The notes under the pieces were generated by a model that saw only the letters and a list, made by a program, of their open reading frames with translations, made no database searches and was not told the DNA's origin. A DNA stretch of 64,000 nt, taken from the IMG/VR virus record IMGVR_UViG_3300028025_000090. One strand, 5' to 3'. Both the position numbers and the translations under genes were made by a program. Positions 1-64,000 of this stretch are shown here, in pieces (the stretch's first letter is position 1; each line of letters opens with the position of its first letter). Source of the stretch: a virus.

Positions 1-1
1 T

Positions 2-1048
2 CACAATACTATCTAGCCTAGTTGGTTTTAAACGTAAAGAAACGACTGGGTAAAAGGTTCCTGCTGTCGCGAGAGCTTTTGGCGCAGTTATTTCCGTGCC
101 GATTGCTTGCTGTAAACCTCTTAATTCATAACCACCTTCGGAAATAACCGTACTACAAACTTGCTTTAATTTACTTGGACTTGAAGTTGCAGCTTTATTT
201 TCAATTTCATATCTAAGCGGTAATGATCCTGTTGTAATATATGTCGAATCAATTAGATTGGCATGGTGAAAGTAATGACAAGGAACGAATTGACCATTGA
301 TAACAAATCCTGTTCTCACGGTACCTAATCCGAGCCATTCGATATCTGCCCATAAAATTTGAGCCTTTGTAATATCGAGAGTAATACCAGATTTTCCTGA
401 TCCGTCTAAGCGATCTACATTCCATTGTGATTGAGGAATACGAGTAGATGAAAGTGAGCCAGATGTAATACTGCGCTCAACCATATATAAAGTAGTGTCA
501 TCCAATTCCAAGTAGATCCCATTATCAGCACCAAAATAACCAACACGTTGTCTCAGATTTGTTTTAGATGGGTTAAAGGTAAATGTATTTAAAATTTGTA
601 AGCTCTTACCAGGTTGATATGCAAACACTTTCGTGGTTTCGCGATACACTTTAGAACCGCTTAAAGAATCAACTTTTAACTCCACAAGACCTTGAGTTTG
701 AATGAATTCCGCAGAAGCAGAGGTTGTCGTGGTTCCACCTGTAAGTGTCGCCCAAAGGCTGTTATCTGTATATCTATGAGACGAGTCGAAAAGAGTTAAT
801 GGACTTGATGTTCTCGTTCTACCGAAAGCATCGCTAGCCATGTTGAAATTACCACTAAAGTTGCTTGTCGTATCATCGATATTCTTCACCAAAACAGCAT
901 ATTTTGGATATTCGACTATTTGAGGGGAACCGAAAGATGGATCTGTCATTGCCGATGTTGCTGGAAATCTAACATCATTTATGATCTCAACAAATTTTCC
1001 GCTTTCGGTATTTGCAGCGTTTGTCCATACTTTAGTATTAATTGGCAT
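2..1048 (-). CDS. Conserved T4-like phage virion structural protein (runs off the window start)
   Basis: Not in the ORF track because it has no stop in the window. I translated its start and end: ATG at 1048, MPINTKVWTNAANTESGKFVEI...DAFGRTRTSSPLTLFDSSHRY, ending ...TFYPVVSLRLKPTRLDSIV at the window edge. TAAATA lies 5 nt upstream. The DAFGR..S.P.TLFDSSHRY motif recurs in aquatic T4-like phages. Confidence 0.7.
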   Translation of the reverse strand, partial: MPINTKVWTNAANTESGKFVEIINDVRFPATSAMTDPSFGSPQIVEYPKYAVLVKNIDDTTSNFSGNFNMASDAFGRTRTSSPLTLFDSSHRYTDNSLWATLTGGTTTTSASAEFIQTQGLVELKVDSLSGSKVYRETTKVFAYQPGKSLQILNTFTFNPSKTNLRQRVGYFGADNGIYLELDDTTLYMVERSITSGSLSSTRIPQSQWNVDRLDGSGKSGITLDITKAQILWADIEWLGLGTVRTGFVINGQFVPCHYFHHANLIDSTYITTGSLPLRYEIENKAATSSPSKLKQVCSTVISEGGYELRGLQQAIGTEITAPKALATAGTFYPVVSLRLKPTRLDSIV

Positions 1049-1084
1049 ATTTATATTTAATCATTTGATGGGGTTAATATCGTA

Positions 1085-1112
1085 TTGACTTTTGCATTTC
1101 ATGGTTTATCAT
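1085..1112 (+). promoter_or_regulatory. Sigma70-type promoter of DNA polymerase
   Basis: TTGACT(1085-1090)-N16-TATCAT(1107-1112), then 6 nt to ATG 1119. Confidence 0.6.
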
Positions 1113-1118
1113 TTTTTT

Positions 1119-3644
1119 ATGTATAGGAATTGTATTTACAACAACCGTGAACGCAAGGTTTTCTTGTGGACATGGAATGAAAATGGGGAGCGTGTGAAAG
1201 AAGAACACGACTTCAAGCCATATATTCTACTGGAGGATAAAGCGGGTAAAGAGAAATCTATCTATGGAACTCCTCTTAAAAAGAAAGAATTCGCTTCTTC
1301 GTATGACAGAAATAATTTCGTAAAAGATAGTAATATCAAGCGAATCTATGAAAATCTCCCCCCATACCAACAATTCTTGATTGATAATTATTGGTCAGTT
1401 TGTGAGGATGACAATTTCTCTCAATATCCTTTAAAGGTTGCTTATCTAGACATCGAATGTCCTCATCCTGATAAGTTCCCAGAACCAGAGACAGCGGAAG
1501 CAGTGATAAATCTGATCACTGTATTCGATTCATTTTCTAAAATGTATCATGTTTTCGGTTTGAAGAATTATCACACGACAAGAGATGACGTGAAATATTA
1601 TTTTTGTAAATCAGAAGAAGATTTGCTCAAATCATTCATCAAGTATTTCAGAAAAGAGGAATTTGATGTGATTAGTGGATGGAACATAGCAGGATTTGAT
1701 ATCCCCTACCTGATCAACAGAATCACATTTGAATTGGGAGAAGAATGGGCAAAGAAATTGTCGCCAATTGAAAGGATTTATGAAAAGACAAATCCGAATG
1801 GTAAATTTGGAATGCCCACCAAAGAGTATGTGATCGAAGGAATTTCTATTTTGGATTATTATGTGATGTATATGAAATTCAGCTTAGAGAAGCGAGAATC
1901 ATACAAGTTGGATAATATCGGAGAAGTTGAATTAGGTATCAACAAAATTCAACACGAAGGTAATCTATGGGAATTGGCTAAAAAAGATTGGTATAACTAT
2001 ACTGACTATAACATTCGAGATGTGGAAATTTGTGTTAAATTGGACGAGAAAAAGGGATATATCAATCTTCTTCGATTCCTTGCATACACAGGATTATGTG
2101 ATTTAGAAAATGCCATCAAAACCGTTCCACCAATGAACGGTGCTATCGCTATTCGTGCGCGTATGCGCAACGAGTATATTCCAACTTTCATTCGACCTGT
2201 TACTGATTATAAAGCACCTGGAGGTTATGTGGCAGAACCAAGAGTGGGATTTGCTGAAAATATCGTGTCATTCGATGCTAACTCTCTGTATCCATCAGTC
2301 ATGATCTCTCTTAATTTATCTCCTGAAACCAAAATTGGTAGAGTTGAGAAGGATGGTGATAAAGTGAAAATCCATCATGTATCAGGAAGACTATTTGATA
2401 TGACTAAAGAGAACTTTAAGAAGTTCATGGATGAAGAAAAGGCAGCTTTAACCAAAGCTGGATTTCTATTTTCTCAAAAGAAACGTGGTCTTGTTCCTGA
2501 GTTCTTGGATAACTTGTATTCCAAACGTAAAGAAATGAAGAATAAGATGTTGGAGTCTCGTAAGAAAGGGGATAAAGAAGGAGAACAGAAATTTGATAGT
2601 ATTCAATATGCCTACAAAATTCACCTCAACTCTCTTTATGGGTACATGCTCAATAAATACGCTCCTCTTGGTGATGAAGATATCGGGGCATCTGTGACAT
2701 TGACAGGTCAGGCAGTTATTAAGAAAAGTAATGATTTGTTCATGGATTACCTATCACAGTATTTCGACAATAAAGAAGAGATTGAAAAATCTTTGATATA
2801 TAATGATACTGATAGCTTCTACACTTCTTTGAAGATATTTGAAAAAATTGGATACGAACTAAAAGATGGAGACAAAGTTTCCGATAAATTTTATGGTTTG
2901 TGTCAAGATGTTGAAGACTTCGTGAATGAAGGAATCGCGAAATGGGCTAAACAGAATTTGAAAAGTATTGATCCGAGATTCGTGTTCAAGAGAGAGAGTA
3001 TCTGTGACAGTGGTATTTTCATTGGTAAAAAATATTACGCTCTTCATAAATTGGATGAGGAGGGTGTCGTGATGAATAAATTCAAATATATTGGAGTTGA
3101 TGTTGTGAAAACCACAATGCCTAAAAAGGTCAAACCATATGTCAAGAAAGTCATCGAACACATGATCATGACTCAATCCTTGAAAGAAACCAATGATTTG
3201 TTCAATGAAGCATACGAAGAATTTAAGAAATTGCCTATCACAGATATTGCAAAGATCTCTGGTATGAACAATTACTCGGAATATTCAGCTAGATGTAATG
3301 GAATGAATACCGTGAAAGGGATGCCGAGTCATCTAAAAGCCGCTTATTATCATGATCTAATTGTCGGACAGAACGAATGGTCTTCCAAATATGATAAATT
3401 TAAAACAGGAGATAAAGTTCGTATGGTATATGTCAAGAAACCCAATAAATATAATTTGGACATGATCGGTTTCAAAGGAGATTGGCCCGAAGAATTTAAT
3501 AATATTTTCGTGGTTGATTATGAGAAAATGTTTAGCAAGATATTCCATGCCGCAATCGAGAGATTCTATGAAGCAGTCGGATGGAAACTCAGAAAACCAT
3601 CGGAAAATCTTACAGTGGAATTGGAAGATTTGTTTGGATTGTAA
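1119..3644 (+). CDS. gp43: Family B DNA polymerase (T4 gp43-like)
   Basis: Exonuclease motifs LDIEC, GWNIAGFDIPY, YNIRDV; polymerase motifs FDANSLYPS, KIHLNSLYG, YNDTDS, KKYYA, GVDVVK. Start placed at ATG 1119 (MYRNCIY) rather than TTG 1092. Confidence 0.97.
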   Translation: MYRNCIYNNRERKVFLWTWNENGERVKEEHDFKPYILLEDKAGKEKSIYGTPLKKKEFASSYDRNNFVKDSNIKRIYENLPPYQQFLIDNYWSVCEDDNFSQYPLKVAYLDIECPHPDKFPEPETAEAVINLITVFDSFSKMYHVFGLKNYHTTRDDVKYYFCKSEEDLLKSFIKYFRKEEFDVISGWNIAGFDIPYLINRITFELGEEWAKKLSPIERIYEKTNPNGKFGMPTKEYVIEGISILDYYVMYMKFSLEKRESYKLDNIGEVELGINKIQHEGNLWELAKKDWYNYTDYNIRDVEICVKLDEKKGYINLLRFLAYTGLCDLENAIKTVPPMNGAIAIRARMRNEYIPTFIRPVTDYKAPGGYVAEPRVGFAENIVSFDANSLYPSVMISLNLSPETKIGRVEKDGDKVKIHHVSGRLFDMTKENFKKFMDEEKAALTKAGFLFSQKKRGLVPEFLDNLYSKRKEMKNKMLESRKKGDKEGEQKFDSIQYAYKIHLNSLYGYMLNKYAPLGDEDIGASVTLTGQAVIKKSNDLFMDYLSQYFDNKEEIEKSLIYNDTDSFYTSLKIFEKIGYELKDGDKVSDKFYGLCQDVEDFVNEGIAKWAKQNLKSIDPRFVFKRESICDSGIFIGKKYYALHKLDEEGVVMNKFKYIGVDVVKTTMPKKVKPYVKKVIEHMIMTQSLKETNDLFNEAYEEFKKLPITDIAKISGMNNYSEYSARCNGMNTVKGMPSHLKAAYYHDLIVGQNEWSSKYDKFKTGDKVRMVYVKKPNKYNLDMIGFKGDWPEEFNNIFVVDYEKMFSKIFHAAIERFYEAVGWKLRKPSENLTVELEDLFGL

Positions 3645-3662
3645 TATCTATTAAATAATAAT

Positions 3663-4028
3663 ATGCAATTTACGATTTTATTTGAAAAACTTTTAAACGA
3701 ACTTGTTGATACTCTTTTTCCAACCTTCGTGACAAAAAGAGCAGAAGGAGCGAAAAAAATAGAAGAATCCGCAAGGAAAAAAGGTTCTTTTGCTATCTTA
3801 ACTGCTTACCACTTTGCTGGTAAGGTGAAACCATATGCTGATGCTTTGCGAAAAGCTAAGAAAGATGATAAAGAATCCCATCTCAAAGCAAAATATAAAG
3901 AAGCTTATGCTAAACTTAAAAATTTGGATTCTCTTTCACAAAAAGAATTTCAAATGATCACAGGAACTCTTGAAGCATATGGTGAAGTCTACATTCAAGC
4001 GAAACATCCAAAAGATTATTCGAAATAA
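3663..4028 (+). CDS. Hypothetical late protein (possible head-internal protein)
   Basis: 121 aa; TAAATA-N5-ATG; N-terminus MQFTILFEKLLNE. Confidence 0.6.
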   Translation: MQFTILFEKLLNELVDTLFPTFVTKRAEGAKKIEESARKKGSFAILTAYHFAGKVKPYADALRKAKKDDKESHLKAKYKEAYAKLKNLDSLSQKEFQMITGTLEAYGEVYIQAKHPKDYSK

Positions 4029-4097
4029 TACTTGCATTCCCCTGTAACTAGGGTATATATTCTTATCAGGCACAACACCCTGATTTTACACAAACAT

Positions 4098-4337
4098 ATG
4101 AACACAAGCAAAAACGCATACGAGATAAGGCTCGATATATTGAGCATAGCACATGGTGATTTAATGACAGTTTTCCACGAGAAGCTGCATAACGCCAAAA
4201 AGAGAATGGTCGGCAACCAAGACGATAGTTGGGTAGAAGATAAAATTGATGACAAAGTTATCAGTGATTTGCTTCCAACTTCGGAAGAAATTATTAAACG
4301 CGCTAAAGAATTATACGCATTTGTAGAGAATGCATAA
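4098..4337 (+). CDS. Conserved hypothetical phage protein
   Basis: In-frame ATG at 4098; NAYEIRLDILSIA...PTSEEIIKRAKELYAFV pattern common in T4-like phages. Confidence 0.65.
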   Translation: MNTSKNAYEIRLDILSIAHGDLMTVFHEKLHNAKKRMVGNQDDSWVEDKIDDKVISDLLPTSEEIIKRAKELYAFVENA

Positions 4338-4345
4338 AAATTGGT

Positions 4346-4413
4346 GATAGGTCGCGCCTATCTGATCTGGAATAAGCAGGAGGAAGTCCAGCGAGAATGA
4401 TGATAAACCCTGC
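4346..4413 (+). ncRNA. Putative structured intergenic RNA (hairpin plus H-type pseudoknot)
   Basis: GATAGG/CCTATC hairpin; CTGGA(4367-4371)/TCCAG(4387-4391) stem whose loop GCAGG(4376-4380) complements CCTGC(4409-4413); GC-rich for an intergenic gap. Confidence 0.3.
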
Positions 4414-4428
4414 ACAAATTTATTAATT

Positions 4429-4680
4429 ATGACAATACAAGAAGCATATGTGAAGGGGTTGAATGATGCAGAGAATCGAATTATTGAAAATTTTATCAAT
4501 CTATTGAATGATAAAGAATATGATGTAGCATTCCCCAATCCAAATTTGGAAATCGTTCGTAAAGTAATCAAAGAGCGATCTGATTATTTCTTTAAGATGG
4601 CAGAAGGAAAACACGGGGTGGCATTAGGATTCCAGAAAAAATTACAAAACAACAAATTAGAACTTGAAAAAGCAAAATAA
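4429..4680 (+). CDS. Hypothetical protein
   Basis: 83 aa ORF co-oriented with neighbours. Confidence 0.55.
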   Translation: MTIQEAYVKGLNDAENRIIENFINLLNDKEYDVAFPNPNLEIVRKVIKERSDYFFKMAEGKHGVALGFQKKLQNNKLELEKAK

Positions 4681-4701
4681 TCCATTAAAATAAAACAGTA
4701 T

Positions 4702-5055
4702 ATGAAAGAACAAAAACACGTAGCAATCATTGATCAAATCGGACGTAACATCATCGGTAAACTCGTAGGTGAAACGGAAACCACACTGACACTTAACAAT
4801 CCAGTCATTCTATTCGTTCAACCAGAACAAACAGGACAGATTCAAGTTCAGAGCTTTCCAGTATTCTTCTTCGAGTTCATCAACAAGGAATTTCGTGATC
4901 AGAATAACTGGACATTTAACAAATCTAATATCGTAACGAGTGATGTGATTTTGGATGATAGAATTTTGCTTCAATATGAGAAGATTAATACTCCTCCCGT
5001 TGAACAAAATGCTCCGACATCTTCACCTAAAGTTATTTCGATTAACGATCTATAA
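4702..5055 (+). CDS. Hypothetical protein, possible Sm-like beta-barrel
   Basis: 117 aa, beta-rich pattern (IIGKLVGETETTLTLNNPVILFVQP); upstream TTGAAA(4664)-N16-TAAAAT(4686). Confidence 0.55.
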   Translation: MKEQKHVAIIDQIGRNIIGKLVGETETTLTLNNPVILFVQPEQTGQIQVQSFPVFFFEFINKEFRDQNNWTFNKSNIVTSDVILDDRILLQYEKINTPPVEQNAPTSSPKVISINDL

Positions 5056-5056
5056 T

Positions 5057-5329
5057 ATGTCACCAGAACAATTTACATATTGGTTGAGGGGATTTTTCGA
5101 AATCTCTGATACCAATAATTTGAGCGAGAAACAAGTTCAGATCATTCGTGATCATTTGAATTTGGTTTTCAACAAAGTGACACCTGATAGAAAAGATGAG
5201 AATATTGGATATAAACTTTTAGATACAAGATTTACTGGTACGAACAATAATCCATTATGTAAGCAAGAGATTGATTGGAGGGACAATCCCAACTTTAAAC
5301 AAATAAAAGAAGAAACAAAATACTGTTAA
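5057..5329 (+). CDS. Conserved hypothetical phage protein
   Basis: MSPEQFTYWLRGFFE...QVQIIRDHLNLVFNKVTP, a common phage motif; ATG 5057 directly follows the previous stop. Confidence 0.65.
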   Translation: MSPEQFTYWLRGFFEISDTNNLSEKQVQIIRDHLNLVFNKVTPDRKDENIGYKLLDTRFTGTNNNPLCKQEIDWRDNPNFKQIKEETKYC

Positions 5330-5332
5330 ATT

Positions 5333-6457
5333 ATGTCAAAAGATATTGATAAAGATATTTTAGCGTCTTTGAACGCTTTGGACGATGTAGTTCCATACTC
5401 AGCATATCTGAGTGATTCCACTCTTTCCAGTGTAAATGACTGGATTGATACGGGGAGTATGGTTCTCAATGCTCTGATTTCTGGCTCGTTGTATGGTGGT
5501 ATTCCAAATGGACGCATCACACAATTAGCAGGACCATCAGGTGCATTTAAAACGGGACTTGTAATGCAAATTCTGGCAAATGCACAGAAGAAAGGTATGA
5601 TTCCTGTCATCTTCGATACTGAGGGTGCAATTGATCCTGAATCTGCTGCTAAATTTGGTTTGGATATTACCAAAGTCAAATATGTTGGATGTGAATCTGT
5701 TGAGCAAACCAGAAATGCGATTTATAAATTCCTGAAGAATGTTCGGGAGAAGAAACAATTCGGTAAATTTATTATCGCTATTGATTCTCTTGCGAATTTA
5801 AACTCAGAAATGGAACTGACCCGTATGGATAAGGATTCTATGTCTGCTGATATGGGAACATTTGCAAAATCTGTTAAGAGTTTGTTGAAGACATGCACAA
5901 ACATGTCAACTCTCACTAAGACTCCTATTCTGATTACTAATCATGTCTATGACGATCCGAGTGCAATGTATCCATCTTTGGAGAAGAATATGCCAGGTGG
6001 TAAAGCAGCGGTGTATCTTCCCTCTGTCACCATTCAACTCGCAAGAAAATTGGTAAAAGATGCTGATAACAAACAAGTCAATGATAAATTGGCTGCATCA
6101 CAGAAGAATTATTCAGGTGTTGTTATCCGTGCTTTGACAGTTAAAAACCGCTTCATCAAGCAATATCTTGAAGGTGAGTTCTATCTGTCCTTTAGTAAAG
6201 GGTTGGACAAGTATTATGGTTTGCTTGACATCATGAAAGGTATGGGAGTAGTCGATAACTCAGGTTCTTCTTATACCGATTGGACAGGAGAGAAACTTGG
6301 ATACTATAAAGTATGGAGTAAAGACATTGATCTCTGGGAAAATAAATTTCTCCCAGAACTTGAGAAGCGAATCAAAGAGCATTGGGCTTATGGCTCATCT
6401 CCTGATGATGATAATTTGATTGAATTGGAAGAAGACGAGGATACCAATGCAGATTGA
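5333..6457 (+). CDS. uvsX: RecA-like recombinase UvsX
   Basis: DTGSMVLNALISGSLYGGIPNGRITQLAGPSGAFKT (Walker A), FDTEGA, IAIDSLANL, NHVY, GGKAAVY, KNRF. Confidence 0.95.
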   Translation: MSKDIDKDILASLNALDDVVPYSAYLSDSTLSSVNDWIDTGSMVLNALISGSLYGGIPNGRITQLAGPSGAFKTGLVMQILANAQKKGMIPVIFDTEGAIDPESAAKFGLDITKVKYVGCESVEQTRNAIYKFLKNVREKKQFGKFIIAIDSLANLNSEMELTRMDKDSMSADMGTFAKSVKSLLKTCTNMSTLTKTPILITNHVYDDPSAMYPSLEKNMPGGKAAVYLPSVTIQLARKLVKDADNKQVNDKLAASQKNYSGVVIRALTVKNRFIKQYLEGEFYLSFSKGLDKYYGLLDIMKGMGVVDNSGSSYTDWTGEKLGYYKVWSKDIDLWENKFLPELEKRIKEHWAYGSSPDDDNLIELEEDEDTNAD

Positions 6458-7217
6458 AAAAGGTATTCATCTGTTTCATGGTGATTGCTTGGAAGTTCTA
6501 AAAAAGCTTCCAAGCAATTCTGTTGATTTGATTTTGGCTGACCCTCCATATGAGAAAATGAAGTATGCGGTTTCGTGGGATTCAATCATTGATCTGGATC
6601 AAATGTGGGGGGAATTGAGACGAGTTAGGAAAGACAAAACTCCTACCGTATTATTTTCACAGCAACCATTTACTTCTAAGCTGATACTATCGAATTTGGA
6701 AGAATATAAATGTGAATGGATTTGGGATAAACACATTTCACGAGGAATGCAAACAGCCAAGTACAAACCCATGGTAAGACATGAAAATATTTTAGTATTT
6801 GGAAATTCCAATTTAAATTATTATCCGATGATGGTTGAGCGTGATAAACCCATTAAACGAAAATTATATAAAAAGGATAATACGTATTTTATTGGGAAAA
6901 ATGATGGGGAATATCGAGAATATACCCATAAAAATCCTGAAACCATTCTGGAAGGATTTTGGGAAAAAAACAAAGGTAAGATCCATCCAACCCAAAAACC
7001 TGTAAAATTATTGGAATATCTAATTAACACATATTCCAATGAAGGAGAATTGATATTGGATTTTTGTTATGGTTCCAACTCATGCGGCATCGCAGCTTCC
7101 AATACCAATAGAAAATATATTGGTATTGAAAAAGATGTGAAATTCTATGAAGCTGGTAGAGATCGGTTGATCAACCATTTAAACTCAACCAGTGGTGATA
7201 ATTCACTGGTTTCTTAA
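6447..7217 (+). CDS. DNA N6-adenine/N4-cytosine methyltransferase (beta class)
   Basis: GDCLEVLKKLPSNSVDLILADPPY; HPTQKPVKLLEYLI; motif I variant LDFCYGSNSCG; ATG 6447 overlaps the uvsX end. Confidence 0.88.
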   Translation: MQIEKGIHLFHGDCLEVLKKLPSNSVDLILADPPYEKMKYAVSWDSIIDLDQMWGELRRVRKDKTPTVLFSQQPFTSKLILSNLEEYKCEWIWDKHISRGMQTAKYKPMVRHENILVFGNSNLNYYPMMVERDKPIKRKLYKKDNTYFIGKNDGEYREYTHKNPETILEGFWEKNKGKIHPTQKPVKLLEYLINTYSNEGELILDFCYGSNSCGIAASNTNRKYIGIEKDVKFYEAGRDRLINHLNSTSGDNSLVS

Positions 7218-8583
7218 ATCCGCGATCTTTAAACTCGCCAATATTGTTTAGGTGGCTATCTTTTTTGACTTGTTCAGAGAAATACCCCATAACACCTGTC
7301 TCTTCTTCCTCGTTCTTCTGTTTGCGAGGTTTTTTTGGTTTTTGTGTTGGGCTTTCTTTTTCTTTGGCGTAAAATGCGTCATCAGAAGCTTTTCTAACAT
7401 CAGAAAAATTATCGGATGTGTCAATCTCTGCCGAACTAAATCCTGCTGCTTTTCTACCAGCAGAGATTTCTTGTTTTTCCAAAGCATCGGAAGATTTTAT
7501 CAATTCTTTCCATTTGAGAACAATTTCAATTTCTGGCTCAGTTATAATACCTTTGCTTGCCACACTGTTTAGAAAATTTGGAGTATAAATGTCGAGAATA
7601 TCTTCAACGGCTTTTCGCTTGTCATCTATCATCTCTTCGGAAACTCCTCTTGTTTCACGCGATTCCAGATCATTTTCATATTCATCCGCAATATATTCGC
7701 TCATTTCTGAAGGAAATTTGTTAATGAAGGCATCATAAAGTTTCTCCTTGGAGACTGGTTTATTGTTCGATAATCTATCTTCCAAAGTTTTGATGATCAT
7801 ACCCAATCCCTTAACATCTACGTTGTAATATTCGACTAATTCTTGATCGTCTCGCAAACCTATCAAAGTTTCAATAAACGTATCCAAAGGTATTAAATCC
7901 TCGGAAATTTTTTTATTACCATCATCAATCACGATTCTTTCTTTGTTTCGTAATGCTTGTATTGTTCCTGAAGGTAGTAAAGTTCTGCTTCTTCTATTTA
8001 TTTTGGTAATAATTGGCCAAACCTCCCCCTTCATGGTTGCAAAATCATTAGCAGACATGGAATATTTTGTTTCGATACGGGTAGCATATCCCTTCGCCCT
8101 GTTTTTAAACTCTAATCTATCTTCGAGTTTCTGTTTATATTCTTCAATATATTCAGGACTCGTTACTTCATTGAAGAATTTTTCAGAAGTCGCGAGGTCA
8201 GGTTTTTTATTCGCTAAGTATGAAACGATCCACTTGGAACGCTTATTACTATCATTTGATCCCGTCCCGATGAAATCGAGATAATCTTCCTGTAATTCGG
8301 GAGATTTTTCCCATAACTTTGCGATGTATTGATTGACACTTGTATATTGAAAAGTTGTTTTGTAAATTTTCTCGTATAATGCTTCCGTCACATAATCGTT
8401 CAATAATTTGACATTTGCTGGAACTTTCCACTTTTCAAATAGTTTTTTTCCTATTTCTGGTCGTATCACATTGACAAAGTTTGCGACCTTTTCATTTTTT
8501 TCTGGTCTTGTTGAAGATGTTTTAGCCATTTCAGACAAAACCTGTACCTTTTCTACCAAATAATCGAATCCGTAATTTCTCAT
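7171..8583 (-). CDS. Hypothetical late protein (possible head-internal protein)
   Basis: 470 aa; TAAGTA-N5-ATG; N-terminus MRNYGFDYLVEKVQVLSEM. Confidence 0.65.
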   Translation of the reverse strand: MRNYGFDYLVEKVQVLSEMAKTSSTRPEKNEKVANFVNVIRPEIGKKLFEKWKVPANVKLLNDYVTEALYEKIYKTTFQYTSVNQYIAKLWEKSPELQEDYLDFIGTGSNDSNKRSKWIVSYLANKKPDLATSEKFFNEVTSPEYIEEYKQKLEDRLEFKNRAKGYATRIETKYSMSANDFATMKGEVWPIITKINRRSRTLLPSGTIQALRNKERIVIDDGNKKISEDLIPLDTFIETLIGLRDDQELVEYYNVDVKGLGMIIKTLEDRLSNNKPVSKEKLYDAFINKFPSEMSEYIADEYENDLESRETRGVSEEMIDDKRKAVEDILDIYTPNFLNSVASKGIITEPEIEIVLKWKELIKSSDALEKQEISAGRKAAGFSSAEIDTSDNFSDVRKASDDAFYAKEKESPTQKPKKPRKQKNEEEETGVMGYFSEQVKKDSHLNNIGEFKDRGFKKPVNYHHWLSLNG

Positions 8584-8591
8584 AATTATAC

Positions 8592-8747
8592 TTAGTAATC
8601 TCTTGTAATTTCTCTGTCGAATTCGGCAGATAATTTCTTCAAAAGTCCTTGTCGTCTGTTTCCATATTCATTTCGATCAAGATATTGTTTGATTAGATCA
8701 CGATCCAACATTTTGGATTTGAGGTCTTTTAAATTTATTTTTACCAT
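8592..8747 (-). CDS. Small hypothetical protein
   Basis: MVKINLKDLKSK...; likely start ATG 8747 within ORF 8592..8780. Confidence 0.4.
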   Translation of the reverse strand: MVKINLKDLKSKMLDRDLIKQYLDRNEYGNRRQGLLKKLSAEFDREITRDY

Positions 8748-8760
8748 ATTATTTAATAAA

Positions 8761-8788
8761 TTGACTTCCCGATAAGACATGTTAAGGT
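8761..8788 (+). promoter_or_regulatory. Sigma70-type promoter of the GT-helicase operon
   Basis: TTGACT-N16-TAAGGT with extended -10 TG, 6 nt before ATG 8795. Confidence 0.55.
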
Positions 8789-8794
8789 AATTTT

Positions 8795-9451
8795 ATGTCA
8801 AATTCTAATATTTGTATCTTCACCGCGACCAAAGGCAATAATTGGCACTTTCCCCTAGCTAAAACAGCTTTGGATTTGGATTTGGATCATTTTATTCGCC
8901 CAAAGTTCAACAATCGCCAAGGACTCGCCAAGGTTTATAATGAATTCCTAGACATAGCCATCAAGGAGAAATTTGATTATGTGATGTTCATCCACGATGA
9001 CGTTCATCTGGAACATGATCCTCGACCAAAGCTGGAGAAACTATTTCAGGAATTCGATATTGTGGGCGTAGCAGGGTGTTCTCAAGCAGAAATCAAGTCT
9101 CCTGCACTATGGCATCTAATGGGGCAAGGACACCTACACGGTGCAGTAGCACACAAGCACGGTGATAAAAAATATATGACAAGCTTTGGTGCTTATCCAC
9201 AAAGAGTGGTGATGATCGATGGCGTTTTCATGGCATTTAATCGGAAAGCGATTGAAACTGTGCGGTTTGATGAGGATTGTCCATCAGGTTTCCACTTCTA
9301 TGATCTTTGTATGCAACAAAAAGCTTTAGAAAAAGGCTTGAAAATTGGTGTGGGGGATGTTATCATTACTCACGAATCTCCAGGGTTACGAGAATTTACT
9401 GAGGATTGGAAAGCTGGTGAGAAATATTATTTGGAGGTATACGGAAAATAA
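8795..9451 (+). CDS. Glycosyltransferase-like protein (GT-A fold, Glyco_tranf_2_5 type)
   Basis: GLAKVYNEFL, FIHDDV (DxD-like), DIVGVAG, IDGVFMA, FHFYDLC, HESPG. Confidence 0.8.
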   Translation: MSNSNICIFTATKGNNWHFPLAKTALDLDLDHFIRPKFNNRQGLAKVYNEFLDIAIKEKFDYVMFIHDDVHLEHDPRPKLEKLFQEFDIVGVAGCSQAEIKSPALWHLMGQGHLHGAVAHKHGDKKYMTSFGAYPQRVVMIDGVFMAFNRKAIETVRFDEDCPSGFHFYDLCMQQKALEKGLKIGVGDVIITHESPGLREFTEDWKAGEKYYLEVYGK

Positions 9452-10767
9452 TGATAGAAATTGATTTTGATTATTTTGAAAAGGTTCTTGTGAAGAACGC
9501 GATCACGAATGGTGCTTTTCTGGCATCCATTGCTGATTATGTTCAACCCAAGTATTTCACGGATAAAAATATTGCGAAATATTTTGAGATTGTTGCAGAT
9601 TTCTACGAGAAACGACAATCTCTTCCCACATTCACAGAGGTGAAGACATATCTCACGACAGATGAACTCAAAACCAACTTTAAAAAGTTAATTGAGTCAT
9701 TCAAAGAGATTGATTCCAATCACAATCAGGATGAATTGTATGAGAATACTGAAAGATTCCTCAAGGAAAGAGGTATGTATCACTCTATTTTGGAGTCCGC
9801 AGAGGCAATTTCCGAAGGAGAAGCTGATACTGCCGAGATCGTAGAGAAATTTGAGAAGATTGCTGGTATCAATCTTAATGTTGATAAAGGAATTGAGCTT
9901 TATGGTGATGTTGAAAAGGTCATTGATGACATTTTGAGTGATGAAACCACCATTTCTTCCAAATGGGCATGGTTAGATGAAGCACTAGGAGGTGGATTCC
10001 AAGAAGCTGGTAAGGCATTGTATGTGTTCGCGGGTCAATCCAACATTGGTAAGAGTATTTTCCTTGGTAACGTGGCAGCAAACATCGCATCACAGGGTAA
10101 ACATGTGCTTGTGGTGACTCTGGAGATGTCGGAAACGCTCTATGCTAAGAGAATTGCGTCCAATGTGACAAAGATTCCGATGAAAGAGTTCCGAAATTGT
10201 GTTCCAACGCTTCGACATGCCCTTGAACAAGAGCATAAAAACACTGATGGTAGGATTTATATCAAAGAATTCCCCCCATCTACGATTACCCCTAAGCAAT
10301 TGGGAGCTTTCATCAAGAAAATGAAGGATTCTGGTATCAGAATCGATGCTGTGGTGCTTGATTACATCACTTTAATGACTGCTGCTGGTAGTAACAGCTA
10401 TGAAAAGGGTAAAAACATCTGTGAACAAGTCAGAGCATTGTCATATGTCTATAAATGCCCTATCATCTCAGCTTGTCAGTTGAATAGATCTGCTGTTGGA
10501 CAAAATAACCCTGATATGTCAGGTGTTGCCGAGTCTTTGGCGATTGTTATGACTGCTGATGTGATCGCATCTATCTTCCAGAACGAAGAAGACCAAGAAA
10601 TGGCAGTAATTCGTCTGGGAATGATGAAAAATAGGTTCGGACCGAGAGGAATGACACAAGCTATGAGAATTGATTACCCAACACTCACTGTGCATCAATC
10701 GGAAGATGATGAAGAAGAGTTGATGAATGATAATGAATTGAGTCTTTTGGAGAAGTTGAGCGATTAA
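9451..10767 (+). CDS. gp41: Replicative DnaB-like helicase (T4 gp41-like)
   Basis: AGQSNIGKS Walker A, TLEMSE, IKEFPP, VLDYI, ACQLNR, MKNRFG. Confidence 0.95.
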   Translation: MIEIDFDYFEKVLVKNAITNGAFLASIADYVQPKYFTDKNIAKYFEIVADFYEKRQSLPTFTEVKTYLTTDELKTNFKKLIESFKEIDSNHNQDELYENTERFLKERGMYHSILESAEAISEGEADTAEIVEKFEKIAGINLNVDKGIELYGDVEKVIDDILSDETTISSKWAWLDEALGGGFQEAGKALYVFAGQSNIGKSIFLGNVAANIASQGKHVLVVTLEMSETLYAKRIASNVTKIPMKEFRNCVPTLRHALEQEHKNTDGRIYIKEFPPSTITPKQLGAFIKKMKDSGIRIDAVVLDYITLMTAAGSNSYEKGKNICEQVRALSYVYKCPIISACQLNRSAVGQNNPDMSGVAESLAIVMTADVIASIFQNEEDQEMAVIRLGMMKNRFGPRGMTQAMRIDYPTLTVHQSEDDEEELMNDNELSLLEKLSD

Positions 10768-11663
10768 TGAATACCCTTGACAAATTTATAAAAAATTGTA
10801 GGTATGACATGTCAAAGTGTTTCGCTTGGGTTAATAGTGATTTGGATGGTATTGGTTCTACAGTCCTTCTAGGTAATTTATTTAAGAATTTTGAGTATCG
10901 CCACTGCTTCTTCGGTAAGTTTGAGGAGCAATACCTACCTTGGGCTAAAGAAAATGCAGAAGATTATGATAAAATCTTCGTAGTCGGCATGGTTTTAGAT
11001 CAAAATCTCATCAAAAAGATTGATGATCATCGTGTGGTGTTCGTTTCAGACCGTCCCGAAGACTTTAAAACATGGGATTCCACCATGATTCAGGAAGAAT
11101 GTTCATCTTGCACCAAGATGTTGTATAAAAAATTCAAAGAAAAGGTGGAATTTACGAAAGATTTGAAAAAATTCTTCCTATACGTCGATGATTACAATTC
11201 ATATGATCTGAAACACGAAGAAACCAAGTATCTCAATGCTCTTTATCGTAAATCTGGTGGAAATCGCTTTATTAATTTTGTAAATCGCTTCTGGAACGGG
11301 TTTGACGGGTTCACTACCACAGAAGTTAAGCTTGCTGAAGGTTTTTTCAAGGAATTAGAAAAAGAATTGGAGCAAATTCAACTATTCACAGGAGAATGGG
11401 AAGGATTTAAGGTCATTTCCACGATTTCTAAGTTCTCCGTGAATGAATTGAGCCATTCCATTATGGAAAATTATAAAGGAGACGCTGTAATTGTAATGAA
11501 CCCTGATACAAAATTCGTTTCTTTTAGAAAATGTAAAGGATCGGAGGTTGACATTGCTAAAATGGCTGCTAATCTGTGTGACGGTGGTGGCGGCGAATGG
11601 GCATCAGGAGGTAAAATCACCAAGGAATTTTTGAAATTCAGCGAAACACTTACAGAATTATGA
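10767..11663 (+). CDS. DHH/DHHA1-fold protein with degenerate catalytic motifs
   Basis: NSDLDG (motif I), SDRP in place of DHH, SCTKMLY, DDYNSYD, C-terminal GGGGEWASG (GGGH..AAG-like). Confidence 0.7.
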   Translation: MNTLDKFIKNCRYDMSKCFAWVNSDLDGIGSTVLLGNLFKNFEYRHCFFGKFEEQYLPWAKENAEDYDKIFVVGMVLDQNLIKKIDDHRVVFVSDRPEDFKTWDSTMIQEECSSCTKMLYKKFKEKVEFTKDLKKFFLYVDDYNSYDLKHEETKYLNALYRKSGGNRFINFVNRFWNGFDGFTTTEVKLAEGFFKELEKELEQIQLFTGEWEGFKVISTISKFSVNELSHSIMENYKGDAVIVMNPDTKFVSFRKCKGSEVDIAKMAANLCDGGGGEWASGGKITKEFLKFSETLTEL

Positions 11664-12205
11664 AAAGAAGAACATTTTTAGGAGCATTGGGAGCTTTGTT
11701 TCTCCCCACAGTAGCAGTAGCGAAAACAATTGTAGAAAATAAAATCACGCCCCCAACAGAGGAAGAAGATTTTTATCAATTCTTTTTAAATTTTAACGGA
11801 TTTCCAATCAATGAAATGCAAAAAGGTATGTTCCGTTTTTATAAAAACGGATACACTTCAAATGCTTATGGGCGACAACTTGGCGTATCCACATTCATGT
11901 TGACATTAGCAGCATGGGAAGCATTTAAAGGTAAAACAGTTGTCCATTTTTCATCAAATCAATATTTACGTGATAAAATTAGAAGAAAATATTATGAAAA
12001 TATTGACAAACATTTTGAAAAATATTGTGATGGTAAATTTCCAGGTATTAATTTTGATAGTATCGAATCGCAAAATAGGGGATATATGATGAAAAAATAT
12101 GATGTGGCATTATTAGATCAATCTAGCCCATATTATCACGAAGCATGGTCTGCCATTGCTCCGTCAGTTAAAAAAACATTATTATTAAAAACATATGAGT
12201 TTTGA
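11660..12205 (+). CDS. Tat-signal-like peptide plus degenerate terminase-like ATPase domain
   Basis: MKRRTFLGALGALFLPTVAVA; GRQLGVST; DVALLDQ; EAWSAIAPSV. Confidence 0.55.
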   Translation: MKRRTFLGALGALFLPTVAVAKTIVENKITPPTEEEDFYQFFLNFNGFPINEMQKGMFRFYKNGYTSNAYGRQLGVSTFMLTLAAWEAFKGKTVVHFSSNQYLRDKIRRKYYENIDKHFEKYCDGKFPGINFDSIESQNRGYMMKKYDVALLDQSSPYYHEAWSAIAPSVKKTLLLKTYEF

Positions 12206-12479
12206 TCCATCATCAGAAATTGTGGAAGAGGAAACAAATCACCTCTTCCTATGCTATTGTTCCTTTATAAATCATCTTAAAGGAAAAAAATTATCTATTC
12301 AAAATGTTTTCGTGACTACTCTCCAAGAAGAGAAACTGAAAACAATACTGAAAACGATATTGTCGCTTGATTCCGATCAGGAATTGGTTAGAGTATTTTT
12401 AGACTATGATCCTACTATTTCACGTAGTAAGTTCATCACGAAATACATCAACTCGGAGCAGAAAAAAAGAAAGAAATGA
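12195..12479 (+). CDS. Hypothetical protein
   Basis: 94 aa, overlaps both neighbours in an operon. Confidence 0.6.
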   Translation: MSFDPSSEIVEEETNHLFLCYCSFINHLKGKKLSIQNVFVTTLQEEKLKTILKTILSLDSDQELVRVFLDYDPTISRSKFITKYINSEQKKRKK

Positions 12480-13105
12480 CTGACTTTCAAAAAAGAATAT
12501 ACAATTCCCATCTCGCCATCTCCCGTAAAATGAGAGATAAACCATTTCGGATTAGAAAAGATTTCTCCGACATGGATCAAACCAAGTTAGATCGACTTGC
12601 TTCTTTAGAAAGGTTCTTCAATAGCTATCAGAATATTAAAATTGATGACTACTTCTCTGCCCCTTACGTTATTTTTGAGGATGATGACTATTTTGATTTG
12701 GATTTTTACTTGACTTCCAAAGCAAAGAAGGCATACTCTCAATACATGAAGAAAATTGAGATGGATGATCCTGATTCGGAAAGTTCCCTCAATCGAATGG
12801 TGGATAGTCTCAAATTTGTCAAAAATTTCTGTAGAGAAAAAAACTTGACTTTGAAAGAATATCCATTATATATTGAAGGAGCTTTACCGACCATGATTGA
12901 CCATCTGAAGAACCATCATATAAATATGTATGCGCTTCATGCTTTAGGTGTTTCAAAAATCGAGGTAGAGAATCGTATTCTGGATTTTATTTTTTCAGAT
13001 TTTTGGATCACGTTTCAAAAGACGAAGAACAAATTTTATCTGTCGAAAAAAATGAAGGAATTTTCAAAACAAGCAATTGACAAAATACAAAAACAACTAC
13101 AATAA
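12476..13105 (+). CDS. Possible helicase loader (gp59-like)
   Basis: 209 aa, basic and aromatic, immediately upstream of gp32 as gp59 is in T4; sequence similarity is weak. Confidence 0.4.
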   Translation: MTDFQKRIYNSHLAISRKMRDKPFRIRKDFSDMDQTKLDRLASLERFFNSYQNIKIDDYFSAPYVIFEDDDYFDLDFYLTSKAKKAYSQYMKKIEMDDPDSESSLNRMVDSLKFVKNFCREKNLTLKEYPLYIEGALPTMIDHLKNHHINMYALHALGVSKIEVENRILDFIFSDFWITFQKTKNKFYLSKKMKEFSKQAIDKIQKQLQ

Positions 13106-13116
13106 CTAAACAACAA

Positions 13117-14028
13117 ATGAGTACAAAAACAAAAAGCAAATTCGGTGCTGCGATGTTCGATTCGATCAAAGCAGCCTTAAACAAGGGTAATGATTCGTCT
13201 GGTGGACAATTCTCAAATATTATGAGTTTTCCTGCTGGTAATACATACACTCTGCGTCTGATCCCTAATGTGGAGAATCCTGAAAAGAGTCTCTTCCATC
13301 ATTGGGTGAATGGCTGGAATAGCAAAGCGACAGGTTCTTATATGAGCTTCATTGGTCTTCAAACTTTTGGTGATCGTGATCCGATTTCTGAACTTCGCTG
13401 GAAACTTTGGAAAAGCTGGAAAGAAGCTAATCCCAAAGCTGAGAACAAAGAATACAAAGCAGAAATTGCTCAAAAAGAGCAGTGGCTTGTAAATGTTTAC
13501 GTGATCAATGATCCTGCTAAACCAGAAAATAATGGCACTGTGAAGATTCTTCGTATGGGTCCACAACTCAAGAAAATTATCGACGATGCCACTGAAGGTG
13601 AGCGTTCCGATGAACTTGGTTGGGATATTTTCGACCCGACTAAAGGACACGATTTCAAGATCGTTGCTGAGAAGAAAGGCGAATACACCACATTTGAATC
13701 TTCGTTTATCACTACCAAGTCCAAGACTGTTTTGGATGAGGAAGAGATTGATAAGATTTGCGAGTCTCTTCATGATCTGGAAGCGGTTTATCCCGTGAAG
13801 ACTTATGACGAGCTTCAAGAATTTCTCAACGAACACTTCTTCGTTGGTGAAGAGAAAGAAGAGCGCAAGCCTCTAAAACAAGCCAAAAAAGAAGTAGTAG
13901 TTGATGATGATGACGACGACATTCCTTTCGTTCATGAAAAACCGAAAGTGACATCGACTCCCAAAAAGCAAGTAGTCGAAGATGACAATGATGAAATTGA
14001 TGATCTTCTTGCTGGATTAGATGACTAA
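13117..14028 (+). CDS. gp32: Single-stranded DNA-binding protein (T4 gp32-like)
   Basis: LRLIPN, FHHWVNGW, TFGDRDPI, NVYVINDPAKPENNGTVKILRMG, FDPTKGHDFKI, acidic tail DDLLAGLDD. Confidence 0.93.
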   Translation: MSTKTKSKFGAAMFDSIKAALNKGNDSSGGQFSNIMSFPAGNTYTLRLIPNVENPEKSLFHHWVNGWNSKATGSYMSFIGLQTFGDRDPISELRWKLWKSWKEANPKAENKEYKAEIAQKEQWLVNVYVINDPAKPENNGTVKILRMGPQLKKIIDDATEGERSDELGWDIFDPTKGHDFKIVAEKKGEYTTFESSFITTKSKTVLDEEEIDKICESLHDLEAVYPVKTYDELQEFLNEHFFVGEEKEERKPLKQAKKEVVVDDDDDDIPFVHEKPKVTSTPKKQVVEDDNDEIDDLLAGLDD

Positions 14029-14036
14029 CCCCACTA

Positions 14037-14072
14037 ACCCTCTCCATCAATCGGTGGGGAGGGTTTCCCCTT
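14037..14072 (+). terminator. Putative intrinsic terminator after gp32
   Basis: ACCCTCTCCATC-AATC-GGTGGGGAGGGT, a 12-bp stem with 2 G-U pairs, then a pyrimidine tract. Confidence 0.6.
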
Positions 14073-14081
14073 TAATAAATT

Positions 14082-14528
14082 ATGAACAACATTCCCGAAG
14101 AAATTGAAGCAATGGCATTCCTGATTGGACAATCCAATCAGATTGATCAAATGATGGTTGACCGACCATCGACACTTATCACATCAGCGCAGACTTTGAA
14201 AAAAGGTTTGAATGATTACATTCAAACGCAAAGACAACAAGCTCCTCAACCTGTTCAATATCAACAACCCCCTCAACCTCCAGTCGTTAATTTACCACCC
14301 CAACAATTACCTCAAGTTCCCCAGTATGCACCAATGCCACAAAAAGTGGATGACGGGCAATTGGAATTGAATTTGGAGCCGACTAAAGTTGAGGAAATTA
14401 TTATTTTGTTGAAAGAAATCTCTAATAAGTTGACAAAGCAGAATAGTCTGCTAGAAAAGACGTATGCAAATCAATCTAAACAGAAAACCGTTTCAGAACC
14501 TGTTGTTAAGCTTGTCGCAAATAAGTGA
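14082..14528 (+). CDS. Hypothetical protein with Q/P-rich linker
   Basis: 148 aa; QQAPQPVQYQQPPQPP. Confidence 0.6.
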   Translation: MNNIPEEIEAMAFLIGQSNQIDQMMVDRPSTLITSAQTLKKGLNDYIQTQRQQAPQPVQYQQPPQPPVVNLPPQQLPQVPQYAPMPQKVDDGQLELNLEPTKVEEIIILLKEISNKLTKQNSLLEKTYANQSKQKTVSEPVVKLVANK

Positions 14529-15171
14529 CACATGTGTTCTGGAGATGAAAGATGATGGCATACATGGTATTTCCTCTAGCGAGGATAACTCCATGTATGC
14601 TCATGCATATCTAAGAGGTGATTTTGAAGAAAAGAATCTAAATCTACCTTCTCTGAAAAAGCTTTCCAAAGCATTAGACATGGTATCATCTGATACCGTG
14701 AAGCTAAAGTTGAATGGAAACCATTTGGAGTATAAAGATAAGCAAATCAAATTCAAATACCATCTTCATGAAGAAGGTGTTATCACTAGACCGAAATTAT
14801 CTCTGGAAAAGATTCGTAATTTTGAATATAACATCGAATTTGAGTTGGACTTCGATTTCCTTTCCAATATTCTCCAAAAATCTTCCATCACAAACACCAA
14901 AAAATTATATATTTTCACAGAAGATGGTAATTTGGTGTGGAAAGTAGGAGACGAGACTGTTCCAAACAGCGATACTCTGAGTATTGTAGGGGATGAAGTT
15001 GAATTCGAACTCAATCCTTTCATTCTAAAGATTGACAATTTGAAATTATTGTCTAAAGTATCGAAGACTGGTAATGTATTCAAAATCAATTCCAAGTTGG
15101 GAGTTGGTTGTATCGTCACGAAGAGTGGTGATTTTGAAATGGAATATATTTTTAGCTCATTGAAGAATTAA
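14464..15171 (+). CDS. gp45: DNA polymerase sliding clamp (gp45/PCNA-like)
   Basis: 235 aa two-domain clamp pattern (LLSLSQISDTCVLEMKDDG...KFKYHL...YIFSSL) in the replication cluster. Confidence 0.7.
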   Translation: MQINLNRKPFQNLLLSLSQISDTCVLEMKDDGIHGISSSEDNSMYAHAYLRGDFEEKNLNLPSLKKLSKALDMVSSDTVKLKLNGNHLEYKDKQIKFKYHLHEEGVITRPKLSLEKIRNFEYNIEFELDFDFLSNILQKSSITNTKKLYIFTEDGNLVWKVGDETVPNSDTLSIVGDEVEFELNPFILKIDNLKLLSKVSKTGNVFKINSKLGVGCIVTKSGDFEMEYIFSSLKN

Positions 15172-15173
15172 TT

Positions 15174-15380
15174 ATGGACGAAGAAACGAAATTACAAATC
15201 GAGGATGCTAGAGCATCTATTCAAGCTCTTGATCATCAACAACAAGAAATTTATAAAAATATCAAAGATTTAGTGAACCCTGATATCGAAGATTATCTAT
15301 GGGATTACTGCTTCAATTGTGAAATTGGTGACAGATCGGAATTTATCACAAGAACAAAAGAAATTATTTATGGCGATTAA
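15174..15380 (+). CDS. Hypothetical protein
   Basis: 68 aa ORF in operon. Confidence 0.55.
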   Translation: MDEETKLQIEDARASIQALDHQQQEIYKNIKDLVNPDIEDYLWDYCFNCEIGDRSEFITRTKEIIYGD

Positions 15381-15624
15381 CGAAATTACAGGAAAAGTCA
15401 TTAAAACATCTCCTCAGAATTCTACATATTCTGAAGGATGGGAAAAAGTCTTCGCTAAGAAATCTGCAAACGAATGGCTCAAGACGATGCCAGATGTTCA
15501 AATGATGGACCCTGATGGTTGGAGACAGAACGATGGTGTCGATATGGATACCCCAATCAAATGGTCTGATTTCCAAAAAAGATTAAACATTTCAACAATA
15601 CTTTGTAAAATACCCAATGTATAA
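15370..15624 (+). CDS. Conserved hypothetical phage protein
   Basis: MAINEITGKVIKT...YSEGWEKVF, a T4-like small-protein motif; in-frame ATG 15370. Confidence 0.55.
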   Translation: MAINEITGKVIKTSPQNSTYSEGWEKVFAKKSANEWLKTMPDVQMMDPDGWRQNDGVDMDTPIKWSDFQKRLNISTILCKIPNV

Positions 15625-16006
15625 TTTATTCTTAGACGATGTTAGAAACCCGAAAGAAGCATTTCTTTATGAGGAGAAAAAAATGTTGTGTGAATACTCT
15701 GGTATCCCCAATGGTTGTTGGGAAATTGCCAGAAATTATGAAGACTTTGTAAAAATCCTTAAAGAAAAGGGATTACCACGAGCAGTTTCTTTCGATTGTG
15801 ATTTGTGTGAAGACCATATGGTTCATTACATGAAAGAAACAACACGGTCTGAAATTTATGAATGGGAAAATTTTAATATCAAATGCGGTATTCACTGTGC
15901 CTATTACTTTAAATCATTATTAACAGGTGACGAAGATATTAAAATCTATGTTCACACTGCAAATCACGTAGGAAGACGAATCATTAAACAAATATTATCA
16001 TGCTAA
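15617..16006 (+). CDS. Cyclic-phosphate-processing receiver domain protein (cREC)
   Basis: LFLDDVRNP, ARNYEDF, VSFDCDL, VHTANHVG match the LFLDD.R.P / SxDHDLG / VHSANPVG pattern. Confidence 0.75.
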   Translation: MYNLFLDDVRNPKEAFLYEEKKMLCEYSGIPNGCWEIARNYEDFVKILKEKGLPRAVSFDCDLCEDHMVHYMKETTRSEIYEWENFNIKCGIHCAYYFKSLLTGDEDIKIYVHTANHVGRRIIKQILSC

Positions 16007-16524
16007 ATAAAATTTTCATAGATCTCGACGAGACATTAATATCTGGATCAGCGGCATCCCGATATCTAACTGATTGTGATTTCACTATCGCATTAGAATA
16101 CGGTGGTGTTTATGACATCAAAGTCCGACCATCAGCACTCGATGTCATTAAATTGGCACGTAGCTATGTTGGATCGGAAAACGTGTATATATTGACAATT
16201 GCGACAAGAGAATACGCAACAGAAATATCAAGATTAGCTTGTTTCGACTTTCATTCTGAGAATATAATTCCCAGAGAGGAAATTCACCAAGCAACATATA
16301 AGACATTATACGGTGGTATGAATTATGGGACTAATATTAAAATATCAAATTCTGATAATGTTTTGATTGATAATCTTCCTGCCAGAGAGAATGAGCGAAA
16401 AATGATTTATATTGGTATTAAACCTGATCGTTATCTCAGTATCACGCCTTATTACGGGACGAATTTTGAGGATGACGATTTCTACTCATCGGTAGAAGAA
16501 TTTCTCTTGCAAAAATCCAAATAA
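16000..16524 (+). CDS. HAD-superfamily phosphatase (NIF/FCP1-like)
   Basis: IFIDLDETLI (DxDxT), VRPSA, ILTIATREYA, VLIDN. Confidence 0.78.
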   Translation: MLNKIFIDLDETLISGSAASRYLTDCDFTIALEYGGVYDIKVRPSALDVIKLARSYVGSENVYILTIATREYATEISRLACFDFHSENIIPREEIHQATYKTLYGGMNYGTNIKISNSDNVLIDNLPARENERKMIYIGIKPDRYLSITPYYGTNFEDDDFYSSVEEFLLQKSK

Positions 16525-16538
16525 CAGTAAATATTTCT

Positions 16539-16865
16539 ATGAAGAATAATATTACCACACAAGGTTATTTTGTTAAAAGATTGAGAGATTCTGGTTTCAT
16601 CGTGGTCAAATTGTTTGATCAATACGGTCAACACGATCCTCGTAAATGGTCTGTGATGGTAGATCCGAGTAATACATCTGTAATGATCACTTGTTATCAA
16701 AATAAAGAGTTCAAAGGTGATATTTTATTCGAGATTAATGACGGTGGAAATCGTTTTATTAAAAATTTCAACCTTAAAACACAAAGTATGGAGATTATTA
16801 TCACCACTTTGATTGAAAAGGGTGTCGGGCAGATCGAAGAAAATTCAGTCTATAAAAAAGACTAA
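16539..16865 (+). CDS. Hypothetical late protein
   Basis: 108 aa; TAAATA-N5-ATG. Confidence 0.65.
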   Translation: MKNNITTQGYFVKRLRDSGFIVVKLFDQYGQHDPRKWSVMVDPSNTSVMITCYQNKEFKGDILFEINDGGNRFIKNFNLKTQSMEIIITTLIEKGVGQIEENSVYKKD

Positions 16866-16873
16866 ATAATATT

Positions 16874-17185
16874 ATGGAAAAGGGAGAAGAACCCCCTGAT
16901 GAGGTATTTGTAGATGAAAAGGTTTTGGAAATCCTTAGAGAATCTTTGAAGCAAAAGCTCAAAAGAGATAGGAAAGGTAGCAAAAGCGTAATTAAAAATG
17001 CCTTAAAAGCTACAATGCAAGAATTTTTAACATGCGGTAAACTTATTGGATATGATTTGGATGGAAATGTTGTGGAAATCTCATTTCATTCCAATAAACT
17101 GGAAGATAACGCCATGCAGAACCTCTTTATTCAAAAATTTGGAGAGTTTATGGCTGGCAGAATGAATATATCAGGTGATTTTTAA
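16874..17185 (+). CDS. Hypothetical late protein
   Basis: 103 aa; TAAATA-N5-ATG. Confidence 0.6.
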   Translation: MEKGEEPPDEVFVDEKVLEILRESLKQKLKRDRKGSKSVIKNALKATMQEFLTCGKLIGYDLDGNVVEISFHSNKLEDNAMQNLFIQKFGEFMAGRMNISGDF

Positions 17186-17462
17186 TTTTTTAAAACCAAA
17201 AATAAAAAAAGGCGATGTCTATGCTGTTCAAGTAGGAGACTTCGTTGGTCAATTCTTTAATTTTATTAAAAAAGATGGCGATGAATACATTTTTCTTTCC
17301 ACACCAATGATGGAAATCCAACGAGTCCCGAAAGAAAAATTTGACTTTGCAAAAGAACAAGGTATCATTGAATACATTGAAAATCTTCCAAGAAATATCT
17401 TCCAAGTTATCGAAGCGGAATATCAACACCAATCAAAAAAGATTGGTGGAGATTCCAAGTGA
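17175..17462 (+). CDS. Hypothetical protein
   Basis: 95 aa, overlaps the previous stop and the primase start. Confidence 0.5.
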   Translation: MIFNFLKPKIKKGDVYAVQVGDFVGQFFNFIKKDGDEYIFLSTPMMEIQRVPKEKFDFAKEQGIIEYIENLPRNIFQVIEAEYQHQSKKIGGDSK

Positions 17463-18465
17463 TTACGTTGTATCCAAATTTTACGAATTTGGGTATAAAG
17501 TGAGTCATAATACTCATGGGAACACGTATAATTGTTGTTGCCCTATCTGTAGAGAAGGAAAAAGCTGGGGTCATAAGAAAAGATGCTTCTATATTCCAGA
17601 GAATGATAACATTTTTTGTCATAATTGTGGGTGGTCATCCAAACCTTACAAATGGATTAAAGAAGTTTCAGGAATGTCATTCAATCAAATAGTCGATGAG
17701 ATTGAAAAAGGTAATTTCGGTATGATAAATGTGATGGATTTAGAAGAAAAAGAAGAAAAACCAAAGACTACATCGTCTTTACCAGTGGATAGTATTAATT
17801 TATCTGATAAAAATCAGACAGATTACTACAAGAATAATAAGATTGTCCAAAAAGCCTTGGATTATATCAAGGAGAGACGATTGAATAAGGCTGTAAACCA
17901 TCCTGATGCATTCTATTTGTCGTTGAAAGACCGTGTGCATAATAACCGTCTAGTGATACCATTCAAAGATGAGTCAGGTAAGATAATCTATTACCAATCC
18001 AGAAGGATTTTGGATGATGAGTCTCCGAGTTACTTGTCAAAAGACGGTGGAGATAAAAGTGTCTTCGGTATCGAGCGAGTATCGTCTGACTTAGATAAGG
18101 TGTTTATCATTGAAGGACCGTTAGATGCTTGTTTCGTAAAAAACGGATTAGGTATTGGAGGTATTACTAAAGGTGAACAATTGTTTACTTTTAGTCAACA
18201 AGAACAAATGGATGGTTTAAAATTCTTTGAGAGAATTTGGGTGCTTGATAGCCAATGGATCGATAAGACTGCACGAGAAAAAACCCTAAAGCTCATAGAG
18301 ATGGGGGAGAAAGTCTTTATATGGCCTGAATACGATGGAAAAAGATTCAAAGACATAAATGCCGTATGTATGGCTTATGAAATGAACGAATACCCGACAG
18401 ATTTAATTCTGAAGAACACCCACAAAGGGTTGGCAGCAACTGTGAAGATGAAATTGATCAAATGA
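17446..18465 (+). CDS. gp61: DNA primase (T4 gp61-like)
   Basis: Zn finger CPICREG...CHNC; NNRLVIPF, YYQSR; TOPRIM IIEGPLDA, VLD, KDIN. Probable GTG start at 17446 within ORF 17341..18465. Confidence 0.93.
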   Translation: MEIPSDYVVSKFYEFGYKVSHNTHGNTYNCCCPICREGKSWGHKKRCFYIPENDNIFCHNCGWSSKPYKWIKEVSGMSFNQIVDEIEKGNFGMINVMDLEEKEEKPKTTSSLPVDSINLSDKNQTDYYKNNKIVQKALDYIKERRLNKAVNHPDAFYLSLKDRVHNNRLVIPFKDESGKIIYYQSRRILDDESPSYLSKDGGDKSVFGIERVSSDLDKVFIIEGPLDACFVKNGLGIGGITKGEQLFTFSQQEQMDGLKFFERIWVLDSQWIDKTAREKTLKLIEMGEKVFIWPEYDGKRFKDINAVCMAYEMNEYPTDLILKNTHKGLAATVKMKLIK

Positions 18466-18481
18466 TCAATAATTGATATTA

Positions 18482-18895
18482 TTAAGACTTCTTCGCAGCG
18501 ATGAACGCTTGTTGCAGAGCAGCGAGATCAGAAGCGATACGACCAATCTTAACTTGTTGTCTTTGCAAGTTTCCTAAAATAGAATCAGGATTTGCAGTGG
18601 CTAGAACGCTTTGAATGCTGTTTGGTTGATCACCATTCAAATAACCAAGGAACTTATCAATGTTATTACTCCATTTATCGACAACGCCCACCATTTGCTC
18701 ATTCTGACGAGCGACAGCATCACCAATTTCATCCATAGCATTTGGATCGGGCTCAACATCCACATCGTAATCATCGAGATTCACACCATCATCTAATTGT
18801 CCACCAGCAGCAGCTTCTTCAGCAGCAGGATCGAAATCGAGTTCAGGTGCTTCTCTGAGTAATTTAATGAATTTAGCTTGAAATTTGTTTCGCAT
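18482..18895 (-). CDS. Hypothetical late protein, acidic with coiled coil (possible head core/internal protein)
   Basis: 137 aa; TAAATA-N5-ATG; MRNKFQAKFIKLLREA. Confidence 0.6.
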   Translation of the reverse strand: MRNKFQAKFIKLLREAPELDFDPAAEEAAAGGQLDDGVNLDDYDVDVEPDPNAMDEIGDAVARQNEQMVGVVDKWSNNIDKFLGYLNGDQPNSIQSVLATANPDSILGNLQRQQVKIGRIASDLAALQQAFIAAKKS

Positions 18896-18931
18896 ACTAT
18901 TATTTAGCTGAAATGATTAAATAATCTATAT

Positions 18932-19285
18932 ATGGCTGCTTCTAATTCTCCTTATTCCACTGCAATCGCTTCTGGTGCTATTGATTTTGATTTCAAAAAT
19001 CCTTTAAATCCTTCTGAGCAGATGAGAAAATACAAAACGGACGAGAAATTGGCGCAAGCACCAGACACTCTCCCATATGAATTCGAGGGTCTACCTCAAT
19101 ATTTGGCTAATATCCAAGATAGTGCATTTCAAGCGTCTTCTAAATTGGATAATATTATTAAAATGGAAAAATATCAACAAAATGGTGATCTAATTAAGCT
19201 AAAAGGTAATCTGGAGAAGATCATGATGTATTTGATGAAAAATGGTGACAAGATATTGTCGAATTATACCATTGGCAACGATTAA
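18932..19285 (+). CDS. Hypothetical protein
   Basis: 117 aa; TAAATA 8 nt upstream. Confidence 0.6.
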   Translation: MAASNSPYSTAIASGAIDFDFKNPLNPSEQMRKYKTDEKLAQAPDTLPYEFEGLPQYLANIQDSAFQASSKLDNIIKMEKYQQNGDLIKLKGNLEKIMMYLMKNGDKILSNYTIGND

Positions 19286-19300
19286 AAACTAGATTATAGT
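19272..19300 (+). promoter_or_regulatory. Sigma70-type promoter
   Basis: TTGGCA-N17-TATAGT, 6 nt before ATG 19307. Confidence 0.45.
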
Positions 19301-19306
19301 TGGGGC

Positions 19307-19789
19307 ATGTTTAAAATCCCCAAAAAATCAAAAATGAAGCGTATTCATGGGAATGTCTCCATGAGCAACTGTTTTTTAATTAATATGAGCAATAAAAAGA
19401 AAAAGAAAAACAAACAGAAGTGGCTAACTGACAAGCTAAAAGGTGATTGGATGGATAAAGATTCGATTATTGAAATTGCTCTTTTCAATTCCTTAATTCA
19501 TTATGTTGAAAAAGAAGATGGGCTTAATGACAGTTGTTATGACTTTTCTGAAGAGTTACAAAAGGGACATGTCAGACAGGATACTGTGGATGCCATCAAA
19601 CTCAGACAAAAAGAACTTAACGATGTGTATCTTTATCTGAAAAATGAGCGTCCTGCTTTGAAAAAACAGGTTGATGAGTGGGATGGGACTAATATTGATG
19701 AATTTGTAGCACTAGAAGATTCGCTTTTGAATAAAGATACAGAATTGATGAATACAATTGTAAAATACAGAGGATACATGTGGACATGA
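19307..19789 (+). CDS. Hypothetical protein
   Basis: 160 aa ORF ending YRGYMWT. Confidence 0.55.
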   Translation: MFKIPKKSKMKRIHGNVSMSNCFLINMSNKKKKKNKQKWLTDKLKGDWMDKDSIIEIALFNSLIHYVEKEDGLNDSCYDFSEELQKGHVRQDTVDAIKLRQKELNDVYLYLKNERPALKKQVDEWDGTNIDEFVALEDSLLNKDTELMNTIVKYRGYMWT

Positions 19790-19814
19790 AATCAAATTGT
19801 AGAGGATTGAGAAA

Positions 19815-20573
19815 ATGAAAGATAATAGTATTGAAAATCACGAAGCATATAAAAATTGCGAAGGAAAGCTAATCTGTCAATTGATCGGTGGTTCTACTTT
19901 GTATGGATTGAACACGCCAGAGTCCGATGTTGATTATCGTGGTCTATTTGTTGCTAAAAATAAGCGATATCTAGCTAATTTGGATAATATTGAATCGATT
20001 GTCCAGACTGATGACATTGATTCTACTTATTATGAGATCACTCGATACTTAAAATTATTGAGAAAGAGCAATACTCAGGTATTGGAGATATTATTCGCTC
20101 CCGACACAGCATTTACATACAAACATCCAATCTTTGATGAGATTGCGTCCCATGCTTACGATCTAATCGACACTAATACCCTTAAAAATTCATTAAAGGG
20201 TTATGTATTCAGCGAAATTCGATTGGCTACTGGGCAAAGAAGCGGTCAATTAGGCGGTAAGAGGAAAAAAGCAGTGGAAACCTATGGGTTCAGTCCAAAA
20301 AACTTTGTTCAAATTCTTCGATTGTGTAAAGTCGGTATTGAGTTCTTCACCACTGGTAAATACATGGTAAACGTCAAGGAATTTGATGAGAAGTATTGGG
20401 AGAAATTGATGGATTTAAAAACTAGCCCACAATACTACACATGCGAGCAATTGGAACAAATGGTGAACGAAGAATTTGGCAAGTTGGAAGGAATCATGGA
20501 GTCATCTAAGATCTCTTTCAAATTTGATCCAGACATTGCAGCAGATATTATTTTAAAAGCAAAACAAATATGA
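19815..20573 (+). CDS. Predicted nucleotidyltransferase (Pol-beta superfamily, RlaP/NrdC.11-like)
   Basis: GGSTLYGLNTPESDVDYRGLF (GS..YG....SD.D), SNTQVLEILF. Confidence 0.82.
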   Translation: MKDNSIENHEAYKNCEGKLICQLIGGSTLYGLNTPESDVDYRGLFVAKNKRYLANLDNIESIVQTDDIDSTYYEITRYLKLLRKSNTQVLEILFAPDTAFTYKHPIFDEIASHAYDLIDTNTLKNSLKGYVFSEIRLATGQRSGQLGGKRKKAVETYGFSPKNFVQILRLCKVGIEFFTTGKYMVNVKEFDEKYWEKLMDLKTSPQYYTCEQLEQMVNEEFGKLEGIMESSKISFKFDPDIAADIILKAKQI

Positions 20574-21085
20574 AATACGGGAAACAGATATTATTGGGAG
20601 TAGTGGCTTCAAGTGCCATTGCTTATGGGTTATCAGATAATTTGGAGTCATTCTCTAAAACATTCGTCTTAGCTGGATTAGGTTACGGTTCGATTTATTA
20701 CTGGTCGCAAAATAAGAAGACAAATGATAAAAGAGTGGAAGAATTGGAAGAACTTTTGGGAAAGAAAAAAGTTGATGAGCGCGTCGAGACTCTGGAGAAT
20801 ATGCTTCAAGAATCCGATGTGGTAATCACGGAGCAAGAAGAAGTTATTAAAAATTATGAGGAACTATTGGACGATGCATCTGTCAAATTCCCTTGTAATT
20901 GTGGTAACAACATGTTCGATGGCATTTTTAAACCAATGGAAGAATTTGTTGTTGAATGTGACTACTGCAAAAACAAATATTCCGTCACACTTAAATTGGA
21001 TACTATACTGATCACTGAACCAATCGAAGAACTTAACATTGATAAACTAATTAACGAAAATACAAATGATAAAAATAGAAACTAA
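20570..21085 (+). CDS. Membrane-anchored coiled-coil protein with C-terminal Zn ribbon
   Basis: Two N-terminal hydrophobic stretches, E/K heptads, CNC...CDYC. Confidence 0.55.
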   Translation: MKYGKQILLGVVASSAIAYGLSDNLESFSKTFVLAGLGYGSIYYWSQNKKTNDKRVEELEELLGKKKVDERVETLENMLQESDVVITEQEEVIKNYEELLDDASVKFPCNCGNNMFDGIFKPMEEFVVECDYCKNKYSVTLKLDTILITEPIEELNIDKLINENTNDKNRN

Positions 21086-21296
21086 AAAAGGAAATGTGGA
21101 AATGACACTGACTGAATTTGCAAGATGGGCATGTTTAGCGGAAGCATTTATCTTCATTGAAAACAAAGCTGAAGAACTAAACATTAACCCTATTAACATG
21201 ATTAAGCCACTGGCAATTGAAAAATACATTGATGAGCGATACCATGCAATGCTTTCTGATGTTCGATATGAGTATGATTTAGGAATTTTGGAGTAA
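21066..21296 (+). CDS. Hypothetical protein
   Basis: 76 aa ORF overlapping the previous gene. Confidence 0.55.
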   Translation: MIKIETKKGNVEMTLTEFARWACLAEAFIFIENKAEELNINPINMIKPLAIEKYIDERYHAMLSDVRYEYDLGILE

Positions 21297-22118
21297 TCCT
21301 ATAACTTCTTTCTCAATTTCCGATTGTTTATCTTCCGATAATACGTCTTTGAAATGTTCTTTCAATTCGTTTGTCGGAAGATTCAATTCGTGAAAACCTA
21401 ACATGTAATTACGAAATCTTTCTTCGTATTTGTTCGGATAAGTGACCCCATTTGGTCTATTAAAACGATGTAACCATCTTAAAAACGGTAAGCACAATGT
21501 TCTTTTACCATTTTTTATGTATTTTTTATGAATATATCCTTCTTCTCCACCGAATCCACGAAATTCTTTGTTAAATCCTAACCAAGAATTTTTTCTACAC
21601 GAGAAAAGACCAAGACCCTGAGAGGGGATTTCAAAGGGATCGTTATCTTTATCTGATCCTCTTTCATCTGTTTGCCAAGTGCCTAACATATGTCCTCTCC
21701 ATGTAAAGTCGAAATGAGTTGAATAATTTTTCAAATCATCATAAATGATCGGTCCTTGTAGGAGATTACCATCATCTAAACCACTGTCATAAAAATCTAT
21801 CAGTCTTTTTAAAGATCCTTTTTCCAAAAGGACATGAGAATCAATTGATAACACATAGGGAGTATCTGCCAACTCGAATATTTTATTTCTAATACTGGTT
21901 GATTTGTATTTTACGAAAGGAAGATATTGAAACGGTTCTTTCATCCAATTTGTTAAATCCCTTATCGCTTTACCATGATTTGAATCAGGATTATTATCAA
22001 TAATTACAAATTCGATATTATCCAAAACTTCCGAATGATACATTCTTATCGCTTGAATGGTGAAATATACCCCATCATAATCATCATGTGTCGCCATTCC
22101 AATGGTCAGTTTTCGCAT
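21279..22118 (-). CDS. Glycosyltransferase family 2
   Basis: LTIGMAT, FVIIDNNPDS, VLSIDSHV (DxH), GLGLFSCRK, FRGFGGEE, WLHRF. Confidence 0.85.
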   Translation of the reverse strand: MRKLTIGMATHDDYDGVYFTIQAIRMYHSEVLDNIEFVIIDNNPDSNHGKAIRDLTNWMKEPFQYLPFVKYKSTSIRNKIFELADTPYVLSIDSHVLLEKGSLKRLIDFYDSGLDDGNLLQGPIIYDDLKNYSTHFDFTWRGHMLGTWQTDERGSDKDNDPFEIPSQGLGLFSCRKNSWLGFNKEFRGFGGEEGYIHKKYIKNGKRTLCLPFLRWLHRFNRPNGVTYPNKYEERFRNYMLGFHELNLPTNELKEHFKDVLSEDKQSEIEKEVIGLLQNS

Positions 22119-22129
22119 GTAAATAATTA

Positions 22130-22624
22130 TTAGAATCCTAATTTATTACAAGTATTATCTATACATTTTGGAATTAAAATTGTTGGAATAGTAGTCGTAG
22201 TAGTCGTGGTAGTTGTAGTAGTTGTAGTGGTCGTGTTTGTTATATTGATATTTAAAGGATTTAAAGTGCTTGGTGGTGTCAACGAAACCGATAATGGTGG
22301 TATAGAGATAGTGGTAAAATTCGGCACAATAGGTGGTAAATTTACCGTGACTTCTGGTGGAGGTACGCAACATTTTTCAGTTGTTGTTTCAGGTGGAACA
22401 GTTGTTGTTGGCGGTGGAGTCGTTGTAGCAGTGGTAGAAGTAGACGTAGAAGTAGAGGTAGATGTAGAAGTAGATGTAGTAGGTGGAGGAGTAGTAGATG
22501 TAGAGGTAGATGTAGAGGTAGATGTAGTAGGTGAAGGAGTAGTAGATGTAGTAGGTGGAGGAGTAGTAGATGTAGTAGGTGGAGTAGTAGTAGTAGTAGG
22601 TTGAAAAGTAGTAGTAGTAGACAT
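22130..22624 (-). CDS. Thr/Ser/Pro-rich mucin-like protein
   Basis: Mostly T/S/P runs (TTTTTPP, TSTSTS), CC pair mid-protein, C-terminal C..C. Sits between fibre genes and GT2 with 11-35 nt spacers. Confidence 0.6.
   Translation of the reverse strand: MSTTTTFQPTTTTTPPTTSTTPPPTTSTTPSPTTSTSTSTSTSTTPPPTTSTSTSTSTSTSTSTTATTTPPPTTTVPPETTTEKCCVPPPEVTVNLPPIVPNFTTISIPPLSVSLTPPSTLNPLNINITNTTTTTTTTTTTTTTTIPTILIPKCIDNTCNKLGF
22190..22620. repeat. Low-complexity codon repeats (GTA/GATGTA/GAGGTA) encoding Thr/Ser runs
   Basis: Directly visible trinucleotide and hexanucleotide repeats. Confidence 0.85.
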
Positions 22625-22659
22625 GATAGAATATAGATTTACGAAATTTATTTTTTAAA

Positions 22660-23127
22660 TTACATTAAAATATAATTATTATCAGTCACTATGTAAAACG
22701 TATTCGCATCCCGAGTACTTGATAAAGTTGAAAAAGTTGTTCTATTAGTGCTTACTAAATTTGTTATAGTACTTCCAAAAACAGATATTTGTGTGTTGCT
22801 ATCAATTCCTTTACCTCCAATAGCCTCCCAATCGCCAATATTAGCTCCAGTGCCACTCTTCAATCGATATAGTATTTTGGTGTCACTATTATAAACAGTG
22901 TCTCCAATTTCTGCTGGAGCGACACTGGTGATATTTGTCACTGTCCCTTTAAATAGATTACCAGCGAGGACACCACCAGTCGTCACTCCATCACCAATAA
23001 ATAATCTTTTGGTATCAGTAGTGAAAGCAGGTTCCCCCGAATTAAAAATTATATTTCGGCGTTCATTATCAGTTCCTTGACGGAATAAAATTTTTAATAG
23101 CGTGTTATTGAAGATTTGTATACTCAT
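22660..23127 (-). CDS. Short tail-fibre-like protein with Mtd_N/hyaluronidase-type N-terminal domain
   Basis: FRQGTDNERRNIIFNSGEPAFTTDTKRLFIGDGVTTGG. Confidence 0.7.
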   Translation of the reverse strand: MSIQIFNNTLLKILFRQGTDNERRNIIFNSGEPAFTTDTKRLFIGDGVTTGGVLAGNLFKGTVTNITSVAPAEIGDTVYNSDTKILYRLKSGTGANIGDWEAIGGKGIDSNTQISVFGSTITNLVSTNRTTFSTLSSTRDANTFYIVTDNNYILM

Positions 23128-23129
23128 GA

Positions 23130-24242
23130 TTAATATGCGAAAATTGGAATTGCGAATCTACCGAATGGTTGACCTGTTTTTGATGTGGAATCACCCTCAA
23201 AAGTTAAGAATCCAGCGGAAGATAGATTTACTACTACCGTAGTGAAACCATTTGAAGATAAAGTTCTAAATTGTGTTATTCCTAATCCTGGAATAGCACC
23301 GACTCCATCGATAGCATGTGAAGGTCTTCCATTAAAGATGGTGGATAAACTATCATTAATATTACTCCCATTACCAGTAAATGCTGAGAGGCATGTCAGT
23401 GTTGTGAAAACAGACCTTTGAACTGCTTTTCTATCGCCAATATCTTCCCATGCACTTAATGAATCATTAGTCGATTCAAATGCTTGATATAATACACCGC
23501 CCACGGTGGCAACATCCCCAAAATTTGCATTTAATGCTGTTAGGCTATTTACAGAACTCTGCGGAGTGAAAAATTGATTTTGATTTCCGTAAGAACTAAT
23601 CGAATTATATATTGAAGTATAATTAGCAGACAACGCACCATTAACGAATGTGAAACTATTCGGATCAGCTTTTAAAGTGATGATATTACCATTCCCACCA
23701 CTCAAACCATTACCAAATGATGATGATAATATTTCTCTAGTGGTGATTGAAGCAGCGTTTAACGATAATTTATTAGCTGAAAGACTGAAAAATGTTGGAT
23801 TGTAATTAATTTCCAACTTGCCATTTAAGATATGTAACCCATTACTAACAGTAGCAGGGTTTATTTTGGAAGCTGAAAGACCACTCAATTTTAAATTGAT
23901 AGTCGAAGACGAATCATACTCAAATTCTTGTGATATTTTCGTGGCAATTCTACCCCATTTTGTGATATCAGTGTAAGGATTGGCAGTCAATTGATACCAG
24001 ATATTTTGAATCGAAACAATATCACCTACTTCTGAATATGTGTCAGATAAACTGGTGAAATTGACCAAAGGTATGTGATTTTTCGTTGTCACAGAAACAC
24101 CACCACTCAATACACCGTTTCCAATGTATAAACGATTGGTATCAATTGCGTATCCAGGTTCTCCCTGATCCAAACGAATCGATTTTCTTTGATCGTTTGT
24201 CCCTCTGCGAAATTTTAATTTTGATATGTAAATGTCAGGCAT
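23130..24242 (-). CDS. Tail-fibre-like protein with Mtd_N-type N-terminal domain
   Basis: FRRGTNDQRKSIRLDQGEPGYAIDTNRLYIGNG; paralogous N-terminus to 22660..23127. Confidence 0.7.
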   Translation of the reverse strand: MPDIYISKLKFRRGTNDQRKSIRLDQGEPGYAIDTNRLYIGNGVLSGGVSVTTKNHIPLVNFTSLSDTYSEVGDIVSIQNIWYQLTANPYTDITKWGRIATKISQEFEYDSSSTINLKLSGLSASKINPATVSNGLHILNGKLEINYNPTFFSLSANKLSLNAASITTREILSSSFGNGLSGGNGNIITLKADPNSFTFVNGALSANYTSIYNSISSYGNQNQFFTPQSSVNSLTALNANFGDVATVGGVLYQAFESTNDSLSAWEDIGDRKAVQRSVFTTLTCLSAFTGNGSNINDSLSTIFNGRPSHAIDGVGAIPGLGITQFRTLSSNGFTTVVVNLSSAGFLTFEGDSTSKTGQPFGRFAIPIFAY

Positions 24243-24244
24243 AA

Positions 24245-24904
24245 TTATGAAATTCTTTTCCAGATGTATAATCCAAACGAAGGAGGTGTGTTATTATGGG
24301 CTTGATTACCACCAGTGTCCAAAATACCTATATCGCCAATATTTGCTTCTGACCCAGGTTCCCATGTTTGTTCTGGATCGTCACTTGTTAATTCAAATGG
24401 TGATCTTGTTTGATTATTCGTATTACCATTAGCACCAGTAAAACCGTGTCTATGTGTTGGCATTTCAGCTATGGACAATGTGTGTTCGTATTCACCATTG
24501 TTATCACCAAGTGAAAATGTTTTAGATGCACCGTTAATATCAGCAGAACTTCCAACACCGACTATGAACCGTCCTTCTGAAATTCTCTCCCACGCTGTGT
24601 TGGGGAATAAGAAACTCGGTGGAATCGTTGGTTCCACACTTAGATACACGCTACCCACTGGATAGATGTAATCAATTAATTTTTTCTCTGATGAGCCAAC
24701 TACTATTTTGAAATCATCAGCAGTTACTGATCCTGTGAATCTTACACCTTTTTTATCACCCCCTAATTTCATGGATGTTTTATTACCCATCCCATCATAA
24801 ACCACTTGGGGATCTGTTTCTGCTGTGAGTTCTGTATTTGATGTGTGTAACAATCCCTTGTAAGACTGCGAAACGGGTTGACTAGTGAGATTTGGGAGTG
24901 CCAT
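24245..24904 (-). CDS. Baseplate/fibre protein with gp10 C-terminal-like (collar) domain
   Basis: YPVGSVYLSV, WERISEGRFIVGVG, HTLSIAEMPTHRH, GGNQAHNNTPP, YIWKR. Confidence 0.75.
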   Translation of the reverse strand: MALPNLTSQPVSQSYKGLLHTSNTELTAETDPQVVYDGMGNKTSMKLGGDKKGVRFTGSVTADDFKIVVGSSEKKLIDYIYPVGSVYLSVEPTIPPSFLFPNTAWERISEGRFIVGVGSSADINGASKTFSLGDNNGEYEHTLSIAEMPTHRHGFTGANGNTNNQTRSPFELTSDDPEQTWEPGSEANIGDIGILDTGGNQAHNNTPPSFGLYIWKRIS

Positions 24905-24958
24905 GTTATTATTTATTTAGAAGTAATCTTTTTGCCTACTATGTAATCAATCAATATT

Positions 24959-25561
24959 TTATGAAGTTCTTTGCCATACATACAAACCAAAGCCAGGTGG
25001 TGTATTGTTATGGGGTAAACCACCACCAGTAGATTCAGTTTCAACAGTGCCACCGTCATCCCAATACCCTTTATTTTCATCATTGTCTCTATCCCCAACA
25101 TATTTAAAATCGTTTAAAGTATGGGTGTGTGCTGGCATCTCGGCAATAGTCAATGTATGTTGGTATTCACCGCTATTATCTCCTTCAGTAAATGTTTTGG
25201 TTACACTATTAACATCTTGATCAGAACCAACACCTACAATGAATCTTCCTTGTGAAATTTGAGTCCATGAAGTTCCAGTAAATCTAATTGTGGGGGGATT
25301 ATTATCAACGCTGAAATACACCGACCCAATTGGATAAAGATAGTCGATCAACGTAGCATAATTACCAATACTATAATTACCAGATGATAAAGTTCCTGTA
25401 AAAGATCCTCCATTACCATCAGATCCAATACTAAAAGATGTTTTATTACCCAAACCGTCATAAACTTTGGGCAAATTAGTTCCAGTAGTGGGAATTTTTG
25501 AGGTGTGTAGAATCCCTGTATACGAATCTGCAATGAATTGGTCTGTGAGATCAGGTAGCAT
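24959..25561 (-). CDS. Paralog of the preceding gp10 C-terminal-like protein
   Basis: YPIGSVYFSV, GRFIVGVG, HTLTIAEMPAHTH, GGGLPHNNTPP, YVWQR. Confidence 0.75.
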   Translation of the reverse strand: MLPDLTDQFIADSYTGILHTSKIPTTGTNLPKVYDGLGNKTSFSIGSDGNGGSFTGTLSSGNYSIGNYATLIDYLYPIGSVYFSVDNNPPTIRFTGTSWTQISQGRFIVGVGSDQDVNSVTKTFTEGDNSGEYQHTLTIAEMPAHTHTLNDFKYVGDRDNDENKGYWDDGGTVETESTGGGLPHNNTPPGFGLYVWQRTS

Positions 25562-25569
25562 ATTATTAT

Positions 25570-27351
25570 TTATTCTACCGTTGTCAAATTAGCAACTAAT
25601 TTTTGTTGTATTTCAGTTATTGACGTGAAAATCCTTTGCATTGTCGTCGTGTTGATACTCTCATTACCATTGATCCGTAAATTATCCAAATCGTAATCAA
25701 TTGCTTTGATATTATTCAATAATACATCATCTTTTTTGAAATTAAATGAATTTGATGCTTTAGTAAAGAGTGTTAATACGTCTTTCAGAATGTTTAAAAG
25801 GTTTTTGTTGAAGAAAATACCAAACGAATAATCACCACATGTTACATTCTTGAAATTTTTAGCAATACTATTATCAATTGCAGAGTATCTAGTGCTTACA
25901 ATAGGTTGTTTTAAAGCATATAGTCTACCAGAATTATGTAATAATGTATAATTTTTATCACCCTTAGTAATTTCACTGAATATCAGGTTATAAAAGTTAT
26001 TAGCATTCATTCTATTCGTATTCCACTTGATTGGAGCGTTACGACTGTCAAATTTACGATAAGTGTTTTTCCAGAGATAGTCGGGAGGATATTTCAAATT
26101 GAATTTCTTGAAATTACCAGCAGTGTTAATTGGATTTGATATAAATCTCGTTTCCACATTTTTAATACTTTTTATAAAGAAAATATTCGAATCATGAGTT
26201 GAAAAGGTGATATCGTAATCATCTTTATCTAAATCACTTATCTCATAATTGATAAAAGTATCGGTGATTGAATAAGGATCAAATGTAGCAATCGAATAAA
26301 CGCCATTTTTTTCATGTAAAATGATAACAAAATCGTCAATATCTCTGATATCAATAGCAGAAACGTTTTCTATGTTATATTCGAGAAGATTTACTGTTCC
26401 AAGTAAAGTTGATGATTTTTTATTCCAAAGATAAAGAATACTTCCATCGATAATAGTTCTTATATTATCACCAAATTTCATAAATTTGGTGTCATATATG
26501 CTTCTTGTAAAAAGATTAGTAGTAAATAATTTATTAGTATCGGAAAAATTTTTATCATAATCCCAAGTGAAAAGAACTTCCTCAGTAATTCCGATTTGAA
26601 GACTATCAACTAAAATCAAAGTTCCACATTCAATATAATTCAATCCTTCATAAGTTTCAATGACACCATTTATGATTATATTAATTTTATTTTCAAATTC
26701 ATCATAATTTATACCATAAACTTCTTCATCTACTGACAATTCTTGAATGCTATATGTTAATAAAGAAGTATTGTCGAACGATCCATCTATAGTTATCAAA
26801 TCATTGCCAGTTGAACAGAGATATTTGAATTTTTGATCAGATTTTACTACAAAATCACCATATTTTACCTTTTCCAAAAAACTCCATTCATTAGAATAGT
26901 CAAAATTATCAATATGGGTGACGACATCTTTACCCACCATCAAATCATTATTTATTTCATCTTTAATTGTTGATGATAGTCCATAAAAATGGCAATCGTT
27001 TTCATCAAAATCCACGATTTGAGGGTTACTAATAATCAAAGATTTGAAAACAATCAAATTGTTTGTATTGATTTTATCGAAAATTTTATCTAATTCATTT
27101 TTATTTAAAACATCGAAAGCATTAGTGTAATATGGTGTTATGCGTTGAATCGAATCAAATTGATTATCAAATTCTAATTTTTTAAGATAAAATTCTGACG
27201 AGAAATTATTTTTCGATGTCAATTCTTCAGAGAATTGGTCTTTGGTTTTGCCAGTATAGGCTATACCATTATCAACATTAAAAAATCCTGAATAATCAAT
27301 ACCATTTGAGGTAAAGGATTCACCGTTTGTATATTTAAAATATGTAATCAT
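25570..27351 (-). CDS. Virion structural protein (baseplate region)
   Basis: 593 aa, N/D/I-rich, in the baseplate operon. Confidence 0.6.
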   Translation of the reverse strand: MITYFKYTNGESFTSNGIDYSGFFNVDNGIAYTGKTKDQFSEELTSKNNFSSEFYLKKLEFDNQFDSIQRITPYYTNAFDVLNKNELDKIFDKINTNNLIVFKSLIISNPQIVDFDENDCHFYGLSSTIKDEINNDLMVGKDVVTHIDNFDYSNEWSFLEKVKYGDFVVKSDQKFKYLCSTGNDLITIDGSFDNTSLLTYSIQELSVDEEVYGINYDEFENKINIIINGVIETYEGLNYIECGTLILVDSLQIGITEEVLFTWDYDKNFSDTNKLFTTNLFTRSIYDTKFMKFGDNIRTIIDGSILYLWNKKSSTLLGTVNLLEYNIENVSAIDIRDIDDFVIILHEKNGVYSIATFDPYSITDTFINYEISDLDKDDYDITFSTHDSNIFFIKSIKNVETRFISNPINTAGNFKKFNLKYPPDYLWKNTYRKFDSRNAPIKWNTNRMNANNFYNLIFSEITKGDKNYTLLHNSGRLYALKQPIVSTRYSAIDNSIAKNFKNVTCGDYSFGIFFNKNLLNILKDVLTLFTKASNSFNFKKDDVLLNNIKAIDYDLDNLRINGNESINTTTMQRIFTSITEIQQKLVANLTTVE

Positions 27352-29564
27352 TATTCAATAAATTCTATGTTATTTACTTCCGAAGTTAAAGGTGAGAAGG
27401 ATTTGCATGTTTCCGTTACAATCTTTTTCAATTCATTTTTGATATTATCGGGGAGACTAATATTTTTAATCAAAATATCAACATGATTTGATTTGAAGGT
27501 TTGATTATTACAGACACTTTGTAATAATTCGATTTCATCTTCACTATTTCGTTGTCCCGATGGAATGGTGATAACCAGAGTATCTATACTTTGCAACCCA
27601 TTAATATATGGTAATATTAAAGACTCGTCGAAATCGACATATCTTGTATATATTTTGAAATTTTGGACATTATCATTGCCAACAAAGTCTCCGAAAAGTA
27701 TTTTCTTACCAAAAAATTGTGATTTATCGAAAGTGAACTCTTTGATAATCGTACCATTCAAATTAAAATATCCTCGTCCATTGATACTATCGATAGCAAC
27801 TGCCAACGTGTTAATCTTTAATTTTTTAAAACCTGCAATAGCATCAAAACTGATAATAGTTTCATTACTAGGATCATACAAATTCATCAGGAAGGAAATA
27901 TTACCATCATTGTTGTTATTTTTATCAATACTCAATCCACCATTAATATTATTGCGTCTACTAGAAAATGACCAATTGGTGCTATCACCGCTGAAAGTGA
28001 AGAATATGGAAAAAACACCATCCGTATTTATATTGTCGAAATAATTTATTTCTTCAAAATAATTGGAATTTTCAATTCCACATACTGGAATTTCATTTGG
28101 AGAAATTATATCGGGTAAAGAATTTAACCGTTCATATATAAATACATCATTTGGTTCAATGATGAAATCGCTTTTCTTGTCAAAAACCTGATAAGCCGAC
28201 AGACTTTGTTTGATAAGTTCATTTCCAGATACTAATTGTTCGATCAAATCAGTGTAAGTGACATTGAAAGTTGAATTGGTTGCTAATGCAGATGCCTTTT
28301 CAATACGATCAGGGTAATAATATCTATCTACCCATACTTTATTATCACTTAAAGGCGAACCAGATAACCAAGTGCATAGGTAATTTTGTCCATCAGTGTA
28401 TCCATTGGTATTATCCAATTTATAAACCTTATCAGCATACAGAGGAGTTGTATATGAAAATGCCCCCGATTCTACAAATTTTGTATCATTTATGTTGATT
28501 TTTGTGAAAGGATTTAGATCGTTTGGAGCTTTGATCGTATTTATACCACTTTTAATGATATAAGGTTTATTGTAAAATACATAATTCAAAGACAAACTTT
28601 CATCTTTTTCACTATCAATATCATTAAAAATCGATGTATATGACCTCATCTCTTTCATATAGAAAGGAGAATTGTTTGAAGATATCAATGTGTTTCCAGA
28701 TGTGAAAATATCTTCCTGAGTCAATTGGTTTTTCAAAGTGATGATCTCAACATCATCGTTTTCAGAATGCAATAGATAATTGTTAGATAAATCTTTTTCT
28801 ATCAGATTATCTGGGATGATGTTACTCTCCTCATAACCAACCAATGTGAAATTCTCATTGTTGTCAATATTGTTATAGATTTTTTTGTCAATTTTGATAT
28901 TATTCAAGGGAGCCAATATTTTATTGGCACTTGTAAATGGAACTAGAGTTAGATTATTACCTTGTTTTACGAGTATCTTACAAGACCCATCATTTCTGAA
29001 TAGGCATAACGAGTTATTAGAGCTAGAGTAAATGTAATTGAAATCTATACCAGATAATCCTAATTTTCTAGTATAAAAATTGACAGTATTGTTAGAATCT
29101 TGTGTCAGATAGTATTTTTTATAATTGTAAACTTTGTAAATGTTACAAACATTTGAATCTTTCAGATCAATTATAAAATTGGTCGAATCTGACGTAATAT
29201 CGACGAAAGAATAATCTCCATAATAATCATATTTTGTATAAATGCCAGATAATGACAATTTTAACGTATCCATTGGTTTAAATCCCAAATAAATTCCTCC
29301 AAATTTTAAAAATGTCAGAGATTCTTCCAATTTTATAACATTTTTCTCATTGAAAGTTATGTCAGACAGCTTACGTTCATCAGTCAAATAGAAAATACTA
29401 TAATTTTTATATTTGACATCTCTGATGTTAGAAAATGCGTTATAAAAATTGAATTTATACCCTCCATCATAGTATCTTTCAAATTTATTGAGCGTGGAGT
29501 TCTCATCATTGTATGAGAAATCACGAGCTTTACAGGATGATATTTTACTTATAAAGGTATCCAC
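27351..29564 (-). CDS. Virion structural protein, possible C-terminal LamG/ConA-like domain
   Basis: 737 aa; GTG start 5 nt after TAAATA; C-terminal beta-sandwich-like pattern. Confidence 0.6.
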   Translation of the reverse strand: MDTFISKISSCKARDFSYNDENSTLNKFERYYDGGYKFNFYNAFSNIRDVKYKNYSIFYLTDERKLSDITFNEKNVIKLEESLTFLKFGGIYLGFKPMDTLKLSLSGIYTKYDYYGDYSFVDITSDSTNFIIDLKDSNVCNIYKVYNYKKYYLTQDSNNTVNFYTRKLGLSGIDFNYIYSSSNNSLCLFRNDGSCKILVKQGNNLTLVPFTSANKILAPLNNIKIDKKIYNNIDNNENFTLVGYEESNIIPDNLIEKDLSNNYLLHSENDDVEIITLKNQLTQEDIFTSGNTLISSNNSPFYMKEMRSYTSIFNDIDSEKDESLSLNYVFYNKPYIIKSGINTIKAPNDLNPFTKININDTKFVESGAFSYTTPLYADKVYKLDNTNGYTDGQNYLCTWLSGSPLSDNKVWVDRYYYPDRIEKASALATNSTFNVTYTDLIEQLVSGNELIKQSLSAYQVFDKKSDFIIEPNDVFIYERLNSLPDIISPNEIPVCGIENSNYFEEINYFDNINTDGVFSIFFTFSGDSTNWSFSSRRNNINGGLSIDKNNNNDGNISFLMNLYDPSNETIISFDAIAGFKKLKINTLAVAIDSINGRGYFNLNGTIIKEFTFDKSQFFGKKILFGDFVGNDNVQNFKIYTRYVDFDESLILPYINGLQSIDTLVITIPSGQRNSEDEIELLQSVCNNQTFKSNHVDILIKNISLPDNIKNELKKIVTETCKSFSPLTSEVNNIEFIE

Positions 29565-29572
29565 ATTAGTAT

Positions 29573-30061
29573 TTAATTGAATGGTGTTTCAAGCTCAATT
29601 AAATACCCACCATTTTTGGTCACAAATTGGTGTATTTTTTTATCAAATTTGCTAATGGTGTTTATCAACGTCAAATCTTCAATACTTTGCGAATAATTAT
29701 AATTAACAACACTGATGGGAACGGTGAAAGTGGAGATATCACCATTACAATAGGATACGTAAAAATTTGCCGATAATTTTTGACTTGTTGAAGAAACACT
29801 TGGGTAATACACATGACTATAAGTGGTATTCAATACTTCTGAATACCTACTAATCGGTGAAAAAATGTTCAACATGACATCATTTTCAAAAAAATCTTCA
29901 ACATTATCACCCCAATTTATTCTTAAAAAACAAGGTAAAAATTTTTCTGAAACACCAGTCAAAACAACATTCAGTGTTGTTATATCATTCAACACCACCA
30001 AAGGCACTGTTGTTGTATTGGATGTGTTAATCGAAGATAATGATAAATATGCGGTATTCAT
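29573..30061 (-). CDS. PKD-like virion protein
   Basis: 162 aa; INWGD motif, YSHVYYP. Confidence 0.5.
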   Translation of the reverse strand: MNTAYLSLSSINTSNTTTVPLVVLNDITTLNVVLTGVSEKFLPCFLRINWGDNVEDFFENDVMLNIFSPISRYSEVLNTTYSHVYYPSVSSTSQKLSANFYVSYCNGDISTFTVPISVVNYNYSQSIEDLTLINTISKFDKKIHQFVTKNGGYLIELETPFN

Positions 30062-32589
30062 TTTTGATTGTATTGTGAAATATTTATTATTTCCAAAGGA
30101 TTCATTTTGAAATCCATTTCACTCATAACAAATTCATTTAGAGCATTCTTAATCAAGAATGATGTGGTAAATTTGTCATTTTTTGGATTGTAAGCCAATG
30201 TTGGAGATTCAAATGTGGATATTGAAGGTGAATTGACCTTTATTGGAGATAGGGAATAATCATCATATTCCAATAAAGTATGCTTTTCAGTGTCGAATTT
30301 GAATATCGAAGGTCTTACAAAGACGGAATCGACATTATTACTCGACAAGCTTCCAATAGTGGTGAAATAAATATTGCCGTCTTTGCTGTATCTATTTGAA
30401 ATATTCCCATTATGCTGAACGGTGTATACCTGTTTAGTCGGAGTCAAAAATTCACCATTTTCGAAAATCAATTTAATAATAATCAAGTTGTTTTCCGTTT
30501 CAATTGTGAGAATATCGGAAATAATATCAAATCTCTTGACAGCACTTACCGATTCCGTATACACTGACAATGGAAGAACACTCGTTAGATAACTCAATTC
30601 AGATTCAAAAGGTAAAATCTCCATTGTATATGAGTTTCTAACATACAATTTACCATTCAAATTGAATCTGTTATAAAGATTTTGAACAGGTGCTGAAGAT
30701 AATACATATTCACTTGATTTCAAAGTAGTATTATCGTAATAAATTTGAGATATAGTCGGAGAAAAATCTGGATAATCGCTACCAAACGAAGCACCATCAA
30801 TCATAAATGTGCTTAATTCGTTAGGAAAAATATTTTGAGTCATGTTTGCTGTTATAGTCGGGAACCTAGCATCCGATAAAGCTCTCCTCAATGGTGTGGA
30901 AGAATTGATACCACCCTCAATCAGTCTTGAGTAATAGAAACTACCACTCAATTCAAAAGAACTCAAATCAGACGAAGCAGCATCGATATAAGGCGTGTCT
31001 CCATCCATTATGAACAAACCTTCCAATGTTTGAAAATTTGGAAGATATTCATTTTCATAATAAAATTGATTACTATCGAAAGTTCCACCGAATATTTGAT
31101 AATACAGATCGATACTAGAAAAACCGTTAGTGAATGTGCTTAATCCTGATCTACTTGTGTAATCATATATGGTATTATCAACTGTTGAATAATTGAAATT
31201 GAAGCCTTCACCATAGAGATAGTCATAAAAAGTATGACCATTCAATATTTGATAGTATATCGGGGCAGCTTCATAAGTAGAAATAGTTTTCGTGAAGCTA
31301 TTATCATCTTTAAACAATCCGAATAAATTATTGTAAATATCGCGTTTAGAATCTTGTAAATAACCGATATTTGGCAATCTATCGAGGTATTTATCAAAAT
31401 TTGGTTCAATTTTTGATATGTATCCGTAATATTTACTGTCATTTCTTTTACTCGACGGTAATATTTGCGATTTACCAGAAGTGAAATTTTTACGAACATA
31501 GTCATTATCATTGATGAACGTGATAATATCACCATTATCACCTCTTATAGAGGGATCAGGGAAATAATAAATGGTATTTGGCTTTAGATTATCTGTATTG
31601 AAAGAGAAGCTAAGTGTTTTCCCATCGATATTGATTATCGAGGTTTTGTGAGGTCGAAAATATCCAATATCTTCCTTTGAAATTAAGATTTTTCTGTCTG
31701 TCGATGCTGTTGTCGGATAATCAACATTTAAAAAATTTTGTGATGGATCATCTGCTAATATAGCTAGACCAGATACAAAATCACTCACAGTTGAACCAGT
31801 GGACAAATAATAAAAATCACTACCGATGTATTTTTCCGTTAGTCTTCTTTTATTGTCTAAAAGGTCATTTATTTCTTTGATACCTAATTCCGAACTAGAC
31901 ATATTCGAAAACACGTCTGAAATAATTTCTGAATTATTTTTCAAGAATATATCAAATCCATAATCTAAATCTTTATTATCATAAATCTTCTCATTCGGAG
32001 TTTGGTTGAAATACAAAGGGTATGAATCATACAATTCATCAATATCGATATCAATATCGTCTTTGATTTGTTGAATATCATAATAAATTTCACCATCAGA
32101 AACATTTTCCAAATAATTTATGATATTGTTTCTTATCTCTTGCGCCAATAGATTATTAGTACCAAGTAACTTTTTCTTTGTGACTTGATATTTTGCTTCT
32201 TCTCTCTTTTTATTGTAATAATTAGCAATCTCTATTAATTTTCGACTGTAAAATGGTATTGCCAACTCCAAATCCAATGGGTCATTGAAATCCAATTGCG
32301 ATAAGAATTTCTGTTCCTCTGTTGTGGAATATTTTAAATTTATTTCTTTTATAAAATCTCTATATCTCTCAACAATAGTCAAAGAATCTTCCGATTCTTT
32401 TACATCTTTCACCCTATTCCATTTTTTCAGGTATTGAATGTAAACATTCTGTAAGTTATCAACTGAATCTTCCGTTATTTTTATAAATTCCAAGAAAGAA
32501 AATGGTTGCGACGAATCCAAAGCATTGATAATATCAACATTTGGATTTGTGATGGATTTGGGAAGTGTGATGTTTAATACGTTCTCCAT
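30058..32589 (-). CDS. Large virion structural protein (baseplate wedge region)
   Basis: 843 aa; LELAIPFYSRKLIEIANYY; operon context. Confidence 0.6.
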   Translation of the reverse strand: MENVLNITLPKSITNPNVDIINALDSSQPFSFLEFIKITEDSVDNLQNVYIQYLKKWNRVKDVKESEDSLTIVERYRDFIKEINLKYSTTEEQKFLSQLDFNDPLDLELAIPFYSRKLIEIANYYNKKREEAKYQVTKKKLLGTNNLLAQEIRNNIINYLENVSDGEIYYDIQQIKDDIDIDIDELYDSYPLYFNQTPNEKIYDNKDLDYGFDIFLKNNSEIISDVFSNMSSSELGIKEINDLLDNKRRLTEKYIGSDFYYLSTGSTVSDFVSGLAILADDPSQNFLNVDYPTTASTDRKILISKEDIGYFRPHKTSIINIDGKTLSFSFNTDNLKPNTIYYFPDPSIRGDNGDIITFINDNDYVRKNFTSGKSQILPSSKRNDSKYYGYISKIEPNFDKYLDRLPNIGYLQDSKRDIYNNLFGLFKDDNSFTKTISTYEAAPIYYQILNGHTFYDYLYGEGFNFNYSTVDNTIYDYTSRSGLSTFTNGFSSIDLYYQIFGGTFDSNQFYYENEYLPNFQTLEGLFIMDGDTPYIDAASSDLSSFELSGSFYYSRLIEGGINSSTPLRRALSDARFPTITANMTQNIFPNELSTFMIDGASFGSDYPDFSPTISQIYYDNTTLKSSEYVLSSAPVQNLYNRFNLNGKLYVRNSYTMEILPFESELSYLTSVLPLSVYTESVSAVKRFDIISDILTIETENNLIIIKLIFENGEFLTPTKQVYTVQHNGNISNRYSKDGNIYFTTIGSLSSNNVDSVFVRPSIFKFDTEKHTLLEYDDYSLSPIKVNSPSISTFESPTLAYNPKNDKFTTSFLIKNALNEFVMSEMDFKMNPLEIINISQYNQK

Positions 32590-32594
32590 TTTTA

Positions 32595-34676
32595 TTATTT
32601 AACCAAAGATAATGATTGATAAAGCGTATCACGTAATACAATTCCCATTGTGAAGTCTTTGTAAGACGGTGTGACATATTCACTGAGAATATAATCCCCG
32701 TTTTCATCCAAAATCGGATCATTATCACTATCTCTAATAATATTTTCTCCAGATAACATGCTATATAACGTATTATCTTTGATTATGGTGTTATCATACA
32801 GAGTATTGTCGAAAGTATCGACATATTCGAAAAATAGATAATATTTTTCTATATCTTCAAATTGGAAAGTATCAGGTAATACCAACGGCCATCCCCAATT
32901 TTGATTATAGGATGATAATGTATAGACAGTATTTGTAGTATATTCAACAGGCTGCTCAGTATTCAATAGGGAGTATTTATTACTGAATTTTTCCAGTGCT
33001 ACAATAGGAGTTCCAGCAGATACCACATAAGTATTCGTGTTTATCTGATCTCCGAGATTGATACCGTATACACTCTTAGATGAGTATCCTCTCAAATCGA
33101 AATTTTCTTTGAATTTGTTATTAATACCTAACAATTTATTGTTGCTGATGGAAAAAAGATCCAAAATTCTTTTAACTTTTTCTGGATAGGTGAAAGAATT
33201 GTTTTCAAACACATTATTCGATGCGTTCAGCATTTTCATTTGTGAAATCAATGGGAATATCTCATTCTTATCAACATCTTGAATATTTTGAACAAAATTT
33301 GTTATTTTTTCGTATATCTTCTTGCCAAGAGTATCATAAGATGAAGTCAATGTTCCAAATATAGACCCAATAAACTCATCAAACAGCATACTATCATCCA
33401 AAAGAAATTCTTGGAATCGTAAATCCTTGAACATTTCAGTGGCATCGTAACTCTCATTCTTTTTCTCAATTGTTAAGAAATTCTGTGGATAAACATCAAA
33501 TACAGATGTCTCACCATTCAAAGAATATGCGCTACCTTGGACAGATGATACTGATCCAGATACCGTGATTTTAACATCATTTATTTTGTTTGGCGATGTG
33601 AAACGTATGGTATTTCTTATTGCACCACTGAAAGAATCTTTAGCTGATATTGTATAATATTGAGATGAAATAACTTCGTTTGAAGATAACACCGTATATA
33701 CCAAGTTTGAAGCAGAAAGAGGTTTAAAATTCTTAACTGTAAAGTGTTCTGAATCTTTAACTTTGATGACAAAGGGAATATCAACGTTTGAAAACTTTTG
33801 AGAATCTATATCGAAAGAATTTTCAACATAAAATTCACCATCCATACCATTTGATGTGACACTAAAATTATCTACTTCATTGTTTTGAATAATATTAGCA
33901 GATAGAGACACTTTCAAATTATTATTCCATATGTTATTGTTTCTTTTATCAAAGAAAAGATCGATTTGTAATTTGTTGACACTATCGTCTTTGAAATAGA
34001 CTTGCTTGTTACCTGATAGACCAACATAAAACGCTGATACATCTGTGGAATTAGTCTGTATGATACTATTATTTGATATCTTAGCATATACTGGAACTGT
34101 ATCCATTTCAATTTTATCAATCTCAATATATTCATATTGCTTTTTTGTCTGATTGTATATCTTTTCAAAAAAAGAATATGTATTTCTTAAATGTCTGAAC
34201 TTATCTGGAGTATCTTGGAAATAATACTCACTACCACTTCCGCTTATTCTGTAGAATATGGTGGAAGGAGTGACATTACTTGGGTAAGTTGCTGAAGCAA
34301 TTAAAGGACCTGATATCTTTCCATTTTTCCATATAATATTGTCATAATACGATACATCTTCAAAGTCTATTTTAAAGGTGTTTACCAAATAGTCTTTGAT
34401 ATCAACTGTTTTGATTGTATTTGATATGATGGCATTTGAATAGCAATCAAAAATTGTTAGATTGGTATCATATTTTCCAGGCTTATCGTAATATTTGTTA
34501 GCAGTTAATGATGTGGAATACGTACCATCACCAAAATCCCACAAAACTCTAATATATGTAAAATTATTGACATTTGGTATAAATTTTAACGGCGTTTCTT
34601 TTAGAGCATATGCACTAAGAACTTGTTCGTTTTTATAATCAATGATTTTAAAATCAAATTGTTGGTAATTACTCAT
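32595..34676 (-). CDS. Baseplate wedge protein (gp7-like) with PKD domain
   Basis: VLWDFGDGT PKD motif; directly downstream of gp6. Confidence 0.55.
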   Translation of the reverse strand: MSNYQQFDFKIIDYKNEQVLSAYALKETPLKFIPNVNNFTYIRVLWDFGDGTYSTSLTANKYYDKPGKYDTNLTIFDCYSNAIISNTIKTVDIKDYLVNTFKIDFEDVSYYDNIIWKNGKISGPLIASATYPSNVTPSTIFYRISGSGSEYYFQDTPDKFRHLRNTYSFFEKIYNQTKKQYEYIEIDKIEMDTVPVYAKISNNSIIQTNSTDVSAFYVGLSGNKQVYFKDDSVNKLQIDLFFDKRNNNIWNNNLKVSLSANIIQNNEVDNFSVTSNGMDGEFYVENSFDIDSQKFSNVDIPFVIKVKDSEHFTVKNFKPLSASNLVYTVLSSNEVISSQYYTISAKDSFSGAIRNTIRFTSPNKINDVKITVSGSVSSVQGSAYSLNGETSVFDVYPQNFLTIEKKNESYDATEMFKDLRFQEFLLDDSMLFDEFIGSIFGTLTSSYDTLGKKIYEKITNFVQNIQDVDKNEIFPLISQMKMLNASNNVFENNSFTYPEKVKRILDLFSISNNKLLGINNKFKENFDLRGYSSKSVYGINLGDQINTNTYVVSAGTPIVALEKFSNKYSLLNTEQPVEYTTNTVYTLSSYNQNWGWPLVLPDTFQFEDIEKYYLFFEYVDTFDNTLYDNTIIKDNTLYSMLSGENIIRDSDNDPILDENGDYILSEYVTPSYKDFTMGIVLRDTLYQSLSLVK

Positions 34677-36474
34677 TTACTATTGAAATTTTTTGATATA
34701 TTGATTGGGGATTGAAGAAATATGGAAATTTGAAGAATGGTAATGTTGTCGTTTGGTTGATAATAAGATCATCAACGTCTTCATAAATAGCATTCCATGA
34801 TACAAATGAAATACCATTGAAAATCTCATTACCATTTCTTGTTCTTATATTGGCGACTCCTTCCAAACTTAATATGTCCGATGTCAGCGATGAAATATCC
34901 AGCTTTTGCCCTAAGACATTTCTTGAACTATCGAAAAACGACAAGATGATATCACCAACTTTCTTTTTCAAATTTTCAGGATTTGTTTTAGAATCGTTTC
35001 TACGAACAATTTCCAATTTACTTGTATCCAAGACGCTTTTACTTGCGACACCATTGGTAAATCCAATATCGAAAGCGACATAAATTGGATCACGAGGGAC
35101 TACTTCGTGGCTTAAAATTTTTCTATCTTTTGTTTTTTCAATGATCAAATTTTTCAAACTATTTGACAGAAATGGTGGATATGTCCCATCATCTTTCAGA
35201 CTAAATTTAGGAACGCAGAACACGTTTACATTATTGAAGTCACAAGAATCTGCGAAATTTACTTGGTTTATAATTACTCTGTTTGATTTATTGGGATCAA
35301 CACAAATTTTGTAGAAATAGTCAATGTAACTATCAATGAAAATTTTATTATTGACAGTCTTAACAGAAGAAATGATATTCGATATCTCTTTGTTCAAGAA
35401 AGTATCATAATCATCCTCAGTTACCAATTTTATTTGAGAATTTAAATATTTGGGAACGTTGTTTTTGATTTGTTCAACACTTTCTGCTTCTGATATAGCA
35501 GTGGAATTGTCGGTATTGGTGAAATACAGAAACGAATTGTTTACAGAATCAATGACATTTTCACTGTTGGAATTTGTAGTATCATTATAGATTTGAGTAA
35601 ATCTAGTGGAGTTAAAATTAAACAATTTGTTACCATTGATAGCACCTTTACTGATAATACCATTGAGGTTATCACTCAGGATGTAATAAATTGCAACTTC
35701 ATCACCAGATTCAATTTTTCTACCGAAAATACCATTACCGAATTTGACTTCATAGAACCCTGAATCGTTTAAACGAACACTGTAGTAACGATCATCGTTT
35801 TTAGCGAGGAAAATGTTATCCAATTCTTGGTATTCATACCATTTACCATCACTCTTTTCTTTGACATACACACTGATACTTCCATCAGAAATAAATCTTG
35901 TATCGTTAGTATCAACTCTATTAACTACCACAATTGGAAGAGTTTCAAACTCATCGCCATTTGCAGTATATATCGGGTATTCACCGACTGTGCCTTGATA
36001 AAGGATCAAATTATTTTTGATACTATCAATATCCTGAGAACCAGTAATTGATTTTTCAAAATTGAAATCCTCCAATATCGTGTATTGGATTTTATCAACC
36101 AAGAAATATCCATATTTTCTTAATGTGTAATTACCCACTCCCAAAGAACTACTTGCCACACATGACACGGGAACTAGAGATGTTTGTTTACCAGTTGGCT
36201 TATACCCAACCAAATTTACAATTTTGTTAATATTCTCATAAATCGTAGCTTGAGAAAACATACTCTCCGAAGCTGTCTGATTCAAATAAAACAGTAAGAC
36301 ATGGTAACTAAAAGCGATGATATCAATAAAAGAAGCTAAGTTACTCCCCTCATAATTCTGATCAGTGAAATTAGAATTTTCATTCAATTTTTGAATGATG
36401 AAATCTTTGAGAGAAAGCGCATCGAAATTGATGTAAGCGTTTTTCGGTAAATTGTATTCAATAGATTCTTTCAT
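34669..36474 (-). CDS. gp6: Baseplate wedge subunit (T4 gp6-like)
   Basis: FTDQNYEGSNLASFIDIIAF, ESMFSQA, LVGYKP, FGNGIFG, AESVEQIKNN, LVTEDDY. Confidence 0.9.
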   Translation of the reverse strand: MKESIEYNLPKNAYINFDALSLKDFIIQKLNENSNFTDQNYEGSNLASFIDIIAFSYHVLLFYLNQTASESMFSQATIYENINKIVNLVGYKPTGKQTSLVPVSCVASSSLGVGNYTLRKYGYFLVDKIQYTILEDFNFEKSITGSQDIDSIKNNLILYQGTVGEYPIYTANGDEFETLPIVVVNRVDTNDTRFISDGSISVYVKEKSDGKWYEYQELDNIFLAKNDDRYYSVRLNDSGFYEVKFGNGIFGRKIESGDEVAIYYILSDNLNGIISKGAINGNKLFNFNSTRFTQIYNDTTNSNSENVIDSVNNSFLYFTNTDNSTAISEAESVEQIKNNVPKYLNSQIKLVTEDDYDTFLNKEISNIISSVKTVNNKIFIDSYIDYFYKICVDPNKSNRVIINQVNFADSCDFNNVNVFCVPKFSLKDDGTYPPFLSNSLKNLIIEKTKDRKILSHEVVPRDPIYVAFDIGFTNGVASKSVLDTSKLEIVRRNDSKTNPENLKKKVGDIILSFFDSSRNVLGQKLDISSLTSDILSLEGVANIRTRNGNEIFNGISFVSWNAIYEDVDDLIINQTTTLPFFKFPYFFNPQSIYQKISIVNE

Positions 36475-36484
36475 TTTTTATTAT

Positions 36485-36970
36485 TTAGAGGATAGTGTAA
36501 CCGATGGTATTTAATTTTGATTTGATACTTAAACCTTCCACATCTAAAGATGGAATATTGATTTGTAGAAAAATTTGATATTCCTGTGCATCGGGATCAG
36601 CAATTACTGAAACATCTGTCACTGTAATTCTTGGTTCTAAAAGAGGTAATCTTCTTGAGATGTCATCTTCGATGATTTCTGAGGTATAATCATCCACAGG
36701 TTCAAACAGAAATCTTCTCAGATCGATACCAAAGGTAGGATTCAATATCTTTTGACCAGGTGCTGTCAAGAAACAATTAACAATACTATTTTTAATCGCT
36801 TCGACATCGAATATAGCTTGAATATCCTTCAAATTCTCTTTTCTATTCAATTGGTTATTGTAAGAATAAGCTGGCTTGAGGTCAAAATCGACATCTTTAT
36901 ACAAATATCCAGAAGAACTTGCATTTTTTTGTGCTTTTGACTTTTGAAGAGATGATATTTTAATACTCAC
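36485..36970 (-). CDS. gp25: Baseplate wedge subunit (gp25-like)
   Basis: YKDVDFDL, AIKNSIVNCFLTAPGQKILNPTFGIDL..FLFEP, LEPRITV; GTG start 5 nt after TAAATA. Confidence 0.9.
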   Translation of the reverse strand: MSIKISSLQKSKAQKNASSSGYLYKDVDFDLKPAYSYNNQLNRKENLKDIQAIFDVEAIKNSIVNCFLTAPGQKILNPTFGIDLRRFLFEPVDDYTSEIIEDDISRRLPLLEPRITVTDVSVIADPDAQEYQIFLQINIPSLDVEGLSIKSKLNTIGYTIL

Positions 36971-36975
36971 ATTAT

Positions 36976-36996
36976 TATTTAATTGATGACTAAATA
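36976..36996. promoter_or_regulatory. Back-to-back divergent late promoters
   Basis: TATTTA 36976-36981 (minus-strand TAAATA, 5 nt from GTG 36970) and TAAATA 36991-36996 (5 nt from ATG 37002). Confidence 0.75.
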
Positions 36997-37001
36997 ATCA
37001 T

Positions 37002-38189
37002 ATGCCTAAGATTTCCCAATATGATCCAGCGACAACACCTCTATCTGGTGGTGAGACTTTTATTTTGAATCAAAAAGGGGTAACATACAATACTTCTTTA
37101 AGCTCTATCAAAAATTATACGGACACCACACTTCGTAGCTTATCCGCTAATTATGCTAGAGTGAACGTTAATAATAATTTTTCAACGACTCAAACTTTTG
37201 CTACAAGTGCGATCAATATAGGCAGCTTACCGATTAGCGCAACACGAGCTAATAGCTTTTTTGTAGGTAAAAGTGCTGGTAATGGTGCTACAGGTGTAAC
37301 TGGTTCCAATTTCATAGGTAAGAATGCTGGTAGTGGTGCTACATTTGCAGGTTATTCCAATTTTATAGGTCAAGATGCTGGTAGTGGTGCTACAAATGCG
37401 AGTAGTTCTAACTTTTTGGGGCAAAATGCTGGTAAAGACGCTCTAACTTCTAATGGTTCTAATTTCATAGGTCAGGATGCTGGTGTTGGTGCTGAAAATG
37501 CAAGTGATTCTAACTTCATAGGTAGTTTCGCTGGTAAATATGCATCAGATTCTAGTACATCTAATTTCTTAGGTTATAAAGCTGGTTATCTTGCTGTATT
37601 TGCATTCGACTCTAATTTCTTAGGTAGAAATGCTGGTCATCAATCTAGTGTCGCTATGGCAGGTGCAAATAATTCCAATTTTTTAGGATATAATGCTGGT
37701 GATGTTGCTACCTATGCAAATAATTCCAATTTCTTAGGTCAGAATGCTGGTGAGCGTGCTACTAATGCGAAAAATTCCAATTTCTTAGGTCAGAATGCTG
37801 GTGGCGGTAGCACTGGTGTCTATGCTTCAAATGCAGGTTATTCTAATTTCTTCGGTCAGAATGCTGGTTATGGTGCTACAAATGCAAGTAATTCTAATTT
37901 CTTTGGTAAGGATGCTGGTAGTGGTGCTACAAATGCAAATAATTCTATTTTCATAGGTGAAGAAGCTGGTGCTAATGCTATTAATGCGAATAATTCTATC
38001 TTCATTGGTTCTAACTCTGGAGCATCTTTATCTGGTTGTATTGCTTTAGGCACTGGTGCTGTCCCTACTGCACGTAATCAATTTGTTCTTGGTTCATCAT
38101 CAGTTCCACTATCAACAGTAGACGGTGGCAATTCTTTAGTTATAAGAATAAACGGCACTCTTAAAAAGATAGCTTTGCTTTCTGTCTAA
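37002..38189 (+). CDS. Repeat-rich tail fibre/adhesin (14-aa SNFxGxxAG repeats)
   Basis: Many units such as NASSSNFLGQNAG; N-terminus KISQYDPATTPLSGGETF typical of a fibre attachment domain. Confidence 0.7.
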   Translation: MPKISQYDPATTPLSGGETFILNQKGVTYNTSLSSIKNYTDTTLRSLSANYARVNVNNNFSTTQTFATSAINIGSLPISATRANSFFVGKSAGNGATGVTGSNFIGKNAGSGATFAGYSNFIGQDAGSGATNASSSNFLGQNAGKDALTSNGSNFIGQDAGVGAENASDSNFIGSFAGKYASDSSTSNFLGYKAGYLAVFAFDSNFLGRNAGHQSSVAMAGANNSNFLGYNAGDVATYANNSNFLGQNAGERATNAKNSNFLGQNAGGGSTGVYASNAGYSNFFGQNAGYGATNASNSNFFGKDAGSGATNANNSIFIGEEAGANAINANNSIFIGSNSGASLSGCIALGTGAVPTARNQFVLGSSSVPLSTVDGGNSLVIRINGTLKKIALLSV

Positions 38190-38207
38190 TTCAGATTAAA
38201 TCTTGAG

Positions 38208-39008
38208 ATGAAAGAAATATTTTTTGTCGGTGGGCTACCAAGATCTGGTAGCACACTACTTATGAATTTATTGGCACAGAATGAAAATGTATTCTGTACT
38301 CCTACCTCTGGTTTACCAAATCTATTAAACAATATCAAGGTTTCTTGGTCTAATATGTTAGAACACCGTGCTGATAAAAATGCTTCTGCCGATGAAAATT
38401 TGAAAAGAATACTCAATACGGTGTTTTATAATTATCATAACACTGATAAACCATTTATCTTTGATAAATCGAGAGCATGGGGACATAATATAGAGATGAT
38501 CGAAGCGATAACAGGTAAAAAAGTTAAAATTATCGCTCCTGTAAGAGATATTAAAGATGTTTTAGCTTCTTTCGAGTCTTTATACAGAAAAGGCTCATAT
38601 AAATTCCCACCTCAAGGTCCGATGCCTCAATGTGTGACAACTCAAGGTAGGGTGCAACACTGGGGTAGTCTACAAGGTGAAGTAGGAGCAGCATATGCAA
38701 TTCTACAAGATGCATTTTTAAGAGGTTACAGCGATAGGTTTCTTTTGATTGATTATGATTACCTTACACATAATCCAAAATATGTTATGGATAGAGTTTG
38801 GGAATTTTTGGATATTCCTAAAATTGAACACGATTTTGATAATATAGTCAATAAAACACCAGAGGACGATACAGTATATAATTACGTTGATTTACATACA
38901 ATAAAAAATTCTATTATCCCTTCCAAGTCTAAAGCAAATGAGATTTTAGGAGAAGATATATGTAAAACATTAAAAGGTTACGAATTTTGGAAAAATTTAG
39001 CTAAATAA
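38208..39008 (+). CDS. Sulfotransferase family protein
   Basis: 5'-PSB loop GGLPRSGSTLL, DKSRAW, 3'-PB RDIKDVLAS. Confidence 0.85.
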   Translation: MKEIFFVGGLPRSGSTLLMNLLAQNENVFCTPTSGLPNLLNNIKVSWSNMLEHRADKNASADENLKRILNTVFYNYHNTDKPFIFDKSRAWGHNIEMIEAITGKKVKIIAPVRDIKDVLASFESLYRKGSYKFPPQGPMPQCVTTQGRVQHWGSLQGEVGAAYAILQDAFLRGYSDRFLLIDYDYLTHNPKYVMDRVWEFLDIPKIEHDFDNIVNKTPEDDTVYNYVDLHTIKNSIIPSKSKANEILGEDICKTLKGYEFWKNLAK

Positions 39009-39012
39009 TAAC

Positions 39013-39378
39013 ATGTCATTATTAGGAGACAACACAATACCATTACGAGTACCAGTGCCGAAGAAGGTTAGACTGGAAAATACCACCAGACGTATTAAAG
39101 AATTATCAAAAAATTGCTTTAATAATTTGGTTAAGACCCAGAGAGATGGTATTGATATCATGTGGAATCATGAAAACTTGACTCCTCAAGAAATTATCGA
39201 TGAATTGGGAGTTGATGTATTCAAAGTTTTCCATTTTCACGCTAAACTGACACAATTCATTTCAGAATTGGCACAATTTGATGGTTCCACTGTTGAATTG
39301 AAATATCCAACTAATTCATTCGATATGGATGTTAATGCTGGAACTGTAACTGTAACCAATCAACCATATCAACCATAA
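39013..39378 (+). CDS. Hypothetical late protein
   Basis: 121 aa; TAAATA-N5-ATG. Confidence 0.6.
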   Translation: MSLLGDNTIPLRVPVPKKVRLENTTRRIKELSKNCFNNLVKTQRDGIDIMWNHENLTPQEIIDELGVDVFKVFHFHAKLTQFISELAQFDGSTVELKYPTNSFDMDVNAGTVTVTNQPYQP

Positions 39379-39381
39379 TTT

Positions 39382-40401
39382 ATGAGAAAAAAACAAACAA
39401 CACTAGGAGATGTTTACGGAGAAATGCTTAAAAGTGTTAAAACCGTTGTAAATGAGAACGCTCAGGAAAATATCAATAAATCCAAAAAAATTCCTAAAAT
39501 GTCGAAAAATGCATTTAATGATAAAATGGATATCCAAAAAGGCGGACCTACAGCAGCAGATGGTTTCCATAAAGCATTGAATGATGATTATTGTGGTTGT
39601 GATGAAGAAGACAACGAAGAACAATATAATAGAATTTCTGAAATCGAGAAAAAATTGGAAAATCCTAATCTATCTGATAAAGAAAAAGCTTCTCTTGAGA
39701 AAAATCTCAAAAATATGAAAAAAAATATGCAAAGAGAAGAAGCTGAAGAAAATATTGTTGAAGAATCTAAAAAAATTGCAAGAGAAAGACTAAATACTTT
39801 TATGATGAAAAAATCTACATTTGATAAATTGTTTGAATCTGTTATGGGTGGCGATTTCTCCGAAGACGCTGAAAACGCTGCATTGGGTCTTTCCGATGCT
39901 CCTACTGATGACGAATTCGGTGATGACATGGGTGATGAAGATATGGGTGATGAAGTTACCTTTACTCTTGATCGTGCCACTGCTCAAAAACTTCATGATG
40001 TGCTTATGGGCGTTCTTGGAGGTGAAGAAGACCTCGGTGACGAAGGTGATGATCTAGACTTCGATATGGAAGGCGAAGAAATGGACGAAGAAGGTGATAT
40101 GTATGACGATGAAGAGGAATACGAAGAAGATGAAGAAACCTTCCCTACCGATAAAGTTGGTAACGATGGGACAATTGGTGCTAAAAACTCCAAAGATGGT
40201 TCTCACAAACTCCAATCCAAAAACAACAAAGTTGGTGGTCGTCCACAACCTAAAAATCAAGGAACCAAAGTAACTGGAACCACAGATAAAGTTGGTAACG
40301 ATGGTGATCACGGTCATGCTCTACACGGTGCAAAACAACCAAACATGGGCAAACAAAACCAAGTGTCTGATTTGAGAACATCGGAAGACTACTTCCGCTG
40401 A
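39382..40401 (+). CDS. Acidic head core/scaffold-like protein
   Basis: 339 aa, very D/E-rich; internal MMKKSTFDKLFESVM; duplicated TDKVGNDG. Confidence 0.5.
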   Translation: MRKKQTTLGDVYGEMLKSVKTVVNENAQENINKSKKIPKMSKNAFNDKMDIQKGGPTAADGFHKALNDDYCGCDEEDNEEQYNRISEIEKKLENPNLSDKEKASLEKNLKNMKKNMQREEAEENIVEESKKIARERLNTFMMKKSTFDKLFESVMGGDFSEDAENAALGLSDAPTDDEFGDDMGDEDMGDEVTFTLDRATAQKLHDVLMGVLGGEEDLGDEGDDLDFDMEGEEMDEEGDMYDDEEEYEEDEETFPTDKVGNDGTIGAKNSKDGSHKLQSKNNKVGGRPQPKNQGTKVTGTTDKVGNDGDHGHALHGAKQPNMGKQNQVSDLRTSEDYFR

Positions 40402-40428
40402 TAATTTCTAGAAAAAAATAAACTCAAG

Positions 40429-40459
40429 AAGGGAGAATCGTGGTGATTCTCCCTTTTTT
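40429..40459 (+). terminator. Intrinsic terminator
   Basis: AAGGGAGAATC-GTGGT-GATTCTCCCTT followed by a T run. Confidence 0.85.
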
Positions 40460-40472
40460 CTTAAATAGTAAT

Positions 40473-40832
40473 ATGGAATCTTTTCTGGAATTTTTTGAAA
40501 AACACAACGGTGTCATACTAGAATACCGACACAAAGATGCTTTCGGAAATATCAAACAGAGTCTAGTAAATCCTAGTAATAAAAAAGGTGGTAGTGATAT
40601 TGCTCGTATGGTTAATAGAAAAAATATCTCAACCAAAGGACCATATCAAAAGATCAGAAGTAATGGGCAAATTTTGATTGGTGATGAATTATTGAAAGAG
40701 TTGGGATCTTTGGGTGGCATCGAATTTGAAGATGGAAAGGAAATTAAAAGAAAGAATTCCAATCAAATCATAAAAATGTTCACCAATTTACACGGTCAAC
40801 AATGCGGAAAAATCGTAGAAATTAAAAAATAA
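40473..40832 (+). CDS. Hypothetical late protein
   Basis: Start reassigned to ATG 40473 (TAAATA-N5); MESFLEFFEKHNGVILEY. Confidence 0.6.
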   Translation: MESFLEFFEKHNGVILEYRHKDAFGNIKQSLVNPSNKKGGSDIARMVNRKNISTKGPYQKIRSNGQILIGDELLKELGSLGGIEFEDGKEIKRKNSNQIIKMFTNLHGQQCGKIVEIKK

Positions 40833-41623
40833 TGGCTGGATGTCCTACAATACCCTTATCGTGCTTAACACCTGAAAACATTTTCGCTGGTGTATATCGT
40901 CCTAATTGTGGTGGATTTGCTGATCCATCTAATTTCCAAGCAGAAAGAGCAATTTTCAATTCTCAATTTGGAGAACTTATCAATAACTACGGTGTAACGA
41001 TTGGTTACATGGTCAATACTTTTGAACCAGACCAAATGAACTCTATTTACGGAGAACACACCACGATGTATTGGTTGAGTGCAATGGAAATCAAAGCATA
41101 TATTCAAATGGAAAACGGTTCTCCGATTTATGCGTTGGCTGGTATGGATTCCCCTGACACTTTGACACTGTATTTACATATCGATGAATTTGAGACGAAA
41201 TTCGGTTCTTTGAGTTATTTCCAAAATCATCCAGTAGAACCCAAATCACAGGATAAGATCATCGTGTATCCATTTGGTTGTGATAGACCTAATGGTAGAA
41301 GTGCTAAAATATTTGAAGTGACAGAGGCGATGGATGAGGATCAATCAGAACTCAATCCTGCAATGGGTCATTATGTGTGGAGACTTAAAGCTGTCCGTAG
41401 TGAACACAATTTCACCACCAATGAGCCTAGAGAAGCATTCAATCAACAAATTGCTGATAATTCTTACTTTGGTAAAATATCATCAGTATTGTTTCCTGAA
41501 TTGTCCAGTGCTTTGAGTGCCAATAAGATTTATACAGAAAATTCAGACGATATTGTGAGAAATGAGATATTCCCACCATCTACAGGAGGTAGTGATGGGA
41601 GTGTTTATGGTAATTACTTTTAA
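40832..41623 (+). CDS. gp14: Neck/head-closure protein (gp14-like)
   Basis: INNYGVTIGY, IYGEH, IKAYI, G....DTLTLYLHIDEF, EPKSQD. Confidence 0.7.
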   Translation: MAGCPTIPLSCLTPENIFAGVYRPNCGGFADPSNFQAERAIFNSQFGELINNYGVTIGYMVNTFEPDQMNSIYGEHTTMYWLSAMEIKAYIQMENGSPIYALAGMDSPDTLTLYLHIDEFETKFGSLSYFQNHPVEPKSQDKIIVYPFGCDRPNGRSAKIFEVTEAMDEDQSELNPAMGHYVWRLKAVRSEHNFTTNEPREAFNQQIADNSYFGKISSVLFPELSSALSANKIYTENSDDIVRNEIFPPSTGGSDGSVYGNYF

Positions 41624-41625
41624 TC

Positions 41626-43398
41626 ATGGCAGCTAAAAGAAAAAAACAGGAGTATATGGGTAATCCCAATCTCCCAACTGCTGATGCGGTATTTGAATAC
41701 ACACCAGAAATGGTGATGGAGATGGAGAAGTGTAAAGGTTCTCTATTATATTTTGCATCTAATTATTTCTATATTATCGATCCCGATGAGGGTAAGAAAG
41801 TCATCCCTCTTTTTGATTATCAACAGAGATTATTGAAATCTTTCGATGAACATCGATTCAATATTGTGTTATCAAGCCGTCAATCGGGGAAAACGACTGT
41901 AGCAACAGCATTAGCATTGCATGAAGCTTGTTTCAAAGATCATAAAAACATTGTTATTGTTGCTAACAAAGAAGAAACAGCAAAAAACATCTTCAAACGT
42001 GTTCGACTTGCATATTTGGAGCTACCAAATTGGTTGAAGCCAGGTATTAAAAAATGGGGTGATACTGGTTTGGAATTGGCTAATGGTAGCACTATTGAAA
42101 TTTCGACCACGACTGGTAATGCTGCACGGGGTAAAACAATTAACTTGTTGCTATTGGATGAGTTGGCGTTCATTGAACCCGAAAGTATTGTTGAGGACTT
42201 CTGGAGATCCGTTTACCCAACTATTTCTCGTGCTAAAACCTCAAGAATTTTGATCACATCGACTCCGAATGGGGTAGGTAACTTGTTCCATCGGTTATAT
42301 ATTGGTGCAACGAAGAAAGAGAATCGTTTTCATTATGAAAGAATTGATTGGTGGGAAGTTCCTGGTCGTGATAATGAATGGAAACAAGAACAGATCAAGG
42401 ATTTGGGTTCTTATGAGTCATTTGCTCAAGAATATGGTAACGAGTTTAATGATAATTCTCAAACATCGATTGACGAGGAGTTGTTCGACAAATTAAAACA
42501 AGAATGTAAAGAACCATTACATATTCTCAAGGATGGTGCATATAAAATATGGGAAGAATACGACCAAGAAAAAATATATGCTATTGGAGGTGACGTTTCT
42601 GAAGGTGTTGGTCTAGATTCATCTGTTTTGGAGATATTCGACATAACTAATCCCAAAGAAATTGTTCAAGTCGGAGAATATGTTAATAATAAGATAGGTC
42701 CATCTGAATTCACTAATGTCATTGCTGAAATTTGTGGTCATTGGGGTAATCCATTGTTATTAATTGAGCGAAACAACCAAGGAACAGGTGTTTGTGATCG
42801 TTTGGCAAATGAATTCATGTATCAAAATTTGGTATCATGGGGTGCTAAAGAAGCACACAAAAACAAGCAGAATGGTATGATATCCCACATCAACACCAAA
42901 TATAAAGCTGTTTTAAACATGCGTTATTTTGTAAATGAATCGAAATCTGTCACATTCCGTTCCATTGATAGCTTGAAAGAATTTAAAACGTTTGTGAGAT
43001 ATCCAAATGGATCTTGGAAAGCAAAAGGAGGGGAGCATGACGATAGAGTTATGGCTACTGTATGGATGCTGATGTCATTATACAATGACATTGCGGAATT
43101 GTATTTTGAAATTGAGGAATTGGATGATTGCGACAGACCATTGGTGATCAAACCAATTGATCAAGGACTATTCAAATACAAATCAGCAACATCTATTTAC
43201 ACCAACGAAGAAGTTGCTAAAATTGAACATTCCAACTTAGCACCAATGCTTTTTGGTGGGGAAGGTTCCATGGCAGCTAGTGACATGGCAGATTTAGAAG
43301 CACAGGGATGGTTCTTACCTCAAGGTTCCATCAATTCCAATCCTGATAGGAATATTTCTTATGAACAATGGGATGCTATGAATAAGTATTTTGGTTGA
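41626..43398 (+). CDS. gp17: Terminase large subunit
   Basis: YMGNPNLP, FDYQ, SRQSGKTT, RGKTINLLLLDE, TSTPNG, QEYGNEF, GGDVSEGVG.D, IERNN.G, HDDRVMA. Confidence 0.96.
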   Translation: MAAKRKKQEYMGNPNLPTADAVFEYTPEMVMEMEKCKGSLLYFASNYFYIIDPDEGKKVIPLFDYQQRLLKSFDEHRFNIVLSSRQSGKTTVATALALHEACFKDHKNIVIVANKEETAKNIFKRVRLAYLELPNWLKPGIKKWGDTGLELANGSTIEISTTTGNAARGKTINLLLLDELAFIEPESIVEDFWRSVYPTISRAKTSRILITSTPNGVGNLFHRLYIGATKKENRFHYERIDWWEVPGRDNEWKQEQIKDLGSYESFAQEYGNEFNDNSQTSIDEELFDKLKQECKEPLHILKDGAYKIWEEYDQEKIYAIGGDVSEGVGLDSSVLEIFDITNPKEIVQVGEYVNNKIGPSEFTNVIAEICGHWGNPLLLIERNNQGTGVCDRLANEFMYQNLVSWGAKEAHKNKQNGMISHINTKYKAVLNMRYFVNESKSVTFRSIDSLKEFKTFVRYPNGSWKAKGGEHDDRVMATVWMLMSLYNDIAELYFEIEELDDCDRPLVIKPIDQGLFKYKSATSIYTNEEVAKIEHSNLAPMLFGGEGSMAASDMADLEAQGWFLPQGSINSNPDRNISYEQWDAMNKYFG

Positions 43399-43422
43399 AA
43401 TTTAATACCATTATGATATTAT
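43395..43422 (+). promoter_or_regulatory. Sigma70-type promoter
   Basis: TTGAAA-N16-TATTAT with extended -10 TG, 6 nt before ATG 43429. Confidence 0.55.
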
Positions 43423-43428
43423 CATTAT

Positions 43429-43812
43429 ATGAGATATACGCCAGATAATATTACAGAATTGAGTGATAACGATTACATGGTCTTCGGATCGAATAAATCG
43501 GGAAGGCACGGACTCGGAGCAGCTAAAACAGCACATAAGAAATTTGGCGCGGAATATGGAGTTGGAGAAGGATTGACTGGTAGATGTTATGCTCTCCCCA
43601 CTAAAGGTTACAATTTATCTAGAATGTCTTTAGTAGAAATCAAAAACCATGTGGATATTTTTCTAAAATTTGCTAAGGATAATCCCGATAAGACATTTCT
43701 TGTCACACAGATTGGTTGTGGATTGGCTGGACATAAGCCAAAGGATATTGCACCGATGTTCGAAGAACGAACAGCGAACGTGATTATCCCAAAAGAATTT
43801 GATGTTACTTGA
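43429..43812 (+). CDS. A1S_2505-family (macrodomain-like) phage protein
   Basis: VFGSNKSGRHGLGAAKTA..FGA.YGVGEGLTGRCYALPTK, FLVTQIGCGLAG. Confidence 0.7.
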   Translation: MRYTPDNITELSDNDYMVFGSNKSGRHGLGAAKTAHKKFGAEYGVGEGLTGRCYALPTKGYNLSRMSLVEIKNHVDIFLKFAKDNPDKTFLVTQIGCGLAGHKPKDIAPMFEERTANVIIPKEFDVT

Positions 43813-43837
43813 ACGGTTTTTCTATTAAATAATATAG

Positions 43838-44443
43838 ATGTCAACACCTGTACAGCAATCATGGCTTAACCGATCAAGAAAAGACAAATTTCTTCTCGTT
43901 TTCGATTTGCCCCCAATTCTCAAGAAAATCCAATCGAATTACACGAGAAATAATAACACGATCATTCCTGATAGTGTGCAATTCAGCATCTATGGGACAA
44001 TGGTTCCAGGTCTGACAATCAAAGCGATTGCGACTCGATATGCTGGCGATACTCTTTATGTGTCATCTCACTCCAAAGATCCATATCCTCCTGTAAATGT
44101 TAAATTTAAGGTAGATTCTGGTTATAATAATTATTGGGCAATTTATCAATGGTTAAATCTGCAACATGACCAAGAAACAGGTCAATTTAATGCAAAGGGG
44201 ATTGTAGTTGATGGTAATTTCTCTGATTATCAAACAGATATAACGATGTATGGTTTGGATGAATATGATAATAAAGTAATTCAATTTAAATATACGAAAG
44301 CTTTTGTAACATCAATCGATGAATTAGCATTCTCTCAGAATGAGACGGGTGAAATGGAGATTGAAAGCGGATTTACTTTTGTTTTCTCACAAATGCACAT
44401 CAATTTACTGGGATGTGATAGATATAATCAGACTCTTTCTTAA
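43838..44443 (+). CDS. gp3: Tail tube terminator/completion protein (gp3-like)
   Basis: VPGLTI, VKFKVDSGYNNYWAIYQW, DITMYGLD, AFVTSIDELAF. Confidence 0.65.
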   Translation: MSTPVQQSWLNRSRKDKFLLVFDLPPILKKIQSNYTRNNNTIIPDSVQFSIYGTMVPGLTIKAIATRYAGDTLYVSSHSKDPYPPVNVKFKVDSGYNNYWAIYQWLNLQHDQETGQFNAKGIVVDGNFSDYQTDITMYGLDEYDNKVIQFKYTKAFVTSIDELAFSQNETGEMEIESGFTFVFSQMHINLLGCDRYNQTLS

Positions 44444-44480
44444 ATAGGAAATTTTTGTTCGGTATTTGCTAAATAATTAT

Positions 44481-47219
44481 ATGCAACGAACAATTAACAG
44501 CCCAGGAGTAGAAATTTTCGAAAGAGATTTGAGTCTCATCGCACCAACAAATGTTGGTACTAACGTTTTCGTGACTGGTTTCACCTCACAAGGTCCATCA
44601 GATGAAGTGATCAAAATCACTACTAGAGACGAATTGGATTCGATTTACGGCACACCAACGAATAGTGCTGAAAGATATTTTTATTATACTGTAAGAGAAC
44701 TTCTGAATTCTCCTGCCAACATCTACACTTTCCGCATTCCTTATGGTAGCGGTTCTGGTGATGGATTCGGTACACAACACACTGCACTGGTTTATCCAGT
44801 AGTTGCAGTATCTAATTCTGGTTCTCAGACTACATCTGTTAGTAGCTTTGATTTGTCTATAAATTATAATGGAGCTTTGAAAGCATCTCCTCTTTCTGGT
44901 TCAGCTTTTAAAATTCAAACATCTAGAGGGCAATCAAAAACTGTTGTGTTTAAAATTGGTAGTGATAATCCTTACAGACAAGGAGATATCGTGGTTCCAG
45001 TGGCAGAATCTTTCACTATATCACAGGTGTTGACAGCTATTGGAAACACCCTACCATTATCTGCAACAGATTTAACCGTTTCACTTGGCACAAATACTTT
45101 TACAGTAAAATTATCAGGATATGTTCCATTGACGATTACCCCTTCAGTAAGTTCTTCTATTTTAGCTGGCTTAGATGATGAGGGTGATGTATTTACAATC
45201 TCCTCTAATACAATAAATTCATTCCAATTAGGTGAAATTGTTAATTCCACCCTTAATATGTCTTCAGGGACATATTTCCTCGGAAAACCTTATCAAGTCA
45301 GTCTCACGGAAGCTGAATTTGCTCAAGCCATGGAAGGAACACTCTTTGATTGGAGTTCCACTGCTGCTGCCACATCCTCTTTTGAAGGAACTAAATCTTC
45401 CGCTATTAGCAGTATGGGTGGTGCTGGTATCATTATCTTTGACAAAGCACAAACCACAATCAACAGCCAATTTGAAGGTTATTATGTGGGTATTGCGGAC
45501 AACGTGAATCATAATCCAGCATCCAACTTCGATGCTGTCACCCGTGCATACACCAATAGCCTCACTGCTGATGTTGTTTCAAATTATACACAGATTCCTA
45601 ACGGAACTCTACAATTCAATCTCTCAGCTACTGCCAATGGTGCATCTAACAGTATTTCCCAAGTTATGGAGAATCTTACAGACTACAACATTGATGGTAG
45701 GGAAGATGATGACCTTCTGAACATTGGTGTCTTTAAGCTCCGCAAGAGCATTTATGCTACGGAAGCGTTCAAGCTGGATTATGTGCTTGATGATCGTATC
45801 GTTGGTTCGATTGATTCATTCCGTACTCAACTCAATCCTTCTGGTGGTCCATCTGTCCCATTCTTCTTGGAAACTCAAGATACGAATGCTCGTAATGTGG
45901 AAATCATGGTCAACCCATATATCTCCAACAAGTTCACCCAATCCTCTCTGGATTCTTCGGGTAATCCAATTAAGAAAATTCGTGTCCTCACAGAATCTCT
46001 TTTGGACACGAATTTTTCTGAAATTTCTGCTGCTGTTGGTGTCACCCAACAAGCACTTTCAGATGTTTCGAATATACTAAATACTGCAAATGCTCTGTAT
46101 CCTCTTGGTGCATATAGCCCAACTAAAATTACACAGAAATTGCTTGGAAGCATTCCAAGTAAAATCAATCGTGCTTTGGAAAGTGTTAAAAACGATGAGA
46201 TTTACGACATTGATGTCGTAGTCGAAGGTGGTCTTGGAACAGTGTTCACAATGGCATCTGCCGCTGGAACAACTTATTACGATGATACTCTATACAATCC
46301 TGCATTGAAAACAAAAGTCGATTCTCTTAGAACATCGCGAGATATTTTCAACGATACGGTTGCTACCGATCTTCGTGGAAGCTACAGTGCAGTCTTCAAT
46401 CAATTTGAAAATTTCTGTAACCTCCCAAGTAACACTGGTGGTCGTGGTGACTGTATCTTCATTGCTGATCCAATCCGTCATATTCTTGTGACTGGAAGAA
46501 ACAGTAAGATTCTTACTGACAAAACCAGAAACTTCCAATTGGACGTTTATTGGGCAATGAGACACCAATTTGAATTGGAGAATACCTCGTATGCAGCTAC
46601 CTATGGTAACTGGGTACAAGCTTATGACGATTTCACTGGTGAGAAAGTTTGGATTCCATTCTCTGGTTATCAAGCTGCTATCATGGCTCGTAGCGATGCT
46701 GCTGAATTCCCATGGTCTGCTCCTGCTGGATTCACTCGTGGTCTTGTAACCAACGCTTTGGATATCGCTATCAATCCTAATCAGAAACAACGTGATGAAC
46801 TTTACAAGGTAAACATTAACCCTGTTATGTTCTCTGCATCTCAAGGAATCGTGGTGTTCGGTCAAAAAACAATGTCTCGCAAACCAAGCGCATTTGATCG
46901 TATCAATGTTCGTAGATTGTTCCTCGCTCTGGAAAGACCTACTAAGAAAACAGCACAATTCTTCGTGTTTGAACCTAACAATGAATTCACTCGCACCAGA
47001 TTGGTCAATACATTGAACCCAATCTTCAAAACTGCGAAGGAAAATGGTGGTTGCTATGATTACTTGATTGTCTGCGATGAAAGAAATAACACGCCACAAG
47101 TCATTGATAGTAATGAACTGAAAGTTGATATTCTAATCAAACCAACGAGAACTGGTGAGTTCATCCTCTGCACCTTCACAGCGACCAGATCCGATGCAAA
47201 CTTCGACGAATTGGTATAA
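44481..47219 (+). CDS. gp18: Tail sheath protein
   Basis: MQRTINSPGVEIFERDLS, FTSQGP, GRGDCIFIAD, YAATYGNW, WSAPAGFTRG, RDELYKVNINP, FDRINVRRLF, VFEPNNEFTR. Confidence 0.96.
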   Translation: MQRTINSPGVEIFERDLSLIAPTNVGTNVFVTGFTSQGPSDEVIKITTRDELDSIYGTPTNSAERYFYYTVRELLNSPANIYTFRIPYGSGSGDGFGTQHTALVYPVVAVSNSGSQTTSVSSFDLSINYNGALKASPLSGSAFKIQTSRGQSKTVVFKIGSDNPYRQGDIVVPVAESFTISQVLTAIGNTLPLSATDLTVSLGTNTFTVKLSGYVPLTITPSVSSSILAGLDDEGDVFTISSNTINSFQLGEIVNSTLNMSSGTYFLGKPYQVSLTEAEFAQAMEGTLFDWSSTAAATSSFEGTKSSAISSMGGAGIIIFDKAQTTINSQFEGYYVGIADNVNHNPASNFDAVTRAYTNSLTADVVSNYTQIPNGTLQFNLSATANGASNSISQVMENLTDYNIDGREDDDLLNIGVFKLRKSIYATEAFKLDYVLDDRIVGSIDSFRTQLNPSGGPSVPFFLETQDTNARNVEIMVNPYISNKFTQSSLDSSGNPIKKIRVLTESLLDTNFSEISAAVGVTQQALSDVSNILNTANALYPLGAYSPTKITQKLLGSIPSKINRALESVKNDEIYDIDVVVEGGLGTVFTMASAAGTTYYDDTLYNPALKTKVDSLRTSRDIFNDTVATDLRGSYSAVFNQFENFCNLPSNTGGRGDCIFIADPIRHILVTGRNSKILTDKTRNFQLDVYWAMRHQFELENTSYAATYGNWVQAYDDFTGEKVWIPFSGYQAAIMARSDAAEFPWSAPAGFTRGLVTNALDIAINPNQKQRDELYKVNINPVMFSASQGIVVFGQKTMSRKPSAFDRINVRRLFLALERPTKKTAQFFVFEPNNEFTRTRLVNTLNPIFKTAKENGGCYDYLIVCDERNNTPQVIDSNELKVDILIKPTRTGEFILCTFTATRSDANFDELV

Positions 47220-47241
47220 TATTAATACTAAATAATATAAG

Positions 47242-47277
47242 AAATCCTGATTGGCAATACCAGTCAGGATTTTTTTT
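47242..47277 (+). terminator. Intrinsic terminator after gp18
   Basis: AAATCCTGATTGG-CAATA-CCAGTCAGGATTT plus a T run. Confidence 0.85.
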
Positions 47278-47326
47278 ATAAAAGGATTTATTTGGAAAAA
47301 GTTATATCTCTAGACTAAATAATAAT

Positions 47327-48097
47327 ATGGCTGGAACTACCATTGAAAATTTAGGCAAAGCAACAGAATACGATCAATGTCCTGCTATTTATATTTTAAA
47401 AAATAATAAAAACGGTAAGGTTTATGTCGGAGAAACTATGAATTTGAGACAGCGAGTATATTCATATCATAAATCAAATATAGATACCCCTAGACCTATA
47501 TTGAGAGCTATCAATAAACATGGTTTAGAAAATTTTTCATTCGAATATCAATATTATCCTGATATGTCTAAGGACGAATTATTGGATATTGAAGAGAGAT
47601 TAATAAAAGAACACAATAGTTTAATGAGTGGAAGCGGATACAATGTTTGTTCAAGAGGGCAAAATAGATATTTAGCAACACAATCTCTTGAAGCTCGTAA
47701 AAAAAGGAGTGAAATTTTTAAAGGGAGAGTCATTACAGAAGAATGGAGAGAAAACATGTCAAAAGCCAAGAGTGGAGAGAACCATCCAATGTATGGTAAA
47801 AAAATGTCAGAGGAGACGAGGAAAAAAATGGGCGATTCCAGAAGAGGTGAGAGAAATGGGAGATATGGGAAGAAAATGTCTGAAGAAGCTAAAAGAAAAA
47901 TGGTAGAAAATTTACCAAATAAAGTATGTGTATCACAATATACAAAATCTGGTGAATTTGTTAAATCTTATTTTTCTATAGCTGAAGCTGCGAAACAAAC
48001 TGGAATAGATAGTCGTCATATAAGTGCGGTGTGTAATAATAAAAATAGAAAAACATCTGGTGGTTATATTTGGAAAAAAGACACACTTCATCACTAA
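47327..48097 (+). mobile_element. Free-standing GIY-YIG homing endonuclease with NUMOD3 repeats and NUMOD1/HTH
   Basis: AIYILKN..NGKVYVGETMNLRQR, GYN, HPMYGKKMSEETRKKM and RYGKKMSEEAKRKM, VSQY...FVKSYFSIAEAAKQTG. Confidence 0.92.
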
Positions 48098-48105
48098 ATA
48101 CTATT

Positions 48106-48675
48106 ATGCCAACAAGTATTGAAAATTTTATGTCACAGGCGATGCAAAAACAATTTGCTCGCGACTTCCTTTTCCGTGTTAAACAGATCGACATCACAGG
48201 ACTTTCCTTGGATGGTGAGACTGATTTGGTTTACGCTAAAACAGCTACTTTTCCTGGAAGAGATATTGAAAACAAACAGGTGAATTATTCAGGTCAAACT
48301 TTCAATATTCCTGGAAAATCTAGCTATCCAGGTTCTGAAGGTTGGTCTGTAGAATTTTATCTTGATCAAAATTTGGATATCAGAGAGAAACTCGAAAGAG
48401 CAAGTAGAGTCCTATTCGACAACGAAACCACCACTGGTAATATTTGTATGCCAGGATACGAATCCGTAATTACTTTGGATGTTCTTCAAATCCCTTGTCA
48501 AAGAGGTCCTAATGTAACATCGGGTAGTGAAATGCAAGTTGGTAGAACAATCCAATTGATTGGTGCTTCTCTTCGAAATATCAGCGAAGTTTCTTATGAA
48601 ATTGCTGATGGAACTGGTGAAATTAAAACATTCACTGCGACTTTCGCGTATCATTTCTATCGTGGACTGGTCTAA
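48106..48675 (+). CDS. gp19: Tail tube protein
   Basis: KQFARDFLFRV, ATFPGR, YSGQTFNIPG, WSVEFYLD, FTATFAYHFY; start at ATG 48106 (TAAATA-N5). Confidence 0.88.
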   Translation: MPTSIENFMSQAMQKQFARDFLFRVKQIDITGLSLDGETDLVYAKTATFPGRDIENKQVNYSGQTFNIPGKSSYPGSEGWSVEFYLDQNLDIREKLERASRVLFDNETTTGNICMPGYESVITLDVLQIPCQRGPNVTSGSEMQVGRTIQLIGASLRNISEVSYEIADGTGEIKTFTATFAYHFYRGLV

Positions 48676-48691
48676 GTGATTAAGTAATTAC

Positions 48692-49300
48692 ATGTCTAAC
48701 CCACAGATTGAAGATTTTCTCCAAGCGTTCTCAGGGGACGCTAGATACTGTCTTTCTATACCAGTATTATGGTCAGTATCCATTGATGGAGTATCGAATG
48801 ATTCCATAAACCAGTATTTACAGTTAGCACAGGAAAAATGGAGAGCTAAGATCACTCCTAATTCCATGACAAAAAATGGTAATATTTTACCAGCACAAGC
48901 AGTGACAATTCCAACTGAGGGAGCTAATTTTGGTTCTAGTTCAATTGGTGAAAATAGTGGTGGATTTTTGCCAGGATATGTTTTGAACAGTAGACAAGAT
49001 TTCTTGTCTCGTAGCTTTTCTATAAACTTTTTAGAGACTAGAAAAGATTTGGAACATGAATATTTCAGACCTTGGATTATCGCTACATCTATAAAAGGAT
49101 TAATCGAAGCAGGTGCAAATCTCAAAGCTGATATCACAGTGAAACAATACACAAACGGTGGTGAATTGAGAAAAGGTTATATCTTTAGAAAAGCATTTCC
49201 CACTGCTGTTGAAGGATTTACAATGGATTATCAAAATACAGAATTTCCTGTGAAATCCGTGACATTTGCTTGTCAGAATTACGAACAGATTGCTGTGTAA
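48692..49300 (+). CDS. Tail-tube-fold baseplate protein (gp54-like)
   Basis: AQAVTIP, INFLET, FRPW, YIFRKAFPTAV, VTFAC; follows gp19. Confidence 0.6.
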   Translation: MSNPQIEDFLQAFSGDARYCLSIPVLWSVSIDGVSNDSINQYLQLAQEKWRAKITPNSMTKNGNILPAQAVTIPTEGANFGSSSIGENSGGFLPGYVLNSRQDFLSRSFSINFLETRKDLEHEYFRPWIIATSIKGLIEAGANLKADITVKQYTNGGELRKGYIFRKAFPTAVEGFTMDYQNTEFPVKSVTFACQNYEQIAV

Positions 49301-50001
49301 TGAGGATAACAATCAAAGATATAAAAAAATGTTTGGAGGAAGATGAGGATTTCTTCGTGGATTATTTGAATAAATTCAAAGGTAATAATACACATGAAAA
49401 GTTCATAAACGTCTTAAAGAATTGGGAGAAATATGTTTCATATACCATCAATTTCAATATAAAAGAGAAAAATATAAAAATATCATTAGATTATCTCATA
49501 AAGGAATTGAATGAATTTGTTGCTGAACCCACTTGGTTTGAACATTCAAATATAAAAGTATTAGTCGATATCCCAAGTAAATTTGTAAAAGAATTGAATA
49601 TCCTATCGGTGTCCAATTTCATCAAAAAAATAGAATACGGTAATTTTGTTGTTGATTTTGCGGAATTATCAGATGAAGTTAAAGATGAAATGTTGGAAAA
49701 ATTACCAGCAGATTTCTATAATAAAATGATACAATTTTTAGTAAACGCAAAGGATAAAAAAATCATTTTACAAAACGCTGCACTAGAAAACATGGAAATC
49801 AACTTCTTAACATCTTTACCATACGAAATGATTAAAGGATTGTTTTATTCTTATGATATGGATTACTTTCGAGATATCATATATCATCTTTCAAAGAAAA
49901 TTGACGGTGGAATTTTAATGGATTCTACCATCATGGATATTGAATATTACATAGATAAAATGAAAGGTGAAGCTCCAACGGAAAATATGCCACTTTTTTA
50001 G
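49300..50001 (+). CDS. Baseplate hub assembly protein (gp26/gp51-like)
   Basis: Start ATG 49300 (TAATG overlap); context and C-terminal IMDIEYYIDKMK. Confidence 0.4.
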   Translation: MRITIKDIKKCLEEDEDFFVDYLNKFKGNNTHEKFINVLKNWEKYVSYTINFNIKEKNIKISLDYLIKELNEFVAEPTWFEHSNIKVLVDIPSKFVKELNILSVSNFIKKIEYGNFVVDFAELSDEVKDEMLEKLPADFYNKMIQFLVNAKDKKIILQNAALENMEINFLTSLPYEMIKGLFYSYDMDYFRDIIYHLSKKIDGGILMDSTIMDIEYYIDKMKGEAPTENMPLF

Positions 50002-50033
50002 TTGACAAATGATTTGTCACAGTAAATACGGGC

Positions 50034-50765
50034 ATGGACAATAATGTTAAGAACTTCTTGGACAGTATCCAAGATTTAAAAAATACAAAATTCAAAGTGA
50101 ATCGTATTACTACTGGTGAAAAAGTTGATTGCGTTCCTTTGTCATTCAAACAACAAAAGAATATTATTTCTACCTTCACAGAAGGAACTGTTGGTGTTTT
50201 GAAATTCCAAAAGATGTTGAATGATATTATCATTGAAAACACTGGAAATAATGATTGGTTGGTTGTTGATAAGGTTCCTGTTATTTTAAAATTGAGAAAA
50301 GAAAGTCTAGGTGACATCGTTAAAACATCAGAAGGAGAAATTGATATCAGAGACATCAAAATTTTGGATAAAATTGATATTCCACTCCTACATATTGTCG
50401 AAGGAGCAGTGACAGTAGAACTGGACACACCTACATTATCTGAAGAAAATAAAGTCATCAATTATGCAATTGATATTCTTAAAAAAGATGGAGAAAAAGA
50501 TGTCGGAAAGAATCTGACCAATCTATTCACCTTTGAAATTGTAAAATTCGTCAAGACTGTGAAATTTGGCGAAAAATCTTTGAGTTTCTCCGAATTATCT
50601 ATCAAAGATAGAATTTCAGTAATTGAGAACTTACCACTGTCTATCAATCAAGATATTGCTAAATTTATTGATAAAATTAAAGAAATTGATAGAACCCAGA
50701 CCAAAGTGGTTATCGATGGGGAAGAAAAATCATTTGATATTGACATAACATTTTTTGATAATTAA
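50034..50765 (+). CDS. Baseplate hub assembly protein (gp26-like)
   Basis: PLSFKQQKNII resembles the gp26 RPF.VKEEK region; TAAATA-N5-ATG. Confidence 0.5.
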   Translation: MDNNVKNFLDSIQDLKNTKFKVNRITTGEKVDCVPLSFKQQKNIISTFTEGTVGVLKFQKMLNDIIIENTGNNDWLVVDKVPVILKLRKESLGDIVKTSEGEIDIRDIKILDKIDIPLLHIVEGAVTVELDTPTLSEENKVINYAIDILKKDGEKDVGKNLTNLFTFEIVKFVKTVKFGEKSLSFSELSIKDRISVIENLPLSINQDIAKFIDKIKEIDRTQTKVVIDGEEKSFDIDITFFDN

Positions 50766-50767
50766 TT

Positions 50768-50992
50768 ATGAAGAAAAACACGATACTTAAAAAATTGGAA
50801 ACTCACGAAGAGAAAATTATTAAATCTATTAACGATTTTCAAGATTTTCTTGATTCGATTGATGATACTGAAATTTCAGTAATGGCTGAAGATTTCTGTG
50901 CAGGTGCGCTTGACTTCATTCAAGAGAATGATACTTGTAGTCTGATCAACATTAGAGAATTTATCGAGAACGAATATGACCCAGAGCAATAA
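50768..50992 (+). CDS. Hypothetical protein
   Basis: 74 aa acidic ORF. Confidence 0.5.
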   Translation: MKKNTILKKLETHEEKIIKSINDFQDFLDSIDDTEISVMAEDFCAGALDFIQENDTCSLINIREFIENEYDPEQ

Positions 50993-51911
50993 TATTTTAA
51001 TTTTAGGTAAAGGTTACATTGGTAATTACCTTTTTAACCATTTACAATCTAAATCATTTAACATCCAAATTAAATCGAGAAACGATCTTGATTACCATGA
51101 CATGTCAGTATTGAAGAAATTCATTCTCAATAATAATATTAGAACGGTAATAAATTGTTCAGGATTTACTGGTAAACCTAATGTGGATCAAGCAGAATTG
51201 GAAAAAGAAGAATGTTGGAAATTGAACACCACTGTTCCTTTGGAAATTAATAGATCATGCGACTCATTGGGAGTCTACTACATCCACGTTTCTACTGGTT
51301 GTCTTTATGATGGATACGATAAAGAGTGGTCGGAAAAAGATACTCCTAATTTTGGATTGTTTCAAAATCACAGTTCATTCTACAGCAGATCCAAACATGC
51401 TTACGAAAATCTCGCAAAAGATTTGAAAGGTATTGTTTTGAGAATTAGAATGCCATTTGGTCAAGATAATTCATATAGAAATTATCTCACTAAAATTAAA
51501 AATTATAATGATTTATTGAATCTTGTAAATTCCAAGACATACATTCCTGATCTTTGTGATTTCGTGCAATACCTTATTAGCACCTTAGATAATGACACTT
51601 ATTGGATTCGTAGAGAGACTTACAATATCACCAATCCCGAACCATTGAAAACCGAGGAGATTTGTGAGATTCTGAAATCATATGGTATGCACAATTCCAA
51701 TTGGAAATTGGGAGATAGATCACAATTGAAAGCACATGCAAATCGTTCTAATTGTGTATTAGATACCAGTAAATTGCAAGAAATATTTCCAATCAGAACT
51801 GAGAAGCAAGCAATCATTGAATGTTGTGAACAAATCATCGCTGATCAAAAGGAAAGATTGAAGAAACAACAAGAAATCTCTGAAGACGAACTATATAAAA
51901 TTTATGACTAA
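50976..51911 (+). CDS. NDP-4-keto-6-deoxyglucose 3,5-epimerase/4-reductase (NRS/ER-type, RmlD-like SDR)
   Basis: ILGKGYIG, TGKPNVD, TGCLYDGYD, EKDTPNF, SFYSRSK (YxxxK), LRIRMP, RNYLTKI, NSKT, YNITNP. Confidence 0.82.
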   Translation: MTQSNNILILGKGYIGNYLFNHLQSKSFNIQIKSRNDLDYHDMSVLKKFILNNNIRTVINCSGFTGKPNVDQAELEKEECWKLNTTVPLEINRSCDSLGVYYIHVSTGCLYDGYDKEWSEKDTPNFGLFQNHSSFYSRSKHAYENLAKDLKGIVLRIRMPFGQDNSYRNYLTKIKNYNDLLNLVNSKTYIPDLCDFVQYLISTLDNDTYWIRRETYNITNPEPLKTEEICEILKSYGMHNSNWKLGDRSQLKAHANRSNCVLDTSKLQEIFPIRTEKQAIIECCEQIIADQKERLKKQQEISEDELYKIYD

Positions 51912-52644
51912 AAAAGGAATTGTTCTTTCGGGGGGGAAGGCGACTCGCTTATACCCCATTACAAAAACGACATCCAAACAATTGTTGGGTATTTACAAAA
52001 AACCAGTGATTGCCTATCCCCTTCAAACACTGAAGGAAATGGGTTATCAAGATATCCTTATTATCAATGCTGATGAGGAACAACAAAAACAATTTAAGAT
52101 TTTGTTGGGAGATGGTGGTAAATTCGGTCTGAATCTGACTTATGCAATTCAGGACAAACCTCGTGGTCTTGTCGATGCTTTTATTGTTGGAGAAGAATTT
52201 ATTAAAGATGCAGATGAAATCTGTTTGATCCTTGGTGATAATATTATCATCGGCAACTCACCGATTTATCCCCAATCGAATACGATCTACACTTACAAAG
52301 TAAAAGACCCATCAGCATATGGCGTTGTAGAAACTGATGAAAATGGTTTGATCAAAAAAATTGTGGAGAAACCTAAAGAATTTATTTCAGAAGATGCTGT
52401 GATCGGTCTTTATGTATTTTCCAATGAAGTGGTTGAGATGGCTAAAAAGGTCACACCATCAGCAAGAGGAGAATTGGAAATCGTTGATCTCATTCGCTTG
52501 ATGAATGAGAAAGAAGGTGTCAATGTCGAGAAACTGGATGGTTTTTGGTTCGATATTGGTGACTTCGATTCCCTATTGGATTGTGCAAATCTTGTTCGAA
52601 CTATTGACAAACGCTCAAACCATGCTATTGGTATTGATGTATGA
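51904..52644 (+). CDS. rmlA: Glucose-1-phosphate thymidylyltransferase (short form)
   Basis: GIVLSGGKATRLYPIT, SKQLL.IY.KP, YAIQDKPRGL, LILGDN, AYGVV, VEKP, SARGELEI, WFDIG. Confidence 0.92.
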   Translation: MTKKGIVLSGGKATRLYPITKTTSKQLLGIYKKPVIAYPLQTLKEMGYQDILIINADEEQQKQFKILLGDGGKFGLNLTYAIQDKPRGLVDAFIVGEEFIKDADEICLILGDNIIIGNSPIYPQSNTIYTYKVKDPSAYGVVETDENGLIKKIVEKPKEFISEDAVIGLYVFSNEVVEMAKKVTPSARGELEIVDLIRLMNEKEGVNVEKLDGFWFDIGDFDSLLDCANLVRTIDKRSNHAIGIDV

Positions 52645-53564
52645 GCGACTTATGGGTAGAACAATATAGACCACAGACTTTGGATGATCTGATGGTTGAT
52701 GATAAAACAAGACAAATAATCCAAAACTTTGGTAGAGATATCCCGAATTTGTTATTGACTGGTGTTGCTGGAAGCGGTAAGACCAGTCTTGCCAAAATCA
52801 TCACTAAAGATATTTTGAATTGTGATTATCTTTATATTAATGCCTCTGATGAAAACGGCGTGGACACGATTCGAGAGAAAGTTATTGGGTTTGCCCAAAC
52901 AATGAGTTTTGATGGTGGATTGAAAATTGTAATTCTGGATGAAGCAGATGGTATCTCCAAACAGGCACAGGGGATTCTACGTAACGTAATGGAGTCCTAT
53001 TCATCCACCACACGATTCATCCTCACAGGTAATTACAAACACCGTATCATCCCTGCTCTACAGTCTCGTTGTCAGAGTCTCACTCTTCATACATCCCTGA
53101 AAGATGTCACTCGTCGTTGTGTGGATATTCTTAGAAAAGAGAATGTGGAGATTCCTGATGATCAGAAGAAGAATCTGGTAAATCTGATCAGAAGTCATTT
53201 TCCTGATATCAGGAAATGTATCAATGAGTTGGAGAAGTTCTCCAAGTCTGGTGTTCTCACTATTGAATCGAAGAAGGATACTAATGAGACATTAGAATTA
53301 ATCTATAACAATCTCAAGTCAGGTAAGACACTGGAAACCAGAAAGTTTCTCATTGAGAACGAAGAATTATTTGATTCTGATCACGAAGCTCTTTTGAAAG
53401 ATTTGTTGAATCATTTTTATGATCTACAAATTGATGACACTATAAAAAAACAAGCTATCCTAATAATTGCGGATAGCTTGTTTAAAATGATTTCTGTTAC
53501 TGACAGGGAGATATGTTGTATCGCTTGTCTATTACAGTTGGAAGAATTATTCCCCCCAAAATAA
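52641..53564 (+). CDS. gp44: Clamp loader ATPase subunit (gp44/RFC-like)
   Basis: LWVEQYRPQTLDD, GVAGSGKTS, INASDENGVDTIR, LDEAD, LQSRC, FPDIRKCINEL. Confidence 0.93.
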   Translation: MSDLWVEQYRPQTLDDLMVDDKTRQIIQNFGRDIPNLLLTGVAGSGKTSLAKIITKDILNCDYLYINASDENGVDTIREKVIGFAQTMSFDGGLKIVILDEADGISKQAQGILRNVMESYSSTTRFILTGNYKHRIIPALQSRCQSLTLHTSLKDVTRRCVDILRKENVEIPDDQKKNLVNLIRSHFPDIRKCINELEKFSKSGVLTIESKKDTNETLELIYNNLKSGKTLETRKFLIENEELFDSDHEALLKDLLNHFYDLQIDDTIKKQAILIIADSLFKMISVTDREICCIACLLQLEELFPPK

Positions 53565-54308
53565 CTTATCGTAATTCTCTCTTACGAAATTCTTATCGTA
53601 GGTTTTTTGAATATTGCGAGATTTACCTTTTTTCGGATTTGGTGTTAATTCAGATTGTTTGCTTTTCCTAGCAGCGGCAGCTTGTTTCGATCTATCTGAA
53701 CGTTGTTGTCTTTGTGCTGCGTAGCTACTAACACCATCATCTTCTGGTTCTACTTGATCTTCAACTGTATTATCTTGAGGAAGTGGAGGTGGTGTTGCTT
53801 GAGATTGTTGTGGTAGAGGTGGTGGAGTAGCTTGTGTCGTTTGAATGTTTTGTTTCAATCCTTCCAAAGCATCTTGAATTTCCGAAGCAAATTTGATTTC
53901 TCCAATATTCAATCCTAATTTCTGGACATCGTTATTTAGATCAGCTACAAAATTATTAATTCTTTTTGTGATATTTTTTTTCAAATAATCAATTTTGGCA
54001 TTATTACCCATGTTTCCACCTGCTTGAACATTTTGTTGTCCTGCTTGTTGCATTCCTTGTCCAGCCTGAGTCAATTTGTTTTGAGATGGATCGATTTGAC
54101 CACCCATTGCTTGAACTCCTTTAGCTGCTAAATTACCAGCTTTTTGAACAACATTACCAGCCATTTGTTGTGCGCCACCTTTTAATTGCTGTCCCGCACC
54201 TTTAACTGCTCCAAGTGCTTGCGCACCACGGGCTTTGAAGCGATCCAAGAACCCTTCTTCTAAGAGTTCTTCCAAATTAAGTTGATCTTCATTATTATAT
54301 CTAGCCAT
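53547..54308 (-). CDS. Gln/Gly-rich late protein (possible internal protein)
   Basis: 253 aa; TATAAATA-N5-ATG; LEELLEEG; duplicated QATPPPLPQ. Confidence 0.6.
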   Translation of the reverse strand: MARYNNEDQLNLEELLEEGFLDRFKARGAQALGAVKGAGQQLKGGAQQMAGNVVQKAGNLAAKGVQAMGGQIDPSQNKLTQAGQGMQQAGQQNVQAGGNMGNNAKIDYLKKNITKRINNFVADLNNDVQKLGLNIGEIKFASEIQDALEGLKQNIQTTQATPPPLPQQSQATPPPLPQDNTVEDQVEPEDDGVSSYAAQRQQRSDRSKQAAAARKSKQSELTPNPKKGKSRNIQKTYDKNFVRENYDKLFWGE

Positions 54309-54330
54309 ATTATTATTTATATTATTTGAA

Positions 54331-54582
54331 TTATTTCTTATTTTTTTCCCAATTAACTCTTTCAGAGCTTTTCTTTTTATACATCTTGCCTTTTATTTTT
54401 TTACAGTCTGCCTTTGTAGCTCTACATGCAGGGTAAGAACCTTTTGATGTATCTTTTCTACCACAGGGTCCGCCTGTTTTACAGTTAATCCAACCTTTGA
54501 ATTTCTTACCTTTCTTATCTACATGAGGAGCAAACCAATCACGTAAATTTTCCAGTAATTGTCTTTGGGACATTCTTTCCAT
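54331..54582 (-). CDS. Small basic Cys-rich conserved phage protein
   Basis: KGWINCKTGGPCGR..KGSYPACR..C. Confidence 0.65.
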   Translation of the reverse strand: MERMSQRQLLENLRDWFAPHVDKKGKKFKGWINCKTGGPCGRKDTSKGSYPACRATKADCKKIKGKMYKKKSSERVNWEKNKK

Positions 54583-56018
54583 TATTTTTTACTATTCCCC
54601 CAATTTTTCGCTCCTACTTTTCTACATTTAACCAATGCTCCAGAGGCATATGCACTAGGCCATACATCATATCGGGATTTTACTTTTTTATAACAAGCAT
54701 CTTGTTCATCTTGTTCCTCCCCACAATCCTCATTATCTTCATCTTCATCTTCGTCATCACCGAAGACTTTTTTACCTATATTTTCTTCCCAATCTTCCAA
54801 TTTACCATTTTTATTTCTATCGGCTTTTTTGAAATCGAATTTCTCTCTCAATGTTTCCTCATAGATCATAGCTAATTCTTTGGTGAAATCCCAAGACTTG
54901 GATTCACCGACTACTGGTTGTGTTGGTGATGCTTGTGGTGCTTCTGGATCATAATTAAGTTTCCAGTCAAGATATTCTTGTGCTGTATTAAACACTTGGT
55001 TTGATCCATCTGGCTTTAATGCCACCACAGTCCCAGTAGAACTCACCCCAACTTCCGTAGGAGTCCCACCGCCCCTCACTCGTCTAGTCATCATTGTTAC
55101 TGGATTTTGTGGTGTTGCGCTTTGAACCCACGAATCATTTGGGTTGTTGCTTGTTACCACCTTTCCAACAACATATCCATCATTGGTTAGAGTTTCTATA
55201 GCTTGAGATTGTGCCTGTTGTGGTTTAGCCTGTTGTGCTTGTGCCTGTTGTGCTTGTGCCTGTTGTGCTTGTGCCTGTTGTGGTTTAGCCTGTTGTGCTT
55301 GTGCCTGTTGTGGTTGAATAAATTCCAATACTTCGGGGTCTTGGTAAGCTCCCTGTGTTTGTTTTGCCCACGTTTGTAGGTTTGTCGTTGCAATTTTCAA
55401 TGCACTAGCATTTCCAGTTTTTTGAGCATATCTGAGTGCAGTAATCAATCTATATTTTTCCGCATCATCAACACCTTCAGTGTATAGACTTTCATAAATC
55501 ATACCCAATTCATTCACAGATTCCCAAGACTTGGATTCTCCTGCCAATTTAAGGTTTGTTGGAGTATTCTTACCATTACCTTTATCAGTTACATTGGTAA
55601 TAAGATTTGGATCAACTTCCAATTTCATAGGTTTGATAATGACTACATCTTTTTTCTTGAATTTATCAGGAACTAGAACACCATCGCTAATATCAACCAT
55701 ATCAGTGGTTACAGTAACTCTACCATAAGTTCTTCCACCACCGTGATCAGCGGCGATAGTCAACACCACACAACCTGCTGGTTTGAATTGATTACCCGTA
55801 GAAAATCCCGATTGTTTATCACCTACTTGAACAACTTTAATATTCAATCCACATTTATCCAATTCATCAACTTCTTTTTGAAGAGTAGATGGCATATGCT
55901 TGTAGGTTTCCGTGTTCTTATAACCAGTGCGAAATTTCACACAGTCGCCTGGTAAAAACCCCCCCGCCTCTCCACGTTGAATCACAGTTTCATAAATTGC
56001 GTCAAATTTTTTTCCCAT
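54582..56018 (-). CDS. Multi-segment late protein (putative internal polyprotein)
   Basis: Repeated GESKSW....EL.MIYE linkers; QAQQA repeats; C-terminal DACYKKVKSRYDVWPSAYASGALVKCRKVGAKNWG module seen in cyanophage-like T4 phages. Confidence 0.65.
   Translation of the reverse strand: MGKKFDAIYETVIQRGEAGGFLPGDCVKFRTGYKNTETYKHMPSTLQKEVDELDKCGLNIKVVQVGDKQSGFSTGNQFKPAGCVVLTIAADHGGGRTYGRVTVTTDMVDISDGVLVPDKFKKKDVVIIKPMKLEVDPNLITNVTDKGNGKNTPTNLKLAGESKSWESVNELGMIYESLYTEGVDDAEKYRLITALRYAQKTGNASALKIATTNLQTWAKQTQGAYQDPEVLEFIQPQQAQAQQAKPQQAQAQQAQAQQAQAQQAKPQQAQSQAIETLTNDGYVVGKVVTSNNPNDSWVQSATPQNPVTMMTRRVRGGGTPTEVGVSSTGTVVALKPDGSNQVFNTAQEYLDWKLNYDPEAPQASPTQPVVGESKSWDFTKELAMIYEETLREKFDFKKADRNKNGKLEDWEENIGKKVFGDDEDEDEDNEDCGEEQDEQDACYKKVKSRYDVWPSAYASGALVKCRKVGAKNWGNSKK
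55210..55315. repeat. 15-bp tandem repeat, about 7 units, encoding (QAQQA/QAKPQ)n
   Basis: TGTGCCTGTTGTGCT and TTTAGCCTGTTGTGCT-type units visible in tandem. Confidence 0.85.
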
Positions 56019-56026
56019 AATATTAT

Positions 56027-56191
56027 TTAGTCGTTTGTAAGCGATTTATTCATCTCTTCCAATTTTTTCAATCTATTATTTTTCCTAGCTTGAGCCATTT
56101 TTATTTTTTGTTCATCTGATATTCCTCTTTTTTTGGCAAAAATTCTCATTTTTTCTTTAGATTCGTCGGTATGTCTTCTACCCGTCGAAGA
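56027..56191 (-). pseudogene. Remnant of a NUMOD3-bearing homing endonuclease C-terminus
   Basis: Manual translation SSTGRRHTDESKEKMRIFAKKRGISDEQKIKMAQARK...TND*, preceded in frame by TGA with no start or nuclease domain. Confidence 0.6.
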
Positions 56192-56241
56192 TCATAGAGT
56201 ATAGTAGAAGACAAATCTTAGTCTTTTTACTAAATAATAAT

Positions 56242-57768
56242 ATGAATTTCGACGATTTATATACATTGGCATTGGAAGCAAAGGGAACTAAGCCAGGAGA
56301 AAGATTTTACAGAGCATCGGAATCCGAAGGACCGTCTGGTATTTCTTCTTCACCTATTGGAAAAAGTAATTACAATCCAGAAATATATAAACCAGAAAGA
56401 AAAGATCCTGCTGATAAAGGTATGAGTGATCAAGTATCTATCATTAAATTACTTGGAAAAGCATTTCAATTGTTGAAAAACGATGAAGTGTTTGCGGATC
56501 AAATGAGAGGCATCATGAACGGTTTTAAGAAAAATCGTAAACAAATTTCAGCATATCAAGAAAGTGTTATTAAATACAAACCAAAAACAATTGATAATCT
56601 TTGGGGTAGAATTAACCGATTGATCACAATTGTGAATGATCCCAAAAAACGTCAAGACCCAAGTGTGGCTGAGTTTGAGAAAGAATTAAAAGACTTAAAA
56701 GCTCAAAAAGATGAAGAACAAGGAGAATTGGATAATGTCTTTTCACAAATTGAAAACGTATCATTGGAAAATGAAGAGTTGAGTGATAGTTATTTGGAAC
56801 AAATGCTTTATGTTATCAGAGATACTGCGAAGCGTCTTTACAAAAAACAATCAGATGCACTTATGATCGATGGTCAAGAACCTCAATCTCGAATCATCCC
56901 TCTTCATGAATTAGATTATGGAATGCTCGAAAAAGAAGTTGAAAAAAATTCTCAAGCGCAAATGCAATTATTGGAAATGTTGTTATCATCTGATGATTCA
57001 AATCCTTTGAAATTGTTTTTAAAATTACAACAAGAAAGGTATGAGGATTCTAAGCAAAATTTCTTCAATACCAGCAGAGGTGATAACTATAGCATTGCAA
57101 TTGAGCAATTATATAAAAATTTACCACTGTTTTCTTTAGTAAATTATTTCTCCCATATTATTCTTAAATCACCTGTTATTACACTGAATGTGAAACAGAA
57201 AAAACGTGCAGATGTTCTCACCAAAGGAGATAGCATGATGGATCGTATGAGTAAAATTAAAAACGAGAGAGAATGGGAAGAACTTCGACCTGACTTGATC
57301 ACATATCTTAAAAAACAAAAAATTGATAAAATTAAAAAAGATATGCTTATCAACATTGCAAAAGGACCGTTCCAAGCAATAAGAGGTAGAGCTAATGCTG
57401 CTATTAAAATAATTTCCTCATTAAAAATGGAAAACATTACCGAATCTTTCGATGAATTGGCATCGAGATATGCATCTTCTTTTGATTTTGATATGAACGA
57501 TTTCATGATCGATTTGCAAGAAGTTCATTCATTGCTTGAAAGCAAATGCACTGGTCCGACAAAAAAAGCATCTAGTGATAGAAAAGGTAAAAAATGGACT
57601 AAATGTGCTAGACAACCAGATGGTTCATATAAAAGAATTCATTGGGGGCAAGCTGGTGTAAGAGTTGGTAAAAACAATCCGAAGCGTAGGAAATCCTTCC
57701 GTGCAAGGCACAAATGCTCTTCAGCGAAACCAGGTTCTCCCAAAGCAGCGGCTTGCGGCGATTGGTAA
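56242..57768 (+). CDS. Late protein with C-terminal basic Cys-rich module
   Basis: TAAATA-N5-ATG; MNFDDLYTLALEA; C-terminal KCTGP..KKWTKC..IHWGQ..NPKRRKSFRARHKC..ACGDW. Confidence 0.65.
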   Translation: MNFDDLYTLALEAKGTKPGERFYRASESEGPSGISSSPIGKSNYNPEIYKPERKDPADKGMSDQVSIIKLLGKAFQLLKNDEVFADQMRGIMNGFKKNRKQISAYQESVIKYKPKTIDNLWGRINRLITIVNDPKKRQDPSVAEFEKELKDLKAQKDEEQGELDNVFSQIENVSLENEELSDSYLEQMLYVIRDTAKRLYKKQSDALMIDGQEPQSRIIPLHELDYGMLEKEVEKNSQAQMQLLEMLLSSDDSNPLKLFLKLQQERYEDSKQNFFNTSRGDNYSIAIEQLYKNLPLFSLVNYFSHIILKSPVITLNVKQKKRADVLTKGDSMMDRMSKIKNEREWEELRPDLITYLKKQKIDKIKKDMLINIAKGPFQAIRGRANAAIKIISSLKMENITESFDELASRYASSFDFDMNDFMIDLQEVHSLLESKCTGPTKKASSDRKGKKWTKCARQPDGSYKRIHWGQAGVRVGKNNPKRRKSFRARHKCSSAKPGSPKAAACGDW

Positions 57769-57788
57769 TCATATAGTTAAATAATTAG

Positions 57789-59750
57789 GTGAGTGTTAAT
57801 ATCGTTCCCTTATTAGAAGAAGTACTTGGTCTGTTACAAACGATCAATGAGACAAGGGGTGTACCTGAAGGGGAGAATATATCTGACAAGAATGTTCTCC
57901 AGACGGGAAATTCCAATCCAAATAAAAAAGTCAAAAGCTCTCTTTCTAATGAAGAACAGAAGAAGACTAAAGAGGTCGCATCTATTTTCGCAAAGACATT
58001 TTTTGAAATGCAGCGAAAATTTCAGGGTGATAAAGCACTTAAAACATCTGTTCAAAAAATCATACCAAATGCTAAGAAATTAGAAACTGGTGGTCGTAAA
58101 AGCGATTTGGAAATGCCCAAGAAAGGGTCAATGCTTGGTGGTATTTTGATGCTATTAGGTGGTGCGGGTGCTTTGATAATGGGTCTTTTAACTGACGGTC
58201 CGTTTAAAGGTGCTTTGAAAATACTATCTAAAATTGGTATATCAGGTGGTATCAAGATGCTCATGACAGCAGCTAAAGGAATGTTAGGAACATTCTCTAA
58301 ATTTGTTACAGCACCTTTCAAATTCGCTGGTAAATTGATGGGTAAAGGATTCATGGGTAGAATCGTTGGTGCTTTGAAACCATTAGCTAAAATACTTAAA
58401 AAAATTCCCTTGATTGGCACTATCATATCCATAGGTTTTGCTATTTCTCGCTTCATGGATGGCGATACAGTGGGGGGTGTTATCGACGTTCTCAGTGCTT
58501 TGACTGGATTATTAAATTTAATTCCAGGTGGCTCGATTATTGCCATACCACTTTCCATAGGTTTGGATATTTTGAATGCTTGGTTGGATGCCAAGACAGC
58601 AGGAGCAAAAGATAAAAATTCTGCTAAATTGGACATTTTAGGAGACATGGCAAAAAGCATTGGCAACTGGATTTGGGACAATGCTTTGTGGTTGCCAGTG
58701 ATTGGTGGCTTCAAGCGTTGGGGTATGGCTTACGATGCTTTCAAAGGTGGTAATATTATGGAAGGTCTGAAACAATTTGGACTTGGTATACTATCATTTG
58801 CAGGTATGGGACCGATCATTATGGGTATTGAAACTCTGATGGGCTTCTTCGGTGATAAAGAAGAGAAAAAAGATTTAAAACCAAACACTTCTTGGTTCGG
58901 TAGAATTAAAGAATGGGTTAAGAATAAATTGAAAAAATTACCTTCTTTCCTGAAAAAACCTCTACAATGGTTTGGAATCATAGATGACGACTCATCGGAA
59001 TCAGAACCAAACATGGAATCATCGAAAAAAATCGATTATGAGCAAAAAATAGTTGGATGGTTATCTGGTCTTTGGGGAAAAATAACACCTATGTTAGAAA
59101 ACATTGGTAAATGGTTCTCTGGATTATGGGAAAAAATATCTACTTGGGCATCTGGATTGTGGGAAAAAATGACACCATTTTTTGAAGTTATTGCTAAATG
59201 GTTCTCTGATATTTGGGGAAAGGTAAAAGAATTTTTAGGCAGTGATTTCATGAATGGTATTATTGATAGTGTTAAAAATATTGCAAGTTCAGTTATGAGT
59301 ATTGTTGATACCATATTCCGCACAATAAAATCTATCGTAGAAGCTGCTAAAGCTACGATTGGTCGTTTCGGCAAGATGTTTGGAGCTGGTGATAACAAAG
59401 AAGTAGAAGAAAATGCCAAAAAAATGGGATGGAATTCTGTCGAAGAGTATGAAAAATCTGGTTGGAAAGAAAACCCTGATAAAAAGAAAGTGGGAGTTAT
59501 TGATGAGAAACGTAAAAAACACGTAGACGATTTAGTATTGATTGGTAGAGAGCAAATAGCAATTCTTTCTGATATCAGAAATATTGGTATGCAAACATAT
59601 AAAGTTCTTGCTGGTAGTAGTGGTGGAGGCTCTGCGAGTCCAATAATTATTCCCAATTCTGGTGGTGGTTCTAAAAGTAAACCATCCTCTCAAGTATCTT
59701 TAAATACAAGTAGAGGTGATTATGGTAGTTCTCCATATGCATTCGCGTAA
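57789..59750 (+). CDS. Tail tape measure protein (gp29-like)
   Basis: 653 aa; G/A/L-rich amphipathic core (KKIPLIGTII); periodic W-x-S-G-L-W repeats; GTG start 5 nt after TAAATA; upstream of baseplate hub genes. Confidence 0.72.
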   Translation: MSVNIVPLLEEVLGLLQTINETRGVPEGENISDKNVLQTGNSNPNKKVKSSLSNEEQKKTKEVASIFAKTFFEMQRKFQGDKALKTSVQKIIPNAKKLETGGRKSDLEMPKKGSMLGGILMLLGGAGALIMGLLTDGPFKGALKILSKIGISGGIKMLMTAAKGMLGTFSKFVTAPFKFAGKLMGKGFMGRIVGALKPLAKILKKIPLIGTIISIGFAISRFMDGDTVGGVIDVLSALTGLLNLIPGGSIIAIPLSIGLDILNAWLDAKTAGAKDKNSAKLDILGDMAKSIGNWIWDNALWLPVIGGFKRWGMAYDAFKGGNIMEGLKQFGLGILSFAGMGPIIMGIETLMGFFGDKEEKKDLKPNTSWFGRIKEWVKNKLKKLPSFLKKPLQWFGIIDDDSSESEPNMESSKKIDYEQKIVGWLSGLWGKITPMLENIGKWFSGLWEKISTWASGLWEKMTPFFEVIAKWFSDIWGKVKEFLGSDFMNGIIDSVKNIASSVMSIVDTIFRTIKSIVEAAKATIGRFGKMFGAGDNKEVEENAKKMGWNSVEEYEKSGWKENPDKKKVGVIDEKRKKHVDDLVLIGREQIAILSDIRNIGMQTYKVLAGSSGGGSASPIIIPNSGGGSKSKPSSQVSLNTSRGDYGSSPYAFA

Positions 59751-59763
59751 TTAAATAATATCA

Positions 59764-60612
59764 ATGGCTACGATCAATGTACATAAAGAATACGACTGGA
59801 CTTCTGTTCCCAGAAATAGTCCATATCGAAATGTTGCGCCTTATGTGGTATTGAGATCTTATAAAATAAAATCGAGTGCCGCTTTGAATAGGTTACAGAG
59901 TTATATAAATTTGGCTACAGCTAAAAGTGCTGATGAATTTTATGAAGGATTGTATCAAAACGTTGAAAAGGCTGATGATTTTTTTATACCATACTTTGGT
60001 GATAGTGTTAGATCGTTCTCAAATGAATTTGGTGATACTTTTCAAAACGGAGCCTTAGCGCAAGTTGACAGCTTACTACAAACTGGTTCTAATGAGATAT
60101 TAGCACCTTTGCAAGAACTCAATATAGGGGGCAATGTTAAACAATTTTTTCAAAATGCAAAAGATGCTATAACAAAAGGTTCAACAGCGACTGCTATGGA
60201 GAAAATTAAAGGACTTGGTAAAGGAATGTCTACCGCACCTGGCTCTTACATTGAAACACCTAAATTATATCAATATGCACAGAACGATGGTGCATTGGAA
60301 ATAACATTCCCATTATTCAACACGATAAATGGAGATGCTGTTCAGAAAAATTATGATTTGATTGATAAATTAACAAGAATTAATAGACCAAAAAGGCTAA
60401 CATCCATTACTATGGAACCTCCTCATATTTACCAAGTAAAATTAAAGGGTTTGAGATACATGAGATGGGCTTATTGTAGCAATTTTTCTGTTAGTATGAT
60501 CGGTGCGAGAAGACTCGTAAATGGTGCTATCACACCTGATGGCTATCAAATTACAATGTCACTCACTTCATTGACAACCGAAGTTAGCAACTTCATGGAC
60601 AAAGTTAAATGA
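59764..60612 (+). CDS. Baseplate tail-tube cap (gp48-like)
   Basis: 282 aa; ITFPLFNT, PPHIYQV, AYCSNFSVS; position between tape measure and gp53. Confidence 0.5.
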   Translation: MATINVHKEYDWTSVPRNSPYRNVAPYVVLRSYKIKSSAALNRLQSYINLATAKSADEFYEGLYQNVEKADDFFIPYFGDSVRSFSNEFGDTFQNGALAQVDSLLQTGSNEILAPLQELNIGGNVKQFFQNAKDAITKGSTATAMEKIKGLGKGMSTAPGSYIETPKLYQYAQNDGALEITFPLFNTINGDAVQKNYDLIDKLTRINRPKRLTSITMEPPHIYQVKLKGLRYMRWAYCSNFSVSMIGARRLVNGAITPDGYQITMSLTSLTTEVSNFMDKVK

Positions 60613-60613
60613 T

Positions 60614-61015
60614 ATGGAAGAAAAACGAGGAGATTACCAAAATAACATAGAGTCCCTTTCCACGCTGAATATTGGGGATTATGAGCGTATTTTTAGAGTA
60701 TATACAGAAAAGGTCGATGATAAAGATTTCTATTTCTATAATATTTTAAATAAAATTGATTTAGTAGATTTAGATCCAGAATTCGTGGAATTTTATGATG
60801 TGACAACCAGAATGCCCATGACGACTTTATCTTATAAAATTTACGGTGATATTAAATCATGGTGGATTTTGTATCTAATGAATAAAGACCAAATCCAAAA
60901 CCCTCCATTTTGGGTTGATGGTGGTATAAGATTGAAATATATCAAATTGGAATACAGAGTATTGCTTTATAACGATATTACAAAAAATACTATATTCAAT
61001 GGGAGGCATTTCTAA
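60614..61015 (+). CDS. gp53: Baseplate wedge protein (gp53/LysM-like)
   Basis: YDVTTRMPMTTLSYKIYGDIKSWWILYLMN. Confidence 0.72.
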   Translation: MEEKRGDYQNNIESLSTLNIGDYERIFRVYTEKVDDKDFYFYNILNKIDLVDLDPEFVEFYDVTTRMPMTTLSYKIYGDIKSWWILYLMNKDQIQNPPFWVDGGIRLKYIKLEYRVLLYNDITKNTIFNGRHF

Positions 61016-62325
61016 TGGCTGAAGTATGTAAGATAAATGATGTAGAATTTGAATACGAATACACGTTTAAAAATTCTGACGGAGATGAAAATAAATATGC
61101 TAGTTCTGCTGTCAAAGGTTTAACTTTGGTAGATAGTATTTTCAATCCTTTTTTAAGGGGAACGATTGCTGTCGCAAACCCTTATGATTTATTCGAAGAG
61201 AAATATCTTTTAAGAGGTGATGGAAGAGATGAAGTTAAAATTTTCTTAAAACCCAAAGATGAGGAAGAAAAAATAGAAGAAGAATTTATCTTATTACAAG
61301 AAGATAACAGTGGAGATGTTGAAGTTCGTTCGGAAAATATTAAAAAATTTAAGATAATCCATAAAGATATGTTACCGTTTATGGACACCATTCCATACAA
61401 CAAATCGTTCAGTGGTAAAATAGGTGATATCTTGAAAGACATTTTTATTGAATTATTGGGAGAAGATAAAATCGATAAAGAAAATTGGGAAAGCGGAGAT
61501 TTTGATTTTTCTTACATACCACCCATGTCTTTCAGATACATTGATTTGGTCTATCATCTACTAAAATATTTTTATGGTAAAGATGGAGAACTTTATACCA
61601 AAGCACTCATAATGAAAAATAAAAAAATTGGGAAATATCAAATGATGTATCTCACCAAGATTTTTTCAGAAAATAAAAAAAATACGACAGATGCTTTTAC
61701 TACTGCTGATTTGTCAGATAAAAGCGTTGCTGAAAATGAAAACAACCCACCACCTGATGCAAAAGTTAGTAAATTTTCCAGTGGTTTGAAAAATTTCGCA
61801 TACAATACACCTCTGTATGAATGGAATAATGATTTCTTTATCAATTCAGTTGTTCATGGGTATGACAAATTTTTAGGTGTCCAAAAAATGAAAATTTTAA
61901 AATTGGAAGATATTGAGAAAAAATGGAAGACCAAATTTGTTGATGTTTTCAAAGCAATTGGTGGTAGTCCCAAACCATTTGTCGTGAGAAATAAAACCAC
62001 GAAACAAAAATTTAGACATTATAGAACGCCATATGAAGTTGAAGATACTGTGAAAATGGTGGAAGCTGAAATGTGTAATTTATTAACATTTTATAATTTG
62101 AATTGTATTTTCAGTAACGTAGGATTCACTGGAAGAGAAGCAGGTAAATTTTTGGATATTGTTAAAATTGGAGAAGTGAAACAAAAAGGTGATACGAAAA
62201 TGTATGGTAGGTGGTTTGTAACAGAAGTGCGCCATATTTTTTCGAGTGATACCTATACTAATGAATTCAAATGCTGTAAGACCTACGTTGGTAGTAGTAG
62301 CAAAATAAAAAATGACGTTGAATGA
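61015..62325 (+). CDS. Baseplate hub protein (gp27-like)
   Basis: 436 aa; DSIFNPFLRGTIAV; C-terminal AGKFLDI...GRWFVTEVRHIF. Confidence 0.55.
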   Translation: MAEVCKINDVEFEYEYTFKNSDGDENKYASSAVKGLTLVDSIFNPFLRGTIAVANPYDLFEEKYLLRGDGRDEVKIFLKPKDEEEKIEEEFILLQEDNSGDVEVRSENIKKFKIIHKDMLPFMDTIPYNKSFSGKIGDILKDIFIELLGEDKIDKENWESGDFDFSYIPPMSFRYIDLVYHLLKYFYGKDGELYTKALIMKNKKIGKYQMMYLTKIFSENKKNTTDAFTTADLSDKSVAENENNPPPDAKVSKFSSGLKNFAYNTPLYEWNNDFFINSVVHGYDKFLGVQKMKILKLEDIEKKWKTKFVDVFKAIGGSPKPFVVRNKTTKQKFRHYRTPYEVEDTVKMVEAEMCNLLTFYNLNCIFSNVGFTGREAGKFLDIVKIGEVKQKGDTKMYGRWFVTEVRHIFSSDTYTNEFKCCKTYVGSSSKIKNDVE

Positions 62326-63233
62326 GAAATAAAATTGAAATACTCCGTAGCATTCTATTCACTAAAGAAGATTTGGTGAATTATAAAAATATTGATGACC
62401 AATTTTCCAAAGTGGAAATTGAGTTCATGATAGAATTTAAAAAGATTTACGAATTGGGACTCAACCAATTGGAAAAATTTATTAATAAATTGGATGAAGA
62501 AGGAAAAGATTTGGAACCATGGGACATTGCCTATTACGTCAAGCAATTATCGAATGGTCCGTTATCATCTTATGCTAAAGAATTGGCAAAGGATAAAAAA
62601 TATTTTACCGCAATTCCTGATATACTTGGAAATGTTGGCAATAAAGAAATAACTAGACATAACACCACCTTGTTCGAAGATGGTGATTACCCATTGGAAA
62701 TACCAGTGGACATTTACAATAAGTCTCCAAAATTCATACAGAACATGATAGTATCTGCTAATAAAGAAGTAGAGAAAATGTTTCGTTCTTCTTTGAACGC
62801 TAGTGTGGTGAATGACAACACCTTACCAATTGTTGATAAAGCACCGCAGCAAAGATATTCACTGGAGAAAACAGGAGAATGGCAACAAAAATCTCATGGC
62901 ACAATCAATGTCAAGGACTCTTACTATCGTGTGAAGATGTCAGACATCAGAAGTCAAATTTTCGATAAGGTTAAAGAAGTTATTGGAGAAGAGCATTTCC
63001 GAATCTTTAGAGATAAAAAAGATTACTCCCCATTCGATTCAGAAAAGAATAATGCAACATCTTCAAATTATGTATTTGAGAAAGAATTGAAAGAAGGAGA
63101 CAAGGATGAAATCTTTGAAGAAGATATCTTCGGTGATGTTTTTGATAAGAGAGACACTGTTCTCAAAATACAGAAACCAGACAAGAACGAAGAATACAAA
63201 CTCAATACTGTCGATGGACAGTTGGGTAATTAA
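62322..63233 (+). CDS. Hypothetical protein
   Basis: 303 aa; ATGA-coupled to the hub gene. Confidence 0.6.
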   Translation: MRNKIEILRSILFTKEDLVNYKNIDDQFSKVEIEFMIEFKKIYELGLNQLEKFINKLDEEGKDLEPWDIAYYVKQLSNGPLSSYAKELAKDKKYFTAIPDILGNVGNKEITRHNTTLFEDGDYPLEIPVDIYNKSPKFIQNMIVSANKEVEKMFRSSLNASVVNDNTLPIVDKAPQQRYSLEKTGEWQQKSHGTINVKDSYYRVKMSDIRSQIFDKVKEVIGEEHFRIFRDKKDYSPFDSEKNNATSSNYVFEKELKEGDKDEIFEEDIFGDVFDKRDTVLKIQKPDKNEEYKLNTVDGQLGN

Positions 63234-63694
63234 ACATCCACTACTGGTGATTCTTCTTTTTGATTCAACAATTTGATGATATCGTTTCTAGTGAAAGTTA
63301 ATTTTGGAGTATTACTCTCCTCTTCATCTCGAATGATTTTTGCTTGAATATTCATTTGAGTGATTTCTTTCTGTGCTTTGATTTTATCCTCCGATATTTT
63401 TAATTTGGAAAGAGCATCAATCGCAGATGTGGTAGCTTTCACCAATTCTGATACAGACTCAATCAACTTGGAATCTGCACCAGCAAGAACTTCCAATTTA
63501 AGATTCTCAACCATTTCCAAAGAATGATTCACGACTTTACCAGCATTGGTAATAACAAATTCTTCCAAATCTTCTTTCTTGAGATCTGGTTTATTTTTTG
63601 GTAATTGATTAACAATTTTTGATTGATTTTTGATTTGTGAAATAATATCATCCACTTCTGCATTCAAAAAATCATCATCTTCATCGTGATCCAT
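63230..63694 (-). CDS. Probable terminase small subunit (gp16-like)
   Basis: Helical ELVKATTSAIDALSKL and terminal TFTRNDIIKLL resemble the gp16 layout; start reassigned to ATG 63694 (TAAATA-N5). Confidence 0.5.
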   Translation of the reverse strand: MDHDEDDDFLNAEVDDIISQIKNQSKIVNQLPKNKPDLKKEDLEEFVITNAGKVVNHSLEMVENLKLEVLAGADSKLIESVSELVKATTSAIDALSKLKISEDKIKAQKEITQMNIQAKIIRDEEESNTPKLTFTRNDIIKLLNQKEESPVVDV

Positions 63695-63708
63695 ATTGAT
63701 ATTTACTC

Positions 63709-63736
63709 TTGACATTGGTTAATTCAACGCTAAAGT
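63709..63736 (+). promoter_or_regulatory. Sigma70-type promoter
   Basis: TTGACA-N16-TAAAGT, 9 nt before ATG 63746. Confidence 0.55.
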
Positions 63737-63745
63737 AAGGGAAAT

Positions 63746-64000
63746 ATGATTGATTTAACAAATTGTAAAGTGTTGGTTACTGGTGGGTGTGGATTCATTG
63801 GGAGTAATTTCATTGAAATGGTGTTGAAAAAATACTCTTATTGTAAAGTCATAAATATTGACAAGCGTGGTATTGGTTCAAGGTCTTTGATAGACGAATC
63901 TTATAATTGGATTGGAACACAGCGAAGAAATCTATATTATGAATATATGGAAAACGTGATGGATTTAGATTCATCTTTGAGTCGAACTAAACAATGGAAA
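63746..64000 (+). CDS. rmlB: dTDP-glucose 4,6-dehydratase-like SDR (partial, runs off the window end)
   Basis: Manual translation MIDLTNCKVLVTGGCGFIGSNFIEMVLKKYSYCKVINIDK. Confidence 0.7.
   Translation, partial: MIDLTNCKVLVTGGCGFIGSNFIEMVLKKYSYCKVINIDKRGIGSRSLIDESYNWIGTQRRNLYYEYMENVMDLDSSLSRTKQWK

Follow-up and report, generated by a model that had tools for sequence, protein, structure and literature searches.

TAAATA boxes placed five nucleotides before start codons point to leaderless late messages in a T4-like phage

Ahead of about 25 virion genes of an uncultured T4-like myophage we find a TAAATA box that ends exactly five nucleotides before the start codon (a spacing written N5), in a genome where Shine–Dalgarno (SD)-like words are no more frequent than background. 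Because the box stands at exactly N5 and ribosome-binding sites are absent, the start codon itself is most likely where late messages begin. We consider it likely that T4-type late promoters here place the transcription start (+1) on the start codon, so that promoter-proximal late mRNAs would be leaderless. Supporting this reading are a conserved motif that stands at a constant distance and is limited to virion genes, the gp55, gp45 and gp44 genes, and the absence of SD sites. Leaderless late transcription is well supported but is something that we infer, the start site from homology with the T4 geometry and the mode of translation likewise. The window analysed is a stretch of 64,000 nucleotides (IMG/VR record IMGVR_UViG_3300028025_000090) from a genome of ~194 kb, and all coordinates refer to it.

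Box-to-start spacing and box architecture

The original prediction listed 23 TAARTA-N5-start sites (13 on the plus and 10 on the minus strand), and every one is present in the sequence (Table 1), as are the N6 spacing at 43838 and 59764, the TAAGTA variant at 8583 and 48692, and GTG starts that follow the rule, of which we see three (29564, 36970 and 57789). Its better internal starts at 40473 and 63694 are also the starts called in public contigs of this genome (genes of 119 and 154 amino acids (aa), respectively). We additionally located boxes absent from that list, at N6 before 32589, N7 before 36474 and N8 before 18932. An independent count, which took every TAARTA on both strands followed at spacings of 0 to 20 by an ATG, GTG or TTG opening at least 60 aa, returned 25 sites at N5 and 0–3 at every other spacing; two of the 25 are internal, at 39802 and at 26943, the latter a TTG site that is probably spurious.

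Chance composition of an AT-rich genome, combined with biased start-codon choice, might be invoked given a window GC content of 34.6% and 87 occurrences of TAAATA, but the counts already refute it. With default gene starts the box lies at N5 in 21 of 71 genes, against a mean of 0.25 and a maximum of 2 when the 40 nt upstream of each gene were shuffled 300 times with mononucleotide composition preserved; the N5 enrichment that had been predicted to survive AT correction is thereby ~80-fold, and other spacings show no peak. When the hexamer letters were permuted (n = 15), a peak appeared only for TAAATA itself and for words contained in its extended motif. T4, whose GC content equals that of the window, has 4 N5 sites without a peak at that spacing, and a complete relative of our phage (G001) has 55 N5 sites versus at most 8 at any other spacing (0.96 in shuffles). 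The sites are also kept in relatives: at 40–100% N-terminal identity, box and spacing persist with diverged flanks, the spacer letters vary (CGGGC, CACTC, CCTGC), and one relative carries an extra codon right after the ATG with the box spacing kept. No nucleotide-level relative was found among 50,697 cultured-phage records, and look-ups of two small late proteins gave matches in metagenome contigs only.

Aligned on the start codon, the full box runs from −13 to −6 as R-Y-TAAATA; across the 25 window and 55 G001 sites, positions further upstream than −14 carry almost no information, and a conserved −35 element is lacking. The logo reads R (−13), Y (−12) and TAAATA (ending at −6), then Y at −1 and A or G at +1. 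In the window, −1 is a pyrimidine at 24 of 25 sites and the start codon begins with A or G (ATG or GTG) at 24 of 25, the exception being the TTG at 26943; box-headed genes open with ATG or GTG, and TTG is never a real start. Relative to the transcription start, the T4 late promoter TATAAATA spans −13 to −6, with the Aeh1 variant, CTAAATA, starting at −12 (PMC1524935). Counted from the A or G of the start codon, the box here occupies the published T4 position (PMC1524935), in keeping with the geometry on which the original prediction drew. The A at −12 in T4 is flipped by gp55 into a pocket (PMC7892883), whereas −12 here is C or T, so recognition by gp55 would not be identical. The spacer has a mild consensus of its own, aTaaT, a feature not called for if spacing from the promoter were all that mattered.

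The gp25-like gene (minus strand) and the 395-aa gene (plus strand) diverge from an intergenic region of 31 bp that holds both boxes, back to back, and leaves no space for other promoters. The promoter-plus-start unit may also be portable, as it appears to serve both an internal isoform and a homing endonuclease gene.

Table 1. Late boxes with the starts they precede, and genes for the sliding clamp and clamp loader, in the window
Element	Gene or remark	Coordinates	Strand
TAAATA + N5 + ATG	virion structural protein gene (2..1048)	1046..1061	-
late box + N5 + ATG	121-aa gene following DNA polymerase	3650..3665	+
TAAGTA + N5 + ATG	470-aa gene	8581..8596	-
gp45-like sliding clamp	phrog_223, E 6.5e-12	14464..15171	+
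late box + N5 + ATG	108-aa gene	16526..16541	+
late box + N5 + ATG	103-aa gene; box TAA is the upstream stop codon (gap 8)	16861..16876	+
late box + N5 + ATG	137-aa gene, within 36-bp divergent intergenic region	18893..18908	-
late box + N8 + ATG	117-aa divergent partner of the 137-aa gene	18916..18934	+
late box + N5 + ATG	tail-fibre-like protein	24902..24917	-
late box + N5 + ATG	tail-fibre-like protein	25559..25574	-
late box + N5 + GTG	737-aa gene	29562..29577	-
late box + N6 + ATG	843-aa gene	32587..32603	-
late box + N7 + ATG	601-aa gene	36472..36489	-
late box + N5 + GTG	gp25-like baseplate wedge	36968..36983	-
late box + N5 + ATG	395-aa repeat-containing protein	36989..37004	+
late box + N5 + ATG	121-aa gene	39000..39015	+
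in-frame internal box + N5 + ATG	within gene 39382-40401; kept in 9 relatives	39789..39804	+
terminator hairpin, then directly late box + N5 + ATG	119-aa gene	40429..40475	+
late box + N6 + ATG	201-aa gene; N5 in two relatives	43824..43840	+
late box + N5 + ATG	tail sheath gene	44468..44483	+
late box + N5 + ATG	homing endonuclease gene inserted ahead of tube gene	47314..47329	+
late box + N5 + ATG	tail tube gene 1	48093..48108	+
TAAGTA + N5 + ATG	tail tube paralog	48679..48694	+
late box + N5 + ATG	243-aa gene; relatives differ in spacer letters, same spacing	50021..50036	+
gp44-like clamp loader	PF21328 Gp44_lid, AAA	52641..53564	+
late box + N5 + ATG	253-aa gene	54306..54321	-
late box + N5 + ATG	478-aa gene	56016..56031	-
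late box + N5 + ATG	508-aa gene	56229..56244	+
late box + N5 + GTG	tape measure gene	57776..57791	+
late box + N6 + ATG	282-aa gene	59750..59766	+
late box + N5 + ATG	154-aa gene; start agrees with public gene calls	63692..63707	-

Late-transcription genes and a second promoter class

A gp55 late sigma homolog, which the original prediction proposed looking for elsewhere in the genome, is indeed encoded ~6 kb to the left of the window. In relatives, the gp55 profile phrog_234 matches at E 7.7e-25 (G001) and 1e-25, and the homolog has 34% identity to T4 gp55 (E 3e-17). The copy of our phage's own genome, on contig L001, is partial, 95% identical and followed by gp47/gp46 as in T4. The window itself encodes a gp45-like sliding clamp, the counterpart of which is a requirement of T4-type late transcription, and a gp44-like clamp loader. 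For the gp33 co-activator, profile phrog_254 recovered HTVC008M gp33 (E 2e-21), but neither G002 nor the complete relative G001 gave a hit at E ≤ 1; gp33 is small and fast-evolving, so a profile miss in these two genomes is not proof of absence.

Boxes are confined to virion genes, and replication genes are without them: 8 of the 9 annotated virion or packaging genes carry a box, the ninth, TerL, being an internal cistron; among 15 genes annotated for replication or sugar metabolism, none does. For most genes headed by a box, PHROG and Pfam scans yielded no name.

We propose that the boxes act as T4-type late promoters (R-Y-TAAATA with no −35 element), read by the host RNA polymerase with the phage gp55-like sigma and probably with help from the gp45 clamp. 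Transcription would start at the first base of the ATG or GTG, and the promoter-proximal messages (sheath, tube, tape measure, baseplate wedge and tail fibres) would carry neither a 5′ leader nor a ribosome-binding site. Ribosomes would bind the 5′-terminal start codon of these messages, and downstream genes of the operons would be reached via stop/start overlap or near-abutment. The start site so assigned depends on the T4 geometry being retained by a gp55 that is only 34% identical.

A second promoter class is seen in G001, where a sigma-70-type −10 hexamer in the arrangement TAnnnT-N6-ATG precedes 33 genes. The spacing of this early box is N6 in 38 of 85 cases and N9 in 19 of 85; the canonical TTGACA-N17-TAnnnT-N6-ATG is also present, and early-type promoters take the form TTGACA-N17-TAnnnT or AAAAACTA-N3-TACAAT. 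N6 would be this class's own distance to +1, again placing +1 on the start codon. On a broader reading, to which we give even chances, a clade of abundant freshwater T4-like phages dispenses with ribosome-binding sites and has both its early (sigma-70-type, N6) and late (gp55-type, N5) promoters welded to start codons, each promoter yielding a leaderless message and other genes being reached via re-initiation. Such clade-wide leaderless expression would imply host ribosomes that initiate efficiently on a 5′-terminal AUG or GUG.

Translation without Shine–Dalgarno sites and alternative readings

As the original prediction held, AGGAG-type sites are missing: no SD-like word lies between −20 and −4 in any of the 22 box genes, and 7 of the 49 others in the window have one (background 14.5%); genome-wide, such words reach 7–10% versus a background of 14–15%, compared with 63% in T4 by the same metric. 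The downstream cistrons mostly overlap or abut, as it also stated (28 of the 49 non-box genes, chiefly with gaps of −4 and −1). About 12 uncoupled window genes have neither box nor SD, so some further initiation mode must exist. The larger claim, of a leaderless late transcriptome unlike that of T4, is supported, with two corrections. Box position, conservation, the N6 class and the −1 pyrimidine/+1 purine agree with it. The lack of SD sites and the leaderless layout, however, appear to be genome-wide in the clade, not late-specific, and many late genes are internal cistrons reached via overlap or coupling, without a box of their own.

The boxes could be real gp55-type promoters even if most protein came from read-through messages, the A/U-rich box region (UAAAUAAUAAU) serving as an unstructured, SD-independent landing or re-initiation zone and the spacing reflecting not just leaderless translation but a double duty as DNA promoter and RNA initiation context. 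We regard this as unlikely, although 13 of the 22 box genes follow a gene on their own strand at 4–39 nt, in five of these the TAA of the box doubles as the upstream stop codon, and many boxes follow a same-strand gene with no visible terminator; a generic sigma-70 promoter and terminator scan gave counts no higher than shuffles, with few terminators found. The spacer consensus and the lack of SD sites anywhere, by which SD-independent internal initiation must exist for some genes, speak for it as well. Read-through messages would carry the box starts internally, so initiation there must need something besides a 5′ end. Left unexplained are the N6, not N5, of the sigma-70-type −10 hexamers, the unchanged spacing of G/C-rich spacers (CGGGC at 50034) and the boxes that head divergent units or follow terminators (40473, 47327), where there is no read-through.

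More improbable still, in our estimation, is that TAAATA acts not as a promoter but in the RNA, where it would serve translation as a non-SD ribosome-binding motif set at a constant distance from the start. Gene finders do report AT-rich non-SD motifs for SD-poor bacteria, and here five nucleotides to the start fall within the SD spacing range, the motif is A/U-rich and the phage lacks SD sites. Against this, replication genes, also without SD, lack the box; its six invariant letters go far above known A-rich initiation contexts; RYTAAATA is seldom antisense (2 of 27); HTVC008M has SD for a majority of its genes yet the same N5 box on a subset; and the motif is the T4/Aeh1 late promoter core at its published position (PMC1524935), in a phage that encodes gp55. 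Bacteroidia-type SD-independent initiation (A-rich leaders, TTTG or TAnnTTTG promoters) was a further candidate, which we set aside since the host-type promoters here follow the TTGACA/TAnnnT pattern and not TAnnTTTG. The ribosomal protein bS21 is rejected as a common translation factor, since it occurs in HTVC008M but is absent from G001 and G002.

None of the short IMG/VR and Logan contigs of this phage ends at a predicted box start; one breaks off 16 nt into gene 40473, probably a coincidence. A metagenome scan for RNA-derived contigs, using a conserved 20-mer located 45 nt inside the tube gene, recovered three contigs, all ordinary and spanning the site. The window is without tRNA, and no host signal came from its dTDP-glucose dehydratase-like gene, whose Atlas matches were mixed viral and bacterial clusters, or from an NTP-transferase genome scan, whose 45–48% matches were spread over unrelated phyla.

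Comparison with known systems

T4 late transcription and leaderless translation are each a textbook system; to our knowledge they have not been described in combination, and we found no published description of the box–start fusion layout in the literature. If late promoters do place +1 on the start codon as we propose, the promoter alone would set both transcription and translation starts, a simple rule for true gene starts that already corrects several ORF calls here. Highly expressed virion proteins would be made without SD pairing, which would inform on the host translation apparatus, and the group affected, of T4-like phages, would be both large and common in the environment.

T4 late transcription uses the gp55 sigma, the gp33 co-activator and the gp45 clamp (PMC1524935, PMC7892883). 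Our phage shares with T4 the TAAATA core, its position relative to the presumed +1, the lack of a −35 element, a gp55 homolog beside gp47/gp46, the presence of gp45 and gp44, and boxes ahead of virion genes. It differs in that the T4 box lies 13–42 nt (mode 25–28) ahead of the start codon, with leaders of 13–42 nt, in place of N5; in the SD sites that most T4 genes have and that are absent here; in the two letters upstream of the core, T-A in T4 and R-Y here; and in gp33, encoded by T4 and without a match in G001 or G002. Aeh1 has the same box variant, C or T at −12 followed by TAAATA, upstream of its late genes, but fusion to the start codon is not reported there (PMC1524935).

The N5 layout is absent from S-PM2, as it is from T4. 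A leaderless precedent is reportedly offered by the middle and late transcripts of the Thermus phage phiYS40, attributed to Sevostyanova et al. in 2007. In Deinococcus-Thermus, leaderless genes are driven by a −10 motif (TANNNT) situated a few bp ahead of the ORF, and the spacing is required (PMC12340547). There the −10 element abuts the ORF and the mRNA begins at or next to the start codon, as would be the case here, and the TAnnnT-N6 class is alike; the difference lies in the host primary sigma there versus a T4-type gp55 box at N5 in a T4-like myophage here.

HTVC008M (NC_020484), a cultured SAR11 Pelagibacter myophage, has TAAATA at N5 before 11–12 gene starts and at most 3 at any other spacing, and so shares both the layout and a gp55-type system, but it has SD-like sites at 56% of its genes, encodes gp33 and bS21, and its TerL is only 33% identical. 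Late-promoter prediction was reported as unsuccessful in a study of pelagimyophages (PMC7029224), a failure that the N5 layout may explain, and HTVC008M on SAR11 provides a cultured system at hand for experiments.

Position of the late box relative to start codons

The window (64 kb, GC 34.6%) comes from a distant T4-like myophage that carries both replication and virion genes (see table; genes are named here by the position of their start codon). A nucleotide-level search of cultured phages with the window returned no match. A public metagenome contig of 194,364 bp encodes proteins identical to those of the window, and a complete relative, G001 (IMGVR_UViG_3300007735_000926; 197,682 bp with terminal repeats), shares 75–86% DNA identity with the window and 93% identity in the large terminase (TerL). 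The TerL match starts only at residue ~87–90 in loci L012, L015–L017, L019 and L089, which suggests that in several relatives the gene is split at window position ~41891 by an insertion, be it an intron, intein or mobile gene. The late protein of gene 37002, whose internal repeats give many staggered BLAST alignments to G001 at 24.8–26.3 kb, varies in length between strains (395 versus 467 aa), and the 36-bp divergent junction 18895/18932, with its promoters, has received an extra 110-aa gene in L035, L037 and L039–L041.

Features of the window and their coordinates
Feature	Coordinates	Strand	Class or description
Family-B DNA polymerase	1092-3644		Replication gene
gp45-like clamp	14464-15171		Replication gene
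gp44-like clamp loader	52641-53564		Replication gene
UvsX-like recombinase, DnaB-type helicase, gp32, primase			Replication genes
TerL	41626-43398		Packaging gene
Tail sheath	44481-47219		Virion gene
Tape measure	57789-59750		Virion gene
Two tail-tube paralogs, gp25-like baseplate wedge, tail-fibre-like proteins			Virion genes
Repeat-containing late protein, 395 aa	37002-38189	+	Late protein
Gene enclosing an internal box	39382-40401	+
Internal CTAAATA-N5-ATG	39789-39804	+	In frame
Hairpin	40429-40455		11-bp stem, T-runs either side; bidirectional terminator
Homing endonuclease	47327-48097	+	phrog_314, E 8.6e-37; between sheath and tube genes
TTGACA and late box of 50034	50000-50036	+	Hexamer 15 nt upstream of the box

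The original prediction listed 23 sites at which the hexamer TAARTA ends 5 nt before a start codon (N5), all of which we found in the sequence as described, along with its two N6 sites (43838 and 59764). Counting every TAARTA on both strands that is followed by a start codon opening at least 60 aa gave 25 sites at N5, whereas any other single spacing between 0 and 20 had 0–3; the identical count in G001 gave 55 at N5 and no more than 8 elsewhere. Against composition-matched shuffles of each gene's own 40 upstream nucleotides, the enrichment held, with 21 N5 boxes observed versus 0.25 expected (maximum 2) in the window and 46 versus 0.96 in G001. When the letters of the hexamer were permuted, peaks were confined to sub-strings of one longer motif. 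Further sites absent from the original list lie at 32589 (N6), 36474 (N7) and 18932 (N8) and, internally and in frame, at 39802.

None of the 22 box genes has a Shine-Dalgarno (SD)-like word at −20 to −4, in keeping with the lack of AGGAG-type sites noted originally; such words precede 7 of the 49 other window genes and 7% of G001 genes, against a background of 14–15%. The same metric returns 63% for T4 and 56% for the cultured Pelagibacter phage HTVC008M. Downstream cistrons do mostly overlap or abut, as had been noted: 28 of the 49 non-box genes either overlap the preceding gene or lie next to it, most often with gaps of −4 and −1, a pattern compatible with re-initiation. Roughly a dozen uncoupled genes of the window lack both box and SD, and a further initiation mode must therefore exist.

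A probable T4-type late promoter at the start codon

Aligned on the start codon, the sites read R(−13) Y(−12) TAAATA(−6), then a-T-a-a-T and ATG or GTG, with no conservation further upstream than −14. The only TTG case is internal and probably spurious. A pyrimidine occupies −1 in 24 of 25 window sites, and the base at +1 is A or G, both in agreement with the usual start-site preference of RNA polymerase. At 5 genes in the window and 11 in G001 the box supplies, through its TAA, the stop codon of the preceding gene (gap 8); the divergent genes 36970 and 37002 are separated by a 31-bp spacer consisting only of two back-to-back boxes; and at genes 40473 and 47327 a terminator hairpin is directly followed by the box. 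The hairpin before 40473 overlaps the GTG start that the ORF track places at 40440. Upstream of the 50034 box a TTGACA hexamer is present in all relatives, and the two elements may act together as one promoter of mixed host and late type.

In T4 the late promoter, TATAAATA, spans −13 to −6 from the transcription start, and that of phage Aeh1, CTAAATA, has its first base at −12 (PMC1524935); the window box has this core too, its −12 position is a C/T of the Aeh1 type, and a −35 element is likewise absent. The original prediction proposed to look for the late sigma factor gp55 elsewhere in the genome. Matches to phrog_234 (E about 1e-25) identify a homolog in two relatives, with 34% identity to T4 gp55 by direct alignment (E 3e-17), and the genome of the window itself encodes a copy at 95% identity ~6 kb left of the window, followed, as in T4, by gp47- and gp46-like genes. 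A gp33 profile search of G001 detected none, while the same profile does find HTVC008M gp33; this co-activator would thus be either missing or diverged beyond recognition. Boxes precede 8 of 9 annotated virion or packaging genes, the exception, TerL, being an internal cistron, and 0 of 15 annotated replication or sugar-metabolism genes.

Probable transcription start on the start codon

Since the box occupies −13 to −6, the first base of the start codon (A or G) sits exactly where T4 initiates transcription and is probably +1. Box and spacing are retained at orthologous positions in seven relatives, even where the N-termini share no more than about 40% identity or the upstream flank is unalignable. 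The spacer letters at 50034 differ among relatives (CGGGC, CACTC, CCTGC) at unchanged spacing, and a relative with a codon inserted after the sheath ATG still retains both. A second promoter class is found in G001, where TAnnnT ends 6 nt upstream of 33 starts; among its members are canonical TTGACA-N17-TAnnnT-N6-ATG promoters as well as a recurrent early box, AAAAACTA-N3-TACAAT. The 85 copies of this early box, AAA[AC]ACT[AG]-N3-(T/C)AnAAT, lie at ~125–192 kb (L031–L034) without a TTGACA-type −35, and the first start follows at N6 in 38 and N9 in 19, the N9 examples seen reading ATC ATG.

Six nucleotides is the normal distance from a sigma-70 −10 hexamer to +1, so two promoter classes with two spacings both appear aimed at the start codon. 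Were the box instead a ribosome-binding signal, two class-specific spacings converging on the start codon would not be predicted. Many box genes must also be carried on read-through transcripts, and the box region may for that reason also serve internal, SD-independent initiation, a dual role that we consider unlikely. Promoter fusion to the start codon has an experimental parallel in Deinococcus-Thermus, where a −10 motif abutting ORFs drives leaderless genes and the spacing is required (PMC12340547). Public contigs checked for RNA-derived ends at the predicted starts yielded none. The leaderless interpretation put forward originally is supported by every available computational test, from which we infer the transcription start; the same tests support the view that, in this clade without SD, start codons are fused to late promoters of the T4 type.

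The box also occurs in mobile and internal settings. In insert-free relatives the tube gene starts with a late box and four opening codons (ATGGCTGGAACT); in the window these stand at the start of the homing endonuclease gene, and the downstream tube gene has another box, with a TAA that serves as the endonuclease stop codon. The internal box at 39789 is kept letter for letter in nine relatives, synonymous CTA/AAT codons included, at nucleotide identities down to 71%, and may direct a leaderless C-terminal isoform of 199 aa.

Comparison with other T4-like phages

A TerL profile search yielded 49 usable T4-like loci of at least 8 kb. In the ten closest (TerL identity 39–49%), 7% of starts are SD-like and 161 kb of sequence contains 47 N5 boxes, versus 42% and 6 in 537 kb for the remaining 39. 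These results show that the N5 box is clade-wide and accompanies SD loss, with HTVC008M as the exception; because the ten loci form one clade, they represent a single evolutionary event, not ten. Full-text literature searches on leaderless T4-like, late-gene and Pelagibacter/HTVC008M promoters found no description of this layout, and a pelagimyophage study reports that prediction of late promoters was unsuccessful (PMC7029224). In T4 the distance from TATAAATA to the start is 13 to 42 nt (mode 25–28), with none at 5, and in S-PM2 the pattern is not in excess. HTVC008M resembles the window in having TAAATA at N5 in 12 cases versus no more than 3 at other spacings. G001 (L030–L032) carries 20 tRNA genes and no detectable bS21 or gp33, whereas HTVC008M (L075, L077) has bS21, gp33 and SD at 56% of genes, yet shares the N5 late boxes.

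Follow-up and report, generated by a model that had tools for sequence, protein, structure and literature searches.

Large terminases (TerL) are treated as single-purpose packaging motors. The phage gene described here, gene X, encodes the same ASCE fold as N-subdomain I of the T4-type TerL (T4 gp17; Terminase_6N), with a common order of motifs: the Q motif, the P-loop (R-Q-x-G-x-[ST]-T), an 'RG' segment, the Walker B Asp and the coupling-motif Thr. In contrast to TerL, X has a core of only ~150 residues with neither the lid subdomain nor the RNaseH-like nuclease domain, lacks the Walker A Lys and the catalytic Glu, bears an N-terminal export-type signal, and is located in the helicase-to-gp32 block instead of beside the packaging genes. 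The best solved-structure match of X is helicase domain H1 of reverse gyrase (SF2; 3p4x, 3oiy, 3p4y; Z 14.0, rmsd 2.7 over 140 residues, 21% identity), with which it shares the F..FF...G....Q Q-motif region and the G-x-T-T-F...A-W P-loop helix, but X has no second RecA-like domain, no latch and no topoisomerase part. X also differs from the H1 domain in having neither the Lys of motif I nor the acidic pair of motif II; the Walker B context of one family member, P0051 (DESAIFEP), is terminase-like and not DEAD/DExH-like, and the ESM Atlas and PHROG neighbours of the family are terminases.

Substrates of the Tat pathway that fold or load a cofactor in the cytoplasm before export resemble X in three features of the signal, namely the Z-R-R-x-F-[IL] motif, an h-region of mild hydrophobicity and a c-region with a basic residue, and in being folded; X has a folded alpha/beta domain with a conserved ligand pocket. 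Unlike these substrates, X comes from a phage genome and carries a dead motor-ATPase domain as its cargo, and it has no known cofactor or partner. A full-text literature search for phage-encoded Tat substrates, limited in extent and no proof of absence, returned nothing of this kind. PMC10924467 describes Tat 'hitchhiker' export of heterodimers, in which one of the two proteins bears the signal; following this idea, a predicted complex of the X core (residues 27-181) with the neighbouring DHH-like protein scored 0.10, below the mark, in a prediction run without controls that counts neither for nor against such a pairing. In T4, the genes for Spackle and Imm, both early superinfection-exclusion proteins, lie among replication genes, and gene 61.3, judged by its number, adjoins the primase gene. 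No relation of sequence or fold between X and these proteins was seen; what they share is only a logic, that of an accessory gene among replication genes whose product is exported, export being putative for X. Spackle (gp61.3), an exclusion protein of the periplasm, is made early (PMC7677548).

Gene X belongs to a T4-like freshwater phage. In the window, that is, the whole stretch of 64,000 nucleotides analysed here, the gene, its neighbours and the terminase used for comparison are as follows.

11660..12205, + strand: gene X, an ORF of 181 aa with a Tat-type signal peptide and a degenerate terminase-type ASCE domain
10767..11663, + strand: upstream neighbour, a conserved DHH/DHHA1-like protein (synteny), whose stop overlaps the start of X
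12195..12479, + strand: downstream neighbour, a conserved ORF of 94 aa without known function, overlapping the end of X
41626..43398, + strand: large terminase of the window (Terminase_6N + Terminase_6C), the comparison reference

An in-frame stop precedes the ORF of X, which uses the first start codon that follows; this ATG shares bases with the stop codon of the DHH-like gene (ATGA). This position is conserved in the X family, between the DnaB/DHH-like genes and gp32 and with overlapping start and stop codons. The initial annotation had set the gene inside the replication operon; its position there was confirmed, with the qualification that it is accessory, since the slot is empty in two relatives (L007 and L009, over the slot ± 3.5 kb) that keep all the flanking replication genes. 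X is thus an accessory gene within the helicase-to-gp32 block, which is probably early or middle. The tight coupling of X to the DHH-like gene, together with its place among replication genes, could mean a replication-linked role. Metatranscriptome contigs from three runs span parts of the DHH-like gene and of the orf209/gp32 end, do not include X, and are uninformative on its expression.

From its N-terminus and an alignment drawn by eye, X had been proposed to be a nuclease-less, probably ATPase-dead paralog of the window's gp17 behind a Tat-type signal. In an AF2 model (pLDDT 82 overall, >90 for residues 30-120), residues ~34-181 formed one confident ASCE domain. BLASTP of X against the window TerL was non-significant (E 1.5), yet it returned the same register as the alignment by eye. 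When the 230 ORFs of the window were searched with a family HMM from which the signal was excluded, this TerL scored 28.4 bits (E 2e-8), against 13.8 bits for the unrelated ORF that came next, and hhalign of the X family against a TerL alignment reached a probability of 96.4% (E 1.4e-9, 131 columns), pairing (X/TerL) Q54 with the YQ motif, GRQLGVST with SRQSGKTT, RG with ARG, LLDQ with LLDE and W..A.P with FWRSVYP. Foldseek searches of the PDB retrieved the TerL proteins of PhiV-1 (1e-5), P74-26 (5e-5) and T4 (gp17, 1e-4), and the terminase chain of the Avs3-terminase complex (8dgc_E) was among the best solved-structure matches. Consistently, BFVD matches were mostly large terminases, VIA-align gave Z 12.1 with HK97 TerL and Z 11.2 with P74-26 TerL, the ESM Atlas neighbours of X, both by shape and by features, were Terminase_6N clusters, and three family members matched each of the PHROG terminase families phrog_2 and phrog_5989. 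The Pfam threshold for Terminase_6N was reached by no family member, the 25 families listed for the 45 members including no terminase family, and X itself matched no Pfam family.

Profile, profile-profile and fold evidence therefore agreed on a nuclease-less, ATPase-dead domain of terminase type, and the alignment by eye to the window terminase was borne out in its register. The claim of paralogy stood in part: the homology to terminases was upheld, while an origin from this particular TerL was not, because T4 gp17 scored equally (28.0 bits, gp17 residues 140-287), which rules out lineage-specific paralogy. The SF2 helicase domain of Thermotoga reverse gyrase matched the family HMM as well as these terminases or better (E 7e-7, with the Z of 14.0), and eight family members matched TIGR01054 (best 1.6e-4). 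The X core thus belongs to the terminase/SF2-like ASCE group, in which an origin from terminase is better supported than one from an SF2 helicase. It is a minimal ASCE domain, without lid or nuclease, whose homology to the T4-type TerL N-subdomain extends from the Q motif through the coupling motif. Of the architecture and homology as described we are highly confident.

The motifs of the core are located as follows.

11771..11824, + strand: Q-motif segment FYQFFLNFNGFPINEMQK (residues 38-55), with F38, F41, F42 and Q54 invariant
11870..11893, + strand: Walker A-like GRQLGVST (residues 71-78), with Val at the Lys position and R72, G75 and S/T77 conserved; aligns with TerL SRQSGKTT
12104..12124, + strand: Walker B-like VALLDQS (residues 149-155), with D153 invariant and Gln at the catalytic Glu; aligns with TerL LLLLDE
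12179..12196, + strand: last strand LLLKTY (residues 174-179) at the motif III/coupling-motif position, with T178 nearly invariant

The Q-motif segment aligned with both the adenine-binding YQ motif of TerL and the Q-motif region of reverse gyrase, and LLLKTY, the last strand of the model and the end of the protein, with IIITTT (285-287) of T4 gp17. Across the 45 aligned representatives on which all family motif counts rest, the Walker A Lys was absent from 44 (replaced by V/M/A/T/C and others; Val76 in X) and the catalytic Glu from 43, being present in two (Gln154 in X). The Q-motif Gln, the P-loop Gly, the Ser/Thr after the Lys position (45/45) and the Walker B Asp (45/45) were invariant, and the P-loop Arg was also a strictly kept pocket residue; invariant residues clustered in the nucleotide pocket, at a mean column identity of 19%. 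The Lys was present in P0051 only, which retains GGKT and CDESAIFEP, mirroring the LDELAFIEP of TerL, and is basal in the family tree rooted on TerL. Contrary to expectation, P0051 was not the best scorer against the TerL profile, ranking eighth of 45 with 10 bits (best 17.4 bits).

Upstream of the core lie the signal and a linker.

11660..11722, + strand: twin-arginine-type signal peptide (residues 1-21), MKRR-TFLG, h-region, VAVA and then K
11723..11758, + strand: linker from the signal to the folded domain, KTIVENKITPPT (residues 22-33), of low-to-rising pLDDT and of variable length in the family

The N-terminus MKRRTFLGALGALFLPTVAVA-K, read by the initial annotation as a Tat consensus, was found as described, and it carries all the sequence hallmarks of a Tat signal peptide. 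Most homologs kept the RR motif, 35 of the 45 members starting with K-R-R-[NTS]-F-[IL]-[GK]. Within these 35 signal-bearing members RR was invariant, F followed in 32 and then I/L in all; a small-x-small site was present in 34, and the first charged residue after the h-region was Lys in 24. The h-region itself was variable in sequence (median 17 residues, 49% G/S/T/A). In the window, X alone among 230 ORFs (at least 50 aa) combines RR-x-hydrophobic-hydrophobic with a following uncharged run of at least 12 residues. This uniqueness, and the retention of the motif while the h-region varies, argue that the N-terminus is no chance feature. The signal, modelled with pLDDT <50, was identical at 30 of 30 residues despite ~7% nucleotide divergence, and the N-terminus appears to be under purifying selection. 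The very short HMMs Pfam TAT_signal (PF10518) and TIGR01409 matched six (best E 1e-3) and five (best E 0.017) of the 45 members, weakly, and not X itself.

The RR signal is common and not universal, since ~6 of the 45 members bear a soluble N-terminal domain that has been swapped in for it. These positional orthologs were scattered over the tree (P0039, for instance, is sister to the Tat-bearing P0042). The same dead core apparently functions in the cytoplasm as well, a point that sits uneasily with a strictly periplasmic role. The form that lacks the signal and retains the Lys (L002:335-1006) was modelled with a confident core and with ~80 N-terminal residues (pLDDT 44-68) that were too poorly predicted for a fold search.

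The X family comprises 41 clusters at 50% identity, with 20 close homologs of X itself, and was found in lake, freshwater, aquatic and subsurface metagenomes; it is small, yet recurrent over metagenomes from many studies. A search for related loci with a narrow alignment recovered only four in IMG/VR, and none of 50,697 phage records matched X by tblastn, so that no isolate there has a relative detectable at tblastn sensitivity. An exhaustive homolog search returned proteins of 63-310 aa only, in line with the missing C-terminal RNaseH-like nuclease domain. X as a query matched no Pfam or NCBIfam family, and the X family has no family of its own in either; the combination of a Tat signal with a dead terminase-type ATPase domain is unmatched among the described families of the libraries searched.

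X is the fastest-evolving gene of its block, being 82% identical where its neighbours are 95-98% identical, and 29-31% identical where they are 57-72% identical. Comparison with the L013 allele delimited one segment within the gene.

11826..12179, + strand: hypervariable core cassette without DNA similarity to the L013 allele, both flanks being ~90% identical (blastn HSPs stop at 11825 and resume at 12180)

The core has been replaced as a cassette, and the family shows the evolutionary behaviour of conflict genes.

Our best explanation as a whole, which we hold tentatively and a little short of an even chance, is that X is an accessory pseudo-ATPase located at the envelope and acting by binding in conflict. 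Genuine Tat-dependent export or tethering, suggested by the N-terminal sequence, is likely, while a conflict role at the envelope is possible but rather uncertain. The X domain would fold before leaving the cytoplasm, possibly with a nucleotide-like ligand in its pocket that is no longer hydrolysed, and this would account for a Tat signal in place of a Sec signal; once folded, it would be exported or tethered at the cell envelope, and would act there through binding, not catalysis, in phage-host or phage-phage conflict. Our committed guess, by an analogy of logic and not of fold with T4 Spackle, would be superinfection exclusion, or that X intercepts either DNA on its way into the cell or the ejection machinery. 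That a phage turned the ATPase core of its own packaging motor into a non-hydrolysing binding module, perhaps nucleotide-loaded, and sends it by way of Tat to the envelope, where it intercepts the DNA or ejection machinery of superinfecting phages or reports their presence, is a fairly unlikely form of this proposal; in such an exported interceptor, the rapidly swapped core cassette would mark an arms race. An exported dead TerL derivative that keeps its nucleotide pocket would, if true, be a new fate for the terminase fold, and X would furthermore offer a clear example of a pseudo-enzyme encoded by a phage.

The terminase homology of the core, the presence of 8dgc_E among its best structure matches and the existence of signal-less forms would also suit a cytoplasmic terminase mimic, acting before or without export to tie up or weaken terminase-sensing defences (STAND NTPases of the Avs1-3 type) or to regulate the packaging motor or the small terminase, and X is accessory, fast-evolving and cassette-swapped, as anti-defence genes tend to be. 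We consider this unlikely, because a cytoplasmic decoy has no need of an export-type signal conserved in 35 of 45 members and because X has no nuclease domain. Furthermore, Avs proteins are normally activated by binding, so that X would need to bind without triggering them. PADLOC models run against all 45 members gave nothing beyond scattered single matches. Avs systems were reported to detect terminases and portals (bioRxiv 10.1101/2025.06.06.658234), and as anti-Avs proteins the same paper mentions a ligase and a DprA-like protein, neither of them a terminase mimic. The mimic, if true, would bear directly on how phages handle terminase-sensing immunity.

It is quite unlikely that X is instead a replication accessory, that is, a dead-ATPase adaptor for the DHH-like protein and/or the DnaB-type helicase whose hydrophobic N-terminus tethers replication complexes or DNA to the inner membrane without export. 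Such a role would fit the conserved slot between the DnaB/DHH-like genes and gp32 with its overlapping codons, the + strand from ~8630 to 14513, in which we looked for a terminator and found none, and the presence in the same slot of P0051, signal-less and catalytically intact by sequence. It accords poorly with the absence of X from relatives that keep every flanking replication gene and with its evolution several times faster than theirs. By the positive-inside rule, the N-terminal KRR and the acidic residues after the h-region would place the X domain outside, not on the cytoplasmic face, and an h-region with a median of 17 residues, half of them G/S/T/A, is short for a stable transmembrane helix.

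Another rival is interference with the Tat pathway itself, in which the signal would engage host TatBC to block or hijack export with the folded dead domain as a plug: the strong, conserved Tat-type motif on a compact, confidently folded domain is what such a role would call for, but we found no jamming-specific feature, a plug leaves the invariant pocket residues and the diversification of the core cassette unexplained, and signal-less orthologs exist, which makes it very improbable. Hardly credible, finally, is a decaying, functionless terminase fragment with a fortuitous Tat-like start, as the lost catalytic residues, the high divergence and the absence from some relatives might suggest, given that invariant residues concentrate in the pocket against the low mean column identity, that the signal peptide is kept at the protein level over synonymous change, that the fold is confident, and that the ORF is intact in all 41 clusters, with lengths held at ~170-240 aa.

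The gene under study, X, encodes 181 aa from the first start codon past an in-frame stop. It overlaps both neighbours, its ATG sharing bases with the stop codon just upstream (ATGA) and its last bases with the start of the following ORF, and lies within a co-directional, tightly packed gene block:

8795-9451, glycosyltransferase
9451-10767, DnaB-type helicase
10767-11663, DHH/DHHA1-like protein
11660-12205, + strand, X
next after X, 94-aa ORF
12476-13105, 209-aa ORF, directly upstream of gp32
13117-14028, gp32-type single-stranded DNA-binding protein (SSB)

No terminator-like sites were found on the + strand from ~8630 to 14513, nor was a TAAATA-N5 element found in the sequence upstream of X. 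Metatranscriptome contigs from three runs span parts of the DHH-like gene and of the 209-aa ORF/gp32 end, with none over X. Upstream of 63 window genes, Shine-Dalgarno (SD) cores are about as frequent as in the background (7.9% vs 6.8%), and translation initiation in the host is probably SD-independent.

The initial annotation had read X as a Tat-like signal joined to a terminase-like core, and comparison across the family bore out both parts: 35 of 45 aligned representatives start with M-[KN]-R-R, and hhalign of the family against a 20-sequence alignment of large terminases (TerL) gave 96.4% probability (E 1.4e-9, 131 columns). The signal-bearing N-termini follow the logo K-R-R-[NTS]-F-[IL]-[GK]-[GS]-L (RR invariant, F in 32/35, I/L in 35/35) and continue into an uncharged stretch of freely variable sequence (median 17 residues, 49% Gly/Ser/Thr/Ala), ending in a small-x-small site in 34/35, with Lys as the first charge after the stretch in 24/35. 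A twin arginine, an h-region of mild hydrophobicity, a basic residue for 'Sec avoidance' and an AxA site are the textbook marks of a Tat signal; the signal-bearing N-termini have them, and export itself is predicted. The short curated HMMs PF10518 and TIGR01409 match six (best 1e-3) and five members, respectively, X itself not being one of them, and X alone among 230 window ORFs has a Tat-like start. Residues 1-26 are disordered in the AlphaFold2 model. Between the window and the related locus L013, the first 30 codons encode identical protein (30/30) despite nucleotide divergence (91-96% identity), a pattern that indicates purifying selection on the putative signal peptide.

The core is modelled as a five-stranded alpha/beta domain (AlphaFold2, 21-sequence alignment; pLDDT 82, >90 for residues 30-120). 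Foldseek against the PDB matched the reverse-gyrase helicase domain (2e-6), the PhiV-1 terminase (chain E of the Avs3 complex, 1e-5), the P74-26 TerL ATPase (5e-5), T4 gp17 (1e-4) and HK97 TerL (8e-4), and VIA-align against 48,161 chains gave reverse gyrase (Z 14.0), HK97 TerL (12.1), Upf1 (11.6), P74-26 TerL (11.2) and PhiV-1 TerL (10.8), followed by many SF1/SF2 helicases (9-10.6). BFVD matches were large terminases for the most part, and the ESM Atlas neighbours were terminase clusters both by shape and by language-model features, several of them small (166-222 aa). With the signal removed, the family HMM scored 28.4 bits against the window TerL (E 2e-8, 230 window ORFs) vs 9 bits against the window DnaB helicase, and 28.0 bits with T4 gp17 residues 140-287, which span the Y142-Q143 adenine motif, Walker A (161-168), Walker B (251-256) and the TTT coupling motif (285-287). 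The X-TerL register originally drawn by eye was recovered by BLASTP, though at a non-significant E of 1.5, and single family members matched PHROG terminase families. The terminase-type core thus stood, with the caveat that the same family profile also matches the Thermotoga reverse-gyrase helicase domain (E 7e-7); eight members match TIGR01054. X can safely be placed in the terminase/SF2-like branch of ASCE ATPases, and a terminase origin is favoured because its neighbours in the Atlas and in PHROG are terminases and because P0051, the sole catalytically intact member, has the Walker B context LRGLKIDYILCDESAIFEP, set against ARG..INLLLLDELAFIEP in TerL.

The Walker A Lys position is occupied by V/M/A/T/C/Q/F/N/L in 44/45 members, Lys being present in P0051 only, and the catalytic Glu is kept in 2/45. 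The Q-motif Gln (Q54), P-loop Gly (G75) and Walker B Asp (D153) are invariant, the residue after the Walker A Lys position is Ser/Thr in 45/45, and R72 and T178 are conserved in at least 90%. Loss of catalytic residues with retention of the pocket, at a mean column identity of 19%, indicates that ATP hydrolysis has very probably been lost and that the nucleotide pocket is under selection; a kept pocket with lost hydrolysis suggests, in turn, that X binds a nucleotide-like ligand.

X varies on three known themes, the terminase-type ASCE domain, the Tat substrate and the pseudo-enzyme, and the libraries searched contain no family that matches it: none was found in Pfam or NCBIfam, PHROG gave one weak match to an unnamed family, and a PADLOC search returned nothing. 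A search of 50,697 deposited phage records turned up no relatives. A word-indexed search yielded 20 close homologs, and scanning 1.84 billion representatives exhaustively with HMMER extended the family to 41 clusters (63-310 aa, nearly all 170-240 aa), with no long fused forms. One Tat-bearing member, P0055 (310 aa), contains an intact GGGKT P-loop within a segment that matches RadA/KaiC/DnaB models (best 6e-17); the segment is an insertion or the product of a chimeric assembly.

The gene order DnaB, DHH-like, X, ~92-aa ORF ... ~210-aa ORF, gp32 is kept down to ~30% identity, and within it X is the fastest-evolving gene (82% identical in comparisons that give 95-98% for neighbours, the glycosyltransferase alone being lower at 76%; 29-31% in those that give 57-72%). 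Its slot is empty in loci L007 and L009, where a ~90-aa ORF directly follows the DHH-like gene, and in L008 a Tat-bearing X is preceded by an extra 97-aa ORF. The DNA flanks of the window and L013 are ~90% identical until 11825 and from 12180 onwards; the X core between these flanks has no detectable DNA similarity and has been replaced as a cassette. In six representatives the signal is swapped for a ~75-aa soluble N-terminal domain (modelled with low confidence) at the same genomic position. In a TerL-rooted tree, from which P0055 was omitted for its inserted segment, the N-domain form P0051, which keeps Lys and Glu, branches at the base (aLRT 91); the remaining N-domain forms fall in various places among the Tat forms, P0039 being sister to Tat-bearing P0042 (98). 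The overall pattern points to a lineage that would have started as an active cytoplasmic ATPase, lost catalysis and exchanged its N-terminal module repeatedly. A second variable spot is the junction after the 94-aa ORF (~12479, before the 209-aa ORF), where relatives have additional small ORFs over 0.5-0.9 kb (L001 6808-7669, L013 2385-2886), one with an ExoX-like_C match.

The architecture and homology of X are well supported. X is an accessory gene inside the helicase-to-gp32 block that diversifies fast and by cassettes and keeps a conserved export-type signal, a combination that resembles phage genes in envelope conflicts. T4 Spackle (gp61.3) is made early, is located in the periplasm and prevents superinfection (PMC7677548). 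A Tat route in place of Sec would fit a domain that folds, perhaps with bound ligand, before export, and these features together lead us to favour, with modest confidence, a binding module that is exported or tethered and whose role would lie in exclusion or conflict. This reading is hardest to square with the signal-less orthologs that share the dead core. They speak for a core that is able to work in the cytoplasm too, and keep alive both a terminase mimic and a replication accessory.

Among the neighbours, the DHH/DHHA1-like protein is highly conserved (230 homologs at E ≤1e-5, many with the JGI name NrnB-like) and scores 21 bits against Pfam DHH, below the threshold of 28.1; by eye it looks partly degenerate (IDDHR at the DHH position, GGGGEWASGG at the GGGH position). 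A predicted complex of the X core with this protein scored 0.10, below the mark, which speaks neither for nor against a contact. The 209-aa ORF, for which no Pfam or PHROG family was found, is conserved in relatives at 57-96% and sits where the T4 map has the helicase loader gp59.

A small ORF (40440-40832, probable start 40473, MESFLEFFEKHNG) that lies two genes upstream of TerL has F-x-x-F-F-x-x-x-N-G, the most conserved N-terminal core motif of X (13.8 bits, E 7e-4, 230 ORFs); neither this ORF nor the next one, of 263 aa, matched a family. Several close relatives of the window TerL (P0063, P0112, P0129, P0134, P0142) are 930-970 aa long with PF14528, and such a protein is called 'intein/homing endonuclease' in one source; inteins therefore seem to invade terminases of this lineage, the window copy being without one.

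The window comes from a distant T4-like phage (GC ~35%, terminase at most 38% identical to any isolate's), and many independent studies have its DNA in metagenomes of lake, freshwater, aquatic and subsurface origin; the lineage is widespread in fresh water. For 10767-13105, 60-100% of sampled words were present in metagenomes from lake water, fresh water, aquatic and subsurface sites, sampled in at least nine studies.
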